Sequence record: PV231353.1
Length of the DNA: 64,000 nucleotides
Reading direction: 5' to 3' (one strand)
Of this stretch, positions 1 to 64,000 are shown piece by piece. Under the pieces are notes generated by a model. It did no database searches. It was not told the origin of the DNA and was given only the letters and a program-made list of their open reading frames with translations. Each line of letters starts with the position of its first letter. Positions within the stretch are counted from its first letter, which is position 1. Position numbers and translations under genes: made by a program.

Positions 1-1
1 C

Positions 2-3000
2 GAGTTCCGCGCCACCCTCGGCGCGGCGCGTTATGTCAAGCCGTTCACCCCGGCGTCGTTCGCGGCGACGTCCCCGGCGGTTCCGACGTTGACGTCCACC
101 GTCCAGGCCCCGCAGGGCTCGTCGGGTAACGCAGCCAACAACACCGCTACGAATTATATCGCCGGACGCGGCGTCGGCGCCCAGACGCGTCTCACGGCGG
201 GCACCGCTCCGTCGGGCGGCGACGGTCAGATCAGTTATTTCATCGCCACCTCCACGGTCTCGGCGTCCGGGCCGATCGGCACGGTCACGGTCTCGGGCCT
301 GACCGACGCCGCCGCCGGCGCCTTCTACCCCCTCCCGCCCGTGGGCTCGGTCGTCGTCGAGCCCTATACGGGCGCGCGCGTCAACTACGAGGTCACCGAG
401 CCCGGCGGCGCGCGGATCAAGGTCGAGATGTGGGGCGGCGGCGGCGGCGGCAGTTCGGCCAATAACACCCTGACCACCAACGGCGGCGGCGGCGGCGGGT
501 ACACCGTCATCGAACTCGATCTCGTCCAGGGCGACCGGATCACCGTCCAGACGCCGTCGGGCGGCGCGGGCGGCGTCAACGCCGGCAGTGGTTCGGCGAT
601 CAACCTCGGCGGCTACCCCGACGGCGGCGATGGTTATCGTCCGGCCCTCACGGCGCTCAACTGCGGCGGCGGCGGCTCGGCGCGCCTGTGGGCGCAAGGC
701 AATCTGGCGGCGGTCGCCGGCGGCGGCGGCGGCGCGGCCTATGGCGGCGGCGGCTATGACTTCCCTGGCGGCGCGGGCGGCGGCAACCTCGGCGGCCCTG
801 GCGCCTATGACGGCGTCAACGCCACCTTCCCCAATGGCGGCGGCACCCAGATCGCCGGCGGCGTCGGCACGGCCAATGGCTTCAACGGTGCCTCGCTGCA
901 AGGCGGGCATGGCGGTGTCGTTTCGGGCGTCGCCAACAACGGCTGCGGCGGCGGCGGAGGTTATTACGGCGGCGGCGGCGGCGGCGCCTACAAATCTGGC
1001 GGCGGCGGCTCGGGCTACGTCAACACCGGCCTGCCGGGCTACCGCACGGGCTCGACCACGGGTGGCTCTGGCAACCTGCCGGCCGGCATGTCCTCGCCCA
1101 ACTATGTCTCGGGCATCGGCGTCGGCTCGAACGGCAAGGGCGGGGCGTTCACCAACGGCGGCAACGGCCGTATCGTCATCTCGGTCATCACCCCGACCCC
1201 CGGCAATGCCTCAGGTACGATCGGCACTGTTGACGTCTCGGGCCTGGACAACTTCGGCCTGCTGATTGGTGTCCCGACGGGTGACATCGGGACGATCGAT
1301 GTCGTCGTTCCGGTGGGGCAGTCGGGCCAGCCGGGCTTTGCCGAAGGTCCGCTGACCACCATTGGCGTGGGTCCGCCGGAAACGATTCCCCAGGCCCAGG
1401 CCGTCGTCATCGTTCCGATCAACGATCAGACCTCGATCCTGATCGAGCCGCCGATCAACGCGCCGCTGGAGGTTCCTGGCGAGGGCATTGGCGAGCTTCC
1501 GACGATCGTCGTCACGGGATTTGAGTCCAGCCTCGAAGCGGGCGCGACTTTCGACGCCACCGATCTCGGGACGATCCTCCTCGTCGCTCCTGAGGCCGAT
1601 GCGGTCGAGATTCCGCCGGTCGAAACCAGCGGCGCCATCGGCACGGTCATCGTCACCGCGCCCGAGGCGTCGACCCAGGTCATTCCGCCGGTGGAGACCA
1701 GCGGCGACATCGGCACCATCACCGTTGTGACGGTGACGGGCGCGGCGTCGTGGAACAACGATGTCTCGACCAGCGGCGACATCGGCACGATCGTCGTCAC
1801 CTCGCCGGAGGCCGATGCCGTTGGCGACGATCTGGCCACGGGGGACCTCGGCACGATCATCGTGACCGCGCCCGAAGGCGTCGCACATCAGGACGCCAAT
1901 GTTTCGAGTGACATCGGCACCATCTCGGTCTATCCGATCGAGGGTGGCCAGCCTGCCGACGTGGTCGGTGATGTTCCTTATATTCAGGTCGTCACGCCGG
2001 GCGCCACGGTCAGTGCCTCGTCGGGCGACGATATCGCGCTCTACGCCGACATCGGCACGATCTATCTTCTGCAAGTCTACGGCCAGGGCTACATCATCTC
2101 GGACGACAACTTCGTCCACGCCCTGCCCGACCCGCTGATCATCAGCATCACGGCCGCACCCGAGGCCTCGGCGCGCGGCGACGTCCACGTCGTCCAGTCG
2201 CTGCCGGTCATTAACGTCGACCCGCCGGTCCCGCTGTCGACGGGCGAGGGCTTTGTTGAAGGTTACACGGGCGACTTCATCATCCTGGTCGACCCGCCGG
2301 TTCCGCTGACGGAACTGAACGCGAACGTCAACGTGGCGATGCCGCCGCCGATCGTCATCAATGGCAATGACGCGGAAACCTCGCTCGACGTCACGATCCC
2401 GTTCAGCGACACGGCGGTGTTCGTCTCCGGTCCCGAAGCCCTGGGCCTGGGCTTCCACGGCGGCGAGATGGGGCCGCCGATCCTGGTCACGCCGCCGGAA
2501 GGCGGGCCTGAGATTTCGGTCGAAATCTTTGTCGACCCCGGCACGATCCTGGTGGAGGCCCCGCGCTTCCACTACATCCCGCCGATCACGGTGCTCCCGC
2601 CCGAAGGGGTGGCGCTGGACGCGCACTCGGCCGAGGCCTCCGGCGATCTGGGCACCATCACCATCGGGGTCCCGACTGGCGGCTATCAAGCCAACGTCGC
2701 CATCAACCTGCCGCTGCCGACGATCTTCGTCAATGTCCCGCAGGTCGTGGTCTTCGCCTCGGTCGCCGTCTCGGGTGATGTCGGGACCATCACGCTCACG
2801 CCGCCTGACGCCACGCTGACGGCGGGCGTCGATGCGTCGTTCGCCCTGCCCGGCCCGATTGTCGTCTCGACGCCCGAAGCCACGGCGACGGCGGGCTCCT
2901 CGGCGGCGACGTCCGGCGCCCTGGGCACGATCACGATCACGCCGCCCGAGGGCTTGGTCTCGACCGGCACGGCAGCGGCGACCTCGGGCGCGATTGGCAC

Positions 3001-4471
3001 GATCGTCGTGTCGCCGTTCGACGGCAGCGTCTTCATCTCCTATCCGGGCAACGCGTCGGGCGCGATCGGCACGATCATCGTCACCCCGCCGGCGGCGAGC
3101 CTCACCCACGGGCACGACCTGTCGATCGCCCTGCCCGGCCCGATTATCATCACCGCGCCTGAGGCTCAACCGCAGGCGGGCGCGACGGTCTCGGGTGATA
3201 TCGGCACGATCATCGTCACCCCGCTCGACGGGCATGCCACCGGCGATACCGTCCTGGCTTCGGGGGATATCGGCACGATCGTCGTCTCCACCCCGGACGG
3301 CGAGGCGACGGGACGTGGTCTGGGCTCGGGTGCGATCGGCACGATCGTCATCACCCCGCCGGCCGCGACCCTGACGGCGGAGGCCAACAAGGCGGTCGCC
3401 CTGCCCGGCCCGATCATCGTCACCCCGCCGACCGGCGTGGGTCAGGTCCCCGCTGCGGCGGCGGGTGATCTGGCGACGATCACGATCACCAGCGTCCCCG
3501 AGGCGACGCTGTCGATCGGCCAGGACATCTCGGGCCAGATCGGAACCATCACGGTCACCCCGCCTGAGGCGTTCCCGCAAGGCTCGGTGTTCGTCGATCC
3601 GACCGACGAGATGGTCGTGCAGCTTCTGCCGCCGCAGGCCATCCTCTTCCAGGAAGCCACGGTCATCGTCGGCTTCCCGACGGTCTACCTGATCGCGCCC
3701 GAGGCCATCACCTATTCGCTGGCCGAGTTCGCCTCGATCACCTTGCTGCCGCCGGACGCCTATGTCGACGTTCCGCTGCCGCTGGGCAAGAACCGCATCC
3801 GCTATCGCCGCAACAACACCGCCGGGCTCGCCCCGACCAGCCTGCGGCCCAACGAAATCGCGCTGAACGAGACCGACGGCCTGCTGTTCACGCGTGACGG
3901 GTCCGGCGCGGTCAAAGCCACGCCGCTGGGCTTCCTGACTGGCGCGGGTGTGCCGCCGCCGGTCACCGACAACGGCAAGGTCCTGTCGGGCGGCCTGTCG
4001 TGGGAAACGCCCAACACCCGCTATCTCCTGCCGGTGCGCAACGCGCCGCCGGCTGGTACGCGCATCGCCCTGGGCGAGGGCGTCGTGGGGGTCTCGACCT
4101 TCACCCCGACGGTCGACGTCGTCTATACGCGGCCGTTCTTCGTGGCCAAGACCATCGACATCCAGGCGCTGTCGGTCGACGTCGTCACCACCGCCGCCGC
4201 CACCGCCGAACTCGGGCTGATCGGCTGGTCCCTGGCCGGCGCGCCCGGCGCGACCCTGGCTCTGGGCACGGTCAGTACGGCGACCACGGGGATCAAGACC
4301 GCGACCGGCACGGCCGTGACCTTGACGCCGGGCTGGTATGCCTCCACCTTCAAGGTCACCGGCGCGGCGGGGGCGGCGTTCCGGGCTCCGACCGCACCGA
4401 CGGCGATCGCGCCGGACCTCACCGTGACGCCGGGCGCCCCGGCGCCGGTCATGGCTGACCTGGAGGCCTAA
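2..4471 (+). CDS. Giant virion structural protein, 5'-partial (LamG-like tail end, Gly-rich region, ~30 'G(D/A)IGTIxVxxP' repeats); head-filament/fibre candidate
   Basis: Frame is open from base 2 (EFRATLGAARYVKPFTP, resembles the end of a LamG/ConA domain), so the track start at 89 is not the true start. Poly-Gly region is followed by many SGDIGTIIVTPPE-type repeats. Confidence 0.85.
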   Translation, partial: EFRATLGAARYVKPFTPASFAATSPAVPTLTSTVQAPQGSSGNAANNTATNYIAGRGVGAQTRLTAGTAPSGGDGQISYFIATSTVSASGPIGTVTVSGLTDAAAGAFYPLPPVGSVVVEPYTGARVNYEVTEPGGARIKVEMWGGGGGGSSANNTLTTNGGGGGGYTVIELDLVQGDRITVQTPSGGAGGVNAGSGSAINLGGYPDGGDGYRPALTALNCGGGGSARLWAQGNLAAVAGGGGGAAYGGGGYDFPGGAGGGNLGGPGAYDGVNATFPNGGGTQIAGGVGTANGFNGASLQGGHGGVVSGVANNGCGGGGGYYGGGGGGAYKSGGGGSGYVNTGLPGYRTGSTTGGSGNLPAGMSSPNYVSGIGVGSNGKGGAFTNGGNGRIVISVITPTPGNASGTIGTVDVSGLDNFGLLIGVPTGDIGTIDVVVPVGQSGQPGFAEGPLTTIGVGPPETIPQAQAVVIVPINDQTSILIEPPINAPLEVPGEGIGELPTIVVTGFESSLEAGATFDATDLGTILLVAPEADAVEIPPVETSGAIGTVIVTAPEASTQVIPPVETSGDIGTITVVTVTGAASWNNDVSTSGDIGTIVVTSPEADAVGDDLATGDLGTIIVTAPEGVAHQDANVSSDIGTISVYPIEGGQPADVVGDVPYIQVVTPGATVSASSGDDIALYADIGTIYLLQVYGQGYIISDDNFVHALPDPLIISITAAPEASARGDVHVVQSLPVINVDPPVPLSTGEGFVEGYTGDFIILVDPPVPLTELNANVNVAMPPPIVINGNDAETSLDVTIPFSDTAVFVSGPEALGLGFHGGEMGPPILVTPPEGGPEISVEIFVDPGTILVEAPRFHYIPPITVLPPEGVALDAHSAEASGDLGTITIGVPTGGYQANVAINLPLPTIFVNVPQVVVFASVAVSGDVGTITLTPPDATLTAGVDASFALPGPIVVSTPEATATAGSSAATSGALGTITITPPEGLVSTGTAAATSGAIGTIVVSPFDGSVFISYPGNASGAIGTIIVTPPAASLTHGHDLSIALPGPIIITAPEAQPQAGATVSGDIGTIIVTPLDGHATGDTVLASGDIGTIVVSTPDGEATGRGLGSGAIGTIVITPPAATLTAEANKAVALPGPIIVTPPTGVGQVPAAAAGDLATITITSVPEATLSIGQDISGQIGTITVTPPEAFPQGSVFVDPTDEMVVQLLPPQAILFQEATVIVGFPTVYLIAPEAITYSLAEFASITLLPPDAYVDVPLPLGKNRIRYRRNNTAGLAPTSLRPNEIALNETDGLLFTRDGSGAVKATPLGFLTGAGVPPPVTDNGKVLSGGLSWETPNTRYLLPVRNAPPAGTRIALGEGVVGVSTFTPTVDVVYTRPFFVAKTIDIQALSVDVVTTAAATAELGLIGWSLAGAPGATLALGTVSTATTGIKTATGTAVTLTPGWYASTFKVTGAAGAAFRAPTAPTAIAPDLTVTPGAPAPVMADLEA

Positions 4472-4474
4472 GAC

Positions 4475-5143
4475 ATGCCGACCAACATCAACATGGCGCC
4501 GGACACCACCCTGCTGGCGGACATCCTGCTCAATGGCGGGGCGGGCGCGCCGGCGGACCTGGAGGACGGCGAACTCTACATCGACGAGGCAGGCCGCACG
4601 CTCTATGTCGAGACCGTGGTCGGCGTCCAGCCTATCCCGCTCGACGTCGGTTATGTCCCGCGCCGCCCCAGCGGCACGCCGCTCGACTACGTGGTCAACA
4701 AGACCGAGACGGGCGCCGAGTGGGGGCCGCTGGACGGCGGTGCGGGCGGCTCGCCGTTCGATGCGGCCGAGTTCCGCGTCCCCGGTTTGGCCCCCACGGG
4801 CCTGGACACGGTCGTCATGCCCGGCGCCTCCGGAGGCCTGGGCCTGTTCGAGATGCCGATCCAGGACGTGCTCCTGAGCATCCGCGTACACGCCTCGGCG
4901 GGCGCGGGGTCCGTGACCGTGGCGCTCTATCCGTACAACGGCTCGCTCGGCTCGCTGATCTTCACCCAGACCCTGACCTTCGCCGCCCCCGAGGCCCAGG
5001 TCGTGCCCGTGTCCCAGCCCCTGACGCCGGGCGTCTACGCCTGGGTCTGGACCGGGACCGACGGCCTGACTCTCGACGCGATCAAGGGCTCGCTCCCGTG
5101 GGCGACGCGCGAGCAAACCCATCCCGTGGCGATGAAGTTCTAA
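4475..5143 (+). CDS. Putative virion structural protein, paralogous to the C-terminus of the upstream giant protein
   Basis: 222-aa ORF starting 3 nt after the upstream stop; carries PADLEDGELYID and LTPGVY motifs. Confidence 0.85.
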   Translation: MPTNINMAPDTTLLADILLNGGAGAPADLEDGELYIDEAGRTLYVETVVGVQPIPLDVGYVPRRPSGTPLDYVVNKTETGAEWGPLDGGAGGSPFDAAEFRVPGLAPTGLDTVVMPGASGGLGLFEMPIQDVLLSIRVHASAGAGSVTVALYPYNGSLGSLIFTQTLTFAAPEAQVVPVSQPLTPGVYAWVWTGTDGLTLDAIKGSLPWATREQTHPVAMKF

Positions 5144-5145
5144 CG

Positions 5146-5922
5146 ATGGCGATCCAGAACCCCCATTCCACCACGCCCGGCACCATGCCGCACCTGACGC
5201 CCGGCGAGGTCGGCGTCAACAAGGCCGACGACATTCTCTGGTTCCGCTCCCAGGGCCGGCGCGTGCCGATCATCCTGAGCGACCTCACCCGCGCCCCGCC
5301 GGCGGACGGCTATGTGGGCGCGCCCCTGGCCCTGGAGGGCGGCGCGCCGGTCTGGAACGTCAAGCTCTTGCCGTCCTCGATTGTCGCCGGCGCGGTCAAG
5401 GTCGACCTGCCGCCCGCCGCCGGCCTGCACGCCATGCCCAGCGTCCTGCTCCAAGGCCTGGGAACCGACCGCGTCCTGGCGGCCAACGACCTGGACCTCA
5501 CCCCCTTCTATGTCCGCTCCGACTCCATCACCCTGACCCATTTGGCGTTCAGCGTCCGCTCGGCTGGCGCGCCGGCCATGCGCGTGGGGATCGTCGACAG
5601 CTTCGGCGTCGTCCAGGCCGACATCTTGGTCGCCGCGCCGGTCGTGGGCGCCAATGTCGTGGCTCTCTCGCCGGTCCTGACCCTTCAACGCGGCGTCTAC
5701 CGCACCATCCTGGCGACGACCGGGGCGGTGACCGTGGGAATCGCCACGGGCGCGCGCATGGAGCAGGGCTGGGACATCATCGCCGACGCCCCGTCGTTCA
5801 TCCGGGGCTACAGTGGCAGCAAGAACACCGGCGGCGGTATCGGGAGCCTGCCGACGCTCACCCCGCGCCGCGACCCCGCGCCGGGCCAGGATCACGCCGT
5901 CCTCTTGCGCTGGACGGCGTGA
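5146..5922 (+). CDS. Putative virion structural protein (third paralogue)
   Basis: ATG at 5146, 2 nt after the previous TAA, inside track ORF 4720..5922; carries PHLTPGEVGVN and LQRGVY motifs. Confidence 0.85.
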   Translation: MAIQNPHSTTPGTMPHLTPGEVGVNKADDILWFRSQGRRVPIILSDLTRAPPADGYVGAPLALEGGAPVWNVKLLPSSIVAGAVKVDLPPAAGLHAMPSVLLQGLGTDRVLAANDLDLTPFYVRSDSITLTHLAFSVRSAGAPAMRVGIVDSFGVVQADILVAAPVVGANVVALSPVLTLQRGVYRTILATTGAVTVGIATGARMEQGWDIIADAPSFIRGYSGSKNTGGGIGSLPTLTPRRDPAPGQDHAVLLRWTA

Positions 5923-5953
5923 ATCTTGACACTTGATCCAAATGCGGTTAACC
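5918..5953 (+). promoter_or_regulatory. Promoter with (GT)CGTGAATCTTGAC motif
   Basis: CGTGAATCTTGACA-N15-GTTAAC upstream of the 5985 ORF and the tRNAs. Confidence 0.7.
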
Positions 5954-5984
5954 TGCGCGCTCATCTGGAGTTTCGAGCGCCATC

Positions 5985-6250
5985 ATGGCCGAGCTTGTCC
6001 GCATCTATCACCCCGAGACGAACGAGCCGTTCGACGTGATCCCGTCGACCGCCGAACGTCTGCGCCTGGGTCAAGGTCTGGACGGTCTGGTGTGGCTCTC
6101 GCAGCCCTTCTCCCGCGCCGCTGCCGAAGAGCCGGCGCCGGAAGCCCCAAGGGGCGAGGTCGTAAGCGCGTCGCCGCGCCCGTCTCGGACGAAGCCGAAG
6201 ACGATGGCTGGCGTGACGCGCCGACCGAGGACGCTTCCGAAGCCGCGTAA
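5985..6250 (+). CDS. Hypothetical protein, probably 88 aa with a 1-nt deletion at the C-run 6145-6148
   Basis: Track ORF is 5985..6275. Restoring one C joins it to the frame ending ...KGRGRKRVAAPVSDEAEDDGWRDAPTEDASEAA* at 6250, which has more typical codon use. Confidence 0.7.
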
Positions 6251-6294
6251 GGCGCTTCCCCGTCCACTCTGCTGAAATTCGGTCTCAGTCCCAT

Positions 6295-6370
6295 GTCGGT
6301 CTAGCTCATGGGGTAGAGCGGCGGTCTCCAAAACCGCGCGTGGCAGGTTCGAGTCCTGCGACCGGCGCCA
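6295..6370 (+). tRNA. tRNA-Trp(CCA)
   Basis: Cloverleaf; GCGGT-CTCCAAA-ACCGC; TTCGAGT T-loop; encoded CCA. Confidence 0.95.
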
Positions 6371-6375
6371 TTTCC

Positions 6376-6450
6376 GCGTCCATCGTATATGGGTTATTGC
6401 TTCGCGTTGCCAACGCGACGAACCGGGTTCGAGTCCCGGTGGACGCTCCA
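6376..6450 (+). tRNA. tRNA-Gly(GCC)
   Basis: TCGCG-TTGCCAA-CGCGA; acceptor GCGTCCA/TGGACGC; CCA. Confidence 0.93.
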
Positions 6451-6456
6451 ATCCAG

Positions 6457-6530
6457 GCGGATATAGCTCAAAGGGAGAGCTACTGCCTTCCAAGCAGAAG
6501 ATGCGGGTTCGAGCCCCGCTATCCGCTCCA
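6457..6530 (+). tRNA. tRNA-Gly(TCC)
   Basis: CTGC-CTTCCAA-GCAG; acceptor GCGGATA/TATCCGC; CCA. Confidence 0.95.
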
Positions 6531-6542
6531 AATTTTTCTTCC

Positions 6543-6580
6543 ATGACAAGCTTGACAGCCGTCGAGTTTTGTGAGAGCCT
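6543..6580 (+). promoter_or_regulatory. Promoter class 2 (GCTTGACA-N13-GTGAGAGCCT), copy 1
   Basis: Near-identical layout to 7340-7377. Confidence 0.6.
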
Positions 6581-6589
6581 TCAACCACT

Positions 6590-6652
6590 ATGACGCACCT
6601 CCTGACCCGTTACGAACGCGAGGCCACCGGCCTCGATACCACCACCGCCTAA
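6590..6652 (+). CDS. Micro-ORF MTHLLTRYEREATGLDTTTA (possible leader peptide)
   Basis: ATG directly after the promoter; stop followed by a hairpin with a T-run, then tRNA-Glu. Confidence 0.35.
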   Translation: MTHLLTRYEREATGLDTTTA

Positions 6653-6686
6653 AAGCGGTTCTGGTAACCGAGGCCTTTTGTCATGT

Positions 6687-6764
6687 GGCCCGGTCGTCTA
6701 GCGGTTTGCAGGATTCGTGACTTTCAATCACGAGAGCGGAGTTCGAGTCTCCGTCGGGCCTCCA
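6687..6764 (+). tRNA. tRNA-Glu(TTC)
   Basis: TCGTGA-CTTTCAA-TCACGA; CCA. Confidence 0.93.
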
Positions 6765-6786
6765 CCCCAAAGTCTCCTCTGAGCTT

Positions 6787-6861
6787 GGTGCGTTCGTATA
6801 TCGGTCAATACTCCGGATTGTCGATCCGGCAAGAGGGGTTCGATTCCCCTACGCACCGCCA
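6787..6861 (+). tRNA. tRNA-Asp(GTC)
   Basis: CCGGA-TTGTCGA-TCCGG; acceptor GGTGCGT/ACGCACC; CCA. Confidence 0.95.
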
Positions 6862-6873
6862 GGGCTCCTCCCT

Positions 6874-7032
6874 ATGCCTCTTCAGTCGGGTTCGAGCGAC
6901 GCCGTCGTCTCGCACAACATCGCCAAGCTGATCGACGAAGGCTACTCCAAGGAGCAGGCCGTGGCGATCGCTCTGTCCCAGGCGCGCAAGCCGCGCCGTC
7001 CGAAGGTCTCGCGCGGCTCGCGCCGGCGCTGA
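6874..7032 (+). CDS. Small basic protein [42 protein letters not shown]... (52 aa, below the track cutoff)
   Basis: Resembles the widespread small phage family 'MPLKxGxSxxxISxNI...QAVAIALxxAR' (recognised from memory, not searched). Confidence 0.8.
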
Positions 7033-7103
7033 TCTCGCCTCGCTAAAGCACCCCCAGGTTCCCGGCCTCGTCGTGAGGCCGCCTGCGGTCGCGCGAGGCT
7101 TCC

Positions 7104-7328
7104 ATGACCTTTCTTGATCTTCGTTCGCAGTCGAGCGCCGCGCTCCTGCGCCATGTGTCTTCCCGATCCCCGATGGCGGAAGCGGCTCGCACCGAGTTGC
7201 TGACCCGAGGCCTCGTCCCGCTCCTCACGCGGCACAACGGCTGGCGCCTCGCCCCGAGCGAGCCCTTTCCGCAGCATCTCATCCCGCGCCCCGATCCGCT
7301 CGCGAGGTTCACGTGGCGGGCGGGATGA
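7104..7328 (+). CDS. Hypothetical protein
   Basis: 74-aa ORF in the gap between the small basic protein and the next promoter. Confidence 0.5.
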   Translation: MTFLDLRSQSSAALLRHVSSRSPMAEAARTELLTRGLVPLLTRHNGWRLAPSEPFPQHLIPRPDPLARFTWRAG

Positions 7329-7339
7329 AGATTTTTCTC

Positions 7340-7377
7340 ACGACATGCTTGACATCCGTTTGAAGTTGTGAGAGCCT
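7340..7377 (+). promoter_or_regulatory. Promoter class 2 (GCTTGACA-N13-GTGAGAGCCT), copy 2
   Basis: CACGACATGCTTGACATCCGTTTGAAGTTGTGAGAGCCT. Confidence 0.6.
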
Positions 7378-7470
7378 ACCCAACGTCACGGATCACGACA
7401 CTCTTCGGAGTGCAAAAGCGTGGTCCTTCGTCTTCCCAGGCCGCCAGCGGGCGGCCGTTCGAGAGTCATC

Positions 7471-7608
7471 ATGTTCGCCTTGTCGCATAACAGCCTGAGC
7501 CTGAAAGCCGCCTCCCCGGCGACGCTTTCGCTTGCGCTGTCTCCGACGGCCGCGACGCCCTCGACCAAGCCGACCCACTCGGCCTCGCACTCGACGGATC
7601 ACCTCTAG
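7471..7608 (+). CDS. Ser/Ala/Thr-rich micro-ORF (45 aa), possible leader peptide
   Basis: ATG at 7471 within track ORF 7420..7608; lies between a promoter and a terminator. Confidence 0.35.
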   Translation: MFALSHNSLSLKAASPATLSLALSPTAATPSTKPTHSASHSTDHL

Positions 7609-7673
7609 GGTATCTCGTCTCGGGTGCAGGCCTTGGAGCCGCACCCGCTACCTACATCCTGTAGACCTAGCGC

Positions 7674-7710
7674 AAGGCGGCTCCCAGCAAGGAGACCGCC
7701 TTTTCTTTTT
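7674..7710 (+). terminator. Intrinsic terminator upstream of the Pro tRNAs
   Basis: AAGGCGG-CTCC-cagcaa-GGAG-a-CCGCC followed by TTTTCTTTTT. Confidence 0.7.
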
Positions 7711-7722
7711 CGCGTTGATCAT

Positions 7723-7798
7723 CGGGGTGTAGCTCAGTCGGTAGAGCGCTCGGTTCGGGACCGAGAGGCCGTGGGTTCGAGTCCCGCCACCCAGACCA
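7723..7798 (+). tRNA. tRNA-Pro(CGG)
   Basis: CTCGG-TTCGGGA-CCGAG; CCA. Confidence 0.95.
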
Positions 7799-7805
7799 AC
7801 GCCAT

Positions 7806-7880
7806 CGGGATGTAGCTCAGCGGTAGAGCGCGCGGCTGGGGGCCGCGAGGCCGCAGGTTCGAGACCTGCCACCCCGACCA
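7806..7880 (+). tRNA. tRNA-Pro(GGG)
   Basis: CGCGG-CTGGGGG-CCGCG; CCA. Confidence 0.93.
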
Positions 7881-7885
7881 ACAAT

Positions 7886-7958
7886 GCTGCTGCGCCTGGA
7901 TCGGCGCCGGCCCCTTGGTATGGGGAAGTAGAAGGTTCAATTCCTTCCGGCAGCACCA
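7886..7958 (+). tRNA. tRNA-Thr(GGT), atypical D arm
   Basis: Acceptor GCTGCTG/CGGCAGC, CCCC-TTGGTAT-GGGG, GAAGG-TTCAATT-CCTTC, CCA. Confidence 0.75.
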
Positions 7959-7963
7959 ACAAC

Positions 7964-8033
7964 GCCGATGCCTCTAGGAGGACACGTCTTTCGTAATGAC
8001 GTCAGGTGGGTGCGATCCCCACTTTCGGCTCCA
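7964..8033 (+). tRNA. Degenerate tRNA-like element, probable Thr(CGT)
   Basis: GCCGA/TCGGC acceptor plus TCCA; ACGTC-tTTCGTAAt-GACGT; T-loop TGCGATC; truncated D arm. Confidence 0.55.
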
Positions 8034-8070
8034 TCAAGATGATCGAGGAGAGATCGTAGACGAAACAAAT

Positions 8071-8157
8071 GGATGTGTCACCTCAGTGGCGAGAGGACCG
8101 GGCTCTTAATCCGGCAGCGAAAGCTCATCGTGGGTTCGAGTCCCACCACATCCTCCA
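8071..8157 (+). tRNA. tRNA-Lys(CTT) with long variable arm
   Basis: CCGGG-CTCTTAA-TCCGG; V-arm AGC-GAAA-GCT; U73; CCA. Confidence 0.9.
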
Positions 8158-8163
8158 AACTAT

Positions 8164-8254
8164 GCACGAGTGACCCGAGTGGCGAAGGGCGTCGACTTTT
8201 AATCGACTAGGCGTCCGCGCCTCACCGAGGGTTCGAGTCCCTCCTCGTGCTCCA
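8164..8254 (+). tRNA. tRNA-Lys(TTT) with long variable arm
   Basis: GTCGA-CTTTTAA-TCGAC; V-arm AGGCG-TCCG-CGCCT; U73; CCA. Confidence 0.9.
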
Positions 8255-8260
8255 GGTTGT

Positions 8261-8344
8261 GCGAAAGTGGCGGAACGGCAGACGCACTGGTCTCAGGTAC
8301 CAGCGACTTCGGTCATGAGGGTTCGAGTCCCTCCTTTCGTACCA
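8261..8344 (+). tRNA. tRNA-Leu(CAG)
   Basis: CTGGT-CTCAGGT-ACCAG; type II; CCA. Confidence 0.93.
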
Positions 8345-8351
8345 ACGACAT

Positions 8352-8436
8352 GCCGGTCTGGCGGAAATGGCAGACGCAGTGGCTTCAAGTCCCACCGCCT
8401 TCGGGCGTCCCGGTTCGAGGCCGGGGACCGGCACCA
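8352..8436 (+). tRNA. tRNA-Leu(CAA)
   Basis: GTGG(c)-TTCAAGT-(c)CCAC; type II; CCA. Confidence 0.9.
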
Positions 8437-8441
8437 TTTGA

Positions 8442-8530
8442 TGCGAAGTGGCGGAACTTTGGTAGACGCACCGGCATGAGAGGCCGGCGCCCTTCGGGGC
8501 GTGAGGGTTCGAGTCCCTTCTTCGCGACCA
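8442..8530 (+). tRNA. tRNA-Leu(GAG)
   Basis: CCGGC-ATGAGAG-GCCGG; type II; CCA. Confidence 0.9.
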
Positions 8531-8537
8531 ATATCAT

Positions 8538-8609
8538 GCCGGACGGCGCAGGCGCGCGGGGGAGGTTGTGTCCCTCCTTGGCTCCGATCGTTACGGAGGT
8601 TCGGTTCCA
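8538..8609 (+). tRNA. Non-canonical tRNA-His(GTG)-like
   Basis: Acceptor GCCGGAC/GTTCGGT (G1:U72), GGAGG-TTGTGTC-CCTCC, T arm CTCCG-ATCGTTA-CGGAG, TCCA. Confidence 0.6.
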
Positions 8610-8614
8610 GTTAC

Positions 8615-8685
8615 GGGGTATGCGCAGGGCGCAGGCATCCTTTGCAAGGAAGTCGGGGTGGGTTCGAGTCCCACATACTCCACCA
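8615..8685 (+). tRNA. tRNA-Ala(TGC), minimal D arm
   Basis: GGGGTAT/ATACTCC with the G3:U70 Ala determinant; TCC-TTTGCAA-GGA; CCA. Confidence 0.8.
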
Positions 8686-8689
8686 ACAC

Positions 8690-8778
8690 GGTAGGTTGGC
8701 TGAGAGGCCGAAGGCGCCCGTTTCGAAAACGGGAGAACCGCAAGGTTCCGTGGGTTCGAGATCCCACACCTACCTCCA
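8690..8778 (+). tRNA. tRNA-Ser(CGA)
   Basis: CCCGT-TTCGAAA-ACGGG; long V arm; T-loop reads TTCGAGAT (one extra G). Confidence 0.92.
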
Positions 8779-8782
8779 ACAT

Positions 8783-8871
8783 GGATGTATGGCTGAGAGG
8801 CCGAAGGCGCCCGCTTGGAAAGCGGGTGAACCGCAAGGTTCCGTAGGTTCGAGATCCTACTGCATCCGCCA
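8783..8871 (+). tRNA. tRNA-Ser(GGA)
   Basis: CCCGC-TTGGAAA-GCGGG; long V arm; T-loop TTCGAGAT (one extra G). Confidence 0.92.
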
Positions 8872-8875
8872 ACAT

Positions 8876-8962
8876 GGTAGGTGGTTCCGGCCTGGGGCCG
8901 GACCCGGTTGCTAACCGGCCGGAGCCGCAAGGCTTGGGGTTCGATTCCTCCTCCTACCGCCA
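8876..8962 (+). tRNA. tRNA-Ser(GCT)
   Basis: CCGG-TTGCTAA-CCGG; V arm AGCC-GCAA-GGCT; GCCA end. Confidence 0.88.
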
Positions 8963-9237
8963 CTTCGATGTTGACACCCGCGACGCGGCCTGTCATACGT
9001 CACGACAGAGCGAACACCCCCGGCCGGGTTTGTTGTCATACCGGGTCGTCACGCCCCGTCGGGGCTCTAGTAGCTCTTCGTGTGGAGTTTTCCGCCTCCC
9101 TCCCAGACAAGGAGGCGGACCCAACCAACATCGCGATCTCCCGTGATCGTCGGCGACGGGCGCCGTCAGAGACCTTTGCCTGCGCGGCTCCGCTGCGGCC
9201 CTGGTCTCGTCCCGACCAAATTTTTTCGTCGTGGTGC

Positions 9238-9266
9238 TTGACACTGCGAAACTGTTCTGCTAGGGT
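9238..9266 (+). promoter_or_regulatory. Sigma70-type promoter
   Basis: TTGACA-N15-GCTAGGG. Confidence 0.7.
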
Positions 9267-9273
9267 TCACGTC

Positions 9274-9372
9274 ATGAGCAAGACCTATCGTCAATTTGTG
9301 CGCCAGATTCAGGTCGTCCGGAATATCCGGGCGGGCCGCTCGCGCATGGCTGACGAAGGGTTCAGGGACTAG
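9274..9372 (+). CDS. Micro-ORF MSKTYRQFVRQIQVVRNIRAGRSRMADEGFRD (possible leader peptide)
   Basis: Begins ~8 nt after the -10 box and precedes a terminator. Confidence 0.45.
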   Translation: MSKTYRQFVRQIQVVRNIRAGRSRMADEGFRD

Positions 9373-9402
9373 GTCCCACACCACGTTCAACCAGCTTTCG
9401 AG

Positions 9403-9434
9403 AGGCCCGCCTGGAAACCCCAGGCGGGCCTTTT
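9403..9434 (+). terminator. Intrinsic terminator upstream of tRNA-Tyr
   Basis: AGGCCCGCCTGG-AAAC-CCAGGCGGGCCT-TTT. Confidence 0.85.
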
Positions 9435-9475
9435 CGCATTTCAGCTTCAGATCACGGAGATCGCCAAACAGACAC

Positions 9476-9560
9476 GGATGCTTAAAGCTGGAGGGCTCCA
9501 GCCGGGGACTGTAAATCCCCTCTCTTCGGAGGAGTGGTTCGATCCCACAAGCATCCACCA
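9476..9560 (+). tRNA. tRNA-Tyr(GTA)
   Basis: GGGGA-CTGTAAA-TCCCC; V arm; CCA. Confidence 0.88.
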
Positions 9561-9565
9561 ACCAC

Positions 9566-9641
9566 GGACTCGTAGCTCAGCAGGTAGAGCGCCGGCTTGA
9601 AACCCCGGAGGTCGGAGGTTCGACTCCTCCCGTTTCCACCA
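9566..9641 (+). tRNA. tRNA-Phe(GAA)
   Basis: CCGG(c)-TTGAAAC-(c)CCGG; two acceptor-stem mismatches; CCA. Confidence 0.88.
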
Positions 9642-9646
9642 ACAAC

Positions 9647-9722
9647 GCCCGATGAGCCAGATGGGAAGGCGCCGCCGTGACATGGCGGGATTGAGAAGGT
9701 TCGATTCCTTCATCAGGCACCA
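9647..9722 (+). tRNA. tRNA-Val(GAC)
   Basis: CCGCC-GTGACAT-GGCGG; CCA. Confidence 0.88.
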
Positions 9723-9724
9723 AT

Positions 9725-9800
9725 GCAAGTGTAGCTCAGTTGGTAGAGCAGCGGACCGATAATCCGCCTGTCCCTGGTTCGAGTCCAGGCATTTGCACCA
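9725..9800 (+). tRNA. tRNA-Ile(GAT)
   Basis: GCGGA-CCGATAA-TCCGC (C33); CCA. Confidence 0.92.
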
Positions 9801-9807
9801 ATTCTGA

Positions 9808-9882
9808 TGTGGCATAGCTCAGGGGTAGAGCGCGCGCTTGATAAGCGTGAGGTCGGGGGTTCGAAGCCCTCTGCCACTACCA
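9808..9882 (+). tRNA. tRNA-Ile(GAT), second copy
   Basis: CGCGC-TTGATAA-GCGTG; CCA. Confidence 0.92.
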
Positions 9883-9915
9883 GTTTCCAGGCCGGCGGAG
9901 ATGCGCCGAACCTGA

Positions 9916-9991
9916 TGGCGTTTAGCATAGTGGGAGTGCAGGGGTGTCACATACCTCGATCGAACTGGTTCGATTCCAGTAACGCCAACCA
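9916..9991 (+). tRNA. tRNA-Val(CAC)
   Basis: GGGGT-GTCACAT-ACCTC; acceptor TGGCGTT/AACGCCA; CCA. Confidence 0.88.
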
Positions 9992-9996
9992 AACGT

Positions 9997-10070
9997 TGAG
10001 GGTTCGTCTAACGGTAGGACGGCTGGGTCTGGTCCAGCTAATCTAGGTTCGAGTCCTAGCCCCTCATCCA
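9997..10070 (+). tRNA. tRNA-Gln(CTG)
   Basis: GCTGG-GTCTGGT-CCAGC; CCA. Confidence 0.9.
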
Positions 10071-10078
10071 AATACTGT

Positions 10079-10154
10079 TCAGGGTTAGTTTAGCTGGTAA
10101 AACACTGGGTTTTGGCCCCGGCGTCGCTAGGTTCGAAGCCTGCACCCTGATCCA
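10079..10154 (+). tRNA. tRNA-Gln(TTG)
   Basis: CTGGG-TTTTGGC-CCCGG; bulged T stem; CCA. Confidence 0.88.
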
Positions 10155-10165
10155 TTTGAGTTTAT

Positions 10166-10240
10166 TCCAGTCAATGCACAAGGTGTGCAGCGGCACTGTT
10201 AATGCCTGTGAGCCCGGTTCGATTCCGGGGTCTGGAGCCA
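10166..10240 (+). tRNA. tRNA-Asn(GTT)
   Basis: GGCA-CTGTTAA-TGCC; GCCA end. Confidence 0.9.
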
Positions 10241-10266
10241 ACACGCCGGCCTCGGCCGGCACATGC

Positions 10267-10350
10267 GCCCTGGTAACCGAGGGGGATTACGAGATCCCTT
10301 AGTCGTAGCAGGAGTTGAAAAGGGTGGTTCAAATCCACTCCAGGGTGCCA
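10267..10350 (+). tRNA. Non-canonical tRNA-Arg(ACG)-like
   Basis: Acceptor GCCCTGG/CCAGGGT-G-CCA; T arm GGTGG-TTCAAAT-CCACT; anticodon arm becomes GGGA-TTACGAA-TCCC if the G at 10293 is removed; D arm nearly absent; long V region. Confidence 0.55.
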
Positions 10351-10357
10351 AATTCAT

Positions 10358-10440
10358 AGCGCGCAGGCCGAGCAGGATTATCGTCAGGCGTCGCCCTCCG
10401 AAGGCGAAGAGGCCCGGTTCGAGTCCGGGGCGCGCTGCCA
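10358..10440 (+). tRNA. tRNA-Arg(CCG), enlarged D region
   Basis: TCGCC-CTCCGAA-GGCGA; acceptor AGCGCGC/GCGCGCT; GCCA. Confidence 0.85.
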
Positions 10441-10443
10441 TTC

Positions 10444-10522
10444 GCGCAGGTAGCTCAACGGACCCAGAGCGGCCGTCTTCTACACGGAAGGTTGGGGGTT
10501 CGAGATCCCTCCCTGCGCGCCA
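10444..10522 (+). tRNA. tRNA-Arg(TCT)
   Basis: CCGT-CTTCTAC-ACGG; T-loop TTCGAGAT (one extra G); GCCA. Confidence 0.9.
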
Positions 10523-10857
10523 AGCTTGACGAGCGATGCCGAATCGCTCAGCTTCCCGATTGGCTCTCGATGGGCCGCCACTGCACGCCGCCGGCGCCCT
10601 CCCGGTACAAGGAGGGGCGCACGTCGGCGACGTTCCAACCCAGTTCCGGACGATCTTCGAACGCGGCCTGCCGTGGAGGGGTGCTGGAAGGGCCGGGGTT
10701 GTGGAAACCGTCGAGCATCTCCTACATCCGGATCGGGCCTCCTGGGGGCTCCTCCGGTCAACCAGGGCCTGACCCGACCCCGGAGATGCGCCGTCTACGA
10801 TCACCCAGGACCGTCCTGGCGGTGGAAAGGGTCTGAAATTTTTCTGGCGCTGATGTG

Positions 10858-10886
10858 TTGACACTCCTCGGAGGCTCGGCTAAAAC
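10858..10886 (+). promoter_or_regulatory. Consensus Caulobacter-type sigma70 promoter
   Basis: TTGACA-N15-GCTAAAAC. Confidence 0.8.
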
Positions 10887-10891
10887 CAGCA

Positions 10892-10989
10892 GCGTCAGAG
10901 CGGCGTTGGACCACGAGGTCCGCCGCGAGCTTCTGCGTTGTCGTCAGGAACGGCCCGCCAGCAATCCCGCTGGCGGGTCGTTTCGTTTT
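10892..10989 (+). ncRNA. Candidate ~100-nt small RNA
   Basis: Lies between the promoter at 10858 and the terminator at 10949-10989; no ORF with a start codon fits inside. Confidence 0.5.
10949..10989 (+). terminator. Intrinsic terminator
   Basis: AACGGCCCGCCAGC-AATCCC-GCTGGCGGGTCGTT-TCGTTTT. Confidence 0.8.
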
Positions 10990-11025
10990 GGGCGCAATGC
11001 GACGTTCAGTCCAACCATGGGTAGT

Positions 11026-11040
11026 GTCATGAATCTTGAC
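11026..11040 (+). promoter_or_regulatory. GANTC/-35 motif copy (GTCATGAATCTTGAC)
   Basis: Upstream of the 11110 ORF. Confidence 0.7.
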
Positions 11041-11109
11041 TTTCGGCGCTTATTCCGGTAGCTTTCCCGACATCAGCAAACGCTCACAAGTCGGGGACCG
11101 AGAGCCGTC

Positions 11110-11526
11110 ATGTCGCAAGACCACAACGGCTCGTCCTCGGGCCAAGAACGCATCTACCAGAAACTGGATGAGCTTGGCTCCATGCACGCGCGCACCCGTG
11201 AAGATATTGCCCGCATCCAGGAGATGATGCGAGCGGTCGGTTCGTCGCAGGAGCGGATCGAAAAGCGCCAGGACCATTTCGAGCGCGAAATCTGGCGTGA
11301 GATGGAAGATCGCGCCGCGCGCACGAGCGCCCAACTCGACGAGATCAAGAGCCACACCAACCTGCGCATCGAGGAGATCGAGGCCAAGGTCGACACGATC
11401 CGCGAGGAACGGATCGCCGAGAAGGCCCAGTGGCGCGGCCCCGAGAAGGCCATCGCCGCCCTGGTCGCCGTCGCCGGGGCCATCGCCGCCTTCGCCACGA
11501 TCCTCACTTTCCTGAAGGGACACTAG
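11110..11526 (+). CDS. Coiled-coil protein with a C-terminal TM helix (XhlA/holin-like architecture)
   Basis: Charged heptad region followed by AIAALVAVAGAIAAFATILTFL. Confidence 0.8.
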   Translation: MSQDHNGSSSGQERIYQKLDELGSMHARTREDIARIQEMMRAVGSSQERIEKRQDHFEREIWREMEDRAARTSAQLDEIKSHTNLRIEEIEAKVDTIREERIAEKAQWRGPEKAIAALVAVAGAIAAFATILTFLKGH

Positions 11527-11633
11527 GACTTATAGTCAAGCTTGGGTGCCTGCGGCCAGAAGTCGCGCTTCTTGACACCCGATCTGGGCCGGCATAACCA
11601 TAGGGCCATCGTTCCTGGGTGGAGTTTTCCCTA

Positions 11634-11840
11634 ATGGCTGTCGCGCTTACTGTCGTCTCGGTTGAGACCGAATCTACCATCCAAGGTGTTGACCCCGACG
11701 CGGCGCATGTCCGCCTGATCGAGGTCCTGCATACCGCCGCAGAAGCGGGTCTTGGGGAAATGACGTTGGAAGTCAAAGCGGAGATCGCGGCGCTGCTCCA
11801 GCAGGCGTCCGTGGAACTCTCCCACTGCCGGCCGGTGTAG
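11634..11840 (+). CDS. Hypothetical protein
   Basis: GGAG SD 9 nt before ATG 11634; upstream TTGACA at 11572. Confidence 0.7.
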   Translation: MAVALTVVSVETESTIQGVDPDAAHVRLIEVLHTAAEAGLGEMTLEVKAEIAALLQQASVELSHCRPV

Positions 11841-11874
11841 GGGTCCCGTAAATCGCCATCCCAGAGGGAGCGAC

Positions 11875-12741
11875 GTGTCCGAGTCTGCTGAGTTCAACCC
11901 GCTCGACCAAAATCAGTTCCCTCCTCGCCTCACCAAGGCTGCTGCGCGACAGGCGCGGCGCCAGGAGCGCAGCCAGAAAAAGGACCCCACGGCCAACAAG
12001 CCGAACTACAAGGCGCTCGAAGCCAAGACCGAACGCCAACGGCGCTATATCCAGGCCCTCAAGGCGGGTGAAAGCGTCATCGCCATTGGTGGGGCCGGCA
12101 CGGGGAAGACCTACATCCCGTCCCGGCTCTTCGCCAAGAAGCTGATCGAGGCGAAGATCGAACGCCTGATCATCGCCCGCGTCACCGCCTCGCGTCCCAA
12201 GCACGCCCTGGGCTTCCTGCCCGGCAAGCTGGAAGCCAAGCTCGCCCCGTGGCTCGTCCCGGTCATCGAGGGCGTCAAGGCTGAGATGAACGCCCAGACC
12301 TACACGCAGTTGCAGGAAGCCGGCAAGATCGAGTTCGCCTCGTTCGAGCACATGCGCGGCCGGACCTTCGCCGAGTGCTGCGTCCTCCTCGACGAGGCGC
12401 AGAACGCCGACTACAAGGACCTGAAGATGGTCCTGACCCGCTGGGGCGAGAACGCCCAATACGCGGTCACCGGCGACATCGACCAGATCGACGTCGACGA
12501 CTCGGGCCTGGAGACGGTCGTCGACATCGTCGAGACCCACGACATCCCGATCCACGTGATCGAGTTCACCGACGAGGACGTCGTCCGCTCGCCCATGGCC
12601 AAGGCCTGGGTCAAGGCGTTCTCCGCCCATGAGGGCAAGGACGAGCGGGCGCGGCGCTTCCACCGCCCCACTGTCAGGAATCTTGACGTCCTGCCGGCTT
12701 TTATCGATAATGGCCGAGTCACGAAACCCGTGGCGTCGTGA
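11875..12741 (+). CDS. phoH: PhoH-like ATPase
   Basis: GGAGTGKT Walker A, LGFLPG, MRGRTF, LLDEAQN, GDIDQID, DVVRSP motifs. Confidence 0.97.
   Translation: MSESAEFNPLDQNQFPPRLTKAAARQARRQERSQKKDPTANKPNYKALEAKTERQRRYIQALKAGESVIAIGGAGTGKTYIPSRLFAKKLIEAKIERLIIARVTASRPKHALGFLPGKLEAKLAPWLVPVIEGVKAEMNAQTYTQLQEAGKIEFASFEHMRGRTFAECCVLLDEAQNADYKDLKMVLTRWGENAQYAVTGDIDQIDVDDSGLETVVDIVETHDIPIHVIEFTDEDVVRSPMAKAWVKAFSAHEGKDERARRFHRPTVRNLDVLPAFIDNGRVTKPVAS
12673..12687 (+). promoter_or_regulatory. GANTC/-35 motif copy (GTCAGGAATCTTGAC) inside the phoH 3' end
   Basis: 72 nt upstream of the 12759 ATG. Confidence 0.6.
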
Positions 12742-12758
12742 CAAAGACGTAGCGCACC

Positions 12759-13280
12759 ATGGCCTTCACCTTCGTTGTTGAGACTGGCGCCGGCGACCCG
12801 GCCGCGAACTCGTACTGCGACGTGCAGTTCGCGGACGACTACATCTACGCCAATGTCTACGCCAACACCGCCTGGGATGCGCTGGATCAGGACGGCAAGG
12901 AACGCTTCCTGGTCCGGGCGTCCAAGTACCTCGACCGCACGATCGCCTGGGCCGGGGAGAAGGTCGACGAGGATTCCGGCCTGCGCTGGCCGCGCGCCGG
13001 GGTCTATGACATCGACGGCTTCCTGATCCCCAGCGATGCGATCCCCCAGCAACTCATGGAGGCCACCGCCGAGATGGCGGCGGCCCTCATGAACAACGAC
13101 TGGACCTCGCCGCAGACCACGCGCGGCATGAAGGAAATCCAGGTCGACGTCATCGAACTGAAGTTCGACAGCGAAATCCAGCGCGGCTCCATGCCCGACA
13201 TCGTCATGTCGATCCTCGAAGGTCTGGGGGTCGTCAAGACCGGCACCCGCCCGGCCTTCAAGAAGATCATTCGCCACTAA
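12759..13280 (+). CDS. Head-tail adaptor (DnaT-like domain type)
   Basis: FVVETGAG..ANSY, L.WPR.GV, IP.Q..EAT.E.A motifs; position before the neck genes. Confidence 0.75.
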   Translation: MAFTFVVETGAGDPAANSYCDVQFADDYIYANVYANTAWDALDQDGKERFLVRASKYLDRTIAWAGEKVDEDSGLRWPRAGVYDIDGFLIPSDAIPQQLMEATAEMAAALMNNDWTSPQTTRGMKEIQVDVIELKFDSEIQRGSMPDIVMSILEGLGVVKTGTRPAFKKIIRH

Positions 13281-13672
13281 TGGCCCTCGAAGCCTTCATC
13301 CGTTCCCAGGTCGTCATCGCCTTCAACCAGCTTGACGACATCGCCAAGCGCTGGACCTACGTCCAACGCTCGGGCGATCCGGTGCGTGATGTCGAGAGCG
13401 GCGTGACCACCTATCCTTCGACCGAGATCGTCATTCCCAAGGCGGTCAAGGTGCGGTTCAAGAAGGACGAGAAGGACGCCCACGGCCAGACCCTGGTGGG
13501 CGAGAAGGTCCTGTTCCCCCGTGTCTTCCTGCCGGGCGACTTCGAGACCGCGACCTCCGACTACCTCGTCGACCAGAACGGCATCATCTGGGAGATCATG
13601 AGCGACCTGGGCGACCCGGCCTCGGCGCTGGCGATGTTCCAGGTCCGCAGCACGCGGAAGAAGACCCCGTGA
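13280..13672 (+). CDS. Putative head-closure protein
   Basis: TAATG overlap with the previous gene; synteny. Confidence 0.7.
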   Translation: MALEAFIRSQVVIAFNQLDDIAKRWTYVQRSGDPVRDVESGVTTYPSTEIVIPKAVKVRFKKDEKDAHGQTLVGEKVLFPRVFLPGDFETATSDYLVDQNGIIWEIMSDLGDPASALAMFQVRSTRKKTP

Positions 13673-14143
13673 AGTCGGGCGGAGCCAAGCTCAGCTTCTA
13701 CACCGACGGGAACCTGGAGGCGGCGTTCAAGCGCTTCTTCGCCACCGCCGAGAAGCGCTATGACGAGCGGGCCGATCGCCTGCTGATCAAGCTGAACGAA
13801 CTGATCCTGGCCCGCACCCCGGTGTGGGAAGGCGACACCATCCACAACTGGCGCTGGTCGACGCGCGCCCCGGACATGCGCCACGAGGCCCCGCTCGACA
13901 ACGGCGATCCGGGCCGCACGAGCGAGATGGACCTGGGCCAGGAGCCGCGCCGTCGCGTCAACGAGACGCGCCCCCGCCAGTCGCTGGCCGGCGCCCTGCG
14001 CGCCAAGGAGCCGATCGACATCTATCTGACCAACACCGCCGAGAGCGCGGTCGATCTCGAATACGGTCTGCTCCCGACCAGGGCGCAGAGCCGAAACAAG
14101 ATGGGGATGGTCCGAGATCTCGATTAAAGAGGTGTTCGGATGA
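13669..14143 (+). CDS. Putative neck/tail-completion protein (HK97 gp10-like); 3' end shifted by an extra G at 14116
   Basis: TPV..G....NW and LEYG motifs. Track stop is 14127; without G14116 it reads ...GMVRISIKEVFG* ending at 14143 with an ATGA overlap. Confidence 0.75.
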
Positions 14144-14214
14144 TCCCCGCCTTCATCATCCTGCCTCGCGTCTATCTCGCCGCGTGGCTGTCGTTCTGGC
14201 TGGGAGAGGACTGA
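14140..14214 (+). CDS. 24-aa hydrophobic micro-ORF MIPAFIILPRVYLAAWLSFWLGED
   Basis: ATGA and TGATG overlaps on both sides; also carries the GGAG SD for the next gene. Confidence 0.45.
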   Translation: MIPAFIILPRVYLAAWLSFWLGED

Positions 14215-14669
14215 TGCTCGAACACGACATGCTCCGGCAAGTCCTGGAGCAGCAGGCCGTCGCCGCCGCCCCGACGATCGGGCTGAAGCTGAACTTCGAC
14301 AACTCCGAATTCGTCCAGCCCAAGGACGGCGCGCACTGGGCCGAGTTCTGGGTCCAGACGGGCAACACCGTGCCCTGCGAGGTCGCTGGCCCGCGCGGCT
14401 ACGAAAAGACCTCGGGTCTGATCCAGTTCACGCTCAAGGCCCCCGAGGAAGAAGGCAACGGCGCGATCCTCAAGAAGGCCGGCGCGCTCAAGAAGGTCTT
14501 CAACCGCCGCCAATGGGTCGTGCCGCCGGACGGCTATGTCACCCTCGACCCGATCTCGGTCCAGTCGCACGGCAAGCCGATCGACGGCTTCTATAATGTC
14601 GTGGTCTGGGCGACCCTCTGGTTCTACCACCGCGATCCCGACGCCGACGATCGCTGGATTCGCGGTTGA
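14214..14669 (+). CDS. Tail terminator protein
   Basis: ATG 14214 in track ORF 13824..14669; DNSEF.QP.DG..WA, G..QF....P...G motifs; directly precedes the major tail gene. Confidence 0.8.
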   Translation: MLEHDMLRQVLEQQAVAAAPTIGLKLNFDNSEFVQPKDGAHWAEFWVQTGNTVPCEVAGPRGYEKTSGLIQFTLKAPEEEGNGAILKKAGALKKVFNRRQWVVPPDGYVTLDPISVQSHGKPIDGFYNVVVWATLWFYHRDPDADDRWIRG

Positions 14670-14692
14670 CCGCGTCTTTCACGCCGGCTAAG

Positions 14693-14707
14693 GTCGTGAA
14701 TCTTGAC
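14693..14707 (+). promoter_or_regulatory. GTCGTGAATCTTGAC motif, major tail promoter
   Basis: Perfect copy. Confidence 0.8.
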
Positions 14708-14811
14708 ATTTCCCAAAGTCTAGGGTAGGGTCACCACACTTGCGATGCAGGGCCGGGTCGGCACGCTCGCTGACCCCTTTTGTCACAAAACCGTGGATTG
14801 GTGACCTGCCC

Positions 14812-16644
14812 ATGGCTGCATCGTTCTTCGCCGACTCCAACCGCGCGCGGATGCGCTACATCAAGGAGAACAACGTTGTCTGGGGCGTGACCCCCGCCAG
14901 CGGCGTCTCCCGTGAACTGCGGTACACCGGCTCCACCGTCAACGCCCAGAAGGACACGACCCTCTCGGAAGAAATCCGTGCTGACCGCATGGTGTCCGAG
15001 ATCGTCGAGGTCGCCGCGCGCACGACGGGCGAAATCAACATCGAATTCTCGGCCGGCTCGCACGACGACCTGCTGGAAGCCTTCATGTACGGCGCCTGGA
15101 CGCGCCCGATGACCTTCGACTCGGTCCAAGGCGTCTCGCTCGAATGGGCCGACACCGACACCCTGTACGTCAAGGGCAAGAACGTCACGCCCTACTTCTT
15201 CGCCGGCCGCCGCGTCCGTACCCAGGGCTTCATCAACGTCGCCAACAACGGCTACTGGCAGATCGACACGATCACCTTCAACGCCGGCGCCAACCGCACC
15301 GAGATCAACATGTCGACGTCGACCGCTGTCGCTGAGCGCGGCACGGCCTACTCGGCGCTCTACGACGCCAACGACGTCATCGTGCTGAACAACACCGCCA
15401 TCCGCGCCGGCACCGGCGGCGAGGCGGCGTTCGACTCCAACGGCACCAACGCCTTCGCTGCGGCGATCGCGGCGGGCCAACTGTCGGTCGGCCAGAAGAT
15501 TTTCGTCGAAGGCCTGGGCTTTGAGACCGGCACGGTCGTCCTGGCTGGTCTGCCGACCGCCGGCGCCCGCGTCCAGATCAGCGACGGCGTCAAGACGGTT
15601 CCCTTCCAGTTCGGCGGTTCGGCGGCTCAGCCGACCGTGGTCGTCGCCCTGGGCGCCGACGAGACGGAGACCGCTCAGAACCTCGCCGACGCGATCAACA
15701 AGCTGCGCGTGCGCAAGCAACTGGAAGTCGGGGCCTCGGCCGCGACCGGCACCGTGACCCTGCGCAACCTGCTGGTCACCGGCGGCTCGATCATCGAGAC
15801 CGTGGCCGACGCCAACGTCACCGTGACCAACTTCTCGGGCGGCGACGCCTCGCTGCGCGGCGTGTTCACGATCGAAGCGCTGACCGACGACAAGATCACC
15901 GTCAACCCGGCGCCCGCGACCCTGGCCAACACGACGGCTAAGGTCAACATCAAGGGCTCGATGCTCCGTAACCCGTTCGACCCGGACGTGATCACGGCGC
16001 AGTCGTTCACCTTCGAGACCGGCTTCGAGGACGTCGACCAATACTACCTCGCCGACGGCATGCGGATCGGCACGGTCGCGCTGAACATCGCGGCCAACTC
16101 GATCCTGACGGGCTCGTTCGGTCTGCAAGGCCGCGCCTCGACCCGTCAGAACACCTCCAAGCTCGGCGAAGCGCCCTACACCGCGCTCCAGACGACCGCG
16201 ACGCCCGTGGCCAACGCCACCGTCAACGTCGGCAAGATCGCCATGAACGGCGAAGAACTGTCGACCGCCGTGCAGTCGATCGCCATCAACGGCACGAACA
16301 ACCTGCGTGACCAGATGGCCGTGGGCTACAAGTTCCCCGCCGGCATCGGCGCGGGCCGCATGGAAATCTCCGGCTCGCTGGTCGCCTACTTCGCCGACGG
16401 CAACCTGTGGGACAAGTTCATCAACCACGAGACCGTCTCGGTGAGCTTCCCGCTGACCGACGTGCTGGGCAACCACTACGAGTTCACGATCCCGGCGGCG
16501 AACTTCTCGACCGACACCGTGAACCCGGCCGGCGGCAACCAGGACATCATGGAGAACCTGGAATACACCGCCAAGCGCGACCCGGTCACCGACTGCCAGT
16601 TCCAGATCGACCGCTACTCCTCGATCTTCGCGAACACGAACTAA
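14812..16644 (+). CDS. Major tail tube protein with inserted domain
   Basis: MAASFFADSNRARMRY, SEEIRADR and G.I..E.S motifs of phage tail-tube proteins; followed by chaperone and TMP. Confidence 0.9.
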   Translation: MAASFFADSNRARMRYIKENNVVWGVTPASGVSRELRYTGSTVNAQKDTTLSEEIRADRMVSEIVEVAARTTGEINIEFSAGSHDDLLEAFMYGAWTRPMTFDSVQGVSLEWADTDTLYVKGKNVTPYFFAGRRVRTQGFINVANNGYWQIDTITFNAGANRTEINMSTSTAVAERGTAYSALYDANDVIVLNNTAIRAGTGGEAAFDSNGTNAFAAAIAAGQLSVGQKIFVEGLGFETGTVVLAGLPTAGARVQISDGVKTVPFQFGGSAAQPTVVVALGADETETAQNLADAINKLRVRKQLEVGASAATGTVTLRNLLVTGGSIIETVADANVTVTNFSGGDASLRGVFTIEALTDDKITVNPAPATLANTTAKVNIKGSMLRNPFDPDVITAQSFTFETGFEDVDQYYLADGMRIGTVALNIAANSILTGSFGLQGRASTRQNTSKLGEAPYTALQTTATPVANATVNVGKIAMNGEELSTAVQSIAINGTNNLRDQMAVGYKFPAGIGAGRMEISGSLVAYFADGNLWDKFINHETVSVSFPLTDVLGNHYEFTIPAANFSTDTVNPAGGNQDIMENLEYTAKRDPVTDCQFQIDRYSSIFANTN

Positions 16645-16794
16645 GGGCTTAGTCACGATTCCCCCGAATCGTGACGGCCCCACCCGCTTCCCCCGATAGA
16701 CCAAAGTCCCCAGGACAGAAGTCTCAGCGCTGAGCAGGGCCGCCCGGAAATCGGGGCCGGGCGGCCCACCCTCCCCGATACGGAATCCCCGAAC

Positions 16795-17223
16795 ATGACC
16801 GACAAGATCAAGATCGACATGCTGGACCTCTTCTCGACCGATCGCGAGTCGGAAGAAGCGGGCGTCTGGATTTACCTGGACGAGGCCGAGCAGACCGGTT
16901 TCAAGATTCGCGCCCTGGGCGCCAAGGCGGTCCTCGACCTGCGCGAGGAACTGACCAAGAAGTACCAGTCTCTGATCCGCGCGGGCGGCAAGCTCCCGGA
17001 CGAGAAGGTCGAGGAAATCAACCTGAAGGTCATCGCCGGCGGCGTGCTGGCGGACTGGAAGGGCATCATCGTCGGCGGCGAGGAAATCCCCTACAGCGCC
17101 GAGGCGGCCTACACGGTCCTGAGCAACCCGAAGCTGGGCAAGATGTCCGCCTTCATCGCCCAGCACTCGATGGACGCCCAGAACTATCGCGACGACGCCC
17201 GTGAGGACGCCGCAAAAAACTAA
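16795..17223 (+). CDS. Tail assembly chaperone (gpG-like)
   Basis: Between major tail and TMP; ends GCA AAA AAC TAA. Confidence 0.9.
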   Translation: MTDKIKIDMLDLFSTDRESEEAGVWIYLDEAEQTGFKIRALGAKAVLDLREELTKKYQSLIRAGGKLPDEKVEEINLKVIAGGVLADWKGIIVGGEEIPYSAEAAYTVLSNPKLGKMSAFIAQHSMDAQNYRDDAREDAAKN

Positions 17224-17690
17224 CGGCGGCTCTGGAGTTCACGCTCAGCCAGAAGCACGGGGGCAGCGGGCGCGTCAAGTCGGCGGCCCGCGCCCCCAAT
17301 GCTGAATCGCCTGACGACTGGCTGGCGCGGATCAAGGCTCAGAACTCCGCTCCTCCGCCGAGCGCGGACGACGAGTTCGACCTGAACGCAGAGCCGAAGG
17401 GGATTGAGCCCTATCCGGACCTTCTGTGGGTCTGGGACGGTTTCTGGCGCCTCTCGAACAAACGCCCCAACGGCATGTCCGGCCCGATGCGGATTCCGAC
17501 CTCGGAGATCGAGGCCTTCACCCGCATCCGGCGCTGGGACTACGCCAAGAGCAACGAATTCCTGTTCTACGTCGACATGATGGACGAGGTCTACATGGCC
17601 CACGTCGCCAAGGTCCTCGAAGAGCAGGAGCGCCAGCGAGAAACCGCCGCCAACAAGCCCCCGATCCACAATAAGCGGGGCCGCCGATAG
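17214..17690 (+). CDS. -1 frameshift extension of the chaperone (gpGT-like)
   Basis: Slippery AAAAAAC at 17214-17220; the -1 frame is open to TAG 17690 (includes track ORF 17475..17690). Confidence 0.85.
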   Translation, partial: KKLTAALEFTLSQKHGGSGRVKSAARAPNAESPDDWLARIKAQNSAPPPSADDEFDLNAEPKGIEPYPDLLWVWDGFWRLSNKRPNGMSGPMRIPTSEIEAFTRIRRWDYAKSNEFLFYVDMMDEVYMAHVAKVLEEQERQRETAANKPPIHNKRGRR

Positions 17691-17695
17691 GATCA

Positions 17696-20600
17696 ATGGA
17701 CAGCGAAGCCCTCAAGCTTAAGATCGATTCCTCGCAAGCGCGTACCGACCTGGACGCGCTTGCGAAGTCCCTCGACCGCGCGTCCAAGGCCGCCGGCTCC
17801 ATGCAGTCGAACCTCGCCAAGGGGGTCGACAAGTCCAACGAGGCCCTGTCGCGCGGGGCCAAGAACATCGAGAAGTTCGCCCGCGTCACGGCGGAACTCT
17901 CGAAGGTCAAGCTGTCCGGCGACCCGGCCAAGCAACTCACCGAATTCGCTAACGCCGTCTCGGCCGTGGCGCGCGCGCGCGAGATCAGCGCCGCCAAGCT
18001 CAATGGCCTGTCGAAGTTCGTCCAGGTCGGCGCGGCTATCTCCAAGCTGCGGTTCACCGGCGAGTCCTTCTCGGGCCTGCACGCCCTGACCCAGGCGATG
18101 GACGAGGCCGGCCGCGCCCGCGCCGTCAGCGCCGCCAAGCTCAAGTCGTTCGTCGACTACATGGAAGTCGCCGCGCGCGCCTCGCGCCTGCGCTTCTCCT
18201 CCCAGACCTCCGAAGCCCTGAAGTCCCTGGCCAGCGCCATGGACGCGGTCGCGCGCTCGCGCGTGGTCAGCCCTCAGAAGCTGGCGGCCTTCAAGGAACT
18301 CTTCGCCACCCTGGCCACCGCCAAGGGCGTGCCGAACGCCGGCGCGATCGCCCGCGACCTCGACACCATCGCCGGGGCCGCCTCGCGCGCCGCCAAGGCC
18401 ATGGCGGAACTCAAGGGCGCGCGCTCGGGCATGGGCTCGATGCGCGCCTCGGGCGGCTCCGGAGGCGGCGGAGGCATCGCTTCGGGCGCGTCCTCCAACG
18501 TCAAGCGCTTCAACGAGGAAGTCGCCAAGGTCAAGGGCCATACCGACAACGCCGCCAAGGGCGTCGACGGCCTGGGCAAGGGCCTGGGTTTCCTGACCGG
18601 CCGCTTCAACCTGTCTTATCAGGCGGGTACGCTGTTCTCGGCGCTGTTCTCGTCCTTCACCTTCGGCCAACTGGTCAAGGGCATCTACGACACCACGGTC
18701 TCGTTCCAGAAGCTGAACAAGGCCATGCTGTTCGTCACCGGCACCTATGCCGGCGCGCACAAGGCGACCCAGGACTTCATCGACATCTCGGTGCAACTGG
18801 GCGCGTCCGTCGAAGACAACGCCGACGCCTATTCGCGCTTCGCCATCTCGTCGGCCGCCGCCGGCCTGAAGCTGAACGACGTCAACAAAATCTACCGGTC
18901 CACCCAACTTGCCCTGACCGCCGTCGGCGCCAACAGCGAGCAGGTCGGCTATGCCTTCTACGGCCTGTCGCAGGCCATGGCGAAGGGCAAGATTTCGTCC
19001 GAAGAATTCAACCGTCAGATCGGCGAGCAAATCCCCGGCAACGCCCAGGCGGGCGCGCGCGCCCTGTCCAAGCTGACCGGGCAGCAGAAGTCGGTCGCCG
19101 ACCTCTTTGACGAGATGCGCAAGGGCACGCTCCAGTCCGCGCCGTTCCTGAAGGCCTGGGCCGACGAGATCAACCGCATGTTCGCCCCGCTGCTGCCGGA
19201 GGCCGAAAAGCGTCCTGACTTCCAACTGGGCAAGCTGAAGACCGCCTTCTCCCTCTGGAAGGCGGAAGTGGGCCGGTCGCAGTTCATCGGCGCCCTGACC
19301 ACCCAGTTCAAGAAGCTCTCGGACATGTTGATCGTGATCGACGGGGATCACCAAGTCCTGACCGAGCGCGGGCGCAAGCTTGCCGAGTCGTTCGGCAAGG
19401 GACTGGCCCAGGCCGTCAACATCCTCGGCAACGCCCTGGCGTGGCTGGCGGACAACCTCGACAAGGTCGTCGCCGTGATCAAGGTGGTTGGCGCCCTGGC
19501 GATCGGCAACGAGTTCGCCAAGTGGGGCCGGCAGGTCGCGGCCTTCGCCGACAACATGCTGGGCGTCAAGCGGGCGATCGAGGAAGTCTCGGCCGCCGAG
19601 ACCGCCGCCTCGGGCAAGCGCGCGGTGACCTCCAAGGCCGGGGCGGTCAACGCCGTCTCGACCGTGGCGTCCGATCGCATGGCGATGGCGACCAACCGCA
19701 CCCGTAACGCGGTGATGGGCGGCACCTTCGTCGCCAATGCGGTGGCTCCGGCCGTGCGTCAGTCGCCGCAGTTCTCGCAACTCTCCTACCTGACCGGCAA
19801 CCCGACCTCGCCCACGCGGGGCGCGCCGACGTTCGGCCGTCGCCAGCCCTATACCGGCACCATGACCTTCGACGCGCGCCCGACGGGCCGGGCCGGCGGC
19901 ATGGGCGGCCTGTTCGCCGCCATGGGCTCGGGCGCGGCGACCGCCGCCACCGGAGCCTTCACGGGCCTGCGCAAGGCGCTCAACGTCCTGCCCGGCGTCG
20001 CCCTGGCTGGGGCCGTGGCCCTGGCGATCTTCGGCAACAGCATCACCAAGCTGAACGACAAGGCCGTCTCGTACAACAACATCGCCGCCGGCGCCCTGGG
20101 CACGGTGGGCGACGAGATCGGCAACGGCATGACCGGGCTGATCAACGGCATCCGGGGCCTGTTCGGCGCCGAGCAGAAGGCCCAGGGCACCGGCGACTGG
20201 CTGGTGGACCTCTCGGCGACGTTGATCGTCTTCGGTAAGGCCATCTTCACCCTGGCGACCACGCTCGGTAAAATCCTCGGCACGCTGATGGCCAATGTCA
20301 TCATCCCGTGGATCGAATTGGGTCAGAAGCTGGCGTCGGGCGATCTGAAGGGCGCGGCGGCCAAGTCCGGTGAAATCCTCATGGGTCAACTGGGCAAGGG
20401 TAACCGCGAGCGCTGGGCCGAACTGGGCAAGGAACTGGGCAAGGACTGGGGCAAGGCCCTGGACTACGCGGGCACGCGCCAGTCGATCGTCAACGGCGCC
20501 CTGAAGTCGGCGGCCGGCGACAGCGCCACCCCGCAGGGAGCCTCCGACAAATTGACCGAGGCGGCCCTGGCGCAGATGAAGGCCGCCGACCAGCAGGCCC

Positions 20601-23581
20601 TCGCCGCCGCCGACCTGAAGGACGCCACGGCGAACTTCAAGAAGGACCTGGAGCCGCTCAACTTCAACGACCTCTTCAAGCGCGCCTCGGCCCTGGCTGA
20701 TGGTAGCTTCGCACGCACCGCCGCCGCGTCCAAGCCGGGCGGCGTGATGGCGTCGCCGGCCGTGGCGACCCAACAGACCGCCGCCACCATCAAGACCGTC
20801 ATGGCCTCGATGGGCGATCGCGTGTACGCGACGGCTGGTCAGCACCTCGGACAGACCGAGGCCAAGGATGCGGCGTCGCTGCAAGCCTACTTCAAGGCCA
20901 ACGGCGTCACCATCGACCCCAAGAAGCTCTCCTGGTGCGCGGCCTTCGTCAACGCGGTCCTGGCCCAGAACGGGCTCTCGGGCTCGGGCTCGCTGGCGGC
21001 TTCGTCCTTCAAGGACTATGGCGACGAGGTCTCGCGCACTGACGCCCGCAAGGGCGACATCGTCGTCCTCAAGCCCCAGGCGGCGGGCGCCACCGGTCAC
21101 GTCGGCTTCCTCGACGGCTTTGACCGTCACGGCAACGTGCGCGTCCTGGGCGGCAACCAAGGCGCGGCCGGCGGCGGCGGCGTCAACGTCTCGACCTTCG
21201 CCTCCAATCAGGTCGTCTCCTTCCGTCGCACGGGCAGCGGCGGGGCCTCCAACTTCCAGGGCGGCGGCATCACCGAGGCCCAGGGCGAAGAAGGCGGTTC
21301 GCTGTACGAACGTCGGATGAATATGGTCAAGGCGCTTGGCACGATCACGGGCCAAGCCTCGCCTGCTGCCGACGCCATTTCTGAGTATCAATCGTCTCTC
21401 GAAAAGCTCCGTGACGTCCTGGTGTTCGAAGAAGGACTGGCTAAGAAGGTGGGTCCGGAGTTCCAGTCCATCTTCAACGCCAAGGTCCTGGAAGAGACGG
21501 TCGCCGCCCAGAAGAAGTGGAACCGCTCGATCGTCGAGGCGCTCAACCCGATCGCCAAGGAATCCCGGACCCTGGCCGAGGCCAACGACGTTCTGCAACT
21601 GCGCGCCAAGGGCCTGTCGCAGGAAGCCGACTGGCAAGAGCGCCTGACCGAACTGCGCAACTCCGGCATCAATGTCGACCTGATGCAGGACGAGGCCAAG
21701 TGGACCCAGTACCTGAACGAGTTGAAGAAGCAGGGCCTGGAGATCGACGTCAAGGCCCTGCAACTGAAGCCGGACGAACTGCGCTACCAGCAGGGCCGCG
21801 CCGAGGCGCTCCAGGCTGAACTCGACCTGACCAAGGCGCTGAACGACGCCAAGCTGGCGGGCATCGCCCGCACCGGTTCCAGCTATGACCGCACCCTGTC
21901 GGGCCTCGTCGCCGGCAAGGGCCGCGACGGCGAGACGCTCGACCAGACCCGTCAGCGTCTGGCGGGCTCGGTCGGCAGCGACGGCCGCAGCGCGCTGGAA
22001 GCCCTGCAAGAGCAGGCCGGCGTGATGGAAGGCTCGCGCATGGCCGACGTCAAGGCCAGCATGCAGTCGCAGCTTGAGATCATGCGCGAGAGCGCGCGCC
22101 TCAACAACACCCAGCGCGGCATCTACGACGACTACCGCAATATCCTGGGCGAACTGCTGAACAAGCAGGGCGCCTCGCTGAAGGAATTGCTGGACTCGGC
22201 CGACGAGGAGACCAAGCGTCTCGCCCAGTCGTTCGTCCGCGCCAAGGCGGACTTCGAAAACCCGCCCGGCTTCCAGAAGTGGGCCGACTCCCTGGAGCCG
22301 CTGGACAAGCGCCTCCAGGACATCAAGGCCAACTTCCTCGACAACTTCTCCGGCGGCATCACCGATGCGCTGCTGGGTGAGAAGGTCGACTGGAAGGCGA
22401 TGCTGCACGATACCTTCAAGCAGATGCTGCGCGCCCAGGTCGATGAGGGTCTGAAGAGCCTCACCTACAAGCTGCTCGGCCAAGGTGGCGACCAGGGCGC
22501 GGCCCAAACCCCCGAAGCCCAGGCGCTAGTCTCGGCGGCCGATGTCCAATTGCAAGCCGGCAACAGCCTGCAACAAGCCGCCGCCAGCCTGATGCAGGCG
22601 GCTCAGACCACCGCGACCGCCGGCGCGGGCGGCGGCCTGGGCGTGATGACGGGCGGACCCGCGATGGGCGGCCTGGGCGGTCTCCTGGGCGGTGGCGGCG
22701 CCATGGGTGGCGGTGGCGGCCTCGGCGCGCTCGCCGGCGTCCTGGGCGGCGGCGATGGCACGGCGACCAACCCCTTCTCGATCGCCGACTCGATCCTCTC
22801 GCCGCTGGTCGTCGACCAAACGGGCGGACCGGGCTTCCAGGCGGCGGGCGCGGCGCTCCAGGGGCTGAACATCACCCCGCCGGGTGGCGGCGGCTTCCTG
22901 TCGGGCCTGGGCTCGATGTTCCAAGGCGGCCTGGGCTCGATGCTGCAAGGCGCCCTGAGCTTCGCCGGTCCGCTGCTGGGCGGCCTGCTGACGGGCGGCA
23001 AGAAGAGCCCCAAGACGCCGGCGAGCTACCGCATGCCGGGCGGCGTCATCGGTCAGGCGAGCACCAACAGCGTCTCGGGCCGCGTGGTTGGCCCCAAGCA
23101 AAACCTGATCGGCTCTCTGGCGAACCTGGGCTTCCAGTTGTTCGCGGGCGGCATGGGCGGCGGCGGCGGCCTGATGAGCATGTTCGGCATGGGCGGCGCT
23201 GGCGGCGCGGGAAGCTTCATTGGCTTCAAGGAAGGCGGCCTGACGGGCGCGCCGGTCAACCGTTATACCGTCTCCTCGCTGGGCTCGATGTTCGCCAACG
23301 CTCCGCACTATGCCGAGGGCACCAGCAACACCAAGCTGGCCAATGGCGGCATGCCGGCGATCGTCCACCCGGACGAGGCGGTGATCCCGCTGTCGCGTGG
23401 CCGCAACGTCCCGGTGGAACTGAAGGGCGCCGGCGGCGGAAGCTCGACCACCGTGGTCTCGCCGATCACCGTCTACGCCAACGACGTCGACAGCTTCCGC
23501 CCGGCCCAGGCGCAGATCGCCCGCAAGCAGAACCGCACCCTGCGCCGCGCGGCCTTGCGCAACGCCTCGATGGTCAACTAG
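17696..23581 (+). CDS. Tape measure protein with internal NlpC/CHAP-like peptidoglycan-hydrolase domain
   Basis: 1961 aa; QAMAKGKISSEEF..QIGE tape-measure motif; WCAAFVN...GDIVV...GHVGF...VLGGNQ; C-terminal PAIVHPDEAVIP. Confidence 0.95.
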   Translation: MDSEALKLKIDSSQARTDLDALAKSLDRASKAAGSMQSNLAKGVDKSNEALSRGAKNIEKFARVTAELSKVKLSGDPAKQLTEFANAVSAVARAREISAAKLNGLSKFVQVGAAISKLRFTGESFSGLHALTQAMDEAGRARAVSAAKLKSFVDYMEVAARASRLRFSSQTSEALKSLASAMDAVARSRVVSPQKLAAFKELFATLATAKGVPNAGAIARDLDTIAGAASRAAKAMAELKGARSGMGSMRASGGSGGGGGIASGASSNVKRFNEEVAKVKGHTDNAAKGVDGLGKGLGFLTGRFNLSYQAGTLFSALFSSFTFGQLVKGIYDTTVSFQKLNKAMLFVTGTYAGAHKATQDFIDISVQLGASVEDNADAYSRFAISSAAAGLKLNDVNKIYRSTQLALTAVGANSEQVGYAFYGLSQAMAKGKISSEEFNRQIGEQIPGNAQAGARALSKLTGQQKSVADLFDEMRKGTLQSAPFLKAWADEINRMFAPLLPEAEKRPDFQLGKLKTAFSLWKAEVGRSQFIGALTTQFKKLSDMLIVIDGDHQVLTERGRKLAESFGKGLAQAVNILGNALAWLADNLDKVVAVIKVVGALAIGNEFAKWGRQVAAFADNMLGVKRAIEEVSAAETAASGKRAVTSKAGAVNAVSTVASDRMAMATNRTRNAVMGGTFVANAVAPAVRQSPQFSQLSYLTGNPTSPTRGAPTFGRRQPYTGTMTFDARPTGRAGGMGGLFAAMGSGAATAATGAFTGLRKALNVLPGVALAGAVALAIFGNSITKLNDKAVSYNNIAAGALGTVGDEIGNGMTGLINGIRGLFGAEQKAQGTGDWLVDLSATLIVFGKAIFTLATTLGKILGTLMANVIIPWIELGQKLASGDLKGAAAKSGEILMGQLGKGNRERWAELGKELGKDWGKALDYAGTRQSIVNGALKSAAGDSATPQGASDKLTEAALAQMKAADQQALAAADLKDATANFKKDLEPLNFNDLFKRASALADGSFARTAAASKPGGVMASPAVATQQTAATIKTVMASMGDRVYATAGQHLGQTEAKDAASLQAYFKANGVTIDPKKLSWCAAFVNAVLAQNGLSGSGSLAASSFKDYGDEVSRTDARKGDIVVLKPQAAGATGHVGFLDGFDRHGNVRVLGGNQGAAGGGGVNVSTFASNQVVSFRRTGSGGASNFQGGGITEAQGEEGGSLYERRMNMVKALGTITGQASPAADAISEYQSSLEKLRDVLVFEEGLAKKVGPEFQSIFNAKVLEETVAAQKKWNRSIVEALNPIAKESRTLAEANDVLQLRAKGLSQEADWQERLTELRNSGINVDLMQDEAKWTQYLNELKKQGLEIDVKALQLKPDELRYQQGRAEALQAELDLTKALNDAKLAGIARTGSSYDRTLSGLVAGKGRDGETLDQTRQRLAGSVGSDGRSALEALQEQAGVMEGSRMADVKASMQSQLEIMRESARLNNTQRGIYDDYRNILGELLNKQGASLKELLDSADEETKRLAQSFVRAKADFENPPGFQKWADSLEPLDKRLQDIKANFLDNFSGGITDALLGEKVDWKAMLHDTFKQMLRAQVDEGLKSLTYKLLGQGGDQGAAQTPEAQALVSAADVQLQAGNSLQQAAASLMQAAQTTATAGAGGGLGVMTGGPAMGGLGGLLGGGGAMGGGGGLGALAGVLGGGDGTATNPFSIADSILSPLVVDQTGGPGFQAAGAALQGLNITPPGGGGFLSGLGSMFQGGLGSMLQGALSFAGPLLGGLLTGGKKSPKTPASYRMPGGVIGQASTNSVSGRVVGPKQNLIGSLANLGFQLFAGGMGGGGGLMSMFGMGGAGGAGSFIGFKEGGLTGAPVNRYTVSSLGSMFANAPHYAEGTSNTKLANGGMPAIVHPDEAVIPLSRGRNVPVELKGAGGGSSTTVVSPITVYANDVDSFRPAQAQIARKQNRTLRRAALRNASMVN

Positions 23582-23596
23582 CTGTCACCCACGACA

Positions 23597-23611
23597 GTCG
23601 TGAATCTTGAC
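23597..23611 (+). promoter_or_regulatory. GTCGTGAATCTTGAC motif
   Basis: Perfect copy upstream of the distal-tail gene. Confidence 0.8.
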
Positions 23612-23664
23612 GTTCCTGGATGATCGTGGCATCCAGGGACACCTCCTTTCATGGTTAATGCCCG

Positions 23665-24315
23665 ATGCCGAGCTTCCACGACGTCCTGTTCCCCGAGACC
23701 ATCAGCTACGGCTCGTCCGGTGGTCCGAAGTTCAAGACCACGATCTTCCAGGCCGACAGCGGCTTTGAGCAGCGCAACAAGGACTGGAGCGACATCCGCT
23801 GCGAGTACGATGTCGCCCAGTCGATCCGCTCGACCGAGGACATGGACGAGCTTCGCGCCTTCTTCATGGCCCGCAACGGCCGCGCCCACGGTTTCCGCTA
23901 CAAGGACTGGGGCGACTTCCGCCTCAAGAACCAGTTGATCGGCGTCGGCGACGGCGTCACCAAGGTCTTCCAGATCGTCAAGACCTATACCAGCGTCGCC
24001 CACGACGGCACCGAGTACACCTACACCCGCACGATCCGCAAGCCCAAGTGGGACTCGATCGCCGGCGTCAAGGTCGGCGCCGTGGTTCAGGTCGCCCCGA
24101 CCAACTACGAGGTCGACTATTCGACCGGCCTGATGACCTTCGTCACCGCGCCGCCGGCCGACGCCCCGGTCACCATTGGCCTGGGCGAGTTCCACGTCCC
24201 CGTCCGCTTCGACACCGACTTCATGGACGTCACCCAGGAGTTCTGGATGCGCGAGACGTGGCCCAACATCCCGATCGTCGAAATCCGTGACTGGCAAGAG
24301 GCCCTGACGCCGTGA
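23665..24315 (+). CDS. Distal tail protein (DUF2460, GTA-like)
   Basis: FHDVLFP..ISYGSSGGP, FF.AR.GRA.GFR.KDW.D, F.VPVRFD motifs. Confidence 0.92.
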   Translation: MPSFHDVLFPETISYGSSGGPKFKTTIFQADSGFEQRNKDWSDIRCEYDVAQSIRSTEDMDELRAFFMARNGRAHGFRYKDWGDFRLKNQLIGVGDGVTKVFQIVKTYTSVAHDGTEYTYTRTIRKPKWDSIAGVKVGAVVQVAPTNYEVDYSTGLMTFVTAPPADAPVTIGLGEFHVPVRFDTDFMDVTQEFWMRETWPNIPIVEIRDWQEALTP

Positions 24316-25937
24316 AATCCGTCCCCGATGACCTGATGGCGCACCTCCAGGAGGAGGTGACCACGCTCGCGACGTGCATCACGATCGTGCGCCAGGACGG
24401 CAAGGCGTTCTTCATGACCGACCACGATCGGCCGATCAAGTTCGAGAACCAGACCTACGTCCCCTACGACTCCTACCAGCGCACGTCGATCCTGATGTCG
24501 TCGGAACTGGAAGTCGACACCGCCGACATCACCGCCTTCCTGACCTCGAACGGGGTGACGCGCGACGACGTGGCCTCGGGCCTGTTCGACTACGCCGCGA
24601 TCAAGGTCCAGTTGCTGAACTACGAGCGGCCCGAGGACGGGGCGATCCTGCTCCGCAAGGGCACGTTCGGCGAAGTGACCATGAACCAGGACGAGACCTT
24701 CTCGGCCGAAATCCGGGGCATGACCCAGGTCCTGACCTACCGGGTCGGGGAGACCTACGCGCCCGAGTGCCGGGCCGACCTGGGCGATCGCCGCTGCAAG
24801 ATCGGCCTGATGCCTGAGGAGTGGCAGGCCAACAAATACTACGGCCTCGACGCCTGCGTGCTGGGCGAACTCGTCGCCCCTACGTCGTTCGTCAATCCCG
24901 TGGTCGTCAACGGCAACTTCGAGGACGGCGCCCTCAACGCCGTCGTCACCGCGCCGACGGGCTGGGTGGCCTATGGCGATCCGACCAGCCGCTGGGTCTA
25001 CAAGCACGACTGGTACAATCTGTCGCGCCCGCAGGTCGGCAACCAGTTCATCGCCGCCACCCGCACCTCGATCTCCGACAAGCAGGAAGTCGCGGGCATC
25101 TACCAGGACATCAACCTCATTTCCGCCGGCGTGCCCGCCGCCGCGATCGACGGCGGCCTCTGCCGCGTGCGCTACAAGTCCTTCGCCGCCTGCCTCAACA
25201 ACCGCGCCCAGTCGCGCGAACGCCTGACCTGCATCAAGGCTGACGGCTCGGTGGAGACGATCTGGGACACCGGCGAGATCAAGTACCCCGAGGACCGCTG
25301 GATCGCGGTCAACGCCGATGACATCCTGATCCCGGCCGGCACGCGTGTCCTGCGCATCGACCTGTGGTCCAAGAAACGCAGCGTCCACGAGGAGGGCGCG
25401 GCCTATGATGGGATCAGCCTGTCGATCAACCTGCCGGCAGGCACCGCCGGCAACGCCCATGTCTATGGCGGGGTGATGTTCAAGTGCATCCAGGCGGGGA
25501 TCAGCGGCGGCACCCAGCCGGCCTGGACTAACGAACTGGGCGCCACCTATACCGACGGCACGGTCATCTGGCAGTGCGTGGCCAACTACAAGAAGGTGGG
25601 CACGGTCGCCACGGTCGCCTCCAACAAGTCCTTCACCTCGACCGACATCACCGAGCCGGCCGGTCACTACGACGGCGGCGTGCTCTACTGGGAAACCGGC
25701 CGCAACGCCGGACGCGCCCAGGAGATCAAGACCTGGGCCGCCAACCTCTTCACGCTTTTCCAGCGCACCTACTATCCAATCACGGCGGGCGACCGCTTCG
25801 TGGTCTATCCCGGCTGCGACAAGCGCCGCGCCACCTGTGCCGACAAGTTCCACAATATCCACAATTTCCGCGCCGAGCCCGACGTGCCCGGTCAGGACAT
25901 CTACTACCGCACGCCCAACGCTCCGGAGCAGGAATGA
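24312..25937 (+). CDS. Tail hub/baseplate protein (DUF2163, GTA-like) with an ~250-aa insertion
   Basis: C.A.LGD.RC and GCDK...TC..KF.N..NFR.EP..PG motifs. Confidence 0.9.
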   Translation: MKSVPDDLMAHLQEEVTTLATCITIVRQDGKAFFMTDHDRPIKFENQTYVPYDSYQRTSILMSSELEVDTADITAFLTSNGVTRDDVASGLFDYAAIKVQLLNYERPEDGAILLRKGTFGEVTMNQDETFSAEIRGMTQVLTYRVGETYAPECRADLGDRRCKIGLMPEEWQANKYYGLDACVLGELVAPTSFVNPVVVNGNFEDGALNAVVTAPTGWVAYGDPTSRWVYKHDWYNLSRPQVGNQFIAATRTSISDKQEVAGIYQDINLISAGVPAAAIDGGLCRVRYKSFAACLNNRAQSRERLTCIKADGSVETIWDTGEIKYPEDRWIAVNADDILIPAGTRVLRIDLWSKKRSVHEEGAAYDGISLSINLPAGTAGNAHVYGGVMFKCIQAGISGGTQPAWTNELGATYTDGTVIWQCVANYKKVGTVATVASNKSFTSTDITEPAGHYDGGVLYWETGRNAGRAQEIKTWAANLFTLFQRTYYPITAGDRFVVYPGCDKRRATCADKFHNIHNFRAEPDVPGQDIYYRTPNAPEQE

Positions 25938-26359
25938 CCCGCGACGACATCGTGACCGAAGCGCGCCGCTATGTCGCGCTCCAAACCCCCTGGCGCCATC
26001 GAGGCCGCACCGAACGCGGCCTCGACTGCATCGGGCTGGCCGTCATGATCTTCGAAAAGTTCAACCTGGAGTATATGGACCAGGACGGCTACGCGCGCAC
26101 GCCCGACGGTGAGAAGTTCGTCGACGTGATCCGCCAGCACATGACCCTGGCCGATCCGACCGCGCTCAAGCCGGGCATGCTGCTGTTGTTCAACGACGAT
26201 GCCCGGCCCTGTCATGTCGGCATCCTGGCGCGCCAGCACGGGCGCCTGACCCTGATCCACGCGACCGCCGACAAGAAGCGGACGGTCGAGGAAGTCTATG
26301 ACCGCCGCTATGCCGCCCGGTTCCGCATGGCCTTCGATTTTCCCGGCGTTGAGGACTAA
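25934..26359 (+). CDS. NlpC/P60 tail-associated peptidase
   Basis: ATG 25934 (ATGA overlap); TPWRHRGR...GLDCIGL, HVGI and LIHA motifs. Confidence 0.92.
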   Translation: MTRDDIVTEARRYVALQTPWRHRGRTERGLDCIGLAVMIFEKFNLEYMDQDGYARTPDGEKFVDVIRQHMTLADPTALKPGMLLLFNDDARPCHVGILARQHGRLTLIHATADKKRTVEEVYDRRYAARFRMAFDFPGVED

Positions 26360-26361
26360 TC

Positions 26362-29300
26362 ATGGCCGCCGCCATTGCCCTTCCGATCGTCTCCGCCATC
26401 GTCAGCACGGCGATCAGCTACGCCTTCCCGAGCGATGGCCCGCGCCTGCGCGACACCAAGGTCTCGGCCTCGACCTACGGCAACGTGATCCCGGAAATCT
26501 ACGGGACCGCGCGCGTCGGCGGCAACATGATCTGGTCCAAGCCGTTCACCGAGAAGAAGAAGAAGAAGCGGGCCGGCAAGGGCGGCTCCTACTACAACGA
26601 ATACACCTACTACTGCGACTTCGCCATGGCCTTCTGCCGGGGGCCGGTCAAGGAAGTGCGCCGCATCTGGGCCGACGGTAAGGTGATCTATGACACCACC
26701 GGCGGCTCGGAGGTGATCGACAACAACAAGTACCGCTTCCGCTTCTATCCCGGCGACGAGACGCAGCTTCCCGACAGCCTCATCGTCGAGGACAAGGGCG
26801 CCGATTACGCCCCCGCCTACCGGGGCCTCTGCTACGTCGTGTTCGACGACTTCGCCCTGGCCGATTTCGGCAACCGCATCCCGCAGATCATGGCCGAGGT
26901 CTATGCCGGAGACGAAGGCGGCGCGGCGATCACCGACATCGTCCCGCTGCCGAGTTCGCCGGTCACTGGTGGGTCCTATCAGCTTGGCCAGATGATGATC
27001 GACGCTGACCGGGGCTATTTCTACCTCGTCGATTCGGTGTCCAACCCGGCAGGCACCGTTCTGCGCCGCTTCCTGCTGGCGAACGGCAAGGAGGATCGGC
27101 GCGAAATCGTCTCGATCCCGCAGACCCAGTTCCCGCCCTCGGTCTATGACAGCCCCGATCTGACCTCGGTCCGGGCCGTCACTTCCAAGGGCGAGCTTCT
27201 CTGCGTCTTCGGCGGGGTCAACAACTACATGCGGATCGAGAAGCTCGATCCCTATTCCTGGCAGTCGCTGGGGACGATCGGCCGCAGCTATCCCTTCGCG
27301 GGCACGCCCGAAAACAGCCTGGAGCACTCCAACACCAACTTCGAGATTTCGCGGGACGAGAAGGGCAACTATCTCTGCCTGACGCTCGGGGTGTTTGGTG
27401 AGTACAACATCTTCGATCCCTCCGACATGTCGTTCAAGGCTAAGGGCGAAATGGCGGGCTGGGGTGGTCCGGGCACGCCGATGTACATCTGCGCCCGCCA
27501 GGGCGGCTCGGCGGCCTCCCGCCGCTTCTACCACGTCACCTATACGGGCGGGGCGTCCTTGCAGGTGTGCAGCCTGAACGAGGTGCTCTACAATCATCCG
27601 CTTGATCATCCTGGAGATTCCCAGACCGCGACGTCCTGGGCCTTCTGGGACGAGGGCGATCCGGGGGTGGTCTTCTTCTATTCCGACGGCCCCAACCGCT
27701 ACATCGCCAAGTGGTCCGAATCCACCGGCGTGCTGGCCTGGAAGACCCAGCTTCGCAACTCCGATCCGTTCTGCGGCTATGGGGTCTATGGCCTGCGCGC
27801 CCGGATCAAGGACAACGAGTTCCACTGGGTCTACAACAAGCACCTGTTCTCGATCAACACCGCCACGGGGCAGTGGATCGACCGGACCTTCGACCAGGAC
27901 TTCTACAAGAGCGACAACGACAAGACCGCCGAACAGGTCAACGACGGCGACAAGGGCCTGCTGCTGCCGCGCGACATCTCCGAGGACTATGTCATCTACG
28001 ATCCGCGCCGCAACATCGTGATTTGCGTCGGACAGATTCAGGGCCAAAACGGCATCGTCCACGTCGGCGGCTATACGGGCGGCAAGACCTCGGTGGGGGC
28101 CATTGTCGAGCGTCTTCTGGTCTCGACGGGGCAGATGACCTCGAACGACTACGACCTGACGCCGCTCTACGACATCCCGGTCTACGGGTACGGCTACGCC
28201 TCCTCGACCGACATCAAGTCGATCATCGCCGAACTGCGCAACCTCTTCATGTTCGACCTCGTCGAAAGCGACGGTCGACTGGTCGCGCGCGTGCGCGGCG
28301 ATCAGGACCCTGACGCCGAGGTGCCCTGGAAGCTCCTGGGCTCCCAGAGCGGCCCGACCCCGGACAAGGCCGACTACTGGAAAGAGACCCGGATGTCGGA
28401 GTCCGATCTTCCGGCCTCGATCGACCTGACCTATTCGAACATCGACGACGATTACAACCCGTCGACGGCCAAGTCCAAGCGGATCGCCTCGCCGGTGGCG
28501 ACCATGCTGTCGCGCCAGCAGGTCAAGGCCGAGTGCAACCTCGTCATGGACGCGACCGAGGCCAAAAACCGCGTCAACATCATGCTCTACACCCAGTGGG
28601 AGGAGCGCACGCAGCACCAGACGGCCCTTCCCTGGCTCTACGCCAATCTCGACGCCTCGGACCTGATCTCGGTGACCATGGAGGACGGCCGCAACTACTT
28701 CGAGCGGATCGGCTCGATCGAGTTCGGCGCCGACTTCTCCTCGCGTCTGGAAACCTACGGCACCGACAGCGGCGCCTACCTTTCGGACAAGACCGGCGAC
28801 GGCGGCGGCGCTGGGCGGCCCACGGTCGTGCCGGCCCCCAAGCCGGTGGTGGGCTTCATCCTCAACACCCCGTTGCTGCGCGATACCCACGACAGCGGCG
28901 GCAACTTCTCCAACTGGTATAGCGCCATCGGCGCCGGCGCGCCGGGCGTGTTCCTCGGCGGCACGATGTTCAAGTCCGCCAATTCGCAGGACTACGTTGA
29001 TCTCTACCAGGAGCCGGAGAGCGCCGAGTGGGGCACCGTGATGGGTGTCGTGCCCTCGCCCTCGCACGGCTGGTTCGCGCTCGACTGGGAGACGCGCATC
29101 ACCATCACGCCGGCGGTCGACTTCTTCGAACTGGAATCGATCACCGACGACGAGCTTTGGGAAGGCCTCAACCTCGTGATGATCGGCGACGAGGTCCTCC
29201 AGTTCCGCGACGCGGTGCAGAACGCCGACGGCACCTGGACGATCTGGAATCTGCTGCGCGGGCGCCGGGGCACGCAATATGCCTGCGACAATCACAAGGC

Positions 29301-29838
29301 CGGCGAGCGCTTCCTGTTCCTCGACGAGCGCTCGATCGAGTTCCAGGCCGAGAACCTCGACACCTCGGGCCAGAACCGCTGGTATAAGGCCGTCGGCTCG
29401 GGCATGTCGCTGTTCGAGACCGATCCGATCCAGATCAACTACCAGCCCCGCGACCTCATGCCCTACCGCCCGGCCGACATCCGTCGGGCGGTCGCGGGCG
29501 GCGACGTCACCGTGACCTGGAAGCGCCGCACGCGCTTCACGGCCACGCTCAAGGATGGCACCGGCGAAGTCAGCCTCAACGAAGGCGCCGAAGCCTACGA
29601 GGCCTATGTGCTCGCCGCACCGTACTCGGGCGACCTGTCGCGTCAGGACGCGCCGGCCGTCTACCGCCGCAAATACACCCTGACGAGTCCGAGCTTCACC
29701 TACACGGCGGCCGAGCAGGCGGCCGACGGATTTGACGTGAATCTTGACACTCTGCACGTGGTGATCTATCAGTTGAGTTCGGTTGTTGGTCGGGGTTTCC
29801 CCGGCGCGCGCTCGATTGAGTCCTGGCAGGACTTCTAA
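26362..29838 (+). CDS. Tail tip / central fibre (GTA gp15, lambda J-like)
   Basis: STYG..IP..YGT.R..GN.IW, PAYRGLCYVVF..F.L..FGNRIP and LLRGRRGT motifs. Confidence 0.92.
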   Translation: MAAAIALPIVSAIVSTAISYAFPSDGPRLRDTKVSASTYGNVIPEIYGTARVGGNMIWSKPFTEKKKKKRAGKGGSYYNEYTYYCDFAMAFCRGPVKEVRRIWADGKVIYDTTGGSEVIDNNKYRFRFYPGDETQLPDSLIVEDKGADYAPAYRGLCYVVFDDFALADFGNRIPQIMAEVYAGDEGGAAITDIVPLPSSPVTGGSYQLGQMMIDADRGYFYLVDSVSNPAGTVLRRFLLANGKEDRREIVSIPQTQFPPSVYDSPDLTSVRAVTSKGELLCVFGGVNNYMRIEKLDPYSWQSLGTIGRSYPFAGTPENSLEHSNTNFEISRDEKGNYLCLTLGVFGEYNIFDPSDMSFKAKGEMAGWGGPGTPMYICARQGGSAASRRFYHVTYTGGASLQVCSLNEVLYNHPLDHPGDSQTATSWAFWDEGDPGVVFFYSDGPNRYIAKWSESTGVLAWKTQLRNSDPFCGYGVYGLRARIKDNEFHWVYNKHLFSINTATGQWIDRTFDQDFYKSDNDKTAEQVNDGDKGLLLPRDISEDYVIYDPRRNIVICVGQIQGQNGIVHVGGYTGGKTSVGAIVERLLVSTGQMTSNDYDLTPLYDIPVYGYGYASSTDIKSIIAELRNLFMFDLVESDGRLVARVRGDQDPDAEVPWKLLGSQSGPTPDKADYWKETRMSESDLPASIDLTYSNIDDDYNPSTAKSKRIASPVATMLSRQQVKAECNLVMDATEAKNRVNIMLYTQWEERTQHQTALPWLYANLDASDLISVTMEDGRNYFERIGSIEFGADFSSRLETYGTDSGAYLSDKTGDGGGAGRPTVVPAPKPVVGFILNTPLLRDTHDSGGNFSNWYSAIGAGAPGVFLGGTMFKSANSQDYVDLYQEPESAEWGTVMGVVPSPSHGWFALDWETRITITPAVDFFELESITDDELWEGLNLVMIGDEVLQFRDAVQNADGTWTIWNLLRGRRGTQYACDNHKAGERFLFLDERSIEFQAENLDTSGQNRWYKAVGSGMSLFETDPIQINYQPRDLMPYRPADIRRAVAGGDVTVTWKRRTRFTATLKDGTGEVSLNEGAEAYEAYVLAAPYSGDLSRQDAPAVYRRKYTLTSPSFTYTAAEQAADGFDVNLDTLHVVIYQLSSVVGRGFPGARSIESWQDF
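29734..29748 (+). promoter_or_regulatory. GANTC/-35 motif copy (GACGTGAATCTTGAC) inside the tail-tip 3' end
   Basis: Upstream of the fibre genes. Confidence 0.65.
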
Positions 29839-29910
29839 GCCCCCTTTCCACAATCCCGCGATCCCGGCCTGGGCGCCGGGATCGTCCCTTGTCATAAAAG
29901 TCGTGGAACG

Positions 29911-30753
29911 ATGAGCAATACGCCGATCCTGAGCATCCCCCAGGTTGCCCCCAACCAGAACCAAAAAGAAGACACGATCAACACGGGTCTGGCGATCCTG
30001 GAGGCGGCCCAGAACGACGACATCCAACTGACGGTGTCGTCCGGCACCTACAATATCACCACCGTCCAGTTTACCCGCGCCTTCCTGCATCGCTATTCGG
30101 GCCATACCGACGCCACGGTCGTGGCGGTTGTCCCCACCACCCCGCGCTGGTTCGCCGTCGCCAACGAAGGTGGCTTCGCGATGGGCCTGAAGGTCTTCGG
30201 GCAAACCCCGGTGACGACGATCCAGCCGGGCAAGATCGTCCTCTTCCAGTCCGACGGGACCACGCTGCGGGCGGTCTCCGAGGGGGTCAGCCGCATCTTC
30301 GACCTCTCCGACGTCGATGGCTCCGACACGCCGTCCGACGGGCAGGTCCTGGTCTGGAGCACCACGACCAGTCGGTTCGAGCCGGCCGATCTGCCGGCCG
30401 ACGTCGACTTCTGGACGACAGGGGTGACCCCCAACGACGGGGTCGTCCTGCGCAAGCTCTTCCTGCGTCCGGTGCGATTCCTGGCCAACTTCCTGGGCTC
30501 GGTCGCCAAGGCCGGCGTCGCGGCGACCGCCAGCACCGTCTTCACGGTCAAGAAGACCACCGGCGTCACCACCACCACGGTTGGGACCATCACCTTCACG
30601 GGCTCTTCGGCCGCCTTCTCCACGGACCAGGGCAGCGGCGCGGTCACCGTCAACTTCGGGGCCGGCGACATCATGACCATCACCGGCCCGGCCTCCGCCG
30701 ACGCCACCCTCGCTGACATCGTCGCTTCGCTCAAGGGCGTCATCCTGCAATGA
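29911..30753 (+). CDS. Short tail fibre/accessory protein (DUF2793-like N-terminus)
   Basis: TPIL..P.VAPNQNQKEDTIN..LAILE N-terminus shared with the next gene. Confidence 0.85.
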   Translation: MSNTPILSIPQVAPNQNQKEDTINTGLAILEAAQNDDIQLTVSSGTYNITTVQFTRAFLHRYSGHTDATVVAVVPTTPRWFAVANEGGFAMGLKVFGQTPVTTIQPGKIVLFQSDGTTLRAVSEGVSRIFDLSDVDGSDTPSDGQVLVWSTTTSRFEPADLPADVDFWTTGVTPNDGVVLRKLFLRPVRFLANFLGSVAKAGVAATASTVFTVKKTTGVTTTTVGTITFTGSSAAFSTDQGSGAVTVNFGAGDIMTITGPASADATLADIVASLKGVILQ

Positions 30754-33700
30754 CCGATTACACGCCGATCCTGAAGCTCCCTGAGGTCGCGCCGAACCAA
30801 AACCAGAAGGAAGACACGATCAACACCGCGCTCGCCATCCTGGAGAGCGCGATGAACAACGTGAAGGTCTACACCCTCACCGGCGCGGGGCCGCGCAACC
30901 TCACCGAGGACGACTACACCCGCTACTTCCTGCACCGGTTCTCGGGCCAGACCGCCGCCTACGAGGTCACCGTCCCGGCCGCCCTGCCGCGTTGGTTCGC
31001 GGTCGAGAACGCCGGCAGCTTCGCCATCACCGTGCGCTGCCAGGGCGTCACCGGCGGCCTGCCGTTCGAGGTGCCGCCCGGCAAGATCGGGCTGGCGGTC
31101 TCCGATGGTTCGGACGTCCGCACCGTCGTGCCGCAGTCGGGCATGGGCCTGCTCCAGGACCTCTCGGACGTGTCGGGCGTGCCGACCGACAAACAGGTCC
31201 TGCGCTACGACGCCGCCACCAGTCTGTGGAAGCCCTCGACCTTCACGATGGCCTTCACCCAACTGACCGACGTGCCGGGCAGCTATTCGGCCCAGCAGGG
31301 CAAGCTTGTGGCGGTCAACGCCGCCGGCACGGGCCTGGAGTTCGTCACCTCGGCCTCCAACGTCAACGACTTCCTCGATCTCACCGACACGCCCAGTTCC
31401 TACGCGGGCGCGGCCGGCAAGACCGTCAAGGTCTCGTCGGGCGGCACGGGCCTCGTGTTCGGGAGCCCGACCTTCCTGGAGAGCACCGACACCCCGTCCA
31501 GCTACAGCGGCGGCGCCAACAAGTTCGTCCGGGTCAATCCCGGCTCCAGCGCCCTGATCTTCTCGGACGTCAAGCTGACCGACCTCTCGGACGGGCCGGG
31601 GACCTATACCGGCTTTGGGGGCATGTTCCTGCGCGTCAAGAACGACGGGACGGGGTTCGAATTCAACACCGGTTCGGGCGGCCCTGACAACTTCCTGGAC
31701 CTGACCGACACGCCTGACGCGTACACGGGTCAGGCAAGCAAGGCCGTGCGCGTCAAATCCGACGTCTCGGGGCTGGAGTTCTATACCCCTAACTTCCTGC
31801 TGCTGTCGGACACCCCGGCTGATTACTCGGGCGCGGCCAACAAGGTCCTGCGCGTCAATGGCGCCGGCAACGCCGTCGTCTTCAGCACCTTGGCCTTCCA
31901 GGACCTCCAGAACGTCCCGACGGCCCAGGCCAACAAGTGGCTGCGCTGGAACCCGACCGCCACGGCGTTGATCAACGACACCCCGACCTTCTTGGGTCTG
32001 TCCGACACCCCGGCGGCCTATACGGGCAACGAGGGCAAGTACGTCTACGTCAAGGGGGATGGCTCGGGCCTGGGCTTCACCGCGACCTCGGCCAACCTGT
32101 CGTTCCTGGAGTTGAACGACACGATCGACACCACCTACGACTCCAAGACCGACATGGTGCCAATCGTCACCATCGTTTCGGGCTCGCCGGTCCTGCAACT
32201 GGGCTATTACGCCTTCGCCAAGCTGGCGGGGATCAGCCTGTCCTCGCCGACCAACGGGCAAATCCTCGGTTACAATTCGACCTCCGGCCTGTGGACCAAC
32301 ATCGACGCGCCCGAGGGCGGCGGCGGCGGCTCTATCGGCGTGCCGTCGTATGGGGCGCATCCCTATTGGCGCCTCCTCCTGCACGCCACCGACGGCTCGA
32401 CCGTCGAGTACGGCATCCAGGAGATCGAGTTCAAGCACACCAAGACGGGCGCTGATCTGGCCACTGGGGGTACCGCCTCGGCGTCCTCGACGGCCGAAGG
32501 CTCGCCGGACGGGGCGTTCGACGACACCGTGGGCGCGGCGTGGTTCTCCTCGACGGCGGCGGACGGCGAGTGGATCAAGTACCACTTCACCGCGCCGGTC
32601 GATGTGCGCTACCTGACCCTGAAGGGCTCGCAGTCGCGACCCAACGGCTCGCCCTCGGCCTTCTCGGTCCAGTACAGCGACGATGACTCGGTCTGGACCA
32701 CCGCCTGGGAGGTGACGGGCCAGACGGGGTGGGCGGCGGGTCAGACCCGCGAGTTCCACGCCCCGATCGACCTCTTCTTCACCGACCTCGCCGACGCCCC
32801 GCCCAGCTATATCGGGCAGGCGGGCAAGGCCCTGCGCGTCAACACCGGCGAGACGGCGCTGGAGTTCTTCACCCCCACCACGACGCTGGCGACCATGGGG
32901 GATGTCGACTTCACCTTCCCGCCGACCGATGGCCAGTTCCTGCGCTATGACAACGCGACCGGCAAGTGGAAACCCTATACGCTGACGTCCGAAGGGCAGA
33001 AGGCGGCCTTCCGGGGCGAATGGTCCGGCTCGGGCGAGAACATCACCCTGACCTTTGACGCCTTGACCATTCCGAGCGTCCTGTCGCCGGACGCGCCGGG
33101 ATGGACGATCGTCGGGCAGGCCGACGCGACGGCTGGCACCACGCAGGCGCTGAAGTCGCGCCCGATCGGCAATAGCGGGCTCTGCTACGTTGAGCAGACC
33201 GTCAATTTCGTCGGCGATACGCCGTTCAAGGTGCGCTACAAGGTCTCTTCCGAATCGGTCGACGTCTTCCGCATCCTGGTCGACGGCTCGGTCGTGCTTA
33301 CCGACAGCGGCAACAACGGGACGTTTGAAGAGTTCTCGACCACCCTGTCGGGTACGCACACCATCCGCTACCAGTACAGCAAGGACCCCAGCGTCGCGGT
33401 GGGGGACGACTGCGTCTATATCAGCCAGATCACCTACAAGAAGACGGCGGACACGCCGTTCATCTATGGTGACACCGTCACCTATCTCGGCAATACCTTC
33501 TTCTGCCTGATCGACAACACCACCGAGACGCCGGGCGTGGGAACCGACTGGTCGATGTTCGGCGGCTCGGGCTCGGGCACCTTCCTGGGTCTCACCGACA
33601 CCCCGGCCAGCTATTCGGGACAGTCGCTCAAGGCCGTGCGGGTCAAGGCCGACGAGACGGGCCTGGAGTTCTACACCGCCGCGACGGGCGGGGGCGGTGG

Positions 33701-34991
33701 CTCGGGCGGCGCCCTGCCCGAGCGCACGCGCCTGCACCGCACCACCACCCAGTCGATCCCCTCGGCTACCTGGACGGCGGTCCAGTGGGATGCGGAACTG
33801 GAAGACCCGGTCGGGGCCTTCGTGTCGAGCGCTAATACACGCATCACCGTCCCGGCGGGCGTGCAGTATGCGCGGGTCACGGCCTATACGACCTGGAACA
33901 CCAGCCCGACCAGCGCGACGATCGGTTTGGCGCTGCGCCGCAATGGCGTCGAAATCGGCGCCTCGGGCGGCACCAGCATCGCCGCTACCCGCACGGGTTT
34001 TGCCGAAAGCCACCTGAACCTCACCTCTGAATGGTTCCCGGTCACGGCGGGCGACTACTACGAGGTCTATGTCCTCCAGAACTCTGGCTCGGCCCAATCC
34101 CTGAACGGGCCGGTGACGAAGTTCGGCGAGAACTCCTATGTCCAGTTCGAGTGGGACGTGGGACCGGCGGCCCAGCAGTACGAAGCCCACGCCGCCCACA
34201 AGGGCTGGCGCGTGATCGTCACCGAGAGCCAAACCGACACCTACGCGACCCTGGCGGAACTGAAGTTCTACGACCGGTCCGGAACCCTGGTCCCGACGAC
34301 GGGCGGCAAGGTCTACGACACCAACTCCCATGGGACCTATCCGGCCTCCCAGGCGTTCGACGGCAACACTGCCACCTACTGGTCGTCGTTGCAGCAGACC
34401 TCGACCGACCTTCCCGGCGGTCCGGGCTATATCTTCGCCTCGGGCGTCGACGTGGGGTCTTTCAAGATCACCACCACTGGCTCGGACTTCAACACCACCA
34501 ACTCGCCCAAGAACTTCTCGCTGCAATATACCGACGACGATGGCGCGTCGTGGAAGACCTACGCCGTCTACACCAACCAGACGGGTTGGGGCGTCAGCGA
34601 GGAGCGCACCTTCACGGTCCCCGTCGTGGGTGTGGCGGCCAACGCACCGGGTGGGGGCGATACCACGGCCGACTTCGGCTCCTTCATCGCCGGCAAGCCC
34701 CTGGCCAATGAAAAGGCGATCCGCTTCGTGGTCGCCACCCCGTTCACGGTCACGACCGGCCTCCACCAGGGCTCGGCCGAGACGGCGGCGACGGCCTCGC
34801 GCACGTTCAGCTTCGCCAAGAATGGCGTCGAGTTCCTGACCGCGACCTTCGCGGCGGCGGGGACGGTGGCGACGTTCTCGGCCAACGCCGCCACGAGTTT
34901 TGCCGCCGGGGACGTGCTGATGATCACCGCCCCGTCGACCCAGGACGCCACCCTGGCGGACATTTCCTTCACGCTCAAGGGAACCCGATAG
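30750..34991 (+). CDS. Long tail fibre with FLxLxDTPxxYxG repeats and two discoidin (F5/8)-like domains
   Basis: 1413 aa; repeated FLDLTDTPSSYAG...VxV...GLEF; AFD....A.W.S and SP..F..QYSDD...W motifs occur twice. Confidence 0.9.
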   Translation: MTDYTPILKLPEVAPNQNQKEDTINTALAILESAMNNVKVYTLTGAGPRNLTEDDYTRYFLHRFSGQTAAYEVTVPAALPRWFAVENAGSFAITVRCQGVTGGLPFEVPPGKIGLAVSDGSDVRTVVPQSGMGLLQDLSDVSGVPTDKQVLRYDAATSLWKPSTFTMAFTQLTDVPGSYSAQQGKLVAVNAAGTGLEFVTSASNVNDFLDLTDTPSSYAGAAGKTVKVSSGGTGLVFGSPTFLESTDTPSSYSGGANKFVRVNPGSSALIFSDVKLTDLSDGPGTYTGFGGMFLRVKNDGTGFEFNTGSGGPDNFLDLTDTPDAYTGQASKAVRVKSDVSGLEFYTPNFLLLSDTPADYSGAANKVLRVNGAGNAVVFSTLAFQDLQNVPTAQANKWLRWNPTATALINDTPTFLGLSDTPAAYTGNEGKYVYVKGDGSGLGFTATSANLSFLELNDTIDTTYDSKTDMVPIVTIVSGSPVLQLGYYAFAKLAGISLSSPTNGQILGYNSTSGLWTNIDAPEGGGGGSIGVPSYGAHPYWRLLLHATDGSTVEYGIQEIEFKHTKTGADLATGGTASASSTAEGSPDGAFDDTVGAAWFSSTAADGEWIKYHFTAPVDVRYLTLKGSQSRPNGSPSAFSVQYSDDDSVWTTAWEVTGQTGWAAGQTREFHAPIDLFFTDLADAPPSYIGQAGKALRVNTGETALEFFTPTTTLATMGDVDFTFPPTDGQFLRYDNATGKWKPYTLTSEGQKAAFRGEWSGSGENITLTFDALTIPSVLSPDAPGWTIVGQADATAGTTQALKSRPIGNSGLCYVEQTVNFVGDTPFKVRYKVSSESVDVFRILVDGSVVLTDSGNNGTFEEFSTTLSGTHTIRYQYSKDPSVAVGDDCVYISQITYKKTADTPFIYGDTVTYLGNTFFCLIDNTTETPGVGTDWSMFGGSGSGTFLGLTDTPASYSGQSLKAVRVKADETGLEFYTAATGGGGGSGGALPERTRLHRTTTQSIPSATWTAVQWDAELEDPVGAFVSSANTRITVPAGVQYARVTAYTTWNTSPTSATIGLALRRNGVEIGASGGTSIAATRTGFAESHLNLTSEWFPVTAGDYYEVYVLQNSGSAQSLNGPVTKFGENSYVQFEWDVGPAAQQYEAHAAHKGWRVIVTESQTDTYATLAELKFYDRSGTLVPTTGGKVYDTNSHGTYPASQAFDGNTATYWSSLQQTSTDLPGGPGYIFASGVDVGSFKITTTGSDFNTTNSPKNFSLQYTDDDGASWKTYAVYTNQTGWGVSEERTFTVPVVGVAANAPGGGDTTADFGSFIAGKPLANEKAIRFVVATPFTVTTGLHQGSAETAATASRTFSFAKNGVEFLTATFAAAGTVATFSANAATSFAAGDVLMITAPSTQDATLADISFTLKGTR

Positions 34992-35201
34992 ATGGCCGAC
35001 GGAACGGCTCGCGTTACACAGGAGACGGTGGAGGTCATCTCCACCGGCCCCAAGCCCGTTCGCCTCACCCAGGAGACGGTGGAGATCATCTCGACCTCCA
35101 AGCGCCCCGCCCGTTTGACCCAGGTCACCTTGGAGGTGATCCGATCGGTCGGGGTCGCGGCGGAGCGCCCGCGTCGCCTCATCTTCATGCTCGGAGCCTG
35201 A
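34992..35201 (+). CDS. Small protein with three 18-aa repeats (RxTQETVEVIS)
   Basis: 69 aa, abutting both neighbours. Confidence 0.75.
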   Translation: MADGTARVTQETVEVISTGPKPVRLTQETVEIISTSKRPARLTQVTLEVIRSVGVAAERPRRLIFMLGA

Positions 35202-35202
35202 C

Positions 35203-36291
35203 ATGGCCTATATTTTCGTCGACGGCTGCGACAGCGGTAGCAACGCCAATAACACCGTGATGGCTCAGAAGTGGAGTTGGGCCGTCACCAACACGAGCTA
35301 CCTTAACTGGGGCGGTACGGGACGCTTCGGCGGTCAGGCCTACTATGGCGGAGCCACCACGCTCAACATCTATGGCGCCGGGAAAGCCTTCCCGCTTACC
35401 GGGACGGCGGTCGGCACCGATGAGTTCTTCATGGGGTGCAGCCTCTACGCGGCCGGCACGACGAGCGGGGGCTACATCATGGCGTTCCAGAACTCGACTC
35501 CGGTGCTCGATGGGTCGGTCACCTTCAGCACGGGGTCGGCGCCCACCCAATTGTCGATCCGCCTGACCGGTTCGATGACTCTGGCGATCTATCGGGGCGC
35601 GACGCTCCTGGCGACGGGCACCACGGTCCTGACGGCGGGCCAATGGTATCGCATCGAGGCGCGGATCGTGATCTCCAACACCGGGGTGTTCGATATTCGC
35701 CTGAACGGCAATCCCGAGATCACTTTCTCAGGCGACACTTACGATACGGGCGACCAGGGCGTGCGGCAGTTCTGCATCGTTCCGACCGCCAATACCTCCG
35801 CGTCGCTACGTTTTGACGACATCGTGCTCTACAACAGCGCGGCGGTCGAGGGCGAGCCGACGACGTGGCTGGGCGACCTACGGATCGACACCCTGCGGCC
35901 GACCGCCAACGGCGACGTCGTCAACTCCACGCCGCTCTCGGGCGCGGCCTATGCGGCGGTCGACGAGGTGGCCTCCGACGGCGACACCACCTATACCGAG
36001 TCGACCAACATCGGCGACAAGGACCTCTACCAGCTTAGCGACCTGACCGAAACGCCGCAGACGATCCATGCCGTGGTCGTCACCGCGATGGCCAAGTCGA
36101 CGGGCACGACCAACCGGGCGATCAAGCTCAAGGTCAAGTCGAGCGTCGAGGGCGACAGCGCCGCCAAGACCGTGCCGCTGAGCGCCTATGGCGGCCTTCA
36201 AGCGACGTTCTCGCGCGATCCGGCGACGGCGGCGGCCTGGACCGCGACCGCCGTCAACGGCATGCAGGCGGGCTGGCAGGTCGATACCTGA
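35203..36291 (+). CDS. Putative tail-associated lectin-like structural protein
   Basis: 362 aa, beta-rich, GQWYRIE.R motif, DDI..Y motif. Confidence 0.8.
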   Translation: MAYIFVDGCDSGSNANNTVMAQKWSWAVTNTSYLNWGGTGRFGGQAYYGGATTLNIYGAGKAFPLTGTAVGTDEFFMGCSLYAAGTTSGGYIMAFQNSTPVLDGSVTFSTGSAPTQLSIRLTGSMTLAIYRGATLLATGTTVLTAGQWYRIEARIVISNTGVFDIRLNGNPEITFSGDTYDTGDQGVRQFCIVPTANTSASLRFDDIVLYNSAAVEGEPTTWLGDLRIDTLRPTANGDVVNSTPLSGAAYAAVDEVASDGDTTYTESTNIGDKDLYQLSDLTETPQTIHAVVVTAMAKSTGTTNRAIKLKVKSSVEGDSAAKTVPLSAYGGLQATFSRDPATAAAWTATAVNGMQAGWQVDT

Positions 36292-36296
36292 CGAAT

Positions 36297-36311
36297 GTCG
36301 TGAATCTTGAC
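36297..36311 (+). promoter_or_regulatory. GTCGTGAATCTTGAC motif, lysis cassette promoter
   Basis: Perfect copy. Confidence 0.8.
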
Positions 36312-36370
36312 ATCGGCAGGTTTCCGGACCATAGTCAAGACCTTAATTTTCAGCACTTCCGGAATTCAAC

Positions 36371-37012
36371 ATGCGTGTCTCCGACACCGGCCTGAAGCTG
36401 ATCCAGGCCTGGGAAGGTCTGGGCGACGGGAATCCCGCCACGGTCGACCTGGAGCCTTACATCTGCCCGGCCAAGGTCTGGACGGTCGGCTGGGGGCACG
36501 CCCTGAAGACGCCGACCGGTCAGATCATCGATGTCGACGTCTTCGGCGCCGCCAGGGCCAAGGTCCTGGCGGCCGAATCCATGCAGCGCAAGTTCGGCAA
36601 GGGCGCGATCACCCGTGATCAGGCCGTCGCCCTGCTGCGCGAGGATGTCACGGGCTTCGAGCGCTCGGTCGACAAGATGATCGGCGCGGCCGGCGCCACC
36701 CAGGCCCAGTTCGACGCCCTGGTCTCGTTCGCCTTCAACTGCGGTTCGGCCAACCTCCAGTCCTCGACCCTCCTGCGCCTGCACAACGCCGGCAAGCGCG
36801 CGGTGGGCGACGTGTCGATGTCGGCGCTCTGCAAGGAGAGCAAGCTCTCCACGCCGATCGGCAACATCGCCGTGGCCTTCTCGCGCTGGAACAAGGTCAA
36901 CAAGGTCTGGGCGCTGGGACTGTTCCGCCGCCGGCTGTCCGAGGTCCTGGTCTATGGCGGGCATAATCCCGACGAGGCGGTCAAGGCCGCCCAGGGCTTC
37001 AAGGGCTGCTGA
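36371..37012 (+). CDS. Endolysin (phage lysozyme, GH24-like)
   Basis: LI.AWEG, PY.CPA.VWTVGWGH, TQ.QFDALVSFAFNCG, RW.K...GL.RRR..E motifs. Confidence 0.93.
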   Translation: MRVSDTGLKLIQAWEGLGDGNPATVDLEPYICPAKVWTVGWGHALKTPTGQIIDVDVFGAARAKVLAAESMQRKFGKGAITRDQAVALLREDVTGFERSVDKMIGAAGATQAQFDALVSFAFNCGSANLQSSTLLRLHNAGKRAVGDVSMSALCKESKLSTPIGNIAVAFSRWNKVNKVWALGLFRRRLSEVLVYGGHNPDEAVKAAQGFKGC

Positions 37013-37014
37013 TC

Positions 37015-37503
37015 ATGAGTCTGTTCGGTGTCATCGCCCTGGCCTGGAAGTTCTTCCTCAACCCGGCCGTCATGGGCGTCGTCTTCGCGGCGATCGCCGC
37101 CTTGACGGGATTGTGGCTGCTGGGCGGCCCGGTCCTGTTCTGGAAGGTGGTGCGCGACGCCCGGCTCTGGCTCGTCGTCGCCTGCGCGGCGGTGATCTTC
37201 GGCTACGCCCATCTCCAGACCAAGCTCGAAAAGGCCGAGCAGCGCCTGGAGGAGATCGCCGACCAGAAGCAGGCTCATGACGACGGCCAGGAGGTCGTCA
37301 AGAACAACATCAAAAAGCAGGTCAAGCGCGCCAAGCAGGCGGCCAAGTACCAAGAGGTTATTCACGATGCCCCGACTGGCGAAAAGCTCGACGCGCTCCT
37401 CGACGAGTTCGCGCGTGATCAAGGCGGTGCTGCTCCCGTCCCTGGTGATGCTCAGCCTGACCCTGGCGGCGTGTCAAACCGTCCCGGTCGGATTCTCCCC
37501 TGA
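37015..37503 (+). CDS. Inner-membrane spanin (Rz-like)
   Basis: N-terminal TM segments followed by a coiled coil; follows the endolysin. Confidence 0.8.
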   Translation: MSLFGVIALAWKFFLNPAVMGVVFAAIAALTGLWLLGGPVLFWKVVRDARLWLVVACAAVIFGYAHLQTKLEKAEQRLEEIADQKQAHDDGQEVVKNNIKKQVKRAKQAAKYQEVIHDAPTGEKLDALLDEFARDQGGAAPVPGDAQPDPGGVSNRPGRILP

Positions 37504-37756
37504 CGACCTCTATCCCAAGGAACTGCGGACCTGCGCGCCCGCGCCGCAGGTTCCCCCGCGCCCGGCGCCCGGCGCGCCCCGCCCTGAGGACGTCCAGGCC
37601 GGCTACGTCAAGGATGACCATCTCGCCGGCGCCGACTGCCGCGACAAGGTCGAATCCTGGAACGAGCGGGCTGTCAAGTACGAGGCCCAGTACAAGGCCA
37701 TGAACGCCGGCCCGGTCGGCAAGTTCTTCGGCAAGCTCAAGGGAAAGACGCAGTGA
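37415..37756 (+). CDS. Outer-membrane lipoprotein spanin (Rz1-like), overlapping Rz
   Basis: GTG 37415 gives MIKAVLLPSLVMLSLTLAAC, a lipobox; Pro-rich mature part. Confidence 0.85.
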   Translation: MIKAVLLPSLVMLSLTLAACQTVPVGFSPDDLYPKELRTCAPAPQVPPRPAPGAPRPEDVQAGYVKDDHLAGADCRDKVESWNERAVKYEAQYKAMNAGPVGKFFGKLKGKTQ

Positions 37757-38232
37757 CGCCACCCTGGATCGCCGCGCCGCTGCGGGTCTGCGGCAACTTC
37801 TTTCGCTGGGTCCGCTTGACCCTGGACACGCTCTGCGATCGCCCTGACCACCTCCAGCGCCTGTCGATCATCGGCTCGGGCATGGCGGCCTTCCCGCTGA
37901 TCATCGGGATCATCGCGATCCTGGTGCATTTCGGTCTGCACGGGCCGGACAGCGCCGCCGCCCTGGCGACCATCCCGATCATCGGCAACATGGGCTATGG
38001 CGCCCTGGCGCTCTACGCCCTCTCCCAGGTGGCGCTCCTGGGGATCATCAAGGGCGTGCGTCTTTCCGGTCCCGGCGGCGTCAATGTCGAGATCGAGACC
38101 ACCTCGGGCGATGGCGACGGCCTGTCCGATACCCACACCACGATCGTCGAGCGCGGCCGGCGTCACGGCCGCGATCGCGATTGTGCCCCCAACCCTCAAG
38201 CCGGCTCTGGCGCCGGCGCTATCACGGAGTAG
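37753..38232 (+). CDS. Two-TM membrane protein, holin candidate
   Basis: Two hydrophobic helices; located in the lysis cassette. Confidence 0.65.
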   Translation: MTPPWIAAPLRVCGNFFRWVRLTLDTLCDRPDHLQRLSIIGSGMAAFPLIIGIIAILVHFGLHGPDSAAALATIPIIGNMGYGALALYALSQVALLGIIKGVRLSGPGGVNVEIETTSGDGDGLSDTHTTIVERGRRHGRDRDCAPNPQAGSGAGAITE

Positions 38233-38237
38233 GGACC

Positions 38238-38411
38238 ATGCGCGAAGGCTTCATGCTGGAAGGCTATGGCGGTCTGAAGATCGGTCCGGGCGGCGGGGCT
38301 GGCCCGTACACGACCTTGGGCGACGGCGGCTCGGAAGGCTGCATCCCGGTCAAGGACGACATCTCCGGCGACAGCGGGACCGAGATCATCTCCCCGCTCG
38401 GCTATGGCTAA
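38238..38411 (+). CDS. Gly-rich small hypothetical protein (57 aa)
   Basis: ATG 38238 after GGAG/AGGGA. Confidence 0.6.
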   Translation: MREGFMLEGYGGLKIGPGGGAGPYTTLGDGGSEGCIPVKDDISGDSGTEIISPLGYG

Positions 38412-38432
38412 CCTTGCGACATAACGTCGCAT

Positions 38433-38469
38433 GTCATGATCCTTGACAGAACGACGATCTTCGAGTATG
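38433..38469 (+). promoter_or_regulatory. Motif variant promoter (GTCATGATCCTTGACA)
   Basis: TTGACA-N15-GAGTATG-type -10. Confidence 0.55.
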
Positions 38470-38474
38470 GTCGC

Positions 38475-38769
38475 GGCTCTTCGACGGCATCCCACCGTCA
38501 CCCATGGCTCGCGACCCACCGTTCGCAGGGAGATGCTCGCGACCAAGGCGGTAGCCGGAACGACGCTAGGCTGCAAAGCCAAGCCTCCGGAACACGCAGC
38601 AGCCGGCTGGAACGCTAGGCCGTTACGTCCAAACGGGGCCAGGACCTGTGAGGCGAAAGCCGAAAGGCCCCACCACCCGACAAGGGTTCACGCGTGATGC
38701 GGAAGAGGGACGTCAGTCCTGAAGTGTCTCAGGTGCAGAAGGCCCGCCGGTTTCCCGGCGGGCCTTTTT
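38475..38769 (+). ncRNA. Candidate ~290-nt structured RNA
   Basis: Promoter-to-terminator unit with hairpins and only shadow ORFs. Confidence 0.4.
38739..38769 (+). terminator. Intrinsic terminator at the convergence of the two arms
   Basis: AAGGCCCGCCGG-TTTC-CCGGCGGGCCTT-TTT. Confidence 0.9.
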
Positions 38770-38788
38770 CTGGTCTGGGGACTAGGAC

Positions 38789-39589
38789 TTAGTCGACCGC
38801 TTCCAGGCGCCGGCGCTTGGGCGCGCTCGCCGGCAGGGACGGGGCCAGATCGCCGATCTTGCCGACCACCTTGCCGAGGAACACGATCCGCTTGGGATCA
38901 ACGTCGACATGATCCTTCAGGTCGGCGCTATAGACCCGGAACGCGCCGCCCTTGGAGGGACGGGTGACGTGCGCGACCTGCATGACCTTGTCCAGGCCGT
39001 AGACGAACTCGCCGCCGGCGGTGCTGGGCTCGACATCGCGGCGGACCACCGCCATGTCGCCCGGCTTGAGGCCAGGGGCGAAGTCGTGGATCGGGGCCAG
39101 GGCCAGATCGGTCGGCTCGGCCTCGAAGCGCTCGCGAAGCCAGTCGGGATCGAGGTTCCAGGTCCGGGCGCGCTTGAACTCGCCAAGGCGGCCTTTGAAG
39201 GTCACTTCCTCGACCGGGTTGGGCGCGCCGACCCCGAAGGTGATGTATTCGGGCGTCGTCTTCAGGACGTGGGCGATCTGCTCCAGCACGTCGATGTGCG
39301 GCTTGACGCTGTCGGACTCGTACATGATGTACGCCGTGCGCGCCAGCGGCCGGCGCTCGCCCGCCTGCTTCGGCTCCCAGCCCGGTTTGGTGCTGGAGTC
39401 CTTGCGGGAATTGCTCTGCTGGGTCAGGAAGATCATCTTGGCGACCTGTTCCTGAGTCAGGTCGAGGGCCTTCCGGCAGGCGGTGATCCGCTGCCCGATG
39501 GTCTGAGGATGCGCAAGATCGGCATCCTTGTGGATCAAGGAACGAGCGCGATGGGGCACCATCGGCTTCAGTTCGGCCACGGCTTGCAT
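38789..39589 (-). CDS. XRE-family HTH regulator with S24-like C-terminal domain
   Basis: IGQRI..CR....LTQEQVA, E......P....L..IA..L...PEYI.FG, PGD..VV motifs. Confidence 0.88.
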   Translation of the reverse strand: MQAVAELKPMVPHRARSLIHKDADLAHPQTIGQRITACRKALDLTQEQVAKMIFLTQQSNSRKDSSTKPGWEPKQAGERRPLARTAYIMYESDSVKPHIDVLEQIAHVLKTTPEYITFGVGAPNPVEEVTFKGRLGEFKRARTWNLDPDWLRERFEAEPTDLALAPIHDFAPGLKPGDMAVVRRDVEPSTAGGEFVYGLDKVMQVAHVTRPSKGGAFRVYSADLKDHVDVDPKRIVFLGKVVGKIGDLAPSLPASAPKRRRLEAVD

Positions 39590-39765
39590 TTCGTTCTCCT
39601 CCGTCCGTCGGGAACCGCGTCATTCGGTGTCGGGGTAACACCTGACATTTGCGATGGTTCCACGCCGCAACGTTTCCTTGTCGAAATTGACAAAGAGGGG
39701 ATGTACACCCTCTTTGGCAACACATCAAGGCCAGAGATGAAAAAGTTGTTAACCCGACTTAAGGC

Positions 39766-40248
39766 TCAGGCGCCGGTCGAGCCGAAGCCGCCCGCGCCCC
39801 GTTCGGTGTCGTCCAGGCTATCGACCTCGACGACCGGCACGATCAGGCACTGTTCGAGGATGATCTGGGCGATGCGATCGCCGGGCTTGATCTCCACGGT
39901 CTCCCCGAAGAAGGGCGCGCCGAAGACGTCGGCCTGCTTGCCGTGGTGGGTCAGGATGACCTTGACCTCGCCGGTGTAATCCTCGTCCACCACGCCGGCC
40001 AGGACCCCGATGCCCTTGACGCCCAGGCCCGAGCGCGGGGCGACGCGGGCGTAGGTTCCCTCGGGCGCGGTGATCGAGAGGCCCGTCGACAGCAGGGCGC
40101 GATCGCCGGGGTTCAGGCGCACTGTCGTCTCGCCGTCGTAATAGACGTCCAGGCCGGCGGCCTTGGGCGAGCCCCGCGTCGGGAGCTTGGCGGTCTGGGT
40201 CAGGCGCTTGACCTTCAGGACCGGGCCGTCGTGCTTCACCTTGGTCAA
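39766..40248 (-). CDS. dut: dUTPase (probably longer: 39766..40448 with a 1-nt deletion at 40401-40403)
   Basis: AAGLD, RVAPRSGL, GVVDEDYTGE, GDRIAQ, RGAGGFGSTG motifs. Confidence 0.95.
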   Translation of the reverse strand: MTKVKHDGPVLKVKRLTQTAKLPTRGSPKAAGLDVYYDGETTVRLNPGDRALLSTGLSITAPEGTYARVAPRSGLGVKGIGVLAGVVDEDYTGEVKVILTHHGKQADVFGAPFFGETVEIKPGDRIAQIILEQCLIVPVVEVDSLDDTERGAGGFGSTGA

Positions 40249-40465
40249 ACCCCTCGCCTCCTCCCAGGACAGAAACTGGACGTCGCGCGTGAACCGCCCG
40301 TAGAGAGCGACGTTCTGGTCGACGCCTGAGCGGACGTCCGCCTCGATGCCGGCGCCCCGAAGGGCGTCGGCGAGGGTGTAGGCCTGCTCAGCTTGCGCAG
40401 CCCTTGATAGAAGACGGTAGCTCGGCCGTAAAGGTGGGTCGGGGACATTATTTTCGGGCCTCTGG

Positions 40466-41899
40466 TTAACGGGGGATGTCGAGGTGATCGGCCAGGGCGT
40501 CGGCGCCTCCGATGAAGGCTTCCTCCTCGCCGCCCGCGTCCAGCAGGAAGATCATCGGCGAGGTGTTCCAGGTCGGGTGGCCCCAGTTCTGGCGGACGTC
40601 CTCGAACTTGGCGCGGCGGTCCTCGTCGCTGGGCTGGACGGCATCATAGGGGATGCCCTCACGATCCAGGTAGGCTTTGGCCCGGTCGCAGTGCGGGCAG
40701 TTGGCCTTGGTGTAGACCCGGTATTCCGGCGCGCCGGCCGGCGCGGTGACCGCCACCTCGTCGAGGCGCTTGACCGACCAGTAACGCGGCGTCTCGGGGA
40801 TCGCGCAGACGCCCTCCTCGGCGCAGCCGTCGTCCTCGGGCGGCGGCGTCCAGACCGGACGCTGAAGGAAGCTGAACGCGCGCTCCCAGCCGGGGATTTC
40901 GCCCTTGCCGTACTCCGTCGAGCGCTGCTCGAAGAAGTTGGTGTGGGTCGGGGCGTTCATGATCCAGTCGAGCCAGTCGAACGGATTGTCCTTGACGCCG
41001 TAGTTGGGCTTCAGGCCCAGTTGCAGCAGCCGGCGGTCGGCGATGTAGCGGATGTACTGCTTGGTGTCCTCGGGCGTGACGCCCTCGATCTGGAGCTTGC
41101 GGAACTTGCCCGAGCGGCGCTCGGCGCGGTTCTTCGCCGCCGGCTTGGCCTCGGCCATGTCCGGGGCGATCGCGAAGGCCTGATCGATGAACGCATCTTC
41201 GAGGTCGACCATGGCGCGGCAGGCGTCGTAGATGCGCTTCTTGGTCTCGTCGTTCCAGGCGCGCGGGTGCTCCTTGATCAACTCGTGCAGGAGCTTGATC
41301 ATCGACTCCACGTGGTGGCTCTCGTCGCGGATCGACCACTCGACGATCGTGGTCATGCCCTTCATGCGGTTGCGGCGCTGGAAGGACATCAGCAGGGCGA
41401 AGGACGAGAAAAGCTGCATCCCCTCCCCGAAGGCCGAGAACACGGCGATCTCGACCATCAGGTCGGCGATCGAGTTGCCGCTGTCCCGATTGAACATGTA
41501 CTCGTGCTTCTCGCGCATCGCCTCGTAGTCGAGGAAGGCGCGGAACTCGACCTCGGGCAGGCCCAGGGTGTCGATCAGCGTCGAGTAGGCGTCGATATGG
41601 TTGGCCTCGGCGGCGATGAACGCGCCCAGCATCATCCGCACTTCCGGGTGCGGGAAGCGCGGGCCGTACTTCTCGAAGTAGCCGCGCGCCACGTCGACGT
41701 CGGCCTGGGTGAAGAACCGGAAGAGTTGCGTCAGCAGGGACTTCTCGTCCGGCGTCAGCTTCTCGTTCCAGTCCTGGATGTCCTGGTCCATGGGGGCTTC
41801 GTGCGGAAGCCAGTGCATGGCCTGCATGGTCTTGTAGGCCTCGTAGGCCCAGGGGTAGACGAACGGCTTGTAATAGTCGCGGGATTTGAGCAGGGACAT
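40466..41899 (-). CDS. nrdB: Ribonucleotide reductase class Ia beta subunit fused to a C-terminal glutaredoxin
   Basis: FFTQADVDV, EA.H..AY, EG..LFSSF, RDE..H, NFFE motifs; C-terminal YTK.NCPHC..AK.YL. Confidence 0.95.
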   Translation of the reverse strand: MSLLKSRDYYKPFVYPWAYEAYKTMQAMHWLPHEAPMDQDIQDWNEKLTPDEKSLLTQLFRFFTQADVDVARGYFEKYGPRFPHPEVRMMLGAFIAAEANHIDAYSTLIDTLGLPEVEFRAFLDYEAMREKHEYMFNRDSGNSIADLMVEIAVFSAFGEGMQLFSSFALLMSFQRRNRMKGMTTIVEWSIRDESHHVESMIKLLHELIKEHPRAWNDETKKRIYDACRAMVDLEDAFIDQAFAIAPDMAEAKPAAKNRAERRSGKFRKLQIEGVTPEDTKQYIRYIADRRLLQLGLKPNYGVKDNPFDWLDWIMNAPTHTNFFEQRSTEYGKGEIPGWERAFSFLQRPVWTPPPEDDGCAEEGVCAIPETPRYWSVKRLDEVAVTAPAGAPEYRVYTKANCPHCDRAKAYLDREGIPYDAVQPSDEDRRAKFEDVRQNWGHPTWNTSPMIFLLDAGGEEEAFIGGADALADHLDIPR

Positions 41900-41952
41900 G
41901 AAGGGGTCTCAGGAAAAGGAGGGAAGGGGAGGATGAAGGGGCCGCCGGCCCC

Positions 41953-44760
41953 TTACCCCTCACATGCCAAGCAGTCGGACGAGGCCGTCGGATTGAGGGC
42001 CAGCATCGCGGCCTCCTCGGCGGAGCCCTCGGTCACGGGGTCCTCGGCGATCTCGATCTTCTTGCGCTCGACCTTGGCGTTGGTGTTCTCGGCCCGCTTG
42101 GGGGTCGACGAGCGCAGGTAGTAGAAGGACTTGACGCCGGCGCCCTCGCCCCAGCCCAGGAAGTGGAGTTCCGAGAGGTACTCGGCGTCCGCGTCGTGGG
42201 GCACGAAGACGTTCAGGGACTGGCCCTGGCAGATCGACTTGGAGCGGTCGACCGCGAGGGTCACGACCCAGCGCTGGTCCATCTCGCGGGCGGTCCGATA
42301 GACCTTCAGGAGATGCAGGCGCTCGGCTTCCGGCATGGTCACGCCGTGCTCGGTCAGGAACTCGGGCGTGAAGTGCTGGATCGACCCCTCGGCCGCGACG
42401 ATCGACTTCCAGACCGCCTCGGTGTCCAGGCCCAGTTCGCCCAGGCGCTTCTTCAGCCAGCGGTTCTTGACGGCGAACGAGCCCGACAGGGTCTTGTGCA
42501 GGAAGGTGTTGGCCGGAATCGGCTCGATCGACGGCGAGGTGCCCCCGCAAAGGATCGAGGACGAGGCGTTGGGCGCCACGGCCAGCTTGTGGGCGAAGCG
42601 CTCGCCCGTGCCTTCCATGTCCGGAGCCTCGCCGCGTTCCTTGCCGAGCAGCAGGGAGGCCGCGTCGGCTTGCTTGCGCATGTGGACGAACAGTTCCAGG
42701 TTCAGCCGGCGGGCGGCGTGGCTCTCGAACGGGATGTCCAGCATCTGGAGCAGGGAGTGGAAGCCCAGGAGGCCCAGGCCCACCGAGCGCTCGCGGACGG
42801 CGCTGTAGGCGGCGCGGTGCATCTCGTCCGGCGCGTTGTCGATGAACACCTGGAGGCAGTTGTCCAACATACGCATGAGGTCTTCGATGAAGGTCGGGTG
42901 ATCCCGCCATTCCGGCCACTTCTCGGCGTTGACGCTGGAGAGGCAGCAGACGGCGGTCCGCATCTTGCCGAAGATGTCGCGGCCCGAGCCCAGCATGATC
43001 TCCGAGCAGTTGCCCGTCAGATAGCCGTTGAAGACCAGACGGTGGCGCAGGGGCTCGGTCGCGCAGAAGACGTCGGCCTTGTGCGCGAGCGGATGGACGT
43101 CGGCGACCGTCGCCGCCAGGATCGAGGCCACCCCGATCGCGGCGTCGCGCGGCTCGATCGCGTGGGCCAGGACGATGCCGCGATCCGACAGATAGGCCAC
43201 ATCCCACTCGGCGAGCGAGAAGGCGCTGACCGTGTCGGTCAGGCGGATGCGCGGGTGCAGGCCGGACTCGATGGCCATGAGGCGCATCTGGCGGATCAGG
43301 TCGACGTCGGTCGAGCCCACGGTCAGCCAACGCACGCCGTCGATCTCGACCCACTCGCCGGCCGCGTCCAGGGCGCCGGCCAGCCACGTCAGGCGGCGTT
43401 CGACGGTCCAGGCGAATGGCACCACGCCGGGATTGATCACCTGCGGGTCAAAGCGCAGGGTCGTGCCGTGCTCGTCGCCTTCCAGGTTGGTCGACAGCGT
43501 CGACAGGCGCTTGAGCACCTCGCCCGGCAGGCTCGCGGGCACGAAGGCCGACAGCCGGTTCTTGTCGTCGAAGCCGGCGAAGGTCGTCCACCCGGCGGCA
43601 TAGGCCTGCTCGATCGGCGGCGTCGCCTCGGCCAGCCCCTCGATCACCGGCGCCTGGGCCTTGGCCAGCACGGTCCCGAGCTTCAGTTCGCCGGCCCGCA
43701 CCTCCACGCCGTCCTGGGTGTAGAACTTGTGGTAGGGGGTGCAGTCGAGATAGTCGCCATCCTCGAACCAGACGCGCACCAGCGCGGCCTTCTCGTCGGT
43801 GGGGTTGGTCTGCTGGATCAGGACGCGGCTGAATTCCTCGCCGTTCCAGACGTCGTGGTATTCGCCCTTCAGGGCCTCGATCGGCAGGTGGCCGTTGCGG
43901 GTCAGGATTTCGGTCTCGCCGGTCACGCAGAGGTTCGACTGGCGGACCTTGAGGCCGAGCTTCTTCTGCGCCTCGGGGAAGTGGCGGTTGGAGGTGTCGA
44001 TGAAGTGGATGTAGGGCTCGCCCGTCTGCATCCGCGTCTCGATCAGCAGGCGCCACAGTTCGCGCGCCCGCTCGACGCGGATCACCTCGCCGGTCTTGGG
44101 CGAGCGCAGGGCGAACTCGGTGTCGTCGCGCACCGCGATCATGAACTCGTCGGTGACGTTGACGGCGTTGTGCAGGTTGGTGATCTTGCGGTTCTGGTCG
44201 CCGCCGGTAGGCTTGCGGGCCGTGATGAACTCGCGGATTTCCGGGTGGCTGATGTCCAGATAGACGGCGTTGGAGCCCCGGCGCGTGCCGCCTTGGCTGA
44301 CGGCGAGAATCAGGCGATCGTCCACCGCCATGAACGGGATCACGCCGGTCGACTGCGAACCCTTCGAGGTCTTCTCGCCCAGGCCGCGCAGGGCGCCGTA
44401 GTAGGAGCCGATGCCGCCGCCCATCGACGAGAGCCAGATGACCTCGTCATAGTGCTCGGAGATCGACTCGCGGCTGTCCTCGATCGCGGTGAGGAAGCAG
44501 GAGATCGGCAGGCCGCGCGCGGACCCGCCGTTCGACAGCAGGGGCGTGGCGAACATGAACCAGAGGTTCGAGACATAGTCGTAGAGCCGCTGGCCGTGCT
44601 CGGCGTCATCCGCGAAGGCCGCACTCGCGCGCGCGAAGGCCTCCTGGGGCGAGCTTTCCCCAGGCAGCAGATAGCGTTCACGGAGGGTCTGAAGGGTGAA
44701 GTCGTCGAGCAGGGCGTCGCGGGTGAGATCGATCTTGATTTCGGAGGGTGCGACAGCCAT
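41953..44760 (-). CDS. nrdA: Ribonucleotide reductase alpha subunit with intein, no ATP-cone
   Basis: ATP..SNGG, ISCFL, GGGIG, QGG.RRG, SNL[intein]CSEI, APNASSS, QGQSLN, YY.RS motifs, C-terminal CLACEG; start taken at ATG 44760. Confidence 0.95.
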   Translation of the reverse strand: MAVAPSEIKIDLTRDALLDDFTLQTLRERYLLPGESSPQEAFARASAAFADDAEHGQRLYDYVSNLWFMFATPLLSNGGSARGLPISCFLTAIEDSRESISEHYDEVIWLSSMGGGIGSYYGALRGLGEKTSKGSQSTGVIPFMAVDDRLILAVSQGGTRRGSNAVYLDISHPEIREFITARKPTGGDQNRKITNLHNAVNVTDEFMIAVRDDTEFALRSPKTGEVIRVERARELWRLLIETRMQTGEPYIHFIDTSNRHFPEAQKKLGLKVRQSNLCVTGETEILTRNGHLPIEALKGEYHDVWNGEEFSRVLIQQTNPTDEKAALVRVWFEDGDYLDCTPYHKFYTQDGVEVRAGELKLGTVLAKAQAPVIEGLAEATPPIEQAYAAGWTTFAGFDDKNRLSAFVPASLPGEVLKRLSTLSTNLEGDEHGTTLRFDPQVINPGVVPFAWTVERRLTWLAGALDAAGEWVEIDGVRWLTVGSTDVDLIRQMRLMAIESGLHPRIRLTDTVSAFSLAEWDVAYLSDRGIVLAHAIEPRDAAIGVASILAATVADVHPLAHKADVFCATEPLRHRLVFNGYLTGNCSEIMLGSGRDIFGKMRTAVCCLSSVNAEKWPEWRDHPTFIEDLMRMLDNCLQVFIDNAPDEMHRAAYSAVRERSVGLGLLGFHSLLQMLDIPFESHAARRLNLELFVHMRKQADAASLLLGKERGEAPDMEGTGERFAHKLAVAPNASSSILCGGTSPSIEPIPANTFLHKTLSGSFAVKNRWLKKRLGELGLDTEAVWKSIVAAEGSIQHFTPEFLTEHGVTMPEAERLHLLKVYRTAREMDQRWVVTLAVDRSKSICQGQSLNVFVPHDADAEYLSELHFLGWGEGAGVKSFYYLRSSTPKRAENTNAKVERKKIEIAEDPVTEGSAEEAAMLALNPTASSDCLACEG
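43009..43929 (-). mobile_element. Intein (307 aa) in NrdA with a degenerate LAGLIDADG-type endonuclease
   Basis: QSNL|CVTGET...NGYLTGN|CSEI; internal YAAGWTTFAG and WLAGALDAAG blocks. Confidence 0.92.
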
Positions 44761-44866
44761 GGGGTCTCGTTCTCGCGTCGAGGCGCGATGCGTTAAAAAG
44801 CCCTGAGAAATCAGGGCCTTAGATTGACAGCAAAGGATGGTTAAGATAGCCTGAGGGGTCCCGAAA

Positions 44867-44881
44867 GTCAAGATTCACGAC
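44867..44881 (-). promoter_or_regulatory. GTCGTGAATCTTGAC motif, nrdA promoter
   Basis: Perfect copy on the - strand, followed by N15-GCTATC. Confidence 0.8.
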
Positions 44882-44922
44882 ACTCGTGAACCCCTCAAAG
44901 ATTCCTTGACAGCCCCTCGGAT

Positions 44923-45174
44923 TTACTCGTCGGCGAACTTCATTCCGGCCGCCTGGAGGATGTCCTTGGTATTGCAGGGCTTTCCATCCAGGAGGAAACA
45001 GAGGCGGGTTTCGCGGACCCGATCCCCCAGCGCGGCGATCGCGCGTTCGAGGACCGTCATCCCATCGCCGAGGGGAGCGATCAGGGCTCCGGTCTCGCGC
45101 GGAAGGCGAGGGCCGCTGCCCTTCGCCTCCTTCGGGGCCTTGCTCCGCTTACCGGACAACGCCAGCCACCCCAA
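44923..45174 (-). CDS. Hypothetical protein (start uncertain)
   Basis: Overlaps the upstream gene end; typical codon use. Confidence 0.65.
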   Translation of the reverse strand: MGWLALSGKRSKAPKEAKGSGPRLPRETGALIAPLGDGMTVLERAIAALGDRVRETRLCFLLDGKPCNTKDILQAAGMKFADE

Positions 45175-45496
45175 CCACCGCCTGGAACTCGGCCAGGGCT
45201 TGGTCGACGTCGTGCCCGGCGGCGATCTTCGCCGAGAGGTCCGCGACGGCGGTGTTGACCCGGTCGAGTTCGGCCTTGAAGTAGTCCGGGGTCTCCTTCA
45301 GGATGTTGACCAGCGCCAGGGTGACGATGTCGACCACCGGGATGCGGATGGTCTCGCCGTCGGCTTCGTTGAACGAGGCCAGCGACAGGCCGATGGTGAA
45401 GCCGCTCGGATTATCCGGCGTCTCGGTCAGGGCCAGGACCGCTTGGGCGAGCGAGCGCTCTTCTTGGACCTGGATGTCTTCAGTGGGGGAGGTCAT
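45149..45496 (-). CDS. Hypothetical protein
   Basis: 115 aa; AGGA SD. Confidence 0.8.
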   Translation of the reverse strand: MTSPTEDIQVQEERSLAQAVLALTETPDNPSGFTIGLSLASFNEADGETIRIPVVDIVTLALVNILKETPDYFKAELDRVNTAVADLSAKIAAGHDVDQALAEFQAVVGVAGVVR

Positions 45497-45785
45497 GGGA
45501 TTCCTGCTGCATGAGGAGGGTGATGCGGTTGACGGCGTCGACTTCGCTGATCGGCCCGGCCTTCAACAGGGCGTCGATCGTGTCGGCGATCACCCCCTGC
45601 TGGTCGAGGGTCATGATCGCAAGGCCGTAGAGCAGCGCCTGGGACGCGTGGCGCCGGACGCTCGGAGTGGTGTGGTGGATGATCAGGTCGGCCTCGGCGC
45701 GATCCCCGCTGGCGGGCACGAAGGCCGAAAGCGAGAATTCCGGGGCCAGATCGTCCGGGATATCGAGAGGGGCGGGGGAGGACAT
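45480..45785 (-). CDS. Hypothetical protein
   Basis: 101 aa; follows a motif copy. Confidence 0.8.
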   Translation of the reverse strand: MSSPAPLDIPDDLAPEFSLSAFVPASGDRAEADLIIHHTTPSVRRHASQALLYGLAIMTLDQQGVIADTIDALLKAGPISEVDAVNRITLLMQQESHDLPH

Positions 45786-45823
45786 GCTCGGCTCCGGTGA
45801 TGTCGTGTCTCCTGACGATTGAT

Positions 45824-45838
45824 GTCAGGATTCACGAC
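45824..45838 (-). promoter_or_regulatory. Motif variant GTCGTGAATCCTGAC
   Basis: One mismatch to the consensus; 39 nt upstream of ATG 45785. Confidence 0.6.
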
Positions 45839-45852
45839 ATCGGTCAACAAGG

Positions 45853-46812
45853 TTAATTCGCCGCAGGGGCGTCCCAGACGGCTTCGCCCGGCACGAACTT
45901 GCGGAACTGCTGGAAGCCCCGGAAATTGCCTTGGTGCGCCTTGGTCAGCGCGTCGCCCGGACGGGCGGCGCGGGCTTGGTGCTCCAGCGGCGAGGCGTGG
46001 ACCGGCTGGGAGGCGGCCAGCTTCAGGAAGGTCCCGACGTCACGGGTGATCGAGGCCTTGGAGCCGTCGAAGTCGCGATAGCTGGCGCGCGCGCAGCGCG
46101 ACGCCGACGAGACGATCAGGAGGCGGTCGATCTCGGAGACCTCGCGCAGATTGACGAAGGCGAAGTCGATCAGGCCCAGATTGTAGTCGGCCTGAGCCCG
46201 CTCGTTGCGCAGGAAGCGCGAGATCGTGTCGATGTCCTCTTCCAGGTTGATGAACGGCAGGTGCCATTCGCCCGGCCGCAGCAGGCGCGGGGTCTGGGCG
46301 TACAGGTCCGCCTTGATCCGCCGCGCCAGGGTCTGGATTTCGTCCTGGGCGCCGGCGTCGTCGCGCAGGGTCAGGAAGTTGATCCAGTCGGTGGCCGAGA
46401 CCACGACCGAGATGTAGCCGAACCATTCGGTGGCGCGGTTGACCCACTGCTTATGGATGTTGAGGCCGCCTTCCTCGCGCGGCAGGCCCAGCTTGGCGAC
46501 GCCGGCGCGCACCGCGTCCGCCATCTCCATCCAGATCGCCTCGGCCGCCTCCTGGTCGGCGTTCGACAGATACTCGCCCGGTTGCATGCCCGGCTTGTTC
46601 TCGCGGAACAGCGGCACGTAGGGCTCGTCCAGCAGCATCTTCTTGAGCGGGATGGCCCGGCTCGACGAGGCGTTGCGGCTGAACACCCGATGGGTCATGA
46701 AGTCGGCGTGGACCATGCGCGGATAGCGCAGCAGCAGACTGTCCAGGCGCTTGCCGTCCTGGGTGATCGACGCGGCCAGCGGCGTAGTTTGAACGAAATC
46801 GAGGGTCGGCAT
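45853..46812 (-). CDS. thyX: Flavin-dependent thymidylate synthase
   Basis: THRVFSRNASSSRA (ThyX motif), W.NF..LR....AQ.EI, HASPLEHQA. Confidence 0.9.
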   Translation of the reverse strand: MPTLDFVQTTPLAASITQDGKRLDSLLLRYPRMVHADFMTHRVFSRNASSSRAIPLKKMLLDEPYVPLFRENKPGMQPGEYLSNADQEAAEAIWMEMADAVRAGVAKLGLPREEGGLNIHKQWVNRATEWFGYISVVVSATDWINFLTLRDDAGAQDEIQTLARRIKADLYAQTPRLLRPGEWHLPFINLEEDIDTISRFLRNERAQADYNLGLIDFAFVNLREVSEIDRLLIVSSASRCARASYRDFDGSKASITRDVGTFLKLAASQPVHASPLEHQARAARPGDALTKAHQGNFRGFQQFRKFVPGEAVWDAPAAN

Positions 46813-46815
46813 GGA

Positions 46816-47352
46816 TCAGTCCTGGTCGGCGTCGAGCACGATCATGGCGATCGCGTTGTGGAGATCGTCGATCCCCCGGTCGTTGGTGATGGTCCAGTCG
46901 GGGACGATCAGGTCCATCTCCAGTTCGGAGGCGTGCTGGGAGGCGGCGTCCTTGGTGACCTTGCGCGGGTCCTCGACGCGGATGATCCGGCCCTTCAGCG
47001 CCCGCACGGCGGCGGCCTCGTTCAGGAAGCGGCAGTCCGAGCAGACGACATGGCTGTAGCCGCCGGCCGCCCGCTTGAAGGCCTCGATCCAGGTGTCCGA
47101 CTCATAGGAGCGGAACATCTCGGTGCCGATCTTCTGGAGGATGTCGCGGGGGCTCTTGAAGGGGTAGCGGTCCAGGACCTGCTCCTTCAGCACGGGGTCC
47201 GACATCTCAAGGTCGGTCACCCCGTAGGCGATCTTGGCGATCTCCCGCAGCGGGTCGGCGAAGTTGATGTGGCGATAGCCGGCGGCTTCCAGGCGGCGCG
47301 CGGCCGTCGTCTTGCCGTGCCCGCGCTTGCCAGTGATGGCGATCAGGTCCAT
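46816..47352 (-). CDS. Deoxynucleoside monophosphate kinase
   Basis: ITGKRGHGKTT, FADPL, R.ILQKIGTE, SDCRF.NE, H.SE motifs. Confidence 0.93.
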   Translation of the reverse strand: MDLIAITGKRGHGKTTAARRLEAAGYRHINFADPLREIAKIAYGVTDLEMSDPVLKEQVLDRYPFKSPRDILQKIGTEMFRSYESDTWIEAFKRAAGGYSHVVCSDCRFLNEAAAVRALKGRIIRVEDPRKVTKDAASQHASELEMDLIVPDWTITNDRGIDDLHNAIAMIVLDADQD

Positions 47353-47361
47353 GGGGGTCTC

Positions 47362-48696
47362 CTAGCGAAGGATGGTGAGGGTCTTGGCCGCGCGGGTGAT
47401 GCCCGTGTAGAGCCACTTGTCTTCGTCGGCCCGGAAGCAGCCGCTTTCGTCGATCAGGACGACGTCGTCCCACTGCGAGCCCTGGCTGGCGTGGCAGGTG
47501 ATTGCGTAGGCCCAGTCGGCGACGATCGAGCTTTTCAGCGCCCGCCAAGCCTTCTGCTCGGGAGCGGTGTAGCCCTTGTTGGTGCGCGAGAAGTGCTCCT
47601 CGAACATCCCCTGGAACATCGTCTTGTCGTGGTACTCGACACCGTTCTCGTCGCTGAACGAGCCCAGGAACGTCGCGTCGCCGTGGGTGAACTCGACCGA
47701 CTTGAGCGAGGTCACCTCGGTGCCGTTGGTCAGGTCCGGGTTGTCGCGGACGTTCTTACGGATGATCAGCGGCTCGTTCTTCTGAGGCCCGACGCGTTCG
47801 CCGGGATAGTCGACGTAGCCGAACTCCGAACGCAGTTGCTGATTGACGTTCCAGCGCGTCTTGTTGCGACCCACGATGAACTGCGGGCGGTCCTCGAAGT
47901 CGAAGACCTCCTCGTATTCGGCGCGGCGCATCACTTTGACGCCGCCTCCGTAGTCACGGAACGGCAGGTCCTTGCCCTCGCGCGCCAGGGTCGACAGGTG
48001 GATGATCGGATTGTCCTTGGCCTGCCGGTGGATTTCCGACAGGAAGAAGTCGGGGTCATTGGCGAGCAGGCCCGCGTCGTCCTCGACCGGCGGAAGCTGC
48101 CCCGGATCGCCCATGGCGAAGATGGGCACCCCGTATTCCATCAGGTCGTCGGTCATCCGGCGCCCGACCATGGACGCCTCGTCGACGACGATCAGGCTCG
48201 CCAACTGGATGGCGCTGTCGGGGTTCAGTTGGAAGTTGATCTTGTCCTCGCGGTAGGCCGCGCTGAGTTCGGCCTCCAGGCGCTTGATCAGCTTCTTTTG
48301 CGTGAAGATGTGCTGGTCCTTGTCCGGATCGCCGCCTTCCATGGCGCAGATGTAGAGCGCTTCGCTGAGCGCTTCCCGGTGGTTTTCCAGGTCGGTTTCG
48401 AGTTGTGAGATCGGGGCCGGCTTGGCGCGGTAGATCGCCGAATGGATCGTGCCCGCGTTGGTGTTGGCGTAGCCCTGGGCCTTCAGCTTGGTCCGCATGA
48501 CCTTGGCGGCCTTGCCCGTCGGGGCGACGAAGGCCACGGTCTCGGGCGCGATGCCGAGGCTGTCGAGAATGAACGGCAGGATGGTGGACTTGCCCGAGCC
48601 GGCGAAGCCGGTCATCGTCGTCAGGGGTTGCCCGTCCTTGATCTTTTCGACAACGACCTTGCGGGCCGTGTCCTGTTGTGCGCTGAGCGTAGTCAT
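47362..48696 (-). CDS. RecD/Dda-like SF1 helicase
   Basis: GFAGSGKST, APTGKAA, TIHS.IY, VDEASMV, GDPGQLPPV, YAITCHASQGSQW motifs. Confidence 0.93.
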   Translation of the reverse strand: MTTLSAQQDTARKVVVEKIKDGQPLTTMTGFAGSGKSTILPFILDSLGIAPETVAFVAPTGKAAKVMRTKLKAQGYANTNAGTIHSAIYRAKPAPISQLETDLENHREALSEALYICAMEGGDPDKDQHIFTQKKLIKRLEAELSAAYREDKINFQLNPDSAIQLASLIVVDEASMVGRRMTDDLMEYGVPIFAMGDPGQLPPVEDDAGLLANDPDFFLSEIHRQAKDNPIIHLSTLAREGKDLPFRDYGGGVKVMRRAEYEEVFDFEDRPQFIVGRNKTRWNVNQQLRSEFGYVDYPGERVGPQKNEPLIIRKNVRDNPDLTNGTEVTSLKSVEFTHGDATFLGSFSDENGVEYHDKTMFQGMFEEHFSRTNKGYTAPEQKAWRALKSSIVADWAYAITCHASQGSQWDDVVLIDESGCFRADEDKWLYTGITRAAKTLTILR

Positions 48697-48769
48697 CGGA
48701 GACTTTCGGACGAGACGAGGGAACCCGCCCGGCGCGTCCGGGCGGGTTGGTCGAAGGGATCAGGAGCGC

Positions 48770-49858
48770 TTAGAAGCGACCCCGGCCGCGCGAGGCGCGT
48801 TCGGTGCGCTCCTCGCCTTCGTCCTCGTCGTCGCGACCCCGGCCGCGCGTCGGACGCTCGTCACGCTCGTCCTCCTCGTCGCGGCTGCGACGGGCGGGAC
48901 GCTCGTCACGTTCCTCGCGGTCGTCGTCGCGGCTGCGGCGAGCCGGGCGCTCGTCTTCCTCGTCGCGCGAGCGACGGGCCGGACGTTCGTCCTCGTCGTC
49001 ACGGCTGCGGCGGGCGGGACGCTCTTCCGGTTCGTCGTCGCGCGCGGCGCGGCGGCTCGAACGCTCTTCGCGCTCCTCCGGCTCGTCATCGCGGCTGCGG
49101 CGGCTCGAACGCTCTTCGCGCTCTTCGCGGTCGTCGTCACGCGAACGACGGGCCGGACGCTCGTCCTCGTCGTCGCGGCTGCGACGCGAGCGCTTGTCCT
49201 CGACGGCCTTGGGCTTGTCGTCGTAGTCGTCCGGCGTGCCTTCCAGCAGCGCGGCCAGTTCCGTCTCCGGCATCCAGCGCACGATCTTGAACTTCGGCGC
49301 GTACTTGGTGACCTTCCGGCCGCCCTTGGTCTTGCCCTCGAAGGGGTTGGAGTCCAGGGCGATGATCGGCACCTCGCCGGGGTGGTTGCGGAAGCTGTTG
49401 CCGAAGTCCTTCAGGAACGCGGCCAGCGCCCGGCGCTTGGAGACGTTGTTGGCCTGGAAGACCATCTCGACGTAGGGCTCGTCGATCAGACGGAAATCGA
49501 TCGTGTACTGCTCGACCGGGCCGTCTTCCTCGCCGTAGGGACCGTGGTCCGGCAGGCTGTTCTTCGACGGCTGCGGGCCGTCTTGCAGGGCGACCATTTC
49601 TTCGTAGACGACCTTGCCGTCCACCCAGATCACCCAGCCGCGCTTGTAGGAGCGCAGGTTGGCGGCCATTTCGGTGCCGTTCTTCAGCGGCTCGTCTTCG
49701 GCGCCGTAGGAGTACGTGCCGTCGTTGCCGTCGAACTTCATGAAGGCCTTGCCGTCGCCGCCGCCCTTGAGGTTGTTGGCCTCGTTGGCGATCGCGGCGT
49801 AGAAATCGTCCTGGCTGGCCAGATAGCCGCCGGCCGAACGCGTGGTGAGTTCACCCAT
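48770..49858 (-). CDS. Putative ssDNA-binding protein with an R/D/E repeat tail
   Basis: OB-like N-terminal part (MKF.G.DG.Y..G; Y.PKF.IV.W); C-terminal ERPARRSRDD repeats; lies between the nuclease and helicase. Confidence 0.75.
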   Translation of the reverse strand: MGELTTRSAGGYLASQDDFYAAIANEANNLKGGGDGKAFMKFDGNDGTYSYGAEDEPLKNGTEMAANLRSYKRGWVIWVDGKVVYEEMVALQDGPQPSKNSLPDHGPYGEEDGPVEQYTIDFRLIDEPYVEMVFQANNVSKRRALAAFLKDFGNSFRNHPGEVPIIALDSNPFEGKTKGGRKVTKYAPKFKIVRWMPETELAALLEGTPDDYDDKPKAVEDKRSRRSRDDEDERPARRSRDDDREEREERSSRRSRDDEPEEREERSSRRAARDDEPEERPARRSRDDEDERPARRSRDEEDERPARRSRDDDREERDERPARRSRDEEDERDERPTRGRGRDDEDEGEERTERASRGRGRF

Positions 49859-49970
49859 TTGCTGATACCTATTTTCTGTGGAGTTCCTCGGAGGCGCGAG
49901 TGCCTCCGAGGCTGTTACTAGGACTAGGCTGAGACTAGGCTAGGACTGGTGGAAGACTTCGTAAGTTGAG

Positions 49971-51107
49971 CTACTCCTCGTCCGCCTTCTGAGCACCCTT
50001 TTCAGAGATGTTCAGGCGACCGTGGCCTTCGCCTTCCCTCATGTAGTCTTCGATGTTGAGACCATTTTCCGCCAGCGCTTCGCGAACGGCGTTGGTGTCG
50101 AGGGTCTTGCGACCCTTGATCCACGAGATGGAGGCCTTGATCTTTCCGTCTGCCGACTTCGCGACCCGGACTCCGGTGTTGTGGAACCACTGCTTCAGAG
50201 CCTCCGAAGCAGCCTTGTGTCCCACTTCGGCCGCCTTTTTCGCAGCCGAGGCGCACCGCTCCTCGGCCACAAGGCGTTCGAATTCTTCCAGGATCGGCGC
50301 GGGCGTCGTCTTCGAGTTGGCCTCGCCGGTCGTGGGGGTGGACTTCTTGGTCGTCTGGGCGCAGGCGACCTTGAACGGGCAGTAGGTGCAGGAGCTATCG
50401 ATCTTGCCCTCGGCCATGACCTCCGCCGGGTCCTTGATGGCGAAGACGTCGCGCGCGCGCTGCATGGCGACGTCGAACACCTTCTGGTCGAAGGGGACGA
50501 CGAACACCTCGATGTCGTCGAAGAACGAAGCGTCGATGTAGATGATGACCGCGTAGTTGGGCCGCCAGGACGAAAGCTGGCGCGTCAATCCCATCTGGAC
50601 GATCGTCTGACCCCTATGGATGCTTTTCTCCTCCTTCAGGTTCACCCGAGGATCGATCGACTTGATCTCCAGGTTGAAGCAGTTGGAGGGGTGCTCGACG
50701 TCCTTGCGCGAGCCGCCCAGGGAGGCGATGCCGTACTCGGCCAGGGCGTCATCGTCGGCGTAGATCACCAGACCGTCGGGCGTGGCCGACAGGGGCGCTT
50801 CGGGCGAGATGAGGGTCCGCTGGTTCGCGCCGCCCCAGATCAACTGGGCGTCGCGGGTCAGGTTCTCGGTGATCCACTTCACGCCGGGCTCGACGAAGTA
50901 GTTCTCGATCAGGTCGCCGCGTTGCAGCGCGCCCCAGGACTGCTCGTAGTCCGGGTCCTTCGGGGCGCCGTGCTTGGCGAACCACACCTTGCGCAGGCAC
51001 CCGAACGCCTCCGAGGCGCCGACCGACTTGCTGCGGTCGTGCTTCCACACCTTCTGGTGGGCCTCGACGTATTCGTTAAACCCGGATTTGAAGTTGATCG
51101 CAGCCAT
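49971..51107 (-). CDS. PD-(D/E)XK (Cas4/RecB-like) exonuclease
   Basis: ASE..GCLR, ATPDG, LEIKS, QTIVQM, C.YCPF...C motifs. Confidence 0.88.
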   Translation of the reverse strand: MAAINFKSGFNEYVEAHQKVWKHDRSKSVGASEAFGCLRKVWFAKHGAPKDPDYEQSWGALQRGDLIENYFVEPGVKWITENLTRDAQLIWGGANQRTLISPEAPLSATPDGLVIYADDDALAEYGIASLGGSRKDVEHPSNCFNLEIKSIDPRVNLKEEKSIHRGQTIVQMGLTRQLSSWRPNYAVIIYIDASFFDDIEVFVVPFDQKVFDVAMQRARDVFAIKDPAEVMAEGKIDSSCTYCPFKVACAQTTKKSTPTTGEANSKTTPAPILEEFERLVAEERCASAAKKAAEVGHKAASEALKQWFHNTGVRVAKSADGKIKASISWIKGRKTLDTNAVREALAENGLNIEDYMREGEGHGRLNISEKGAQKADEE

Positions 51108-51178
51108 CGCGCACCGTCACATTTCTCTGGTATCGTGACTTGGGTTCATCCAGGGTCACGGGCCTGGGGCGCGGCGCG

Positions 51179-51262
51179 CTAGGGGCGATCGAGCTTGTTA
51201 CGCAGCCAGATCAGGAAGGCGGCCCCGATGCAGCCAACGGCGATCCAAAAGAGGTCGGTCAC
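51179..51262 (-). CDS. 27-aa single-TM peptide MTDLFWIAVGCIGAAFLIWLRNKLDRP
   Basis: GTGA overlap with the exonuclease stop; hydrophobic core and basic tail. Confidence 0.55.
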   Translation of the reverse strand: MTDLFWIAVGCIGAAFLIWLRNKLDRP

Positions 51263-51888
51263 GCGGCCTTCTCCCGCATCTTGGCCGCGACCATGTCTTC
51301 CATGGCGTAGTAGCAGCGCTGGGTGGCGAGGACGTCGGCGATAGCGGTGTGGGCGTCCTCGAACCCCTCGCCGATCAGGTGCTTGTGGAGGTCGATCAGC
51401 TTGGGCTTGCGATAGCCGCCCTGCTTGGAGGGCAGCTTCATCAGCGGCATGCCGGCCAGGATCGTGTCGAACATCGCCTTGCCCGCGAACGGGTCGGCGT
51501 CCGGGCGGCCCAGGACGCGCCGCACGACGTTGGTCATGATCTTGTTGTCGAAGGAGACGTGATTGTGCCCGACGACCAAGTCGGCGACCGCGACCATGTC
51601 GCAGAAGGCTTCCACGACCAGGACCTCGGTGATCCCGATCTGCTCGGAAAGCTCGGGGCTGATCCCGTGGATGGCGGCGGCGCCGCCCTTGCCGTCCTTG
51701 CCGACGGTCCAGTCTTGCAGCACGTTGGCCGGCACGTCGCCGACCCGCAGGATCATGTCCAGGCGCTGCATTTCCCGGCGCTCCGGATTGGCCAGGATCG
51801 CCCCGAGTTGAACAACGCGAGGCTGCTCGTCCAGGGAGCGTTTGCTGTCCGGAAAGCCGGTGGTTTCGGTGTCGTAGAAAAGGATCAT
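51259..51888 (-). CDS. DEDDh 3'-5' exonuclease (DnaQ-like)
   Basis: FYDTETTG, VGHNH.SFD, AH.A.ADV motifs. Confidence 0.92.
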   Translation of the reverse strand: MILFYDTETTGFPDSKRSLDEQPRVVQLGAILANPERREMQRLDMILRVGDVPANVLQDWTVGKDGKGGAAAIHGISPELSEQIGITEVLVVEAFCDMVAVADLVVGHNHVSFDNKIMTNVVRRVLGRPDADPFAGKAMFDTILAGMPLMKLPSKQGGYRKPKLIDLHKHLIGEGFEDAHTAIADVLATQRCYYAMEDMVAAKMREKAA

Positions 51889-51936
51889 CGGGCGATCTCG
51901 TTCGGGAGTGTCTTGTTAACCAAGTTCCGGATGGGT

Positions 51937-51973
51937 GTCAAGATTCACGACATAGAAAGTCAGGAATCGCGAC
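51937..51973 (-). promoter_or_regulatory. Tandem motif copies (perfect at 51937-51951, variant at 51959-51973)
   Basis: GTCGTGAATCTTGACA-N15-GTTAAC on the - strand. Confidence 0.75.
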
Positions 51974-52634
51974 TTGCGGCCTCGGTCTTGATGATCTCGT
52001 AGATGCGCTGGGCCGACAGGCTGTAGGCCTCGGCCAGTTGCGACACCGGCTCGCCCTTGGCGTAGCAGTCGGCGATCTCGGCGTAGAAGCGCTTCTTGGC
52101 CTCGGCGCGGCGCAGCTTGGCCTCGGGCGCGTGGCGGTCGATGAAGCGATAGATCGCGATCCGGGTGACCCCATAGTCCTTGGCGATCAGAGGCACCGGC
52201 GCGTAGGCGGCGTAATCTTCGATGATGGTGGCGGCGTGGTCGGCGAGGGCCATGGGAATCTCCAGGGTGTCGAGGGCGCGGTCGATCACCACCGCCGCGC
52301 GCTTGGAAGGATGCTTGGTCAGGAAGCCGCAGGGGCGGCCGGCGGCGTAGGGCGGCTCCAGGCCCGCGCAGAGGTACTGGTCGGCGGTCGGGTCCAGCCG
52401 CCAGCCCTCGCGCGTCCCCAGCCACCAGTGCGTCCCGCCGTCGGGGTCGGGAGCGACCATGCCGCGCCAGACGCTGGCCTTGGCGTCGAGCAGATGCCAG
52501 AGCGCCTCGGCGGCGACATAGCAGTGCCCGGCGGTCGGGTTCGAAGCCGTGTACGCGGAACGATAGGGCTCGCGCAGAAGCTCGGGCGTGAGGCCGGCCT
52601 GGACGGCGCTAAGGGATTGGAGCGGCGACAGCAT
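51960..52634 (-). CDS. Cys/His (YunG-like) domain fused in frame to a Mor-like double HTH; internal start at 52253
   Basis: TGATG overlap with the polymerase stop; GHCYV...GGTHWW; C-terminal VSQLAEAYSLSAQRIYEII; GGAG SD 6 nt before ATG 52253. Confidence 0.75.
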   Translation of the reverse strand: MLSPLQSLSAVQAGLTPELLREPYRSAYTASNPTAGHCYVAAEALWHLLDAKASVWRGMVAPDPDGGTHWWLGTREGWRLDPTADQYLCAGLEPPYAAGRPCGFLTKHPSKRAAVVIDRALDTLEIPMALADHAATIIEDYAAYAPVPLIAKDYGVTRIAIYRFIDRHAPEAKLRRAEAKKRFYAEIADCYAKGEPVSQLAEAYSLSAQRIYEIIKTEAASRDS

Positions 52635-54880
52635 CAGTGCGTCTCCGCCCAGGTCCGGCCCCACTTGACGTCGACATCGACCGGCAGGCGGAAGTCGAAC
52701 CGCTCGCCCGCCTCCTTCGCCGCGTCGACGATGTTGCGGCGGCAGATTTCCTTGACCGCCGCATCGTCGCGCACCGCCACCTGCATTTCGTCGTGGACCC
52801 AGGCCAGGACGGCGTAGTCGCCGTGCCAGCCGTGGACCAGCCCGTCGTCCTCGTTGAAGGTCTCGAAGTTGACGCACCAGCCCTTGGCGATCGTGGCGCC
52901 GGCGCCCTGGAGCTTGGTGTTCAGCGCCGAGTGCTTGGCCCGCACGAAGAGATGGCGGCCGTCGAGGGCGTCGACATAGCCGCGCTTGGCTTCGCGCTGC
53001 ACCGACTTGACCACCTGTTGCAGGGCCGGGATGCGCGTCATGATCCGCCGGCGCATTTCCGAGCCCAGGGCCTTGGCCTTGGCGACGTTCATGGTCAGCG
53101 ACGGGTCGACGGTGCAGCCCAGCTTGTAGTCCTGGGCGCCGTAGATCATGGCGTAGATGAAGGTCTTGGCGGTGTCGCGCGACTCCATCTCCATGGCCGC
53201 TTGGTGGACGCCGTGGACGTCGCCGTCGAGCACGATCTTGCCGTACTGCCCGTTGTCGAACTCCGCCATGAAGTGGGCCAGACAGCGCAGTTCGATACCG
53301 GCTTGGTCGGCGCCCATCAGGGTCCAGCCCTCGGGGACGTAGAAGAGGTCGCGGCAGTCCCAGCCGTGATCGCCCTCGCGGCCCTTCATCAGGACCTTCT
53401 TGGTGACCACCTCGCCCTTTTCGTTCAGGGTGAACTCGCCCTCGGGCGTCAGCACCGGGCGGCCCCGGATTTGCTTGCCGTCCGGGCCGAGCAACGGGAT
53501 CGTCTTGGCCTCGTCCTTCCATTGCGGCGGCGACTTGAAGACGACGCGCGGGACCTGGGCGATGTTGGGGTTGGAGTGCGAGGCCCGGTTGGTCACCGTG
53601 CCGCCGACATTGACGCGGCCGTGAATTTTGCCGTCGCCGTTCCACTCCTCGCACTTGACCAGCCAGCCGTTCTTGCCGTCGACCAACTGCCCCAGGCGCT
53701 TCTTGTAGTAGAAGATTTCCGCCAGGGTCTCGCAGATCGGGATCACCAGCTTCTTGGTGTTCTCGTCCTCGGCCTTGGCCAGATCGCGCAGCACTTCGTC
53801 GTCCACCACCGGCGAGCCGGTTTCGGTGAACTCCTGGGGTTGCCAGCCATAGACCTTGGTCAAGCGGTCGATGATCTGCGGACGCGAGTTGGGGTTGAAC
53901 TCGGTGATCTTGACCGGGCAAAACGGCGCGCCGGCGGTGCGGTCGCCCTTCATCGGGTCCTTGTACTTGACATCGCGCGTCGGGACCGTCACCTCCGCCC
54001 AGTGCTCGCGGCTGTCGTCCTCGCCGAATTCGGGGCGCGGCTTGTAGGCGACCTGATCCTTCTCGGGCTTGCCGGTCTCGGGCGAGGTGTAGGTGGTCGA
54101 CTTGTGGCGCTTGAGCCACTTGCCCGGCACCCACCAGGAGCCGAAGTGCGCGATCGCCTCGTCCGACATCTTGGTGTGCGCCGTGCGCAGTTCTTCTTCC
54201 AGGCGACGCGCTCGCTCGCGGTGGAACGGGAAGCCGTTGCGCTGCACCCGCTCCATCATGTCGTGGATCATGTGTTCGAGCGTGATCGCGGTCTTGGACC
54301 ACGGCCGGCTCTCGATCTTGCGCCACAGGGCCTCGGTGACCTCGACGTCCTGGATCGCGTAGTCTTCCATGTCCTGGTTCCAGGACCCCCAGACGTACTT
54401 GCTGATCTCGGCCTTGTCGGTGATGCCCTTGGCCTTGGCCTCTTCCTCGGCCACGTCGGCGTAGTCGCCCTTGGGGAAGCCCAGGCGCTGGCCCCAGGCG
54501 CCCAGTTCGTGCGAGCCGATGTAGCCGCCCCAGAGGTCGCCGCGCTTCCACATCCGGAAGTCGTCGTCCTTGAGGTCGGCGAACAGCATGCGCGTCATCA
54601 CCAGGGTGTCGCGGATGATCCCCTGGGGATTGAACTTGTTGCCATAGACCTTCCACAGGGCCTCGCAGTCGAAGCCGATGATGTTGTGGCCGATCAGCAT
54701 GTCGGCGTCGTTCAGCATCGCGACGCCTTCGAGGATGTTGTCCTCGCGCTTGTTGCGGTGGAAGACCCAACGCTGACGGGTGTCGGCGTCCTTGATCACC
54801 AGGATGTGGATGCGCGTCAGTTGCAGCAGCAGCCCATCGGTTTCAAGGTCGAACAGGAGCCGGCGCTTACGGAGCTTCAT
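52634..54880 (-). CDS. Family A DNA polymerase (T7-like) with 3'-5' exonuclease
   Basis: FDLETDG, GHNIIGFD, Y.IQDV, GADQAGIELR, R..AKTFIYAMIYGA, QGAGA, VHDE motifs. Confidence 0.96.
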   Translation of the reverse strand: MKLRKRRLLFDLETDGLLLQLTRIHILVIKDADTRQRWVFHRNKREDNILEGVAMLNDADMLIGHNIIGFDCEALWKVYGNKFNPQGIIRDTLVMTRMLFADLKDDDFRMWKRGDLWGGYIGSHELGAWGQRLGFPKGDYADVAEEEAKAKGITDKAEISKYVWGSWNQDMEDYAIQDVEVTEALWRKIESRPWSKTAITLEHMIHDMMERVQRNGFPFHRERARRLEEELRTAHTKMSDEAIAHFGSWWVPGKWLKRHKSTTYTSPETGKPEKDQVAYKPRPEFGEDDSREHWAEVTVPTRDVKYKDPMKGDRTAGAPFCPVKITEFNPNSRPQIIDRLTKVYGWQPQEFTETGSPVVDDEVLRDLAKAEDENTKKLVIPICETLAEIFYYKKRLGQLVDGKNGWLVKCEEWNGDGKIHGRVNVGGTVTNRASHSNPNIAQVPRVVFKSPPQWKDEAKTIPLLGPDGKQIRGRPVLTPEGEFTLNEKGEVVTKKVLMKGREGDHGWDCRDLFYVPEGWTLMGADQAGIELRCLAHFMAEFDNGQYGKIVLDGDVHGVHQAAMEMESRDTAKTFIYAMIYGAQDYKLGCTVDPSLTMNVAKAKALGSEMRRRIMTRIPALQQVVKSVQREAKRGYVDALDGRHLFVRAKHSALNTKLQGAGATIAKGWCVNFETFNEDDGLVHGWHGDYAVLAWVHDEMQVAVRDDAAVKEICRRNIVDAAKEAGERFDFRLPVDVDVKWGRTWAETH

Positions 54881-55925
54881 GGAGCACCTTGAGGATTTGA
54901 TCGCCGATCCAGTCCACCATCGGGACGATCAGGCTGTTGCCGACGATGGTCCGGCGCTCGGTGTCCGAGAGCCCTTCGATCGCGGTGTGGCCGACGGGCA
55001 TGCCCATCAGGCGCTCGTACTCGGACACGGTGTGATTGCGGATGCGCCAGTCCTCGCCTTCCTTGACGAGCAGCATGGCGACGCTGGAGCCGCCGCCGGC
55101 CGTGCGCAGGCAGTTGGCGATTACGCCGCGCTCTTCGATTTGCTGGTCGGGGCGTCCGCGAACAGCGAGGGATCGAGCCCGTGGGACAGGGCGGCCGTCA
55201 ATTCCGGCGACAAGGTCCGACCGGCTCGGATCGCGTTGTTCAGGAGGGTCAAACGCCGGGACGGGCTCATGTACAATCCGGCGGGGATCGATTCCGGAGC
55301 GTCGAGTACACGCGACAAGCACAAGCCGGGGGCGGGACTGGGGGATTCCGAACTGGGGACCGTCGAAGACCGTCCAGGCGATCGCGCGGCGCGGTCCCAG
55401 CACATAACCACAGTCCGGCCACCGATTCCCTGCCGTGTCGTCGTCACCTTCGGGCTTTCCGTAGGGATAGAGGGGTTCTCGCTCGCCGGCGAGGCGTCCG
55501 AGGAATTGTCCAAAGGCGTTGTCCTTGTTGGAGAGGAGCTTGACCACGTTCTCGAAGCAGAAGATCGGAGGATCGACCTCGTCGATCACCCGCAGGCCCG
55601 AAAGGGTCAGTTGTCCGCGCGGGTCGGCCAGACCCAGGCCCTTGCCAGCCTCGCTCCACGGCTGGCAGGGGAACGACGCCCACAGGACGTCGACCTTGCC
55701 CTCGTGGGGCGTGCCGTCGATCTGTTCGAGGTTCCCGAGGTTCGGGACGGCCTTCCAGTGCGTCTCCAGGAGACGGATCGGGGCCGAGGCGATCTCGCTG
55801 AAGAAGCGGGCCTTGCCGCCCTTCTTCTCCCACGCCACCGAGGGGACGTCGGCGCCGGAGCAAAGGGTCGCAAAGACCCACGGCGTGACGCCGGAGGCGT
55901 CCGCAGGGGAGGGGTTCGGGGACAT
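54867..55925 (-). CDS. DNA cytosine-5 methyltransferase
   Basis: FPCQPWS.AG catalytic motif, ENV, Q.RPR, E.ERLMG.P, GNS motifs. Confidence 0.92.
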   Translation of the reverse strand: MSPNPSPADASGVTPWVFATLCSGADVPSVAWEKKGGKARFFSEIASAPIRLLETHWKAVPNLGNLEQIDGTPHEGKVDVLWASFPCQPWSEAGKGLGLADPRGQLTLSGLRVIDEVDPPIFCFENVVKLLSNKDNAFGQFLGRLAGEREPLYPYGKPEGDDDTAGNRWPDCGYVLGPRRAIAWTVFDGPQFGIPQSRPRLVLVACTRRSGIDPRRIVHEPVPAFDPPEQRDPSRSDLVAGIDGRPVPRARSLAVRGRPDQQIEERGVIANCLRTAGGGSSVAMLLVKEGEDWRIRNHTVSEYERLMGMPVGHTAIEGLSDTERRTIVGNSLIVPMVDWIGDQILKVLHEAP

Positions 55926-55944
55926 GGCTCTATGGTTAACGGAT

Positions 55945-55962
55945 GTCGTGAATCACGTCAAG
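55945..55962. promoter_or_regulatory. Rearranged motif GTCGTGAATCACGTCAAG upstream of the C5 MTase
   Basis: On the - strand the TTGAC precedes the GATTC half-site. Confidence 0.45.
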
Positions 55963-55980
55963 AAATGTCGTCAACGACGA

Positions 55981-56769
55981 CTAATTCTTGTCGGCGGCGG
56001 GCTGACGCAGGCGCGCGTGCATGGCCTCGATCTCGTCGTCCGACAGCGGCCGGCGGCCCGTGGTCTTGACCTCGCCACGCCAGATGACGTCGGCGAGCTT
56101 GAGGAACGCCTTGGCGAGCTTCTGCTTGTCGGTGTGCCCGATCGCGCGCTGAAGGCCCTCGGGCCAGCGCGGCGGCAGGGCGTAGAAATACATCAGCCCC
56201 GGCCGGGTCCAGACGTCGACGGCGAAGTCGCCCGCCTGCCGCTTTCCCACCGCGAACGACTGGTCGCCCAGCATCGCGACGTTGTTCTCGTCGTAGTAGC
56301 CGATCCCCAGCCTGATCTTGTCGATCTCGCTGTCATAGGCCAGCCACAGGCAGCGCCCATCGCCCAGGGGGACGTTCTCGATCTCCCAGTCCTGGGGATG
56401 GCCCCAGACCGCGTCGTGGGCTTCGCGGATGGCGTCGGCCAGCATGCCGGTGATCGTCTTGGGCGAGACCGAATCCCCGACCACCAGGAACGAGCCGGGC
56501 TCGATCTCCAGGGTCTTGTCGACCCCGAAATGCTCGGCCAGCCGCCCGGCCTTGAACGAGAAGCCCTCGCGCTCGATGCGGTCGGCGATCTCGTAGGCGA
56601 ATCCCGGCTTGAGGTTGAGCGTCATCACGTGCGAGACGTTCAGCCCCGAGGCCGATTCATGCCCGAGCCCGATCTGGATCGAATGGGTCTCGGACGTCAC
56701 CAGGGCGTAGAGGAAGCCCCCGGAGGGCCGGGTCGGATAGGCGACCCGGCGGGAGAAGAGGAGGGTCAT
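55981..56769 (-). CDS. Hypothetical protein
   Basis: 262 aa; in operon order. Confidence 0.8.
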   Translation of the reverse strand: MTLLFSRRVAYPTRPSGGFLYALVTSETHSIQIGLGHESASGLNVSHVMTLNLKPGFAYEIADRIEREGFSFKAGRLAEHFGVDKTLEIEPGSFLVVGDSVSPKTITGMLADAIREAHDAVWGHPQDWEIENVPLGDGRCLWLAYDSEIDKIRLGIGYYDENNVAMLGDQSFAVGKRQAGDFAVDVWTRPGLMYFYALPPRWPEGLQRAIGHTDKQKLAKAFLKLADVIWRGEVKTTGRRPLSDDEIEAMHARLRQPAADKN

Positions 56770-56779
56770 GGGACCTCGC

Positions 56780-58484
56780 TTACAGGCGCCAGTGGCGGCC
56801 GTTGAAGGTGATCAGCGCCCGCTTGCCGTTCGGGTACTGCACGCAGTGGGTGTGCGCCCAGGACGAGGGGCCGGTGTTGTAGCCCATGTCCAGCTTCGAG
56901 GTCGTGCCGGTGTTGTAGGCGCTCTCGAAAATGCCGGGCGAGTGAGTGTGGCCAAACGTAGTCTTCGGGCCGATCTTGGCGAACTGCTGGATGTTGCCGC
57001 GCGAGCCGTTGGCGCCGTTGTGACCGTGGTTGGAGTGCTCGACCCCACCGACGACGCAGGATTCGTCCTCGCGCAGGAACTTCACGCCGTTGCAGTTCCA
57101 GACGTCGAAGGCGTTGGTCATCACCTCCTCGAAGATCGAGAAGTTCTTCTCGCCGGTCCGGATCGAGGCGTAGACCGCCCGCTGACAGGTGAGGAAGAAC
57201 TCGGCATTGACCGGGTCGGCGCGGTAGTCGGCCGTCTTCAGCCACTTGTTGAGCGCCAGATCGTGGTTGCTCTCAACCACCGTGACCTTCGAGTCCGGGG
57301 CCTGCCGACCCAGGATGGTCAGGAACATCGCCACCTCGCGCAGTTCCTGCTCGACGCTTTCGGAGCCCTTGACATAGAGCCGGAAGCGGTCGTGCGGATC
57401 GGCGATGTTGTGGTGGTTGCGCGCCCGGAAGTCGGAGACGTCGTGGACGAAGATGTGCTCGGGCCGCAGGACGTCGATCATCGACGGCGTCGCCACGCTG
57501 CCCCACACCCGGCTCCCGTCGGCCGAGCGCTGCTCGGTCGGGAAGAAGCCGAAGGTGGCGGCCGAGACCTCGGGATCGATCTGCGCCACGTGGACGTCGC
57601 CGGGCGTCAGGCAGGCCACGCGATGGCCCTCGGTGACCACGCCGTCCTTGACGAAGACGTCCAGGTCGTAGAACGAGCCATCGGTGTCGCCCAGAAGGTG
57701 GCGGCAGAAGAACTTGCCGTCCTCGTCGACCTCGACCAGCACCGCGCCCAACTGGTGGTGGAAGCTGGCCTTGATCCCGGCCTTCTTGGGGACGTAGTTC
57801 GGCTTGGTGACCGCGCCCGTCGTCATGATCTGCTTGGACGGGGTGTGCTTCATCGTCGGAACGCTGACGAGTTGCACCTTGGCGTGGGGGAAGATGCCCC
57901 AGCGCTCGCGGGTGTAGGAGTGGAAGCCCGACAGCGGATTCTCGGCCGTGGGGAGGGTGTTCATCTCGCCGCAGAAGTCGATCCGGTCGGCGATCCGCAC
58001 GCGCTCGGCGACGAGGTATTCCATCACCCGCTTGTGGAAGAACGCCGCGTGCTTGGCGTGGTCCTCGAACAGGCGCTTGGAGTAGGTGAAGCCAGCGATC
58101 ATGATCTCGCACGGCGCGTCCTGGCGCAGGTGCTCGGCATAGGCCTCCAGGTTGTCGACGAACTCCTCGTGGATGTGCGTCGAGATCCTGGGCCGAGGAC
58201 AGGATGAACCGCCGGCGCCCGGTGGTCTCATCCACCGGCACGGTCCGGGCGGCGGGCGCCGGGCGGTGCGACAGCGGGTCCTTGCGCATCGAGTAGAGGC
58301 GGTTCTGGAGCGTCGTGCGCTTGACGCTGTACTTGCGCGAGAACGCCCGTTGACCGCCGGCCTTCTTGACCATCGCGTTCAGTTCTTCCGGCGACACCGA
58401 GTAGATGTCGAACGGACCCTCGGCCGGCAGGGCGGCCTTGGGCTTCTTGCCCGCCTTGGAAGCGTGTTCGAACTCAGCCGGCAT
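56780..58484 (-). CDS. HTH + calcineurin-like metallophosphoesterase-type protein, split by a 1-nt insertion at 58184
   Basis: N-part MPAEFEH...RRFILSSAQD (frame of 57273..58685) joins STHIHEEF... (frame of 56780..58231) if one base is removed; GDVH, HD..D, SNHD, HGH.G and GHTHS motifs. Confidence 0.8.
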
Positions 58485-59175
58485 AGAGAAGCTCCGGTTT
58501 GGCGCTGACCGGCTTGGACCACGACCAGACGTACCAAGCATAGGCGAAGCGCGGGGCGCCCTTGGTGCCGGCGATCCAGCGGGGGCGGTGACGAAGGGTG
58601 ACCTTCGCGGTGAAGGCGGGGTGATCGAACAGGTCCGCGCGCGAGCGCGCCGCGTCCCATTCGTGGCGGCAGAGGAAGGCCACAAGGCCCTGGTCGGCCT
58701 CCATCAGGTCCAGCGCGTGGCGCGCGGCGCGCTCGGCGTCCTTGCCGTAGGGCGGGTTGGTGACGATCGCGTCCGGGCGCGGCGGCAGCGGCGTGTTCTT
58801 GCGCTCCTCGCCTTTCTCGTCGACAACCGTCTCGGGGCGGGCCTTCAGCGCGCCCAGGCGGTCGAGGTCGGCCGGTGTCAGCTTGAAGAAGTCCTCGACC
58901 GCGTCGACCTCGAAGCCCTCGTAGCGGTGGATGTCCGTGGCGAGGACCTCCTGCACGAAGGGCTTGAGCGGCGTGGCGATGGCGCCGTTGCCGGCGAAGG
59001 GCTCCCAGGCGAAGAACGGGGCGAAGTCATCGCCCAGGGCCTCGATCAGGGCGTCGAAGGCCGGCCGAGGAGTCGGGTAAAAGTCCAGCGGGGTCCTGGC
59101 ATATCCGGAGGCGCCCAGCATGGAGGGGTCTTTGCGACCAGCATCGGAGAGAGACATGGTCGTGAGGGATGTCAT
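58474..59175 (-). CDS. Amino (N6-A/N4-C) DNA methyltransferase
   Basis: DFYPTP, WEPFAGNG, TDI and IVTNPPY motifs; start may be ATG 59157. Confidence 0.88.
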   Translation of the reverse strand: MTSLTTMSLSDAGRKDPSMLGASGYARTPLDFYPTPRPAFDALIEALGDDFAPFFAWEPFAGNGAIATPLKPFVQEVLATDIHRYEGFEVDAVEDFFKLTPADLDRLGALKARPETVVDEKGEERKNTPLPPRPDAIVTNPPYGKDAERAARHALDLMEADQGLVAFLCRHEWDAARSRADLFDHPAFTAKVTLRHRPRWIAGTKGAPRFAYAWYVWSWSKPVSAKPELLYAG

Positions 59176-59189
59176 GGTTAACGAAGGGT

Positions 59190-59204
59190 GTCAAGATTCA
59201 CGAC
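59190..59204 (-). promoter_or_regulatory. GTCGTGAATCTTGAC motif, MTase promoter
   Basis: Perfect copy on the - strand. Confidence 0.8.
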
Positions 59205-59205
59205 A

Positions 59206-59233
59206 TTGACTGTCGTGACGCAGCACGTTAATC
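59206..59233 (+). promoter_or_regulatory. Divergent sigma70-type promoter
   Basis: TTGACT-N15-GTTAATC, back-to-back with the motif copy. Confidence 0.65.
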
Positions 59234-59237
59234 AGGA

Positions 59238-59899
59238 GGCAACGGGCCGTCCTTCTGCATTAGCCCCGCCGTCGCGCCTTCCAGGCGGCACGGGCCGGGA
59301 CGGTGGTTGGTGACGAGCAGGCCGAGGCAGCGGCGGGCGAGTCGAAGGAGAACCCGGCGAGCGGCGGAAGGCGTCGTTGACGCCCTCGGACTCGACAAGC
59401 ACGGGGTGATGCCGGAAATCACCGCGATCGCGCGGACGTCTGGACGTTGCTAGGCGTAAGGCAGGCCTGCCGAGAAGTGGAAACGGCCGGGGCGGGCGGG
59501 ACTTGATCTCGTCCGCCTTTCCGCCTAAGCTTCCCTCATTGCAGGCGCAGCACCGCCCTTCGCTAACGGCCCCGAGGGGTACGCAAGGGCTAGAAGCCTT
59601 GCCTGGGACAGGACTGCCTCTGATCCAGGAACGCCCTGGGCCGCGTAGCGCCCATGACGCGAACGCCGGCCGAGAATGGGCGACTAGGCGTGACGGCGGC
59701 CAGAGGCCGCAGCGACATTCCAAGCTCGATAGAGCGATCGGCGGGCCGGGGCGAAAGCCCTGTTTCGAGAGCCAGGGCAACCCGTCATAGGTCCTGGTCG
59801 GGCGACGAGGCAGCAAGTCCCGCGAACGGAGCCTCTGAGGCGGCGTCACCAAGATGCAGCAGACGCAAAAAGGCCCCGATCGCGAGATCGGGGCCTTTT
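59238..59899 (+). ncRNA. Candidate ~630-660-nt structured non-coding RNA
   Basis: Own promoter and terminator; many hairpins; only mutually overlapping shadow ORFs. Confidence 0.5.
59867..59899. terminator. Bidirectional intrinsic terminator
   Basis: AAAAAGGCCCCGATC-GCGA-GATCGGGGCCTTTT. Confidence 0.92.
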
Positions 59900-59904
59900 C
59901 ATGT

Positions 59905-59993
59905 TGGAGCTTCGGGAGGGACTCGAACCCTCATAGGTGTTCCCACCAGCAGAGATTTGCAATCCCGCGCCTAACCTCTCAGTCCACCGAAGC
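59905..59993 (-). tRNA. tRNA-Cys(GCA) with long variable arm
   Basis: Reverse complement: GCTTCGG/CCGAAGC-T-CCA, GGGA-TTGCAAA-TCTC, V arm GGTG-GGAA-CACC. Confidence 0.88.
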
Positions 59994-59995
59994 AC

Positions 59996-60028
59996 AAAAG
60001 GACCTCGACGCCCGAAGGCCCGAGGTCC
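59996..60028 (-). terminator. Intrinsic terminator (- strand) upstream of tRNA-Cys
   Basis: GGACCTCG...CGAGGTCC-TTTT on the - strand. Confidence 0.7.
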
Positions 60029-60177
60029 GATCCGTAACCAGGGGAGGGCCGTAGCTGTCCCCTGACCCTGAACGACAGGTGGCGGGCTTGGTCGTCATCC
60101 CGTCAGGCTCGCGGCGCCGCTCGCCTGAACCGCCGATATGCCACGAGGGCAGTGATCCGCAGGTCCCCATAAATAGC

Positions 60178-60218
60178 AAAAAGGCCACGATCCGCGAGGA
60201 CCGTGGCCTTTTCGTTTT
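60178..60218. terminator. Bidirectional terminator closing the large RNA
   Basis: AAAAAGGCCACGATC-CGCGA-GGACCGTGGCCTTTT. Confidence 0.88.
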
Positions 60219-60219
60219 C

Positions 60220-61092
60220 CGATGGGCTGAGACTACACCCATCAGCAATCCCGCTTCGAGGATTATTCCCCAGGTGCGACCCCAGGTATTCCCTCGACGT
60301 CCACCAGACCCCTTGCGGTAGTCCAGTCCGAGATCATCGCCGCCGTTCTTGCGCACCCCGAAGGGATTGCGGGTCTGGCGTTTGACCCATCATGGCGAAC
60401 TACTCGACAGTTCCTTCCCCGCTGGGCTTGCGACCCACTCACCGGCGCTAACCGGCTGACGAAGCTCTTCCTATCGACACCTCGCGGGCTTGCGACCCTT
60501 GAGATGACTCCGTTACCCGAAGGCCGGAGCATTTGGCGACTTACGTCCGCCACTGGACCAGTCTTTGCGTTTTTCATCGAAGCGGGGATTGAACCCGCGA
60601 CCGACAGCTTAAGAGGCTGTTGCACTACCACTGTGCTATTCGCAAACCCACCAAGACGTGCTGGTCCAGTTGTTCCCAGAGCTTTTGACCCCAGAAATGC
60701 AACACGCCTCATATCTTTCGCCTTGCGGGCTACTCGACTGCTCTTCAGGACCCCGTCTCCCCCAACCTTTCGGCCAGGATGCCCAGCACCCCTCGAACTG
60801 AAGCAAAGCTCTTCACCGCGAAGTGTCGAACCCTGCAACCCAAACGGTTATCCGTACTCCCTAGACACGCTTGCACGGGATAGTCCGCTTGCGACGGACT
60901 GGCGGTTAAAGCCTCGGAGTTACCCCGGCCCCGCCTTGTCTCCCACGGTCTTCAGGTCTATCCCCTTTTGCAAGAGGCGGCCAGCTTCCCAGCCCGGACC
61001 CGTCGGCTTCCTCTGTCCTCTTGCGAGGTCGGGCGGCCTATGGGAGACCGTCCCTGTCACCCCGTCGCCGGGGCTTTCGTCAGAAGCGACGA
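60220..61092 (-). ncRNA. Large ornate ncRNA (~870 nt), GOLLD-like, with embedded tRNA-like domain
   Basis: Consensus promoter and terminator; about ten GNRA-capped hairpins; repeated GTCGAGTAG and GAAGAGC modules; 3' pseudoknot. Family name is inferred, not searched. Confidence 0.72.
60575..60645 (-). tRNA. tRNA-Lys(CTT)-like domain inside the large RNA, without CCA
   Basis: GCAC-AGTGGTA-GTGC, ACAGC-CTCTTAA-GCTGT, GCGGG-TTCAATC-CCCGC; only 4-bp acceptor; no CCA. Confidence 0.75.
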
Positions 61093-61096
61093 TGAC

Positions 61097-61125
61097 GTTC
61101 TAGCGACAGCCAAAGTCGTCGTCAA
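61097..61125 (-). promoter_or_regulatory. Consensus sigma70 promoter of the large RNA
   Basis: TTGACG-N15-GCTAGAAC on the - strand. Confidence 0.85.
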
Positions 61126-61181
61126 CGACTTTTTTCGTCTCGCCCTCGAAATTTTTCGACAGTCGTGGGTGACGACAGTGC

Positions 61182-61209
61182 TTGACATTCTCGGAGCCGC
61201 GTGCTAGGT
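61182..61209 (+). promoter_or_regulatory. Sigma70 promoter of tmRNA (divergent)
   Basis: TTGACA-N15-GCTAGGT. Confidence 0.8.
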
Positions 61210-61211
61210 GT

Positions 61212-61590
61212 CGGAAATCGTTGTAATTCGGACAACGGAACTGGCGGCAAGACAGGGGTGCGAATCCCCTCGCCTCCACCATCGACGCCCGGCGCTGGGA
61301 GTACGCGACTCCTGGGCAGGGAGTGTTACCCTGGCGGGCTGCGGCCCGAGCCAAAGGTAGCCGGGCGTCGTTGATGGGGGCGACTAGCTTTCGATTGGCG
61401 CTCGGGACTGAAAGACGCAACGGTGGGTGACCTCCACATCGGCTTGCCGGTGATCGGGTCAGGCAACAGTAAATGTCGCCGCCAATGACAACGACGTCGT
61501 GGCTTTCGCCTCGGCTCGTGAAGCCATCGCCGCCTAATAAGCGGTAGAGGAGCCCGCCGGGAGCTTGGCAACAGAATCCCGGCAACCCCC
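61212..61590 (+). ncRNA. ssrA: Circularly permuted two-piece tmRNA
   Basis: Acceptor piece ends ...AGGGG-TGCGAAT-CCCCT-CGCCTCC-A-CCA (61281). Coding piece starts GGGGGCG (61376), giving G3:U70. Tag frame ANDNDVVAFASAREAIAA-TAA-TAA (61481-61540); GGCAACAGAA near the 3' end. Confidence 0.93.
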
Positions 61591-61718
61591 TTTCGCAGGC
61601 GGGAACACCAACAGGCGATCTGTCGGGCGACCGATTTCCGATCCGTGTTCCCGTCTTCGAAAGGTGGTCAGGCCTACCCTCTTGGTGTGCTATCCAAGGG
61701 TCTGGCCACTTTACAGAA

Positions 61719-61797
61719 CGCGGGGTAGAGGAGTCCGGTTGTCCTCGTCTGGCTCATAACCAGGAGATCGTGGGTTCAAATCCCACTCCCGCTCCCA
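61719..61797 (+). tRNA. tRNA-Met(CAT), initiator-like
   Basis: CGCGGGG with C1xU72 mismatch; TCTGG-CTCATAA-CCAGG; CCA. Confidence 0.9.
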
Positions 61798-62075
61798 ATG
61801 CGAACGCCGGCTGTTGAGAACGACGGCGTGACAAGCTCGGAGAGAACGAGCACTCCAGTCCGGGGTATGAGGCCGGACTAGCGGACGCCGTAGCGATTGC
61901 AGGCGTGACACCCGGAGATAGCGGGACCGATTTTCCAGGCTCCATGCCCGGCGCGTCGGGGGCGGACAGTTAATCCGCCCGGCGTCAGAGGATGAGGCTA
62001 GTTCTCGGCGATGAAGCTGCGCGCGCAGTGAGAAAGCCAGGGCATGGCGCTTGGAAAGTCGGTTCGCGGTTCGTC

Positions 62076-62168
62076 CGCTACGAGATGGAGATGTCGCCGG
62101 TTCGAGTCCGGCAGGTCCCCCAAAAGGAGGCCTTAGCTCAGTCGGTAGAGCGCTCCTATCCCACCTTT
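62076..62168 (+). ncRNA. YrlA-type Y-RNA-like circularly permuted tRNA mimic
   Basis: Order is stem strand, T arm (GCCGG-TTCGAGT-CCGGC), acceptor stem closed by CAAAA loop, D arm (GCTC-AGTCGGTA-GAGC), complementary stem strand, TTT. Confidence 0.7.
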
Positions 62169-62253
62169 GGTACGGTGGCTCGACAGGTAAGGCATCGGCC
62201 TCATAAGCCGAGGGTTCGTCCCAATCCTGGTTCAAATCCAGGTCGTACCTCCA
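62169..62253 (+). tRNA. tRNA(CAT), elongator Met or Ile2, with long variable arm
   Basis: GGTACGG/TCGTACC-T-CCA; TCGGC-CTCATAA-GCCGA; V arm GGG-TTCGT-CCC. Confidence 0.88.
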
Positions 62254-62327
62254 AATTGACGCTTGACCCCAGGCCGCAGGCTGCTAAGCTTCCCCGGTCG
62301 GGATCGTCCCGCGTCCTTTCCAAGGTC

Positions 62328-62358
62328 AAGCCCCCGGAGCCTCGCTTCGGGGGCTTTT
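62328..62358 (+). terminator. Intrinsic terminator closing the RNA island
   Basis: AAGCCCCCGGAG-CCTCG-CTTCGGGGGCTT-TT. Confidence 0.85.
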
Positions 62359-62711
62359 CAGTTCTTGACCACCCGCAGGCGCCGGGCCTCGTTGGCGCGC
62401 TCCTCCGCCGCCACGCGCGAGACGTCTTGCAGATGCGCCTTGGCGATCAGGTCGGGCGCGCCCACGGCCCGGAAGGGCACCTTGACGGAGAGGTCAACAT
62501 AGCGCCGCAAGAGCGGCTCGAACTCCAGGCCTCGCGCCTGGGCGATCCGCGACAGTGCGCCGGCGACGATCGCCACGACCAGGACGTTGGTCGGTGTCTC
62601 CTTGGTCAGGGTCCAGATGCCCGGTATAGACTGCCCAGGATGAAGTTCCTGCCGCGCCACGTCATCGGCGGCGGCGCGGAAGAGGTTCTCGTAAGGGACG
62701 TTTTCGAGCAT
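62358..62711 (-). CDS. Hypothetical protein
   Basis: ATG 62711 within track ORF 62358..62903. Confidence 0.75.
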   Translation of the reverse strand: MLENVPYENLFRAAADDVARQELHPGQSIPGIWTLTKETPTNVLVVAIVAGALSRIAQARGLEFEPLLRRYVDLSVKVPFRAVGAPDLIAKAHLQDVSRVAAEERANEARRLRVVKN

Positions 62712-62790
62712 ACGACAACGATAGCGATCTTTTGCCGCCTGTCTACCCTCTACTCTTGATAGTAGTAAAGCCCCGATTTCAACATAAGAG

Positions 62791-63177
62791 CTAAAGCCGT
62801 CCGCCGTAATAGTCCCGCCACATTCCCTCCCAATAGTCGATGTGCTTCTCGGTGCAGTCCGGGCAATACCGACGGTCCCGGTTGGGGTCCTCGCCCTTGC
62901 CATCCCAGTGGTAGCAGGTCATTGAGCCGACCATCCCCAGGCGCCAGAACGTCCCGCAGTGTTCGCATCCCCCAAGGGCGATGTTCTGCATCGTCCGGTG
63001 GTGGTTCCACTTGCAGAGCCAGTTGAACCAGAGTTCATAATAGAGGGCGTCGCGGATGCTGCTGTACTGGGTGAGGCGGACCTGAACGACCTTGCGCCGG
63101 CCGTTAGGCTTCAGGTCGCGGTCATAGGTCGGCCTGTAGAAGACCTTGATCTTCGGGAACCAGCGGCGCTTCTTCAC
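62791..63177 (-). CDS. Hypothetical protein with two CxxC pairs (possible Zn finger)
   Basis: GTGA overlap with the helicase stop; CEHC and CPDC. Confidence 0.7.
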   Translation of the reverse strand: MKKRRWFPKIKVFYRPTYDRDLKPNGRRKVVQVRLTQYSSIRDALYYELWFNWLCKWNHHRTMQNIALGGCEHCGTFWRLGMVGSMTCYHWDGKGEDPNRDRRYCPDCTEKHIDYWEGMWRDYYGGRL

Positions 63178-63998
63178 GTGTCCATGACCCTTGCGATATT
63201 GTCCTCCTTCTCCTTGGCGGCCTGGGCGATGCGCGCGTCGAGCGAGCCGTTCGCCACCAGGAAGAAGCACATGATTTTCTCGGCCGTCTGCCCGATCCGG
63301 CAGGCGCGGTCCTCGGCCTGCTCGATCAGGGTCGGCGTCCAGTCCCCCTCGGCGAACGCCACGTCGTGCGCCCGCGTCATGGTGAAGCCTACACCGGCGG
63401 CCTGGAGGTTGCAAACGATGACCCGGCAGGACTCGTCGTCCTGGAACTTGTCGACCTGAAGCTGGCGCTTGTTGACGGGGGTCCCGCCATAGATCATCGC
63501 CGGATTGTAATCCGCCAGCGCCTCGGCGAGCGCCTTGACGACGTCGGAGTGGTAGGCGAACAGGATCAGCTTGTCGCCGCCGTCGAGGAAGTTCTTGACC
63601 CAGGGAATGATCGCCGGGAGCTTGGCCATCCCCAGTTCACGGCGGACGGCGGCGATCTCCTCGAAGAGCACCGCCACGGCCGGCGGCGCGAGCCCCAGCA
63701 CGGCGGCGGCGTAGTCGAGATTGAGCGCCCGCGAGTTGGGCTTGTCAGGATCACCGTCCTGTCCCACCGCCTTGTCGAAGCCGTAGCGCTGGGCCGTCTC
63801 CAGGATCGACAGACCCAGGCGGATGTCGCGCTGGTCCTCGGTCTCGTTCTCGCCGGCCAGCACCGTGGCCTCGTAGAGCTTCAGCGCCTGGGAAAGCTCG
63901 TCCTCGCGCGCCACGACCTCGCGGATTTCCGGGCTGTCGAGGAGGACGATCTGGCGGAACTTCGGCGGAAGCTCGGGTAGCACCTCGCGCTTGTTCCG
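63174..63998 (-). CDS. SNF2/HARP-like helicase, C-terminal part (5'-partial)
   Basis: K.EVL.ELP, KLILFA.H, R...VD.FQ, AAGVGFT.T.A, WTP....QAEDR..RIGQ motifs. Confidence 0.93.
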   Translation of the reverse strand, partial: RNKREVLPELPPKFRQIVLLDSPEIREVVAREDELSQALKLYEATVLAGENETEDQRDIRLGLSILETAQRYGFDKAVGQDGDPDKPNSRALNLDYAAAVLGLAPPAVAVLFEEIAAVRRELGMAKLPAIIPWVKNFLDGGDKLILFAYHSDVVKALAEALADYNPAMIYGGTPVNKRQLQVDKFQDDESCRVIVCNLQAAGVGFTMTRAHDVAFAEGDWTPTLIEQAEDRACRIGQTAEKIMCFFLVANGSLDARIAQAAKEKEDNIARVMDT

Positions 63999-64000
63999 CC

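Follow-up and report, generated by a model that had tools for sequence, protein, structure and literature searches.

A dyad-symmetric element overlapping the −35 box marks putative non-early promoters of a phiCbK-like Caulobacter phage

The middle and late promoters of phage Mu (Pm with Mor; Pmom and Plys with C) carry a dyad-symmetric activator site that abuts or overlaps the −35 box. In the middle promoters of phage T4, which also depend on sigma appropriation by AsiA, a MotA box at about −30 stands in place of the −35. Multi-operator phage repressors are exemplified by P1 C1, whose operators are scattered over the genome, and by lambda, where cooperative dimers act at OR and OL; phiCbK is regarded as virulent, unlike the phages of these repressor systems. 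In Caulobacter crescentus, GcrA activates CcrM-methylated promoters of the sigma-70 type (Haakonsen 2015; Wu 2018, 2023). The centres of GcrA sites lie at −20±1, −30±2, or +5 to +30 (PMC4647560; PMC9976885), the missing sites further upstream have been ascribed to linker length (PMC9976885), and GcrA helps the open complex to form (PMC4647560). For phiCbK, CtrA-box promoters provide a route by which the host cell cycle feeds into transcription; the sites described are full TTAA-N7-TTAA boxes upstream of gp005 and gp018 (Mascolo et al. 2022, PMC9437464).

The window analyzed here is a 64,000-nucleotide stretch of the phiCbK-like Caulobacter phage RBC57 (record positions 124001–188000). It contains six exact copies of the 15-mer GTCGTGAATCTTGAC, where 0.00 are expected from 100 dinucleotide shuffles, and 21 matches at up to three mismatches, where 1.59 are expected. 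Genome-wide (208 kb), there are 12 exact copies and 20 copies at up to two mismatches; all 20 fall within 76.7–197.6 kb, the structural, lysis, and replication half, and every one is co-directional with its downstream gene. The 15-mer family is the most over-represented 9-mer family of the genome, and we refer to the promoters that carry it as class M. The second most over-represented family, GTGTTGACA, with 22 copies, marks a separate, early promoter class (class E). Promoters of the early arms have the form GTGTTGACA-N17-CTAGAA without the class M box, and no other promoters in the genome match the sigma-73 consensus as well; the sole class E copy in the window, at 10855..10863 (+) with the −10 GCTAAAAC, is given for contrast. 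In phiCbK, the same 10 class M sites (exact or with one mismatch) are found with the same site-specific variants as in RBC57, and the early region has no class M copies but 11 class E copies instead.

The six exact copies named in the original prediction were all borne out. On the plus strand, the box at 14693..14707, with a −10 TAGGGT 17 bp on, lies ahead of the gene for the major tail tube protein, the orthologue of phiCbK gp092, that at 23597..23611 is in the gap that follows the tape measure gene, ahead of the gp096 orthologue (a glycoside hydrolase), and that at 36297..36311, with a −10 CATAGT, precedes the endolysin and lysis cassette (gp104 orthologue). On the minus strand, the box at 44867..44881 (−10 TATCTT) is upstream of nrdA (ribonucleotide reductase alpha), that at 51937..51951 (−10 TAACAA) is upstream of a Pol III epsilon-like exonuclease gene, and that at 59190..59204 forms the putative promoter of an operon encoding an NPPY methyltransferase, a T5 A1-like protein, and p262. 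The first gene behind this last promoter (58474..59157, −) encodes a small amino-methyltransferase with FAGNG and NPPY motifs (phrog_799); its start codon lies about 33 nt past TTGAC, so the predicted mRNA would be nearly leaderless.

The near copies in the same prediction also exist when up to three mismatches are allowed, with the first starting at 5916 rather than 5918. This copy, GGCGTGAATCTTGAC (5916..5930, +; one mismatch; −10 TAACCT), is upstream of a small CDS and a tRNA array, and GTCATGAATCTTGAC (11026..11040, +; one mismatch; −10 TAGCTT) is upstream of the gp084 orthologue. Two copies lie within the 3′ end of the preceding gene: GTCAGGAATCTTGAC (12673..12687, +; two mismatches; −10 GATAAT) in a PhoH-like gene, upstream of the next gene, and GACGTGAATCTTGAC (29734..29748, +; one mismatch; −10 TATCAG) in a gene for a tail protein, ahead of the gp100 orthologue. 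The weak copy GTCATGATCCTTGAC (38433..38447, +; three mismatches; −10 TATGGT), which has no GANTC because it reads GATCC, precedes a small conserved ORF that comes after the lysis cassette, and GTCGTGAATCCTGAC (45824..45838, −; one mismatch) is upstream of a three-gene small-protein operon (gp115–gp113 orthologues). All 13 copies listed in the original prediction point toward a same-strand downstream gene, as it had claimed, and are either intergenic or within the final ~90 nt of the preceding gene. Absent from that list were two weak copies without GANTC, GTCGTGGTGCTTGAC (9228..9242, +) in the tRNA region with a good −10 TAGGGT, and GTCGCGCTTCTTGAC (11562..11576, +) upstream of the gp085 orthologue with a good −10 TAACCA, as well as a variant at 55945 and partner boxes at 45802 and 55967.

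The 3′ TTGAC(A) had been proposed as a −35 box with a −10 about 15 nt further on. The −35 assignment holds, since TTGAC is invariant among 23 class M sites and is followed by A in most of them, but the phased −10 signal lies exactly 17 bp past TTGACN rather than at 15 nt. At this spacing TA occupies hexamer positions 1–2 in 10 of the 23 sites (P about 4e-13), with A at position 2 in 17/23 and T at position 6 in 15/23. Several class M copies score 9–10 of 12 against the E. coli consensus; only four in-window class M sites pass a stricter E. coli-type promoter scan. Most copies had been said to carry GAATC directly upstream, and GANTC is present in 20 of the 23 sites, always centered at −38 when TTGACA is taken as −35 to −30. 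The consensus −35, the phased −10, the uniform orientation, and strong purifying selection across phage genera argue well for the promoter reading, and on the sequence evidence the 15-mer is a real element that marks the non-early promoters of this phiCbK-like phage.

The class M 15-mer is an imperfect palindrome in which 10 of 15 positions are self-complementary, and its skeleton GTCNNGANTCNNGAC occurs 19 times where 0.3 occurrences are expected. The variant GTCGTGAATCACGTC (55945..55959, unstranded), one base short of a perfect palindrome, sits in the spacer of the putative promoter of a C5-methyltransferase/DNA polymerase operon, centered at about −26. Copies of GTCGTGAWTC also occur without TTGAC. 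Eight further GTC-N9-GAC boxes were found within ±70 bp, seven of them at exactly ±22 bp (0.027 expected per offset), and just one of these seven contains GANTC. In the window, the secondary box GTCGCGATTCCTGAC (51959..51973, −; three mismatches) is exactly 22 bp upstream of the 51937 box, the inverted partner box GTCAGGAGACACGAC (as read on the minus strand; 45802..45816, unstranded) is 22 bp downstream of the 45824 box and overlaps the −10 region, and the palindromic partner GTCGTCAACGACGAC (55967..55981, unstranded) is 22 bp from the 55945 box.

At eight orthologous promoters, the 15-mer is 99% identical to that of phage Rogue and 92% identical to that of the Brevundimonas phage Bajun, versus flank identities of 62–66% and 33%, respectively. 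The footprint over these eight promoters keeps the outer GTC in 8/8 and the G of GANTC in 6/8. In all Dolichocephalovirinae examined, AWTC+TTGAC is kept and the left arm varies: it is GTCGTG in RBC57, Rogue, and Bajun, CCAGG in Colossus, where full CCAGGAWTCCTGG palindromes lie at −38, −26, and −19, GTGACG in BL9, and tgttgt in Gurke. RBC57, Colossus, and BL9 have the host CB15 in common, whereas Bajun infects Brevundimonas; in these phages, the left arm of the box tracks phage lineage, not host. We consider GTCGTGAATCTTGAC to be the probable signature of class M promoters in the RBC57/phiCbK/Rogue/Bajun lineage.

Class M promoters resemble those of Mu as a non-early set with a common dyad-symmetric site directly upstream of and overlapping the −35, but the −35 hexamers of Mu are poor and those of class M are consensus. 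As in T4, early and non-early promoters depend on one host sigma and are told apart by a class-specific box near the −35; in T4 that box takes the place of the −35, whereas class M retains TTGACA and its box reaches upstream to −45. The likeness to P1 C1 and lambda lies in the many operator copies over core promoter elements, with phased neighbors that suggest cooperative binding; the differences are that the early promoters lack the box and that the right half of the operator is shared with the −35 in a fixed register. The class M box is unrelated to the CtrA motif, and the CtrA boxes described in phiCbK (PMC9437464) lie in another genome region, although the surroundings of class M promoters show a 12-fold enrichment of CtrA-type TTAACC half-sites.

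The explanation we favor, at a little better than even odds, is a promoter fused to an operator and read by a phage-encoded regulator, rather than a CcrM/GcrA methylation sensor. The 3′ TTGAC(A) is a consensus −35 for the host sigma-73 RNA polymerase, with a −10 TAnnnT 17 bp later. The palindrome in its ideal form reads GTCGTGA-W-TCACGAC, from which two right-half changes give TTGAC, and we infer that this putative operator, laid over the −35, is bound by a sequence-specific, probably dimeric, phage-encoded DNA-binding protein. Extra boxes are placed exactly two helical turns (22 bp) off, or in the spacer or −10 region. With the box over the −35 and these extra boxes, the regulator would control RNA polymerase access to ~20 structural, lysis, tRNA, and replication promoters, and the early promoters, having no box, would be left alone. 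The GANTC at the dyad center is a feature of the lineage and would not be the primary determinant, although methylation may modulate binding. We lean towards negative or dual control, because the −35 is already consensus and the secondary boxes cover the spacer and −10; the sign of control could be argued either way, because an activator would also need strict register in 20 promoters. In the published timing (PMC10688885), replication genes are early, and genes for structure and lysis follow in the middle or late phase; because the box is found in both sets, a single regulator acting at a single site does not by itself account for the timing.

The original prediction allowed that these promoters are gated by host methylation or cell-cycle state, and in the corresponding model a GANTC abutting the −35 would be methylated by CcrM or a phage enzyme and then read by host GcrA or the phage GcrA homologue. 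We regard this as unlikely. Class M promoters do share with GcrA-activated promoters the sigma-70 type, the host, and, in 20/23 sites, a GANTC within 40 bp of the presumed start, and the constant −38 position suits the proposal, as does the replacement of the center base A by T with GANTC kept at record position 108036 and window position 51959. The phage itself encodes a GcrA homologue, the second gene of an early operon, in which the sigma-interacting domain is conserved; an NPPY amino-methyltransferase gene follows one exact copy, and many class M −10s are weak, a point in favor of a factor that promotes open-complex formation (PMC4647560). GANTC is also depleted genome-wide (273 observed versus 429 expected under a maximal-order model or about 1097 under an order-1 model), and because it is nevertheless kept at −38 in 20/23 sites there is room for a role of methylation, which could still modulate the class M site. 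Position, context, conservation, and Bajun all weigh against GcrA as the reader. To place GcrA sites simply near the −35 is imprecise given the published centers (PMC4647560; PMC9976885); −38 lies outside all of these ranges, and no class M promoter has a GANTC in the upstream windows (−20±1, −30±2). The class M sites do not match the high-ranked context YGAKTCK, and their TGAATCT (= AGATTCA) ranked 32nd of 32 contexts for GcrA occupancy (PMC4647560). A 7-bp GcrA site leaves the invariant GTCGT flank of this 15-bp palindromic element unexplained, along with the ±22-bp boxes, 6/7 of which have no GANTC. Conservation of the outer GTC exceeds that of the G of GANTC, which has been lost from Bajun orthologues (CAATC, CGATC), from the copy at window position 38433, and from the BL9 and Gurke lineages. 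Bajun carries the exact motif, yet a GcrA homologue was not found there, and the phage GcrA copy has K/S/C in place of the methyl-pocket residues R33/N34/I37.

Could the upstream 10 bp instead be intrinsic to RNA polymerase, as an extended −35 or a proximal UP-like contact with sigma-73 or alpha that makes strong promoters with no extra factor? The register of the element against the −35 is fixed in all copies, AWTC+TTGAC is common to all lineages and both host genera, and the 9–10 of 12 consensus scores of several copies fit such a role. We nevertheless think it improbable, because the early promoters do without the element despite being the best sigma-73 matches, the GTCGTGAATC arm differs among phages sharing CB15 and is the same across host genera, the upstream half is also found without TTGAC, and palindromic boxes occur in the spacer and at ±22 bp. 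The dyad symmetry, together with the tyrosine recombinase encoded by all phiCbK-like phages (PMC3556154), would also accommodate a non-transcriptional site for recombination by that enzyme, replication, or packaging, but ~24 copies that are all intergenic and co-oriented with downstream genes, that each have a phased −10, and that are kept at orthologous gene starts make this highly improbable.

If the box is an operator, the strongest candidate for its reader is a predicted helix-turn-helix in the first 100 aa of the T5 A1-like protein (58185..58484, −), a stretch whose reading frame in this record does not match that of the remainder of the gene. Its recognition helix, KRTTLQNRLY(S/A)MRKDP, is alike in RBC57, Rogue, and Bajun bar the one S/A position and differs in Gurke, Colossus, and BL9, thus co-varying with the left arm, a covariation that is confounded by overall phylogeny. 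The fold comes from a medium-confidence single-sequence model, for which Foldseek hits were non-significant, and Pfam gave no match to this domain. Gill et al. reported HHpred similarity of the A1-like N-terminus to the TyrR DNA-binding domain, and that T5 A1 associates with RNA polymerase and is required for pre-early shut-off (PMC3556154). The A1-like gene itself sits behind a class M promoter.

The phage activator put forward in the original prediction, a 224-aa "Mor-like" protein (51960..52634, −), consists of an N-terminal NUDIX/YunG-like part and a C-terminal generic helix-turn-helix, and fares poorly as the factor. Its Pfam Mor score is 25.0 bits against a 24.9 cut-off, for the helix-turn-helix part only, and HTH_23 scores higher; the protein occurs only in the Caulobacter phiCbK and Rogue groups and was not found in Bajun, though Bajun keeps the exact box. 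A Mor/C-type activator-dependent promoter is disfavored by a −35 that is consensus TTGACA, not weak, and by a protein and site that do not co-occur in Bajun. An XRE-type protein and an XRE (TgrL/RtrA/CdxA) regulon site were also considered: the helix-turn-helix of the former differs between RBC57 and Bajun, and the published TgrL ChIP-seq PWM core CAA[C/G][C/T] (S2 Table) is unmatched by the box, whose lower strand reads CAAGA, ending in an A that the PWM gives 0.007 at that position.

A further reading, doubtful in our estimation, is that the CcrM site at the exact dyad center makes the operator methylation-sensitive, so that parental (methylated) and freshly replicated (un- or hemi-methylated) genomes would be read differently; the reader would be the box-binding protein or the phage GcrA homologue, whose methyl pocket is altered, and genomes modified by the phage's own NPPY enzyme could differ likewise. 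If this were true, ~20 structural, lysis, and replication promoters would be tied to replication of the phage DNA or to the cell cycle of the host.

The class M box, the repeated 15-mer whose 3' end, TTGAC(A), serves as a -35 element, occurs exactly at all six window positions originally claimed (14693, 23597 and 36297 on the plus strand; 44867, 51937 and 59190 on the minus strand), with 0 expected. The near copies all exist as well, with one coordinate corrected from 5918 to 5916. Across the 208,414 bp genome of RBC57, a phage of C. vibrioides CB15, there are 12 exact 15-mers, and 20 copies when up to two mismatches are allowed; they span 76.7-197.6 kb, and none lies beyond. By the record annotation, all genome copies are intergenic or within the last codons of the upstream gene, and each is oriented towards a same-strand gene 30-230 nt downstream. 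With names taken from phiCbK, the downstream genes include those for the portal, major tail tube, endolysin, nrdA, exonuclease and helicase, together with the post-tape-measure genes, the methyltransferase/A1-like operon and the tRNA array. The motif ranked first genome-wide in an unbiased k-mer screen. From the last part of the head/tail module, the window (record 124001-188000) runs through 24 clustered tRNA genes and the tail and lysis genes (+) to the replication module (-), and its 14000-38000 segment is 96-99% identical by megablast to phiCbK, Magneto, Swift and the Ccr phages.

The promoter reading of the box is well supported: TTGAC is followed mostly by A, and a -10 signal is phased behind it, at a spacing of exactly 17 bp rather than the approximately 15 nt first given. 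TA occupies positions 1-2 of the -10 hexamer in 10 of 23 sites, compared with 1.45% for TA in the genome as a whole (P about 4e-13); position 2 is A in 17/23 sites and position 6 is T in 15/23. Readings as a DnaA box or as a sigma-32, sigma-54 or ECF promoter were dropped by eye for poor fit. Conservation was assessed in eight orthologous promoters of RBC57, the related phage CcrRogue (Rogue) and Brevundimonas phage Bajun, whose DNA polymerase is 72% identical. Rogue matches the 15-mer at 99% identity and Bajun at 92%, whereas the flanks are 62-66% identical in Rogue and 33%, near random, in Bajun. All eight promoters keep the outer GTC and the CTTGAC of the 15-mer, and six keep the G of GANTC. 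Bajun has four exact 15-mers in 42 kb, and phiCbK has ten class M sites as in RBC57, with the same site-specific variants. When bacterial genomes (596 Gb) were scanned for the exact pattern, there were, among the matches listed, only scattered singles at chance level, and the scan is uninformative on host promoters.

The same k-mer screen recovered a second promoter family, class E, of the form GTGTTGACA-N17-CTAGAA, with 22 exact copies of GTGTTGACA. Downstream of its extended form, cTGGCg-N8-GTGTTGACAgcc-N11-gCTAgAAg, come a conserved leader, CGACGACAAC, and a ribosome-binding site, GGAGG. Almost all copies lie in two arms of small genes diverging from record position 37 kb; they are found at record 5-73 kb, 195175 (-) and 201833 (+), and at window 10855-10863 (+). 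The 135-170 kb region of phiCbK holds 11 class E copies and no class M site. The class E -10 (gCTAgAAg) is near-consensus whereas class M -10 hexamers are weaker and more varied, and the best sigma-73 matches in the genome are the early, class E promoters, which wholly lack the class M element. The genome thus has two sharply separated promoter classes, E in the early arms and M. In the divergent region at rIIA, a class E promoter stands back to back with a class M promoter.

The class M 15-mer is an imperfect palindrome with the ideal form GTCGTGA-W-TCACGAC, and its skeleton, GTCNNGANTCNNGAC, was observed 19 times against 0.3 expected. The variant at window 55945, GTCGTGAATCACGTC, is almost the ideal palindrome and lies in the spacer of the putative promoter of the C5-methyltransferase/polymerase operon, whose C5 cytosine methyltransferase, also phage-encoded, is at 54867-55925. 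A related box lies at about +1 of an early promoter (record 11389), and near the portal promoter the upstream half, GTCGTGAWTC, also stands with no TTGAC attached. The 70 bp on either side of the 24 boxes hold eight more perfect GTC-N9-GAC boxes. The offset is exactly -22 or +22 bp for seven of these, where 0.027 are expected per offset, and a GANTC occurs in just one of the seven. The half-site GTCGTGA alone is not enriched genome-wide (49 observed, 48 expected), and a genome-wide excess of GTC-N9-GAC (233 versus 123) was discounted as a probable codon-periodicity effect. Phasing by two helical turns, with boxes over the spacer or -10, has the look of cooperative operator arrays, and is unlike a monomeric GcrA site or an RNA-polymerase contact.

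The original prediction suggested that the class M promoters may be gated through GANTC, the CcrM methylation site near which GcrA acts, which we now regard as unlikely. GANTC is indeed centred at -38 in 20 of 23 class M sites, and it is depleted in the genome (273 sites, 1.31 per kb, where one model expects 429 and another about 1097). In favour as well, a GcrA homologue is encoded outside the window (record 36183-36731, minus strand); it keeps the sigma-interacting domain and is the second gene of a leftward early operon. A small NPPY amino-methyltransferase gene also stands directly behind the exact box copy at 59190. In the host, ccrM and gcrA are both dispensable (PMC3885167). This methyltransferase (window 58474-59157, minus strand; about 227 aa, FAGNG and NPPY motifs, phrog_799) is conserved in all five lineages examined; it has no Pfam match and no significant PDB sequence match. 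However, GcrA-regulated sites lie at about -20, about -30 or +5 to +30 (PMC4647560; PMC9976885), with the lack of sites further upstream ascribed to linker length (PMC9976885), and no GANTC of any class M promoter falls in the two upstream windows. Among the 32 NGANTCN contexts ranked by GcrA occupancy by Haakonsen et al. (PMC4647560), AGATTCA, the reverse complement of the phage TGAATCT, is 32nd. TGAATCT is the context in 20/23 class M boxes and the fourth commonest of the 31 GANTC contexts seen in RBC57. GANTC is missing from natural variants at window 38433, 9228 and 11562 and from Bajun orthologues, which read CAATC and CGATC, and in the BL9 and Gurke phage lineages AWTC and TTGAC are kept with the G absent. 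Host GcrA forms its methyl pockets from four residues, R33, N34, I37 and G38, three of which are changed in the phage protein (R33, N34 and I37 to K, S and C). By tblastn, the homologue was found only in the phiCbK and Rogue groups and not in Bajun, Colossus (CcrColossus) or BL9, although Bajun keeps the exact box.

An element dictated by the host, and read by RNA polymerase, GcrA or CcrM, should track the host. AWTC with TTGAC is common to all relatives examined, and the left arm varies: GTCGTG in RBC57, Rogue and Bajun, CCAGG in Colossus, GTGACG in BL9 and tgttgt in Gurke. RBC57, Colossus and BL9 infect CB15, and Bajun and Gurke infect Brevundimonas; because the left arm is unlike among the CB15 phages and alike in RBC57 and Bajun, the element tracks the phage and not the host. 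Colossus carries full CCAGGAWTCCTGG palindromes with GANTC at their centre (CcrColossus 1013, 18828, 29379 and 30882), placed at about -38, -26 and -19, at or inside promoters.

On balance, we think it somewhat probable that the class M site is a promoter fused to the operator of a phage-encoded, probably dimeric regulator. The host sigma-73 polymerase would use the TTGACA and -10, and promoter activity would be set by the regulator, bound to the 15-bp box and to the partners phased with it. Because the -35 is consensus and partner boxes cover the spacer and -10, we incline to repression or dual control; an activator would call for the same strict register. In published RNA-seq, expression of replication genes is early and that of structural and lysis genes follows (PMC10688885), and as both groups bear the box, extra inputs must exist. 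Judged from sequence, CtrA is one visible candidate. Its half-site, TTAACC, is absent from 0-70 kb, 12-fold enriched around class M promoters and located between -25 and +11 in 13 of 24; 18 of its 40 genome copies lie at record 80-90 kb, the published CtrA-box region of phiCbK (PMC9437464). TTAACC(AT) sites near class M promoters are at window 5946-5953, 44839-44844, 51916-51921, 55934-55939 and 59176-59181, and outside the window at record 105006, 108082 and 189134. In three double-box promoters outside the window, a hairpin whose loop is TTAACC(AT) directly precedes the start codon. Should a cell-cycle link exist, CtrA is better supported than GcrA.

Of the DNA-binding candidates encoded in the window that might read the box, one alone behaves as expected: the first 100 residues of the T5 A1-like protein, whose gene lies downstream of the 59190 promoter. 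Its predicted helix-turn-helix (HTH) is GGQRAFSRKYSV-KRTTLQNRLYSMRKD, with a recognition helix that RBC57, Rogue and Bajun share, bar one S/A position, and that differs in Gurke, Colossus and BL9. Gill et al. (PMC3556154) noted by HHpred that the N-terminus resembles the TyrR DNA-binding domain, and also pointed out that T5 A1 co-purifies with RNA polymerase and that pre-early transcription shut-off requires it. Our own evidence for the fold is weak: a single-sequence model of the N-terminus has three helices (pLDDT 75-88) and retrieved only HTH domains in Foldseek, all non-significant, with TyrR (1g2h) third; there was no Pfam match and no significant match in a PDB sequence search. The covariation with the left arm is confounded by phylogeny, so this predicted HTH is a candidate reader and only a lead. 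In RBC57, the A1-like gene changes frame at window 58183-58185, and its first 100 codons (58484-58185) are in a different frame from the annotated CDS, which begins at an internal ATG (58231). The orthologues in phiCbK (gp126), Rogue and Bajun are intact, and the frame change may reflect an error in sequencing, a genuine mutation or programmed frameshifting.

Other candidates fared less well. The 'Mor-like' 224-aa protein, suggested earlier as activator, is not supported in that role: its Mor match is a generic C-terminal HTH at the cut-off, and it is absent from Bajun, Colossus and BL9. It (51960-52634, minus strand) joins a NUDIX/YunG-like N-terminal half to a short C-terminal HTH and is only 81% identical between RBC57 and phiCbK; Myxococcus and Synechococcus phages have relatives of the N-terminal half. 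As neither this protein nor the phage GcrA homologue was found in Bajun, both were rejected as obligatory factors. An XRE-type 266-aa protein was set aside since its HTH differs between RBC57 and Bajun despite the identical box, and TgrL/XRE because the published TgrL ChIP PWM does not fit the box. Small proteins behind the 45824 double-box promoter were also discarded (two are acidic; no Pfam match; PHROGs families without known function).

Several RNA features were also noted in the window. A full-length match to GOLLD RNA (RF02032) lies at 60224-60710 (-; 169 bits against a gathering score of 150, E 8e-46), with an embedded tRNA-Lys at 60573-60646; the deposited annotation has the tRNA only. 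A permuted, two-piece tmRNA (61189-61628, +; RF04321 and ARAGORN) sits inside the replication module with tRNA-Met genes on either side. In the nrdA leader, a terminator-like hairpin with a T-run (44795-44818, -) separates the class M promoter from the start codon; it has a counterpart in Rogue, Bajun, Colossus and Gurke and may be an attenuator.

Of the motif strings searched, full or partial, none was found in a paper on the phage or its host, and the phiCbK genome paper uses 'promoter' once and does not treat promoters (PMC3556154). A phage promoter class set by a regulator site at the -35 is familiar in kind; this instance, the two-class layout and the lineage-specific arms appear to be undescribed. 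For phiCbK, the canonical Caulobacter phage, whose promoters appear not to have been described before, the result is a three-part transcription map: class E in the arms, whose genes are of unknown function, the box class for tail, lysis, tRNA and replication genes, and the published CtrA-box region. It yields a cis element open to testing, a candidate for the trans factor, and natural variants in which the methylation site and the protein-binding arms come apart. Existing RNA-seq data (GSE241057) and reporters could then resolve the gene timing of a 200-kb virulent phage in a cell-cycle model, and would also show if the phage GcrA homologue has any action on phage promoters.

Follow-up and report, generated by a model that had tools for sequence, protein, structure and literature searches.

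Can a tRNA gene with a lysine anticodon, a long paired variable arm and a U discriminator specify lysine, or does such a molecule bring another amino acid to the lysine codons? The question is raised by two adjacent genes in the DNA of Caulobacter phage RBC57, a phiCbK-like phage, of which a stretch of 64,000 nucleotides (the window) was analysed here. Both genes have a class II shape and an encoded CCA and lie on the plus strand, at positions 8071–8157 for tRNA-Lys(CUU), 87 nt in length, and at positions 8164–8254 for tRNA-Lys(UUU), 91 nt in length (ARAGORN calls tRNA-Lys(ctt) and tRNA-Lys(ttt), respectively). From the sequences compared below, it appears rather probable that both are functional phage lysine tRNA genes with a class II body, and that they come from a widespread, mainly phage-borne lineage of long-arm tRNAs.

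Structure and Surroundings of the Two Genes

The CUU gene reached 51.5 bits (E 3e-9) and the UUU gene 46.8 bits (E 6e-8) with the Rfam tRNA model (RF00005), for which the gathering score is 29. Scoring above this threshold and folding as cloverleaves in ARAGORN, both are members of the family. By direct reading, the CUU gene is composed of GGATGTG-TCA-CCTC-AGTGGCGA-GAGG-A-CCGGG-CTCTTAA-TCCGG-C-AGC-GAAA-GCT-CATC-GTGGG-TTCGAGT-CCCAC-CACATCC-T-CCA, and the UUU gene of GCACGAG-TGA-CCC-G-AGTGGCGA-A-GGG-C-GTCGA-CTTTTAA-TCGAC-T-AGGCG-TCCG-CGCCT-CACC-GAGGG-TTCGAGT-CCCTC-CTCGTGC-T-CCA. The acceptor and T helices count 7 and 5 bp, and the D arm has 3–4 bp and an 8-nt loop. The minimum-free-energy fold of the CUU gene was exactly the five-arm cloverleaf. 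For the UUU gene the cloverleaf lay 1.1 kcal/mol above the minimum-energy fold, and for its orthologue in phage CcrRogue the two coincided.

The anticodons, located by ARAGORN and by direct reading, are CTT at positions 8105–8107 (loop C-T-CTT-A-A) and TTT at positions 8198–8200 (loop CTTTTAA). Both loops have the U33 and A37 that canonical bacterial tRNA-Lys requires. In place of the short variable loop of 4–5 nt of canonical tRNA-Lys, the CUU gene has a 15-nt variable region at 8115–8129 (C, stem AGC/GCT, GAAA tetraloop, CATC tail) and the UUU gene a 19-nt region at 8208–8226 (T, stem AGGCG/CGCCT, TCCG loop, CACC tail), with stems of 3 and 5 bp, respectively. The canonical A73 is replaced by U73 in both genes (positions 8154 and 8251), directly before the CCA encoded at 8155–8157 and 8252–8254. 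The hairpins of the variable arms, the U discriminator and the lengths with the CCA counted were given exactly in the preliminary description. It had also called the D loops Leu/Ser-like, of which only the serine half can be retained: both loops read A14-G15-U16-G18-G19, with 2 nt between A14 and G18 and a G15-C48 pair, and are of the Ser/Tyr type.

The connector between the acceptor and D stems is canonically 2 nt long. It has 3 nt in both genes, TCA at 8078–8080 in the CUU gene (read from the sequence and shown as "sss" in the bracket string of ARAGORN) and TGA at 8171–8173 in the UUU gene (direct reading), an unusual extra nucleotide absent from the earlier description. An alternative ARAGORN reading of the UUU gene contains an A10·C25 mismatch and no nucleotide 26, and the register with the 3-nt connector (G13-A14-G15-U16-G18-G19) agrees with that of the CUU gene. 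An 8/4 fold resembling that of the allo-tRNAs, in which the extra nucleotide would be absorbed, was ruled out because T8 would stand opposite C65 in both genes.

The window contains the two tRNA clusters seen in this analysis, and apart from the tRNA-like module of a GOLLD RNA no further tRNA-Lys was found in it. A 74-nt "Lys" call at positions 60573–60646 is located within the GOLLD RNA and has unpaired acceptor ends, and was rejected as an ordinary third tRNA-Lys. An (8/4) tRNA-Ser(GCU) is present in the same array at 8876–8958. A scan of the tRNA array for promoters and terminators yielded nothing above chance. The codon count of the phage gave 663 AAG and 38 AAA among 16,031 codons, lysine accounting for 4.4%.

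Conservation in Caulobacter and Brevundimonas Phages

Both genes were found in 23 related Caulobacter phage records. Among the phiCbK-like phages the identity was 94–100%, and the changes were compensatory and not disruptive. In CcrRogue, pair 27-43 changed from C-G to A-U and, in the TTT gene, acceptor pair 5-68 from G-C to A-U; the arm of the UUU orthologue was retained with a 4-bp stem and a 5-nt loop. In the Brevundimonas phage Gurke, two pairs of the anticodon stem and two of the arm were exchanged with pairing preserved. Judged from these alignments, the recurrence of the pair in 23 records together with compensatory stem changes is more than chance.

Some copies were less well preserved. 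Most of the CUU gene was lost in CcrBL10 and BL57, which hold no intact copy, and neither gene is therefore individually indispensable. The UUU tRNA of Ccr2, Ccr10 and Ccr29 shows a G30·A40 mismatch in the anticodon stem, and the copy of Kabachok-type Brevundimonas phages has G18A and a TGCGAGT T loop. These copies, together with the absence of the UUU gene from the annotation of the RBC57 record and its listing as tRNA-Ser in that of Ccr29, could be taken as signs of decaying, non-functional pseudo-tRNAs carried along in the array. We regard such decay as very improbable in view of the high identity with compensatory changes described above, of the strong covariation observed across the lineage in all helices, the extra arm included, and of Rfam scores within the range of the ordinary tRNAs of the phage.

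A Mainly Phage-Borne Lineage of Long-Arm Lysine and Asparagine tRNAs

On the evidence of sequence and pairing, the two genes belong to a large, mainly phage-borne lineage of long-arm tRNA-Lys and tRNA-Asn. Fifty-five of the 120 pattern matches in IMG/VR were long-arm tRNA-Lys(CUU), and their loci also held 20 long-arm tRNA-Lys(UUU) and nine long-arm tRNA-Asn(GUU). One unbiased slice of IMG/VR contained about nine long-arm genes versus 87 ordinary ones for Lys(CUU), so that roughly a tenth of the viral tRNA-Lys(CUU) genes in this sample are of the long-arm form. The lineage includes members in Xanthomonas phage XacN1, where the 15-nt variable region of the CUU gene is found unchanged, in Rhodobacter phage RcXuper and, as tRNA-Asn, in phiKZ-like phages; one member (L027) had no BLAST match among cultured phages. 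In the sample of cellular genome records, long-arm tRNA-Lys and tRNA-Asn were rare and located only within tRNA arrays. The rule that long arms are limited to tRNAs for Leu, Ser, Tyr and Sec, from which the preliminary description started, holds for the sampled cellular records and fails for phage tRNA arrays. We found no description of phage long-arm tRNA-Lys in the full-text literature searched, which leaves most subscription journals outside, and an earlier mention is possible.

The arm of the lineage is made of one nucleotide, a covarying stem of 3–5 bp, a tetraloop, usually GNRA, and a tail of 3–4 nt ending in C, CAYC or CAAC, typically the 4-nt CAYC. Both RBC57 tRNAs have this arm (C-AGC-GAAA-GCT-CATC and T-AGGCG-TCCG-CGCCT-CACC). 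RNAalifold, applied to a MAFFT alignment of 76 lineage members, recovered the acceptor, anticodon and T helices only, because length variation had misaligned the D and extra arms. The arm was therefore tested on the 15-nt subclass, in which its columns are ungapped: the stem was 93.8% paired, double changes were present at all three pairs, and none of 500 shuffles matched the observed value. The 3-nt connector is also present in 30 of 82 viral long-arm tRNA-Lys.

Among 82 distinct long-arm tRNA-Lys, 59 had A73 and 23 had U73, with no G or C, and the long-arm tRNA-Asn had G73 in 10 of 10 cases and U1-A72 in seven of 10. The phiKZ-like tRNA-Asn combines U1-A72 and G73 with the family arm GGC-GAAA-GCC-CACC. 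The U73 of both RBC57 genes falls within the A/U range of the lysine members, distinct from the G of the asparagine members. Ordinary tRNA-Lys located beside a long-arm one in the sampled viral loci always had A73, which makes U73 peculiar to the long-arm form. When we asked whether U73 mirrors hosts with a class I LysRS, the U73 loci were found to span 36–66% G+C, and the tRNA-His hallmark of alpha-proteobacteria (no G-1, A73) was seen in some of them only, in very small numbers. Several phages possess an ordinary and a long-arm tRNA together, both with the CUU anticodon, which hints at non-redundant roles.

Lysine Identity or Mis-Acylation

Compared with canonical tRNA-Lys (Escherichia coli tRNA-Lys(UUU) and that of T5), the RBC57 pair shares the lysine anticodons, the 7-bp acceptor and 5-bp T stems, the anticodon-arm signature G30-A31/C32-U33-NUU-A37-A38/U39-C40 and probably the synthetase. 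It differs by a paired variable arm of 15–19 nt instead of a 5-nt loop, by U73 instead of A73, by an additional nucleotide ahead of the D stem and by a D arm of the Ser/Tyr type. Caulobacter crescentus encodes a class I LysRS (PMC1475646), an enzyme for which U35 and U36 are key and position 73 is marginal (PMC9976931). In the mechanism that we propose, the pair would be transcribed together with the tRNA array, with the CCA already encoded, and charged with lysine by this LysRS through the anticodon, U35 and U36 being read and position 73 playing a minor part; the products would then decode AAG and AAA. LeuRS, TyrRS and SerRS would be kept off the scaffold by U73, G15-C48, the short A14–G18 distance and an arm geometry unlike that of tRNA-Ser.

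Within the limits of sequence evidence, the data favour the earlier suggestion of lysine tRNAs placed on a foreign, class II scaffold, which is conserved and widespread in phages. Further support comes from the low dependence of the host enzyme on position 73 and from the acceptor ends of the relatives, which match their anticodons (mostly A73 in the lysine members, G73 and mostly U1-A72 in the asparagine members). In experiments, lysine identity is converted into asparagine identity by a swap of the anticodon and N73 (reviewed in PMC9976931), and A73 or U73 in the long-arm tRNA-Lys versus G73 in the long-arm tRNA-Asn is exactly this exchange.

The same long arm and U73, together with serine-like acceptor pairs in the CUU gene, might instead lead to charging by SerRS or to other class II charging, the lysine codons being read as Ser, Leu or Tyr. 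SerRS ignores the anticodon and depends mainly on the long arm. The CUU gene has the pairs G1-C72, G2-C71, A3-U70 and C11-G24, of which the first three are serine-like, and six of the seven positions of its acceptor stem are identical in the tRNA-Ser(GGA) of RBC57. The genuine tRNA-Ser(CGA) of RBC57 also has U73. Partial charging with serine was observed in E. coli for allo-tRNAs that have U73, and G73 or U73 combined with a long arm was taken as a sign of serine identity in that work (Mukai et al., PMC5389517). In some phages, moreover, an ordinary and a long-arm tRNA-Lys(CUU) are adjacent. With regard to the serine acceptor pattern G1-C72, G2-C71 and G73, for which U73 is tolerated in allo-tRNAs, the CUU gene has both pairs and U73, and the UUU gene has C2-G71. 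The G1-C72, G2-C71 and A3-U70 pairs of the CUU gene call for caution with the lysine reading.

We consider mis-acylation unlikely for several reasons. The serine tRNAs of the same loci have an arm with a 5–6 bp stem followed by a 1-nt tail, whereas the long-arm tRNA-Lys have 3–4 bp and a 3–4 nt tail; with reference to a serine geometry of at least 5 bp and 0–2 nt before the T stem, the CUU gene has 3 bp and a 4-nt tail, and the UUU gene 5 bp and a 4-nt tail. Nor does the arm of the pair have the geometry seen in the tRNA-Ser of RBC57 itself. C2-G71, present in the UUU gene, counts as an anti-determinant against charging by SerRS (PMC9976931, Table 3). Leucine and tyrosine identity both need A73. 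For LeuRS, A73 and A15-U48 are essential, and phage tRNA-Leu had A73 in all cases and A15-U48 in 49 of 53. The RBC57 pair departs from tRNA-Leu in having U73 for A73, G15-C48 for A15-U48 and an A14–G18 spacing of 2 nt for 3–4 nt; in the long-arm tRNA-Lys as a whole, G15-C48 was found in 53 of 75 and the 2-nt gap in 52 of 77. The homologous long-arm tRNA-Asn carry U1-A72, which is asparagine-specific and not serine-like, and more than 80 distinct members of the lineage keep a lysine anticodon, which fits selection through an anticodon-reading synthetase. Finally, efficient missense reading of codons that make up 4.4% of the total would harm the phage proteins, which makes a reading of lysine codons as Ser or Leu unlikely. 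The mis-acylation with Ser or Leu put forward earlier is accordingly disfavoured, and lysine charging is preferred.

Other tRNAs with unusual bodies offer partial parallels to these putative lysine tRNAs. The closest in shape is the class II tRNA-Tyr of bacteria, with an arm of one nucleotide, a 3–4 bp stem, a 4–5 nt loop and an unpaired 3' tail of 3–4 nt, a D arm of the form CCC-GAGYGG...GGG, and U35. It has the GUA anticodon and A73 (24 of 24), however, versus the lysine anticodons and U73 of the RBC57 pair, leaving U35 and the geometry of the arm in common; descent of the pair from a common ancestor with tRNA-Tyr is a conjecture. The allo-tRNAs and the (8/4) tRNA-Ser and tRNA-His of alpha-proteobacterial phages are likewise odd long-arm tRNAs, often with U73 and encoded in phage tRNA clusters, with anticodons other than those for Leu, Ser or Tyr or with odd cloverleaves (PMC5389517). 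Allo-tRNAs have 8/4 or 9/3 helices and a long, Sec-like D stem with a tetraloop, and are presumed to carry serine, unlike the RBC57 pair with its 7/5 helices and ordinary D arm. The nematode nev-tRNAs also associate a class II body with a class I-type anticodon, for Gly or Ile (PMC3333845). They keep the leucine identity elements and are leucylated, whereas the RBC57 pair is without A73 and A15-U48 and its relatives carry lysine or asparagine marks.

Possible Evasion of tRNA Nucleases

Why would a lysine tRNA adopt such a body? Our preferred guess, a tentative one, is that a tRNA-Lys with a body unlike that of the host may escape host enzymes directed against tRNA-Lys. In both genes the anticodon arm keeps the canonical tRNA-Lys sequence U36-A37-A38-U39-C40 on its 3' side, and position 41 is C in the CUU gene and G in the UUU gene. 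The tRNA-Lys(UUU) of T5, which neutralises PARIS (PMC11464382, PMC12409363), is comparable as a phage copy of the most attacked tRNA. It escapes through U39A and A41C, whereas the RBC57 pair keeps U39 and C40 and differs at position 41 and in the shape of the body. Alternatively, a Tyr- or Ser-like tRNA could have switched its anticodon long ago, the odd body being a remnant that is tolerated.

The two tRNAs might also act outside translation, as tRNA-shaped decoys or regulators that bait a nuclease or a modification enzyme, or as non-ribosomal donors of amino acids. tRNA-Lys is favoured by several immune tRNases (PrrC, RloC, the AriB of PARIS and a bacterial Schlafen), the canonical target sequence U36-A-A-U39-C40 is kept, and the odd connector and arm could hamper use by the ribosome. 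The study of AriB suggested that some viral tRNAs may do more than rescue translation. We nevertheless hold such a role to be improbable, slightly more so than mis-acylation. The features relevant to translation are all kept and covary (the 7/5 helix, the TTCGAGT T loop, G18-G19, U33, A37 and the encoded CCA), the tRNA set of the phage follows its most-used codons, AAG among them, and the window holds no other complete tRNA-Lys.

Evasion by functional lysine tRNAs, our preferred guess, could be one instance of a general counter-defence, a proposal that we put forward as speculative and as no more likely than the guess itself. In this proposal, the class of the body is changed and the anticodon and acceptor-end marks are kept: tRNAs for Lys, Asn, Thr and others would gain a long arm and, conversely, many phage tRNA-Leu would be stripped of theirs. 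Host tRNases that read the shape of cellular tRNAs would then fail to bind or cleave the viral ones, and the strategy would be represented in Caulobacter phages by the two RBC57 tRNAs.

Implications

The classification of tRNAs, the prediction of isotypes and the understanding of synthetase recognition all build on the rule that long arms mark tRNAs for Leu, Ser, Tyr (in bacteria) and Sec. This rule is broken by the Lys/Asn lineage in a considerable share of phage tRNA arrays, among them those of experimentally tractable phages such as phiCbK on Caulobacter NA1000, XacN1, RcXuper and phiKZ-like phages. Annotation pipelines drop or mislabel the long-arm lysine genes, as illustrated by the UUU gene in the RBC57 and Ccr29 records. 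If the tRNAs are lysylated, both classes of LysRS, as well as AsnRS or a non-discriminating AspRS, would tolerate an additional arm of this size. The lineage would then constitute a natural series of Lys/Asn identity swaps and would provide ready-made scaffolds with a shape unlike that of ordinary tRNA-Lys. If this shape protects against PrrC, RloC, PARIS or Schlafen enzymes, it would represent a new escape route for phages, unlike the known point mutations of the anticodon loop and stem.

Structure of the Two Long-Arm tRNA-Lys Genes

The window matched the Caulobacter phage RBC57, a phiCbK-like member of the Dolichocephalovirinae, with 100% identity across the tRNA array, where ARAGORN placed 24 tRNA genes (6295-10522). 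The calls for tRNA-Lys(ctt) at 8071-8157 (+) and tRNA-Lys(ttt) at 8164-8254 (+) had the lengths given in the preliminary description, 87 and 91 nt, and their scores with the Rfam tRNA model (51.5 and 46.8 bits, respectively) fell inside the range for the ordinary tRNAs of RBC57. Direct reading showed in both genes a 7 bp acceptor stem, a 5 bp T stem with the loop TTCGAGT, a D arm of the form CCY-N-AGTGGCGA-N-RGG with A14, G18-G19 and A21 in register, and an anticodon arm with a 5 bp stem and the 7-nt loop C-U-NUU-A-A. A base-paired variable arm, U73 and an encoded CCA were also present in both. The arms, C-AGC-GAAA-GCT-CATC in the CUU gene and T-AGGCG-TCCG-CGCCT-CACC in the UUU gene, and the U discriminator were exactly as first described. 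The D loops, previously called Leu/Ser-like, were of the Ser/Tyr kind; the likeness to Leu did not hold, as the gap between A14 and G18 was 2 nt and the Levitt pair was G15-C48.

The connector between the acceptor and D stems, absent from the preliminary description, consisted of 3 nt (TCA in the CUU gene, TGA in the UUU gene) compared to the usual two. In an 8/4 fold, position 8 would lie opposite C65, so such a fold cannot accommodate the additional base. The five-arm cloverleaf was the minimum-energy fold of the CUU tRNA. For the UUU tRNA it lay 1.1 kcal/mol above an alternative fold, and in the CcrRogue orthologue of this tRNA it was again the minimum-energy fold.

Apart from this pair, no complete tRNA-Lys was found in the 64-kb window. 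A 74-nt tRNA-Lys call by ARAGORN at 60573-60646 (-), with a CUU anticodon, was rejected: it is a tRNA-like module enclosed in a GOLLD RNA (60224-60710, -; Rfam RF02032, 169.4 bits, gathering score 150), its match to the tRNA model is confined to positions 4-67, and no pairing joins the acceptor ends.

Conservation in Caulobacter and Brevundimonas Phages

The entire 184-nt pair was present in 23 phiCbK-like phage records with 94-100% identity, and the substitutions seen among these and the Brevundimonas relatives keep the pairing. The CcrRogue CUU tRNA has A-U for C-G at pair 27-43 and an arm loop GCAA for GAAA, and the UUU tRNA of this phage has A-U for G-C at pair 5-68; in the CUU tRNA of Brevundimonas phage Gurke, two anticodon-stem and two arm pairs were swapped with pairing kept. 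The exceptions were CcrBL10 and BL57, which retain the UUU gene only, a G30.A40 mismatch in the UUU gene of Ccr2, Ccr10 and Ccr29, and an aberrant Kabachok-type Brevundimonas copy. At the place corresponding to the Lys(UUU) gene, Gurke (L003, ~3100-3187) and Kabachok (L004, ~3100-3190) have a tRNA-like sequence that was not called as a gene; its loop is CTTTTAA, it carries U73 and CCA, and an odd long hairpin replaces the D arm.

GenBank names the pair tRNA-Lys, with inconsistencies: the UUU gene is missing from the annotation of the RBC57 record and is labelled tRNA-Ser in that of Ccr29. The phiCbK genome paper gives tRNA numbers and codon matches, and is silent on arm length.

Other RNA Elements in the Window

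Just upstream of the pair, two tRNA-like elements were missed by both ARAGORN and the RBC57 record. In the first (7886-7956, +) the acceptor stem is paired, A73 and CCA are present, and the anticodon loop reads TTGGTAT (GGT, Thr). The second (~7962-8050, +), which terminates with T-CCA, shows TTTCGTAAT as a 9-nt loop centred on CGT (possibly Thr). Both are kept in Gurke (~2815-2960), and at the corresponding place the CcrBL10 record has an annotated tRNA-Thr(GGT). The phiCbK paper states that a Thr tRNA is absent from these phages.

An unannotated Sec-like tRNA at 8876-8958 (+), with anticodon GCT (Ser AGY), G73 and CCA, combines a long D stem with a T stem of 4 bp and an acceptor stem of 8 bp that contains a U.U mismatch. 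Its score against the Rfam tRNA-Sec model was 44 bits (gathering score 47), and it matches the (8/4) tRNA-Ser of alpha-proteobacterial phage clusters (Mukai et al. 2017, PMC5389517). The two Ser tRNAs at 8690-8871 (+) both have an 8-nt T loop (TTCGAGAT), compared to the usual 7 nt in their Ccr29 orthologues, and Ser(CGA) carries U73 in place of G73. Two further long-arm tRNAs with anticodons other than Leu, Ser or Tyr were observed, a tRNA-Cys(GCA) at 59905-59993 (-; 89 nt, U73, Rfam 33.8 bits) and a CAT tRNA, Met or Ile2, at 62169-62253 (+; 85 nt, U73, 47.4 bits). The phage also encodes a two-piece (permuted) tmRNA at 61189-61628 (+; Rfam tmRNA_permuted, 71.4 bits at 61219-61537), whose tag peptide according to ARAGORN is VAANDNDVVAFASAREAIAA.

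Arm Signature and Distribution of the Family

In a set of 82 different long-arm Lys tRNAs from viruses, the arm typically consisted of one unpaired nucleotide, a stem of 3-4 bp, a loop of 4 nt (in most cases GAAA or GCAA) and a tail of 3-4 nt, CAYC or CAAC. Covariation was examined in 27 sequences with a 15-nt variable region, the already aligned Caulobacter and Brevundimonas phage sequences being left out. The arm stem was 93.8% paired, with double-sided changes at all three pairs (17, 15 and 11 sequences), whereas control registers shifted by 1-3 columns paired in only 33-46% of cells. None of 500 shuffles attained the values observed for the anticodon, arm and T helices jointly. In the same viral loci, Ser tRNAs had arm stems of 5-6 bp and a 1-nt tail, Leu tRNAs a tail of 1-2 nt, and Tyr tRNAs a stem of 3-4 bp and a tail of 3 nt. 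By this comparison the geometry of the Lys-family arm is Tyr-like, the D loop and Levitt pair being Ser/Tyr-like.

BLAST also matched long tRNAs in Xanthomonas phage XacN1 and in two uncultured phages, of 642 kb and 635 kb; the 635-kb phage had a tRNA-Asn and the other two had a tRNA-Lys. The XacN1 tRNA has A73, and its variable region is the same as in the window CUU gene. Scanning IMG/VR for CTCTTAA with GGTTCRANTCC 19-30 nt downstream returned at least 120 loci. Of the 120 matches listed, 55 held a Lys(ctt) gene of 81-93 nt according to ARAGORN; 20 long Lys(ttt) and nine long Asn(gtt) genes were called in the same loci, as were small numbers of long genes for Thr, Cys, His and Ile/Met. A second scan of the same first database slice, allowing any spacing of 12-30 nt, gave 87 ordinary and about nine long Lys(ctt) genes among the matches listed, so roughly one-tenth of viral Lys(CUU) genes are of the long-arm kind. 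These loci were picked irrespective of arm length, and the long form accounted for 4 of their 46 Lys(ttt) genes and 2 of their 45 Asn genes.

Among cultured phages, members occur for example in Xanthomonas X1 and BUDD, Mesorhizobium Cp1R7A-A1, Roseobacter DSS3P8, Ruegeria V10, Microcystis Mwe-JY26 and Caulobacter CcrSC; Rhodobacter RcXuper has two members in one genome, a CUU gene with A73 and a UUU gene with U73. In phiKZ-like Pseudomonas phages the member is a tRNA-Asn(GTT) with U1-A72, G73 and the arm GGC-GAAA-GCC-CACC, as in the Phikzvirus U1B (L350:1492-1578, +), which shows the Lys-family arm signature. The identical long-spacing pattern applied to one genome per prokaryotic species yielded only five tRNA calls among 120 matches listed. 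Two resemble intron-bearing archaeal genes, and three lie in arrays of 9-12 tRNAs spanning a few kilobases. One of these arrays, chromosomal and with 12 tRNAs, is on a 1.6-Mb contig of an uncultured alphaproteobacterium (L209:1347-5645), between ordinary cellular genes that code for a TPP enzyme and a LuxR-type regulator. It holds a U73 long-arm Lys(CTT) much like that of the window, as well as short-arm Leu(GAG) and Leu(CAG) tRNAs.

Amino-Acid Identity

The identity of the pair was argued from identity rules (reviewed in PMC9976931). U35 and U36 are read by both LysRS classes; A73 is also used by class II LysRS, and position 73 is marginal for class I (PMC9976931), the class of the Caulobacter crescentus enzyme (PMC1475646). 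Lys codons make up 4.4% of 16,031 phage codons (663 AAG and 38 AAA). From these rules, this codon use and the lack of another complete tRNA-Lys in the window, the two genes are fairly likely to encode working lysine tRNAs, and mis-acylation, put forward in the preliminary description, appears improbable. LeuRS requires A73, A15-U48 and correct placement of G18-G19 (PMC9976931), which phage Leu tRNAs follow (A15-U48 in 49/53, A73 in all) and which the pair breaks with U73, G15-C48 and a short A14-G18 spacing. TyrRS requires A73 and the anticodon GUA (PMC9976931), both missing here. SerRS relies on the arm, G1-C72 and G2-C71, with C2-G71 listed as an anti-determinant (PMC9976931); the pair departs from Ser arm geometry, and C2-G71 is present in the UUU gene. 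The CUU gene, on the other hand, carries G1-C72, G2-C71 and A3-U70, and the phage's own tRNA-Ser(CGA) shares U73, so some serylation of the CUU species may occur. Efficient missense at 4.4% of codons would harm the phage.

Position 73 was A in 59 and U in 23 long-arm Lys members, and never G or C. Long-arm Asn members had G73 in 10/10 and U1-A72 in 7/10, the idiosyncratic marks of bacterial tRNA-Asn (PMC9976931); His members had C73 and most Cys members U73. Asn identity can be transferred to tRNA-Lys by moving in the anticodon and G73 (PMC9976931), and the family seems to behave like a natural identity swap. According to the rules for the four synthetases, on a class II body A73 would attract LeuRS and TyrRS and G73 would attract SerRS; U73 would evade all three at no cost with class I LysRS. 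Against this rationale as a full account, some U73 members come from loci with a G+C content of 36-47%, and their ordinary tRNA-Lys neighbours retain A73.

Possible Reasons for the Long Arm

Immune tRNases favour tRNA-Lys (PrrC, RloC, PARIS AriB and a bacterial Schlafen), and AriB cleaves Thr and Asn tRNAs too. Phage T5 evades PARIS by a variant tRNA-Lys (PMC11464382, PMC12409363). It is conceivable, though doubtful, that the body of the pair was selected to differ from the host tRNA, as in the nuclease resistance initially proposed. Consistent with such selection, the long-arm form was seen for Lys, Asn and Thr, some phages have ordinary and long-arm tRNAs with the same CUU anticodon, and roughly half of the Leu tRNAs at the viral loci studied no longer have the long arm. 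In 85 viral loci chosen via ordinary tRNA-Lys (L250-L349), 42 of 80 distinct tRNA-Leu had a variable loop of only 4-7 nt (for example L262:854-930 and L270:3043-3119, both on the minus strand of IMG/VR loci), and A73 and the Leu-type D arm were present in every one of them, so exceptions to the class I/II rule run in the reverse direction too. Drift within the tolerance limits of each synthetase fits equally well, being just as compatible with the Lys/Asn/Thr spread, the co-occurring CUU forms and the short-arm Leu tRNAs. Of the AriB target sequence, U39-C40 is kept in the pair and position 41 differs, so any protection would need to come from shape.

No description of phage long-arm tRNA-Lys or tRNA-Asn was found in the full-text literature searched, whose coverage excludes most subscription journals. 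The Lys genes were already annotated; their class II nature, lineage and spread have, as far as we found, not been described before. The nearest cases are the nematode nev-tRNAs (PMC3333845), of class II with Gly or Ile anticodons and charged with Leu, the bacterial allo-tRNAs and the (8/4) Ser and His tRNAs of alpha-proteobacterial phage clusters (Mukai et al., PMC5389517), and the PARIS-resistant tRNA-Lys of T5. The RBC57 pair differs from all of these in its 7/5 stems, ordinary D arm and own arm signature, and it appears to keep its cognate identity.

Follow-up and report, generated by a model that had tools for sequence, protein, structure and literature searches.

Caulobacter is the genus in which the two-piece tmRNA and the role of this molecule in the cell cycle were worked out; the two-piece form was reportedly described by Keiler, Shapiro and Williams in 2000. 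Mutants of Caulobacter in ssrA, smpB, sspB, and clpX exist. The phage phiCbK is a classic Caulobacter phage and, together with RBC57 and further relatives, belongs to the giant siphophages of the subfamily Dolichocephalovirinae, the host of which is Caulobacter vibrioides. The standing of phiCbK as a classic phage combined with the history of tmRNA research in Caulobacter makes the phage copy of the gene a convenient one for asking why phages carry tmRNAs.

The presence of tmRNA genes in phages has been documented before. Buchholz et al. applied ARAGORN to 18,146 phage genomes and obtained 402 with a tmRNA; among the 133 unique structures of phage tmRNAs, 53 were two-piece (Buchholz et al. 2022, PMC9004378). 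Among the entries of their Table S1 considered here, permuted tmRNAs are given for phiCbK, CcrSwift, CcrKarma, CcrMagneto, CcrSC, CcrBL9, and CcrPW, as well as for Lacusarx, pelagimyophages, and Melnitz, while copies from Poindextervirus and Colossus do not occur in the first of the two parts of this table. A tmRNA database published in 2025 holds 79 phage sequences taken from RefSeq viruses (PMC11915505). Using Rfam, Gill et al. (2012) found no RNA other than tRNAs in phiCbK-like phages, and a genome announcement of 2026 counted one tmRNA in phage Shash. The GenBank and RefSeq records of Caulobacter phages that were found, including those of RBC57 and NC_019405, have no feature at the tmRNA locus, and the record of Brevundimonas phage Bajun (ON529858) is the only one with a tmRNA feature. 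As the phiCbK gene already appears in a published table, the tmRNA of RBC57 is a missing annotation rather than a discovery: the phage tmRNA gene is already known and nothing is changed in what is known of tmRNA. In the literature searched, no data on expression, processing, charging, or tagging were found for tmRNAs of phiCbK-like phages, and neither tRNA nor tmRNA is mentioned in the RNA-seq study of phiCbK (McLaughlin et al. 2023, PMC10688885).

The stretch of DNA analyzed here, referred to as the window, comprises 64,000 nucleotides of record PV231353.1 (Caulobacter phage RBC57); its positions 50000-64000 match record positions 174000-188000 with 100 % identity. Over this part of the window, phiCbK, Karma, Swift, Magneto, and the Ccr phages are 96-97 % identical to RBC57. 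An earlier reading of the letters of the window, hereafter the sequence-only reading, had proposed that it encodes a phage-borne, permuted two-piece tmRNA with a tag of its own. This was borne out by ARAGORN and the Rfam model RF04321, by the presence of the gene in 12 relatives, by covariation, and by the preservation of the tag frame. Anatomy, conservation, covariation, reading frame, and relatedness to the host gene all support the view that RBC57 very probably carries a working, circularly permuted ssrA gene. The features of the locus are the following:

61182-61210, + strand: promoter-like element, TTGACA (61182-61187) followed by GCTAGGTG (61203-61210), seen in the alignment; putative function
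61219-61281, + strand: acceptor piece, delimited by the RF04321 alignment, in which the T arm, P2a, and P2b covary
61219-61223, + strand: strand of helix P2a in the acceptor piece
61244-61246 and 61248-61250, + strand: strands of helix P2b in the acceptor piece
61254-61270, + strand: T arm of the acceptor piece, with the loop UGCGAAU
61282-61375, + strand: intervening segment of 94 nt, placed by minimum free energy (MFE) folding and covariation; presumably removed on maturation, as in the known family
61376-61586, + strand: coding piece; its 3' end is approximate and set where the host alpha_tmRNA model ends, after GGCAACAGAA
61395-61422, + strand: coding-piece strands of the inter-piece helices, UUG (61395-61397), CGC (61399-61401), and CAACG (61418-61422)
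61423-61461, + strand: pseudoknot 1, GUGG/CCAC and UGACC/GGUCA, with an inserted hairpin CGGC-UU-GCCG
61470-61477, + strand: resume context UAAAU and probable resume codon GUC (61475-61477), from conservation and the parallel in the host
61475-61534, + strand: tag frame VAANDNDVVAFASAREAIAA, followed by UAA UAA (61535-61540), from ARAGORN and the conservation of the frame in 13 phages
61529-61545, + strand: stop-presenting hairpin GCCGC/GCGGU with the stop codons in its loop, from covariation
61550-61583, + strand: 3' pseudoknot, GCCGGGA/UCCCGGC and GAGC/GCUU around GGCAACAGAA, a motif shared with the host
61586-61602, + strand: hairpin CCCCCU-UUCGC-AGGCGGG past the coding piece, from conservation and pairing
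61719-61797 and 62169-62253, + strand (that of the tmRNA): two tRNA-Met genes called by ARAGORN
62340-62352, + strand: first downstream terminator-like hairpin, past both tRNA-Met genes

ARAGORN called a permuted tmRNA at 61189-61628 with the tag VAANDNDVVAFASAREAIAA followed by two stops, and the Rfam model tmRNA_permuted (RF04321; gathering score 47 bits) matched 61219-61537 over the full model (1-213) with 71.4 bits and an E value of 1e-11. The tmRNAs of the phiCbK group, Lacusarx, the pelagimyophages, and Melnitz were, in the published entries considered, likewise all detected by ARAGORN as permuted. ARAGORN or the Rfam alpha-tmRNA model had been suggested as a check on the sequence-only reading. 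ARAGORN and RF04321 gave the expected result; the alpha_tmRNA model RF01849 did not, as RBC57 had no match at its gathering threshold of 50 bits. Nor was a match to this model listed under an E-value threshold, a mode that hides overlapping matches of the same clan and that kept, for RBC57, a beta_tmRNA match of 31 bits. Bajun (57.4 bits) and Colossus (53.5 bits) narrowly passed the RF01849 threshold, and the host tmRNA reached 245 bits. The difference between 245 bits for the host and less than 50 bits for RBC57 indicates that the phage gene is very diverged.

The gene is circularly permuted: its CCA end (61279-61281) lies upstream of G1 (61376), and ARAGORN flags it as such. The 3' strand of the acceptor stem, CGCCUCC (61271-61277), is followed by the discriminator A (61278) and CCA, and its seven bases pair with the 5' strand GGGGGCG (61376-61382), located downstream of it. 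The third pair, G61378:U61275, is the G3:U70 pair, which is invariant in 13 of 13 aligned phages. A 7-bp acceptor, G3:U70, and a discriminator A, the features of alanine identity, are all present. Both the order of the pieces, with the acceptor piece ending in CCA at 61281 ahead of a coding piece that starts at 61376, and the 7-bp alanine acceptor had been correctly described in the sequence-only reading. Acceptor pair 5:68 switches from C:G to G:C in three phages, and four pair types occur at the first position of the T arm. The tmRNA of C. vibrioides (crescentus) has the same order of acceptor piece, intervening segment, and coding piece, and it shares with the phage RNA the T arm GGGUGCGAUUCCC (type GGGUGCGAWUCCC), an encoded ACCA end, and G3:U70. 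At the end of the acceptor piece, Rogue and BL64 read CCACCACCA, with one CCA extra (loci L005 and L006, about 1555-1570).

The fold was examined in an alignment of 13 phage sequences, using a structure that combined the pairs of the Rfam alignment with the folded intervening segment and with pseudoknots drawn by eye. The fraction of paired cells was 88.2 %, against 77.0 % in shuffles, none of 500 of which reached the observed value; controls with slid partners gave 39-46 %. Both sides were changed in 36 of the 89 pairs, and covariation backs the acceptor stem, the T arm, the inter-piece helices, the closing stem of the intervening segment, and pseudoknot 1. The covariation of these helices points to selection on the fold. 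The two pieces are joined by P2a, which is 96.7 % paired and shows a change from U:A to C:G in 5 of the 13 phages, and by P2b, which is 100 % paired and in which A:U is replaced by C:G, U:A, or G:C, with both sides changed. Part of the fold is ambiguous because the 5' strand of P2a also fits a local 6-bp hairpin (61219-61224/61232-61237) that is 89 % paired and partly covarying. The two arrangements are mutually exclusive, and the same U-to-C change is followed by both. The local 5' hairpin may be an alternative fold adopted before the two pieces associate.

The intervening segment is closed by an 11-bp stem, in which CGACGCCCGGC (61283-61293) pairs with GCCGGGCGUCG (61360-61370), as had been noticed from the sequence: the 94-nt segment and its closing stem were both recovered at the positions first given, with 11 pairs that covary. 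The stem holds three to four hairpins, and a UUGAU leader lies ahead of G1. When folded alone, the segment had an MFE of -55 kcal/mol (z = -3.8 versus shuffles). All 11 pairs of the closing stem are changed on both sides among the aligned phages, in which the stem is 95.6 % paired. The host segment, by comparison, is only 30 nt long and contains a 5-bp hairpin.

A closing stem is, however, no peculiarity of RBC57, a notion that was ruled out by comparison with other permuted tmRNAs. Viral alpha-type tmRNAs have intervening segments of 24 to 242 nt, and long, stem-closed segments are the rule in other viral permuted tmRNAs, as in RBC57. Among 102 distinct intervening segments of alpha-type permuted tmRNAs, 95 have an outermost predicted helix that stretches from one end of the segment to the other; in viral copies, this helix typically has 10-13 bp. 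The closing stem can therefore be regarded as a general device, one that, judging from the predicted folds, probably draws the acceptor strands together for processing. The possibility that the segment belongs to a known RNA family was also considered, an example being the glutamine riboswitch that accompanies the tmRNA of Melnitz; a permissive Rfam search returned only noise (E > 1), and RBC57, in contrast to Melnitz, has no riboswitch of this type that is detectable with Rfam.

In the coding piece, pseudoknot 1 lies between P2 and the tag, as it does in Caulobacter, the host tmRNA also having inter-piece P2 helices and UAAAU just before the resume codon. Pseudoknot 1 was drawn by eye from the sequence; its stem 2 (UGACC/GGUCA) is 100 % paired across the phages having it, stem 1 is 83 % paired, and the inserted hairpin, which is additional to what is seen in the host, covaries from G:C to A:U. 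In the hairpin that presents the stop codons, pairing amounts to 89 %, and both sides of one pair are changed; the corresponding hairpin of Colossus differs and reads GGCC-UAAC-GGCC. Pairing in the 3' pseudoknot is 77-87 %, again with both sides changed in places; the lineages of Rogue, BL10, and Bajun have an insertion in this region. The 3' pseudoknot contains the motif GGCAACAGAAUCCC, which the phage coding piece and the host tmRNA have in common. Beyond it, CUUUCGCAGG of the hairpin at 61586-61602 (86 % paired) is kept in most phages.

The tag frame of RBC57 runs from GUC GCC GCC AAU GAC AAC to GCC AUC GCC GCC UAA UAA. One open frame of 15, 17, 20, or 21 codons starts from AAAUGUC, a motif that is invariant in all 13 phages, and every tag ends with Ala-Ala followed by UAA. 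The insertions and deletions by which the tags differ (2, 3, or 6 codons) comprise whole codons and leave the frame intact. These whole-codon changes in length, together with the location of the stops in a hairpin loop, point to selection on translation. Read from GUC, the tags are:

RBC57 and BL57 (phiCbK by ARAGORN): VAANDNDVVAFASAREAIAA
Karma and Swift (Magneto by ARAGORN): VADNDNDVVAFASAREAIAA
BL10: VASNDNDVVAYASAREAIAA
Rogue, RBC8, Bajun, and the uncultured contig L129: VAANDNAPFAVREAIAA
Colossus: VNDNDAPVMEQLLAA
CcrPW: VNDNDAPVMEQRLAA
CcrBL9 and CcrSC: VNAANDNDVVVSTMTSVKLAA

No start codon precedes the tag; its context and its Ala-Ala and stop end are conserved, and GUC is the codon at which we infer that translation resumes. 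RBC57 reads GUAAAU|GUC GCC GCC AAU GAC AAC where the host reads CUAAAU|GCG AAC GAU AAC UUC, so that the five bases upstream of GUC (UAAAU) are identical to the five ahead of the host resume codon. These five positions are where SmpB makes contact, and they determine the frame (PMC8012679). Colossus, with CAAAU|GUC AAC GAC AAC, is an exact positional parallel to the host, and GUC is the only codon with an initial G common to all phages, at the same place as GCG in the host. Resumption at the first GCC is less likely, as Colossus, CcrPW, CcrBL9, and CcrSC have AAC directly after GUC; the second GCC is a less likely candidate as well, since Karma, Swift, and Magneto have GAC there. The UAAAU match, the parallel in Colossus, and the AAC and GAC codons of the relatives therefore favor GUC. 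Most tmRNA resume codons specify Ala; a Val codon would be unusual, which counts against this choice. On balance, comparison of the sequences makes GUC (61475-61477), the codon also called by ARAGORN, the most likely resume codon, and the tag added would be (A)VAANDNDVVAFASAREAIAA. The tag frame given in the sequence-only reading was retained. Its start was not: (A)VAANDNDVV..., two residues longer, is likely rather than (A)ANDNDVV.... That reading had itself flagged the resume codon as uncertain by one or two codons, and GUC lies two codons upstream of the start it gave.

The host gene used in these comparisons was obtained from 55 Caulobacter genomes via the back-translated host tag. It encodes ANDNFAEEFAVAA, the complete tag with the charged Ala being AANDNFAEEFAVAA, in agreement with the Caulobacter tag quoted beforehand. 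Phage and host tags have a start of the type A/V-(AA)NDN and an AA end in common, and the host, like the phage, has GGCAACAGAAUCCC in its 3' pseudoknot. They differ in length (20 codons in the phage, 13 in the host), in the middle of the tag, in the end (-IAA in the phage, -VAA in the host), and in the resume codon (probably GUC in the phage, GCG in the host).

The tag region of Bajun, from AAATGTC to GGTAGAGG, is nucleotide-identical to that of the Rogue group (L002, about 2500-2580; L005, about 1770-1850), while large differences separate its tRNA-like domain and intervening segment from those of that group. On the basis of these alignments, this suggests either an exchange of tag modules across host genera or a strong constraint at the RNA level.

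A blastn search of the phage collection showed the tmRNA locus to be present in 29 records, 28 from Caulobacter phages and one from a Brevundimonas phage; phiCbK and RBC57 are 99 % identical over the 501-bp query that holds it. All 12 relatives that were fetched carry a permuted tmRNA (RF04321, 69-90 bits) in a conserved position, flanked by a tRNA-Cys gene on one side and a pair of tRNA-Met genes on the other. These relatives span Shapirovirus, Poindextervirus, Colossusvirus, and one Brevundimonas phage, i.e., at least four phage genera; further lineages with the tmRNA are CcrBL9, CcrPW, CcrSC, and the uncultured contig L129. Among the fetched relatives, ARAGORN recovered only the copies of Shapirovirus and Bajun. 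It missed those of Poindextervirus (BL10, RBC8, RBC63, Rogue, and BL64) and of Colossus, which reach 82-90 bits with Rfam (L003-L006, L008, and L013; about 1503-1821 in each). As ARAGORN is blind to these copies, surveys based on it under-count phage tmRNAs. Pattern searches of IMG/VR gave at least 120 matches for phage-borne permuted tmRNAs, and in about 26 of the 40 loci run through ARAGORN a permuted tmRNA with a tag was called. Permuted tmRNAs borne by phages are common. In BL64, an annotated "hypothetical protein" gene, BL64_127c, overlaps the tmRNA gene in antisense orientation (L006, 1419-1760, - strand) and is probably a false gene call.

The 75-nt tRNA-like core of the phage RNA is about 55 % identical to that of the host in an ungapped comparison, the longest identical runs, as judged by eye, being 8 nt. 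A tree was built from 118 columns for 96 distinct tRNA-like domains, with Caulobacteraceae as the only alphaproteobacterial hosts; in it, eight phage sequences form a clade (support 91/83) on a long branch. This clade joins the sequences of Caulobacteraceae, 24 in number (85/85), and is set apart from a further 59 viral sequences, which have ...ALAA tags; the marine phage tmRNAs, with their ...ALAA tags, are a group separate from RBC57. That the phage sequences group with Caulobacteraceae and yet are very diverged argues for an old event. The sequence comparison supports, but does not prove, one old capture from a Caulobacter-like host that would have been followed by fast divergence.

The sequence TTGACA of the promoter-like element is invariant in the 13 aligned phage loci and is followed, in the Caulobacter phages, by a G(C/G)TA(G/C)(G/A) block (GCTAGGTG-like) 14-17 nt downstream. 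A scan with an E. coli-type promoter consensus gave no match for the tmRNA, TTGACA and the block being visible in the alignment only. The consensus of Caulobacter sigma-73 promoters is TTGACgS-N10-14-GCtANAWC, which we take the element at 61182-61210 to resemble. A terminator-like hairpin (61112-61132) lies upstream of the promoter-like element, and no terminator-like site is present on the + strand between 61132 and 62340. As no + strand terminator-like site separates them, the tmRNA and the two tRNA-Met genes would form one transcription unit and are probably co-transcribed.

Processing, charging, tagging, and a benefit to the phage can be inferred for this gene. A conserved TTGACA-type promoter of its own would drive its transcription, and the two downstream tRNA-Met genes would probably be part of the same transcript; in the folded precursor, the 11-bp stem of the intervening segment would bring the two acceptor strands together. 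Host tRNA-processing enzymes could then act on the precursor, RNase P cutting before G61376 and 3' trimming proceeding back to CCA61281. Two products would result, about 63 nt (acceptor piece) and about 210 nt (coding piece) in length, which the acceptor stem and the P2 helices would keep attached to each other. Host AlaRS would charge the molecule via G3:U70, and host SmpB and EF-Tu would deliver it to stalled ribosomes; the identity of the UAAAU context to that of the host counts for the use of host SmpB. Translation would resume, most likely at GUC, with the addition of (A)VAANDNDVVAFASAREAIAA, the ...IAA-COOH end of which should send the tagged proteins to ClpXP. The phage could benefit from more ribosome recycling, and perhaps from amino-acid recycling, as infection generates truncated mRNAs, and the tmRNA would complement its roughly 28 tRNAs. 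Rescue independent of the cell-cycle control of the host had been envisaged from the sequence. A phage smpB is not mentioned by Gill et al. (2012), and, as no phage SmpB has been reported, such independence would be partial at best.

The tmRNA might, in addition to working, have been selected for its altered tag, with, e.g., a weaker or stronger SspB-assisted delivery to ClpXP, the use of another protease, or a slower turnover as a consequence; a change in SspB binding or proteolysis rate had also been put forward in the sequence-only reading. The tags of 15-21 codons, against 13 in the host, speak for this, as do their middle parts, which are wholly different between phage lineages and from the host while AANDN or NDN and the terminal AA are kept. 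So does the stretch from REAIAA to the stops, which is nucleotide-identical in Shapirovirus, Poindextervirus, and Bajun although the tRNA-like domain and intervening segment differ. This last identity can, however, also be explained by an RNA constraint on the stop hairpin or by recombination, and tag middles vary in bacteria generally; selection for an altered tag is a possibility to be held with considerable doubt.

A broader proposal is that of one ssrA capture that was kept across Dolichocephalovirinae (Shapirovirus, Poindextervirus, Colossusvirus, the CcrBL9 group, and Brevundimonas phage Bajun) and has by now become a phage-specific rescue system with its own tag fate, processing step, and RNA island. 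In this full form it is unlikely. If true, the longer tag with its Val start would give tagged proteins a different fate, e.g., in their use of SspB or ClpXP, and a step of processing or regulation that is absent in the host would come with the enlarged, structured intervening segment or with the alternative 5' hairpin. The tmRNA, the GOLLD RNA next to it, and the tRNA genes would then constitute an RNA island for the takeover of translation.

It is very improbable that the RNA is a decoy or inhibitor of host trans-translation that competes for SmpB or ribosomes and yields no productive tagging. A precedent reported for such a role is DS6A, a mycobacteriophage whose tmRNA-like RNA has no tag (cited in PMC11915505), and the authors of the Lacusarx study speculated that the tmRNA of their phage counteracts tagging by the host. 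The DS6A RNA and the RBC57 tmRNA are both phage-borne and both have a tRNA-like domain. The former inhibits host tmRNA and has no tag frame, whereas the frame of RBC57 is complete and has been conserved in 13 phages through indels of whole codons, with its Ala-Ala end and stops. Pseudoknot 1 and a resume context of the host type are present as well, and all three would be unnecessary in a decoy, which counts against this role.

That the locus is a mere relic, either a piece of host ssrA taken up as or near an attachment site or a decaying pseudogene, can practically be dismissed: ssrA is a frequent site of phage integration, and phages carry fragments of the gene (Buchholz et al. 2022, PMC9004378), and the relatives Senya and Shash are reported to have integrases, but the gene is of full length with both pieces present, its tRNA-like core has only about 55 % identity to the host and no identical run beyond 8 nt, it has been kept across at least four phage genera, and the covariation of its helices indicates selection on the fold, which largely refutes this explanation, also in the form of an attachment-site fragment.

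Several other RNAs are encoded in the neighborhood. A GOLLD RNA (RF02032, 169 bits, threshold 150) is located at 60224-60710 on the - strand and adjoins the tmRNA on the opposite strand. It is unannotated in the records of RBC57, phiCbK, Karma, Swift, Magneto, and BL57, and a literature search returned no paper tying GOLLD to Caulobacter phages. Its position between tRNA-Cys and the tmRNA is particular to the Shapirovirus relatives; it is absent from that place in Poindextervirus, Colossus, and Bajun. A tRNA gene (60573-60646, - strand) is nested within the GOLLD RNA. A comparison of this tRNA in the window with its counterparts in two relatives (L009, 922-995; L007, 788-861) showed no difference between phages outside 5 nt of the anticodon loop (100 % identity elsewhere). 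The anticodon is CUU (Lys) in RBC57 and Karma (and, by ARAGORN, in Swift and Magneto) and UCC (Gly) in phiCbK and BL57. Judged from these sequences, the anticodon of the nested tRNA has been exchanged while the body of the molecule has stayed the same. Farther away in the window, at 6295-10522 on the + strand, ARAGORN called an array of 24 tRNA genes, which contains isoacceptor pairs for Pro, Lys, Gln, Gly, and Val, three tRNAs for Leu, and three of Ile type, among which one has the unusual anticodon AAU.
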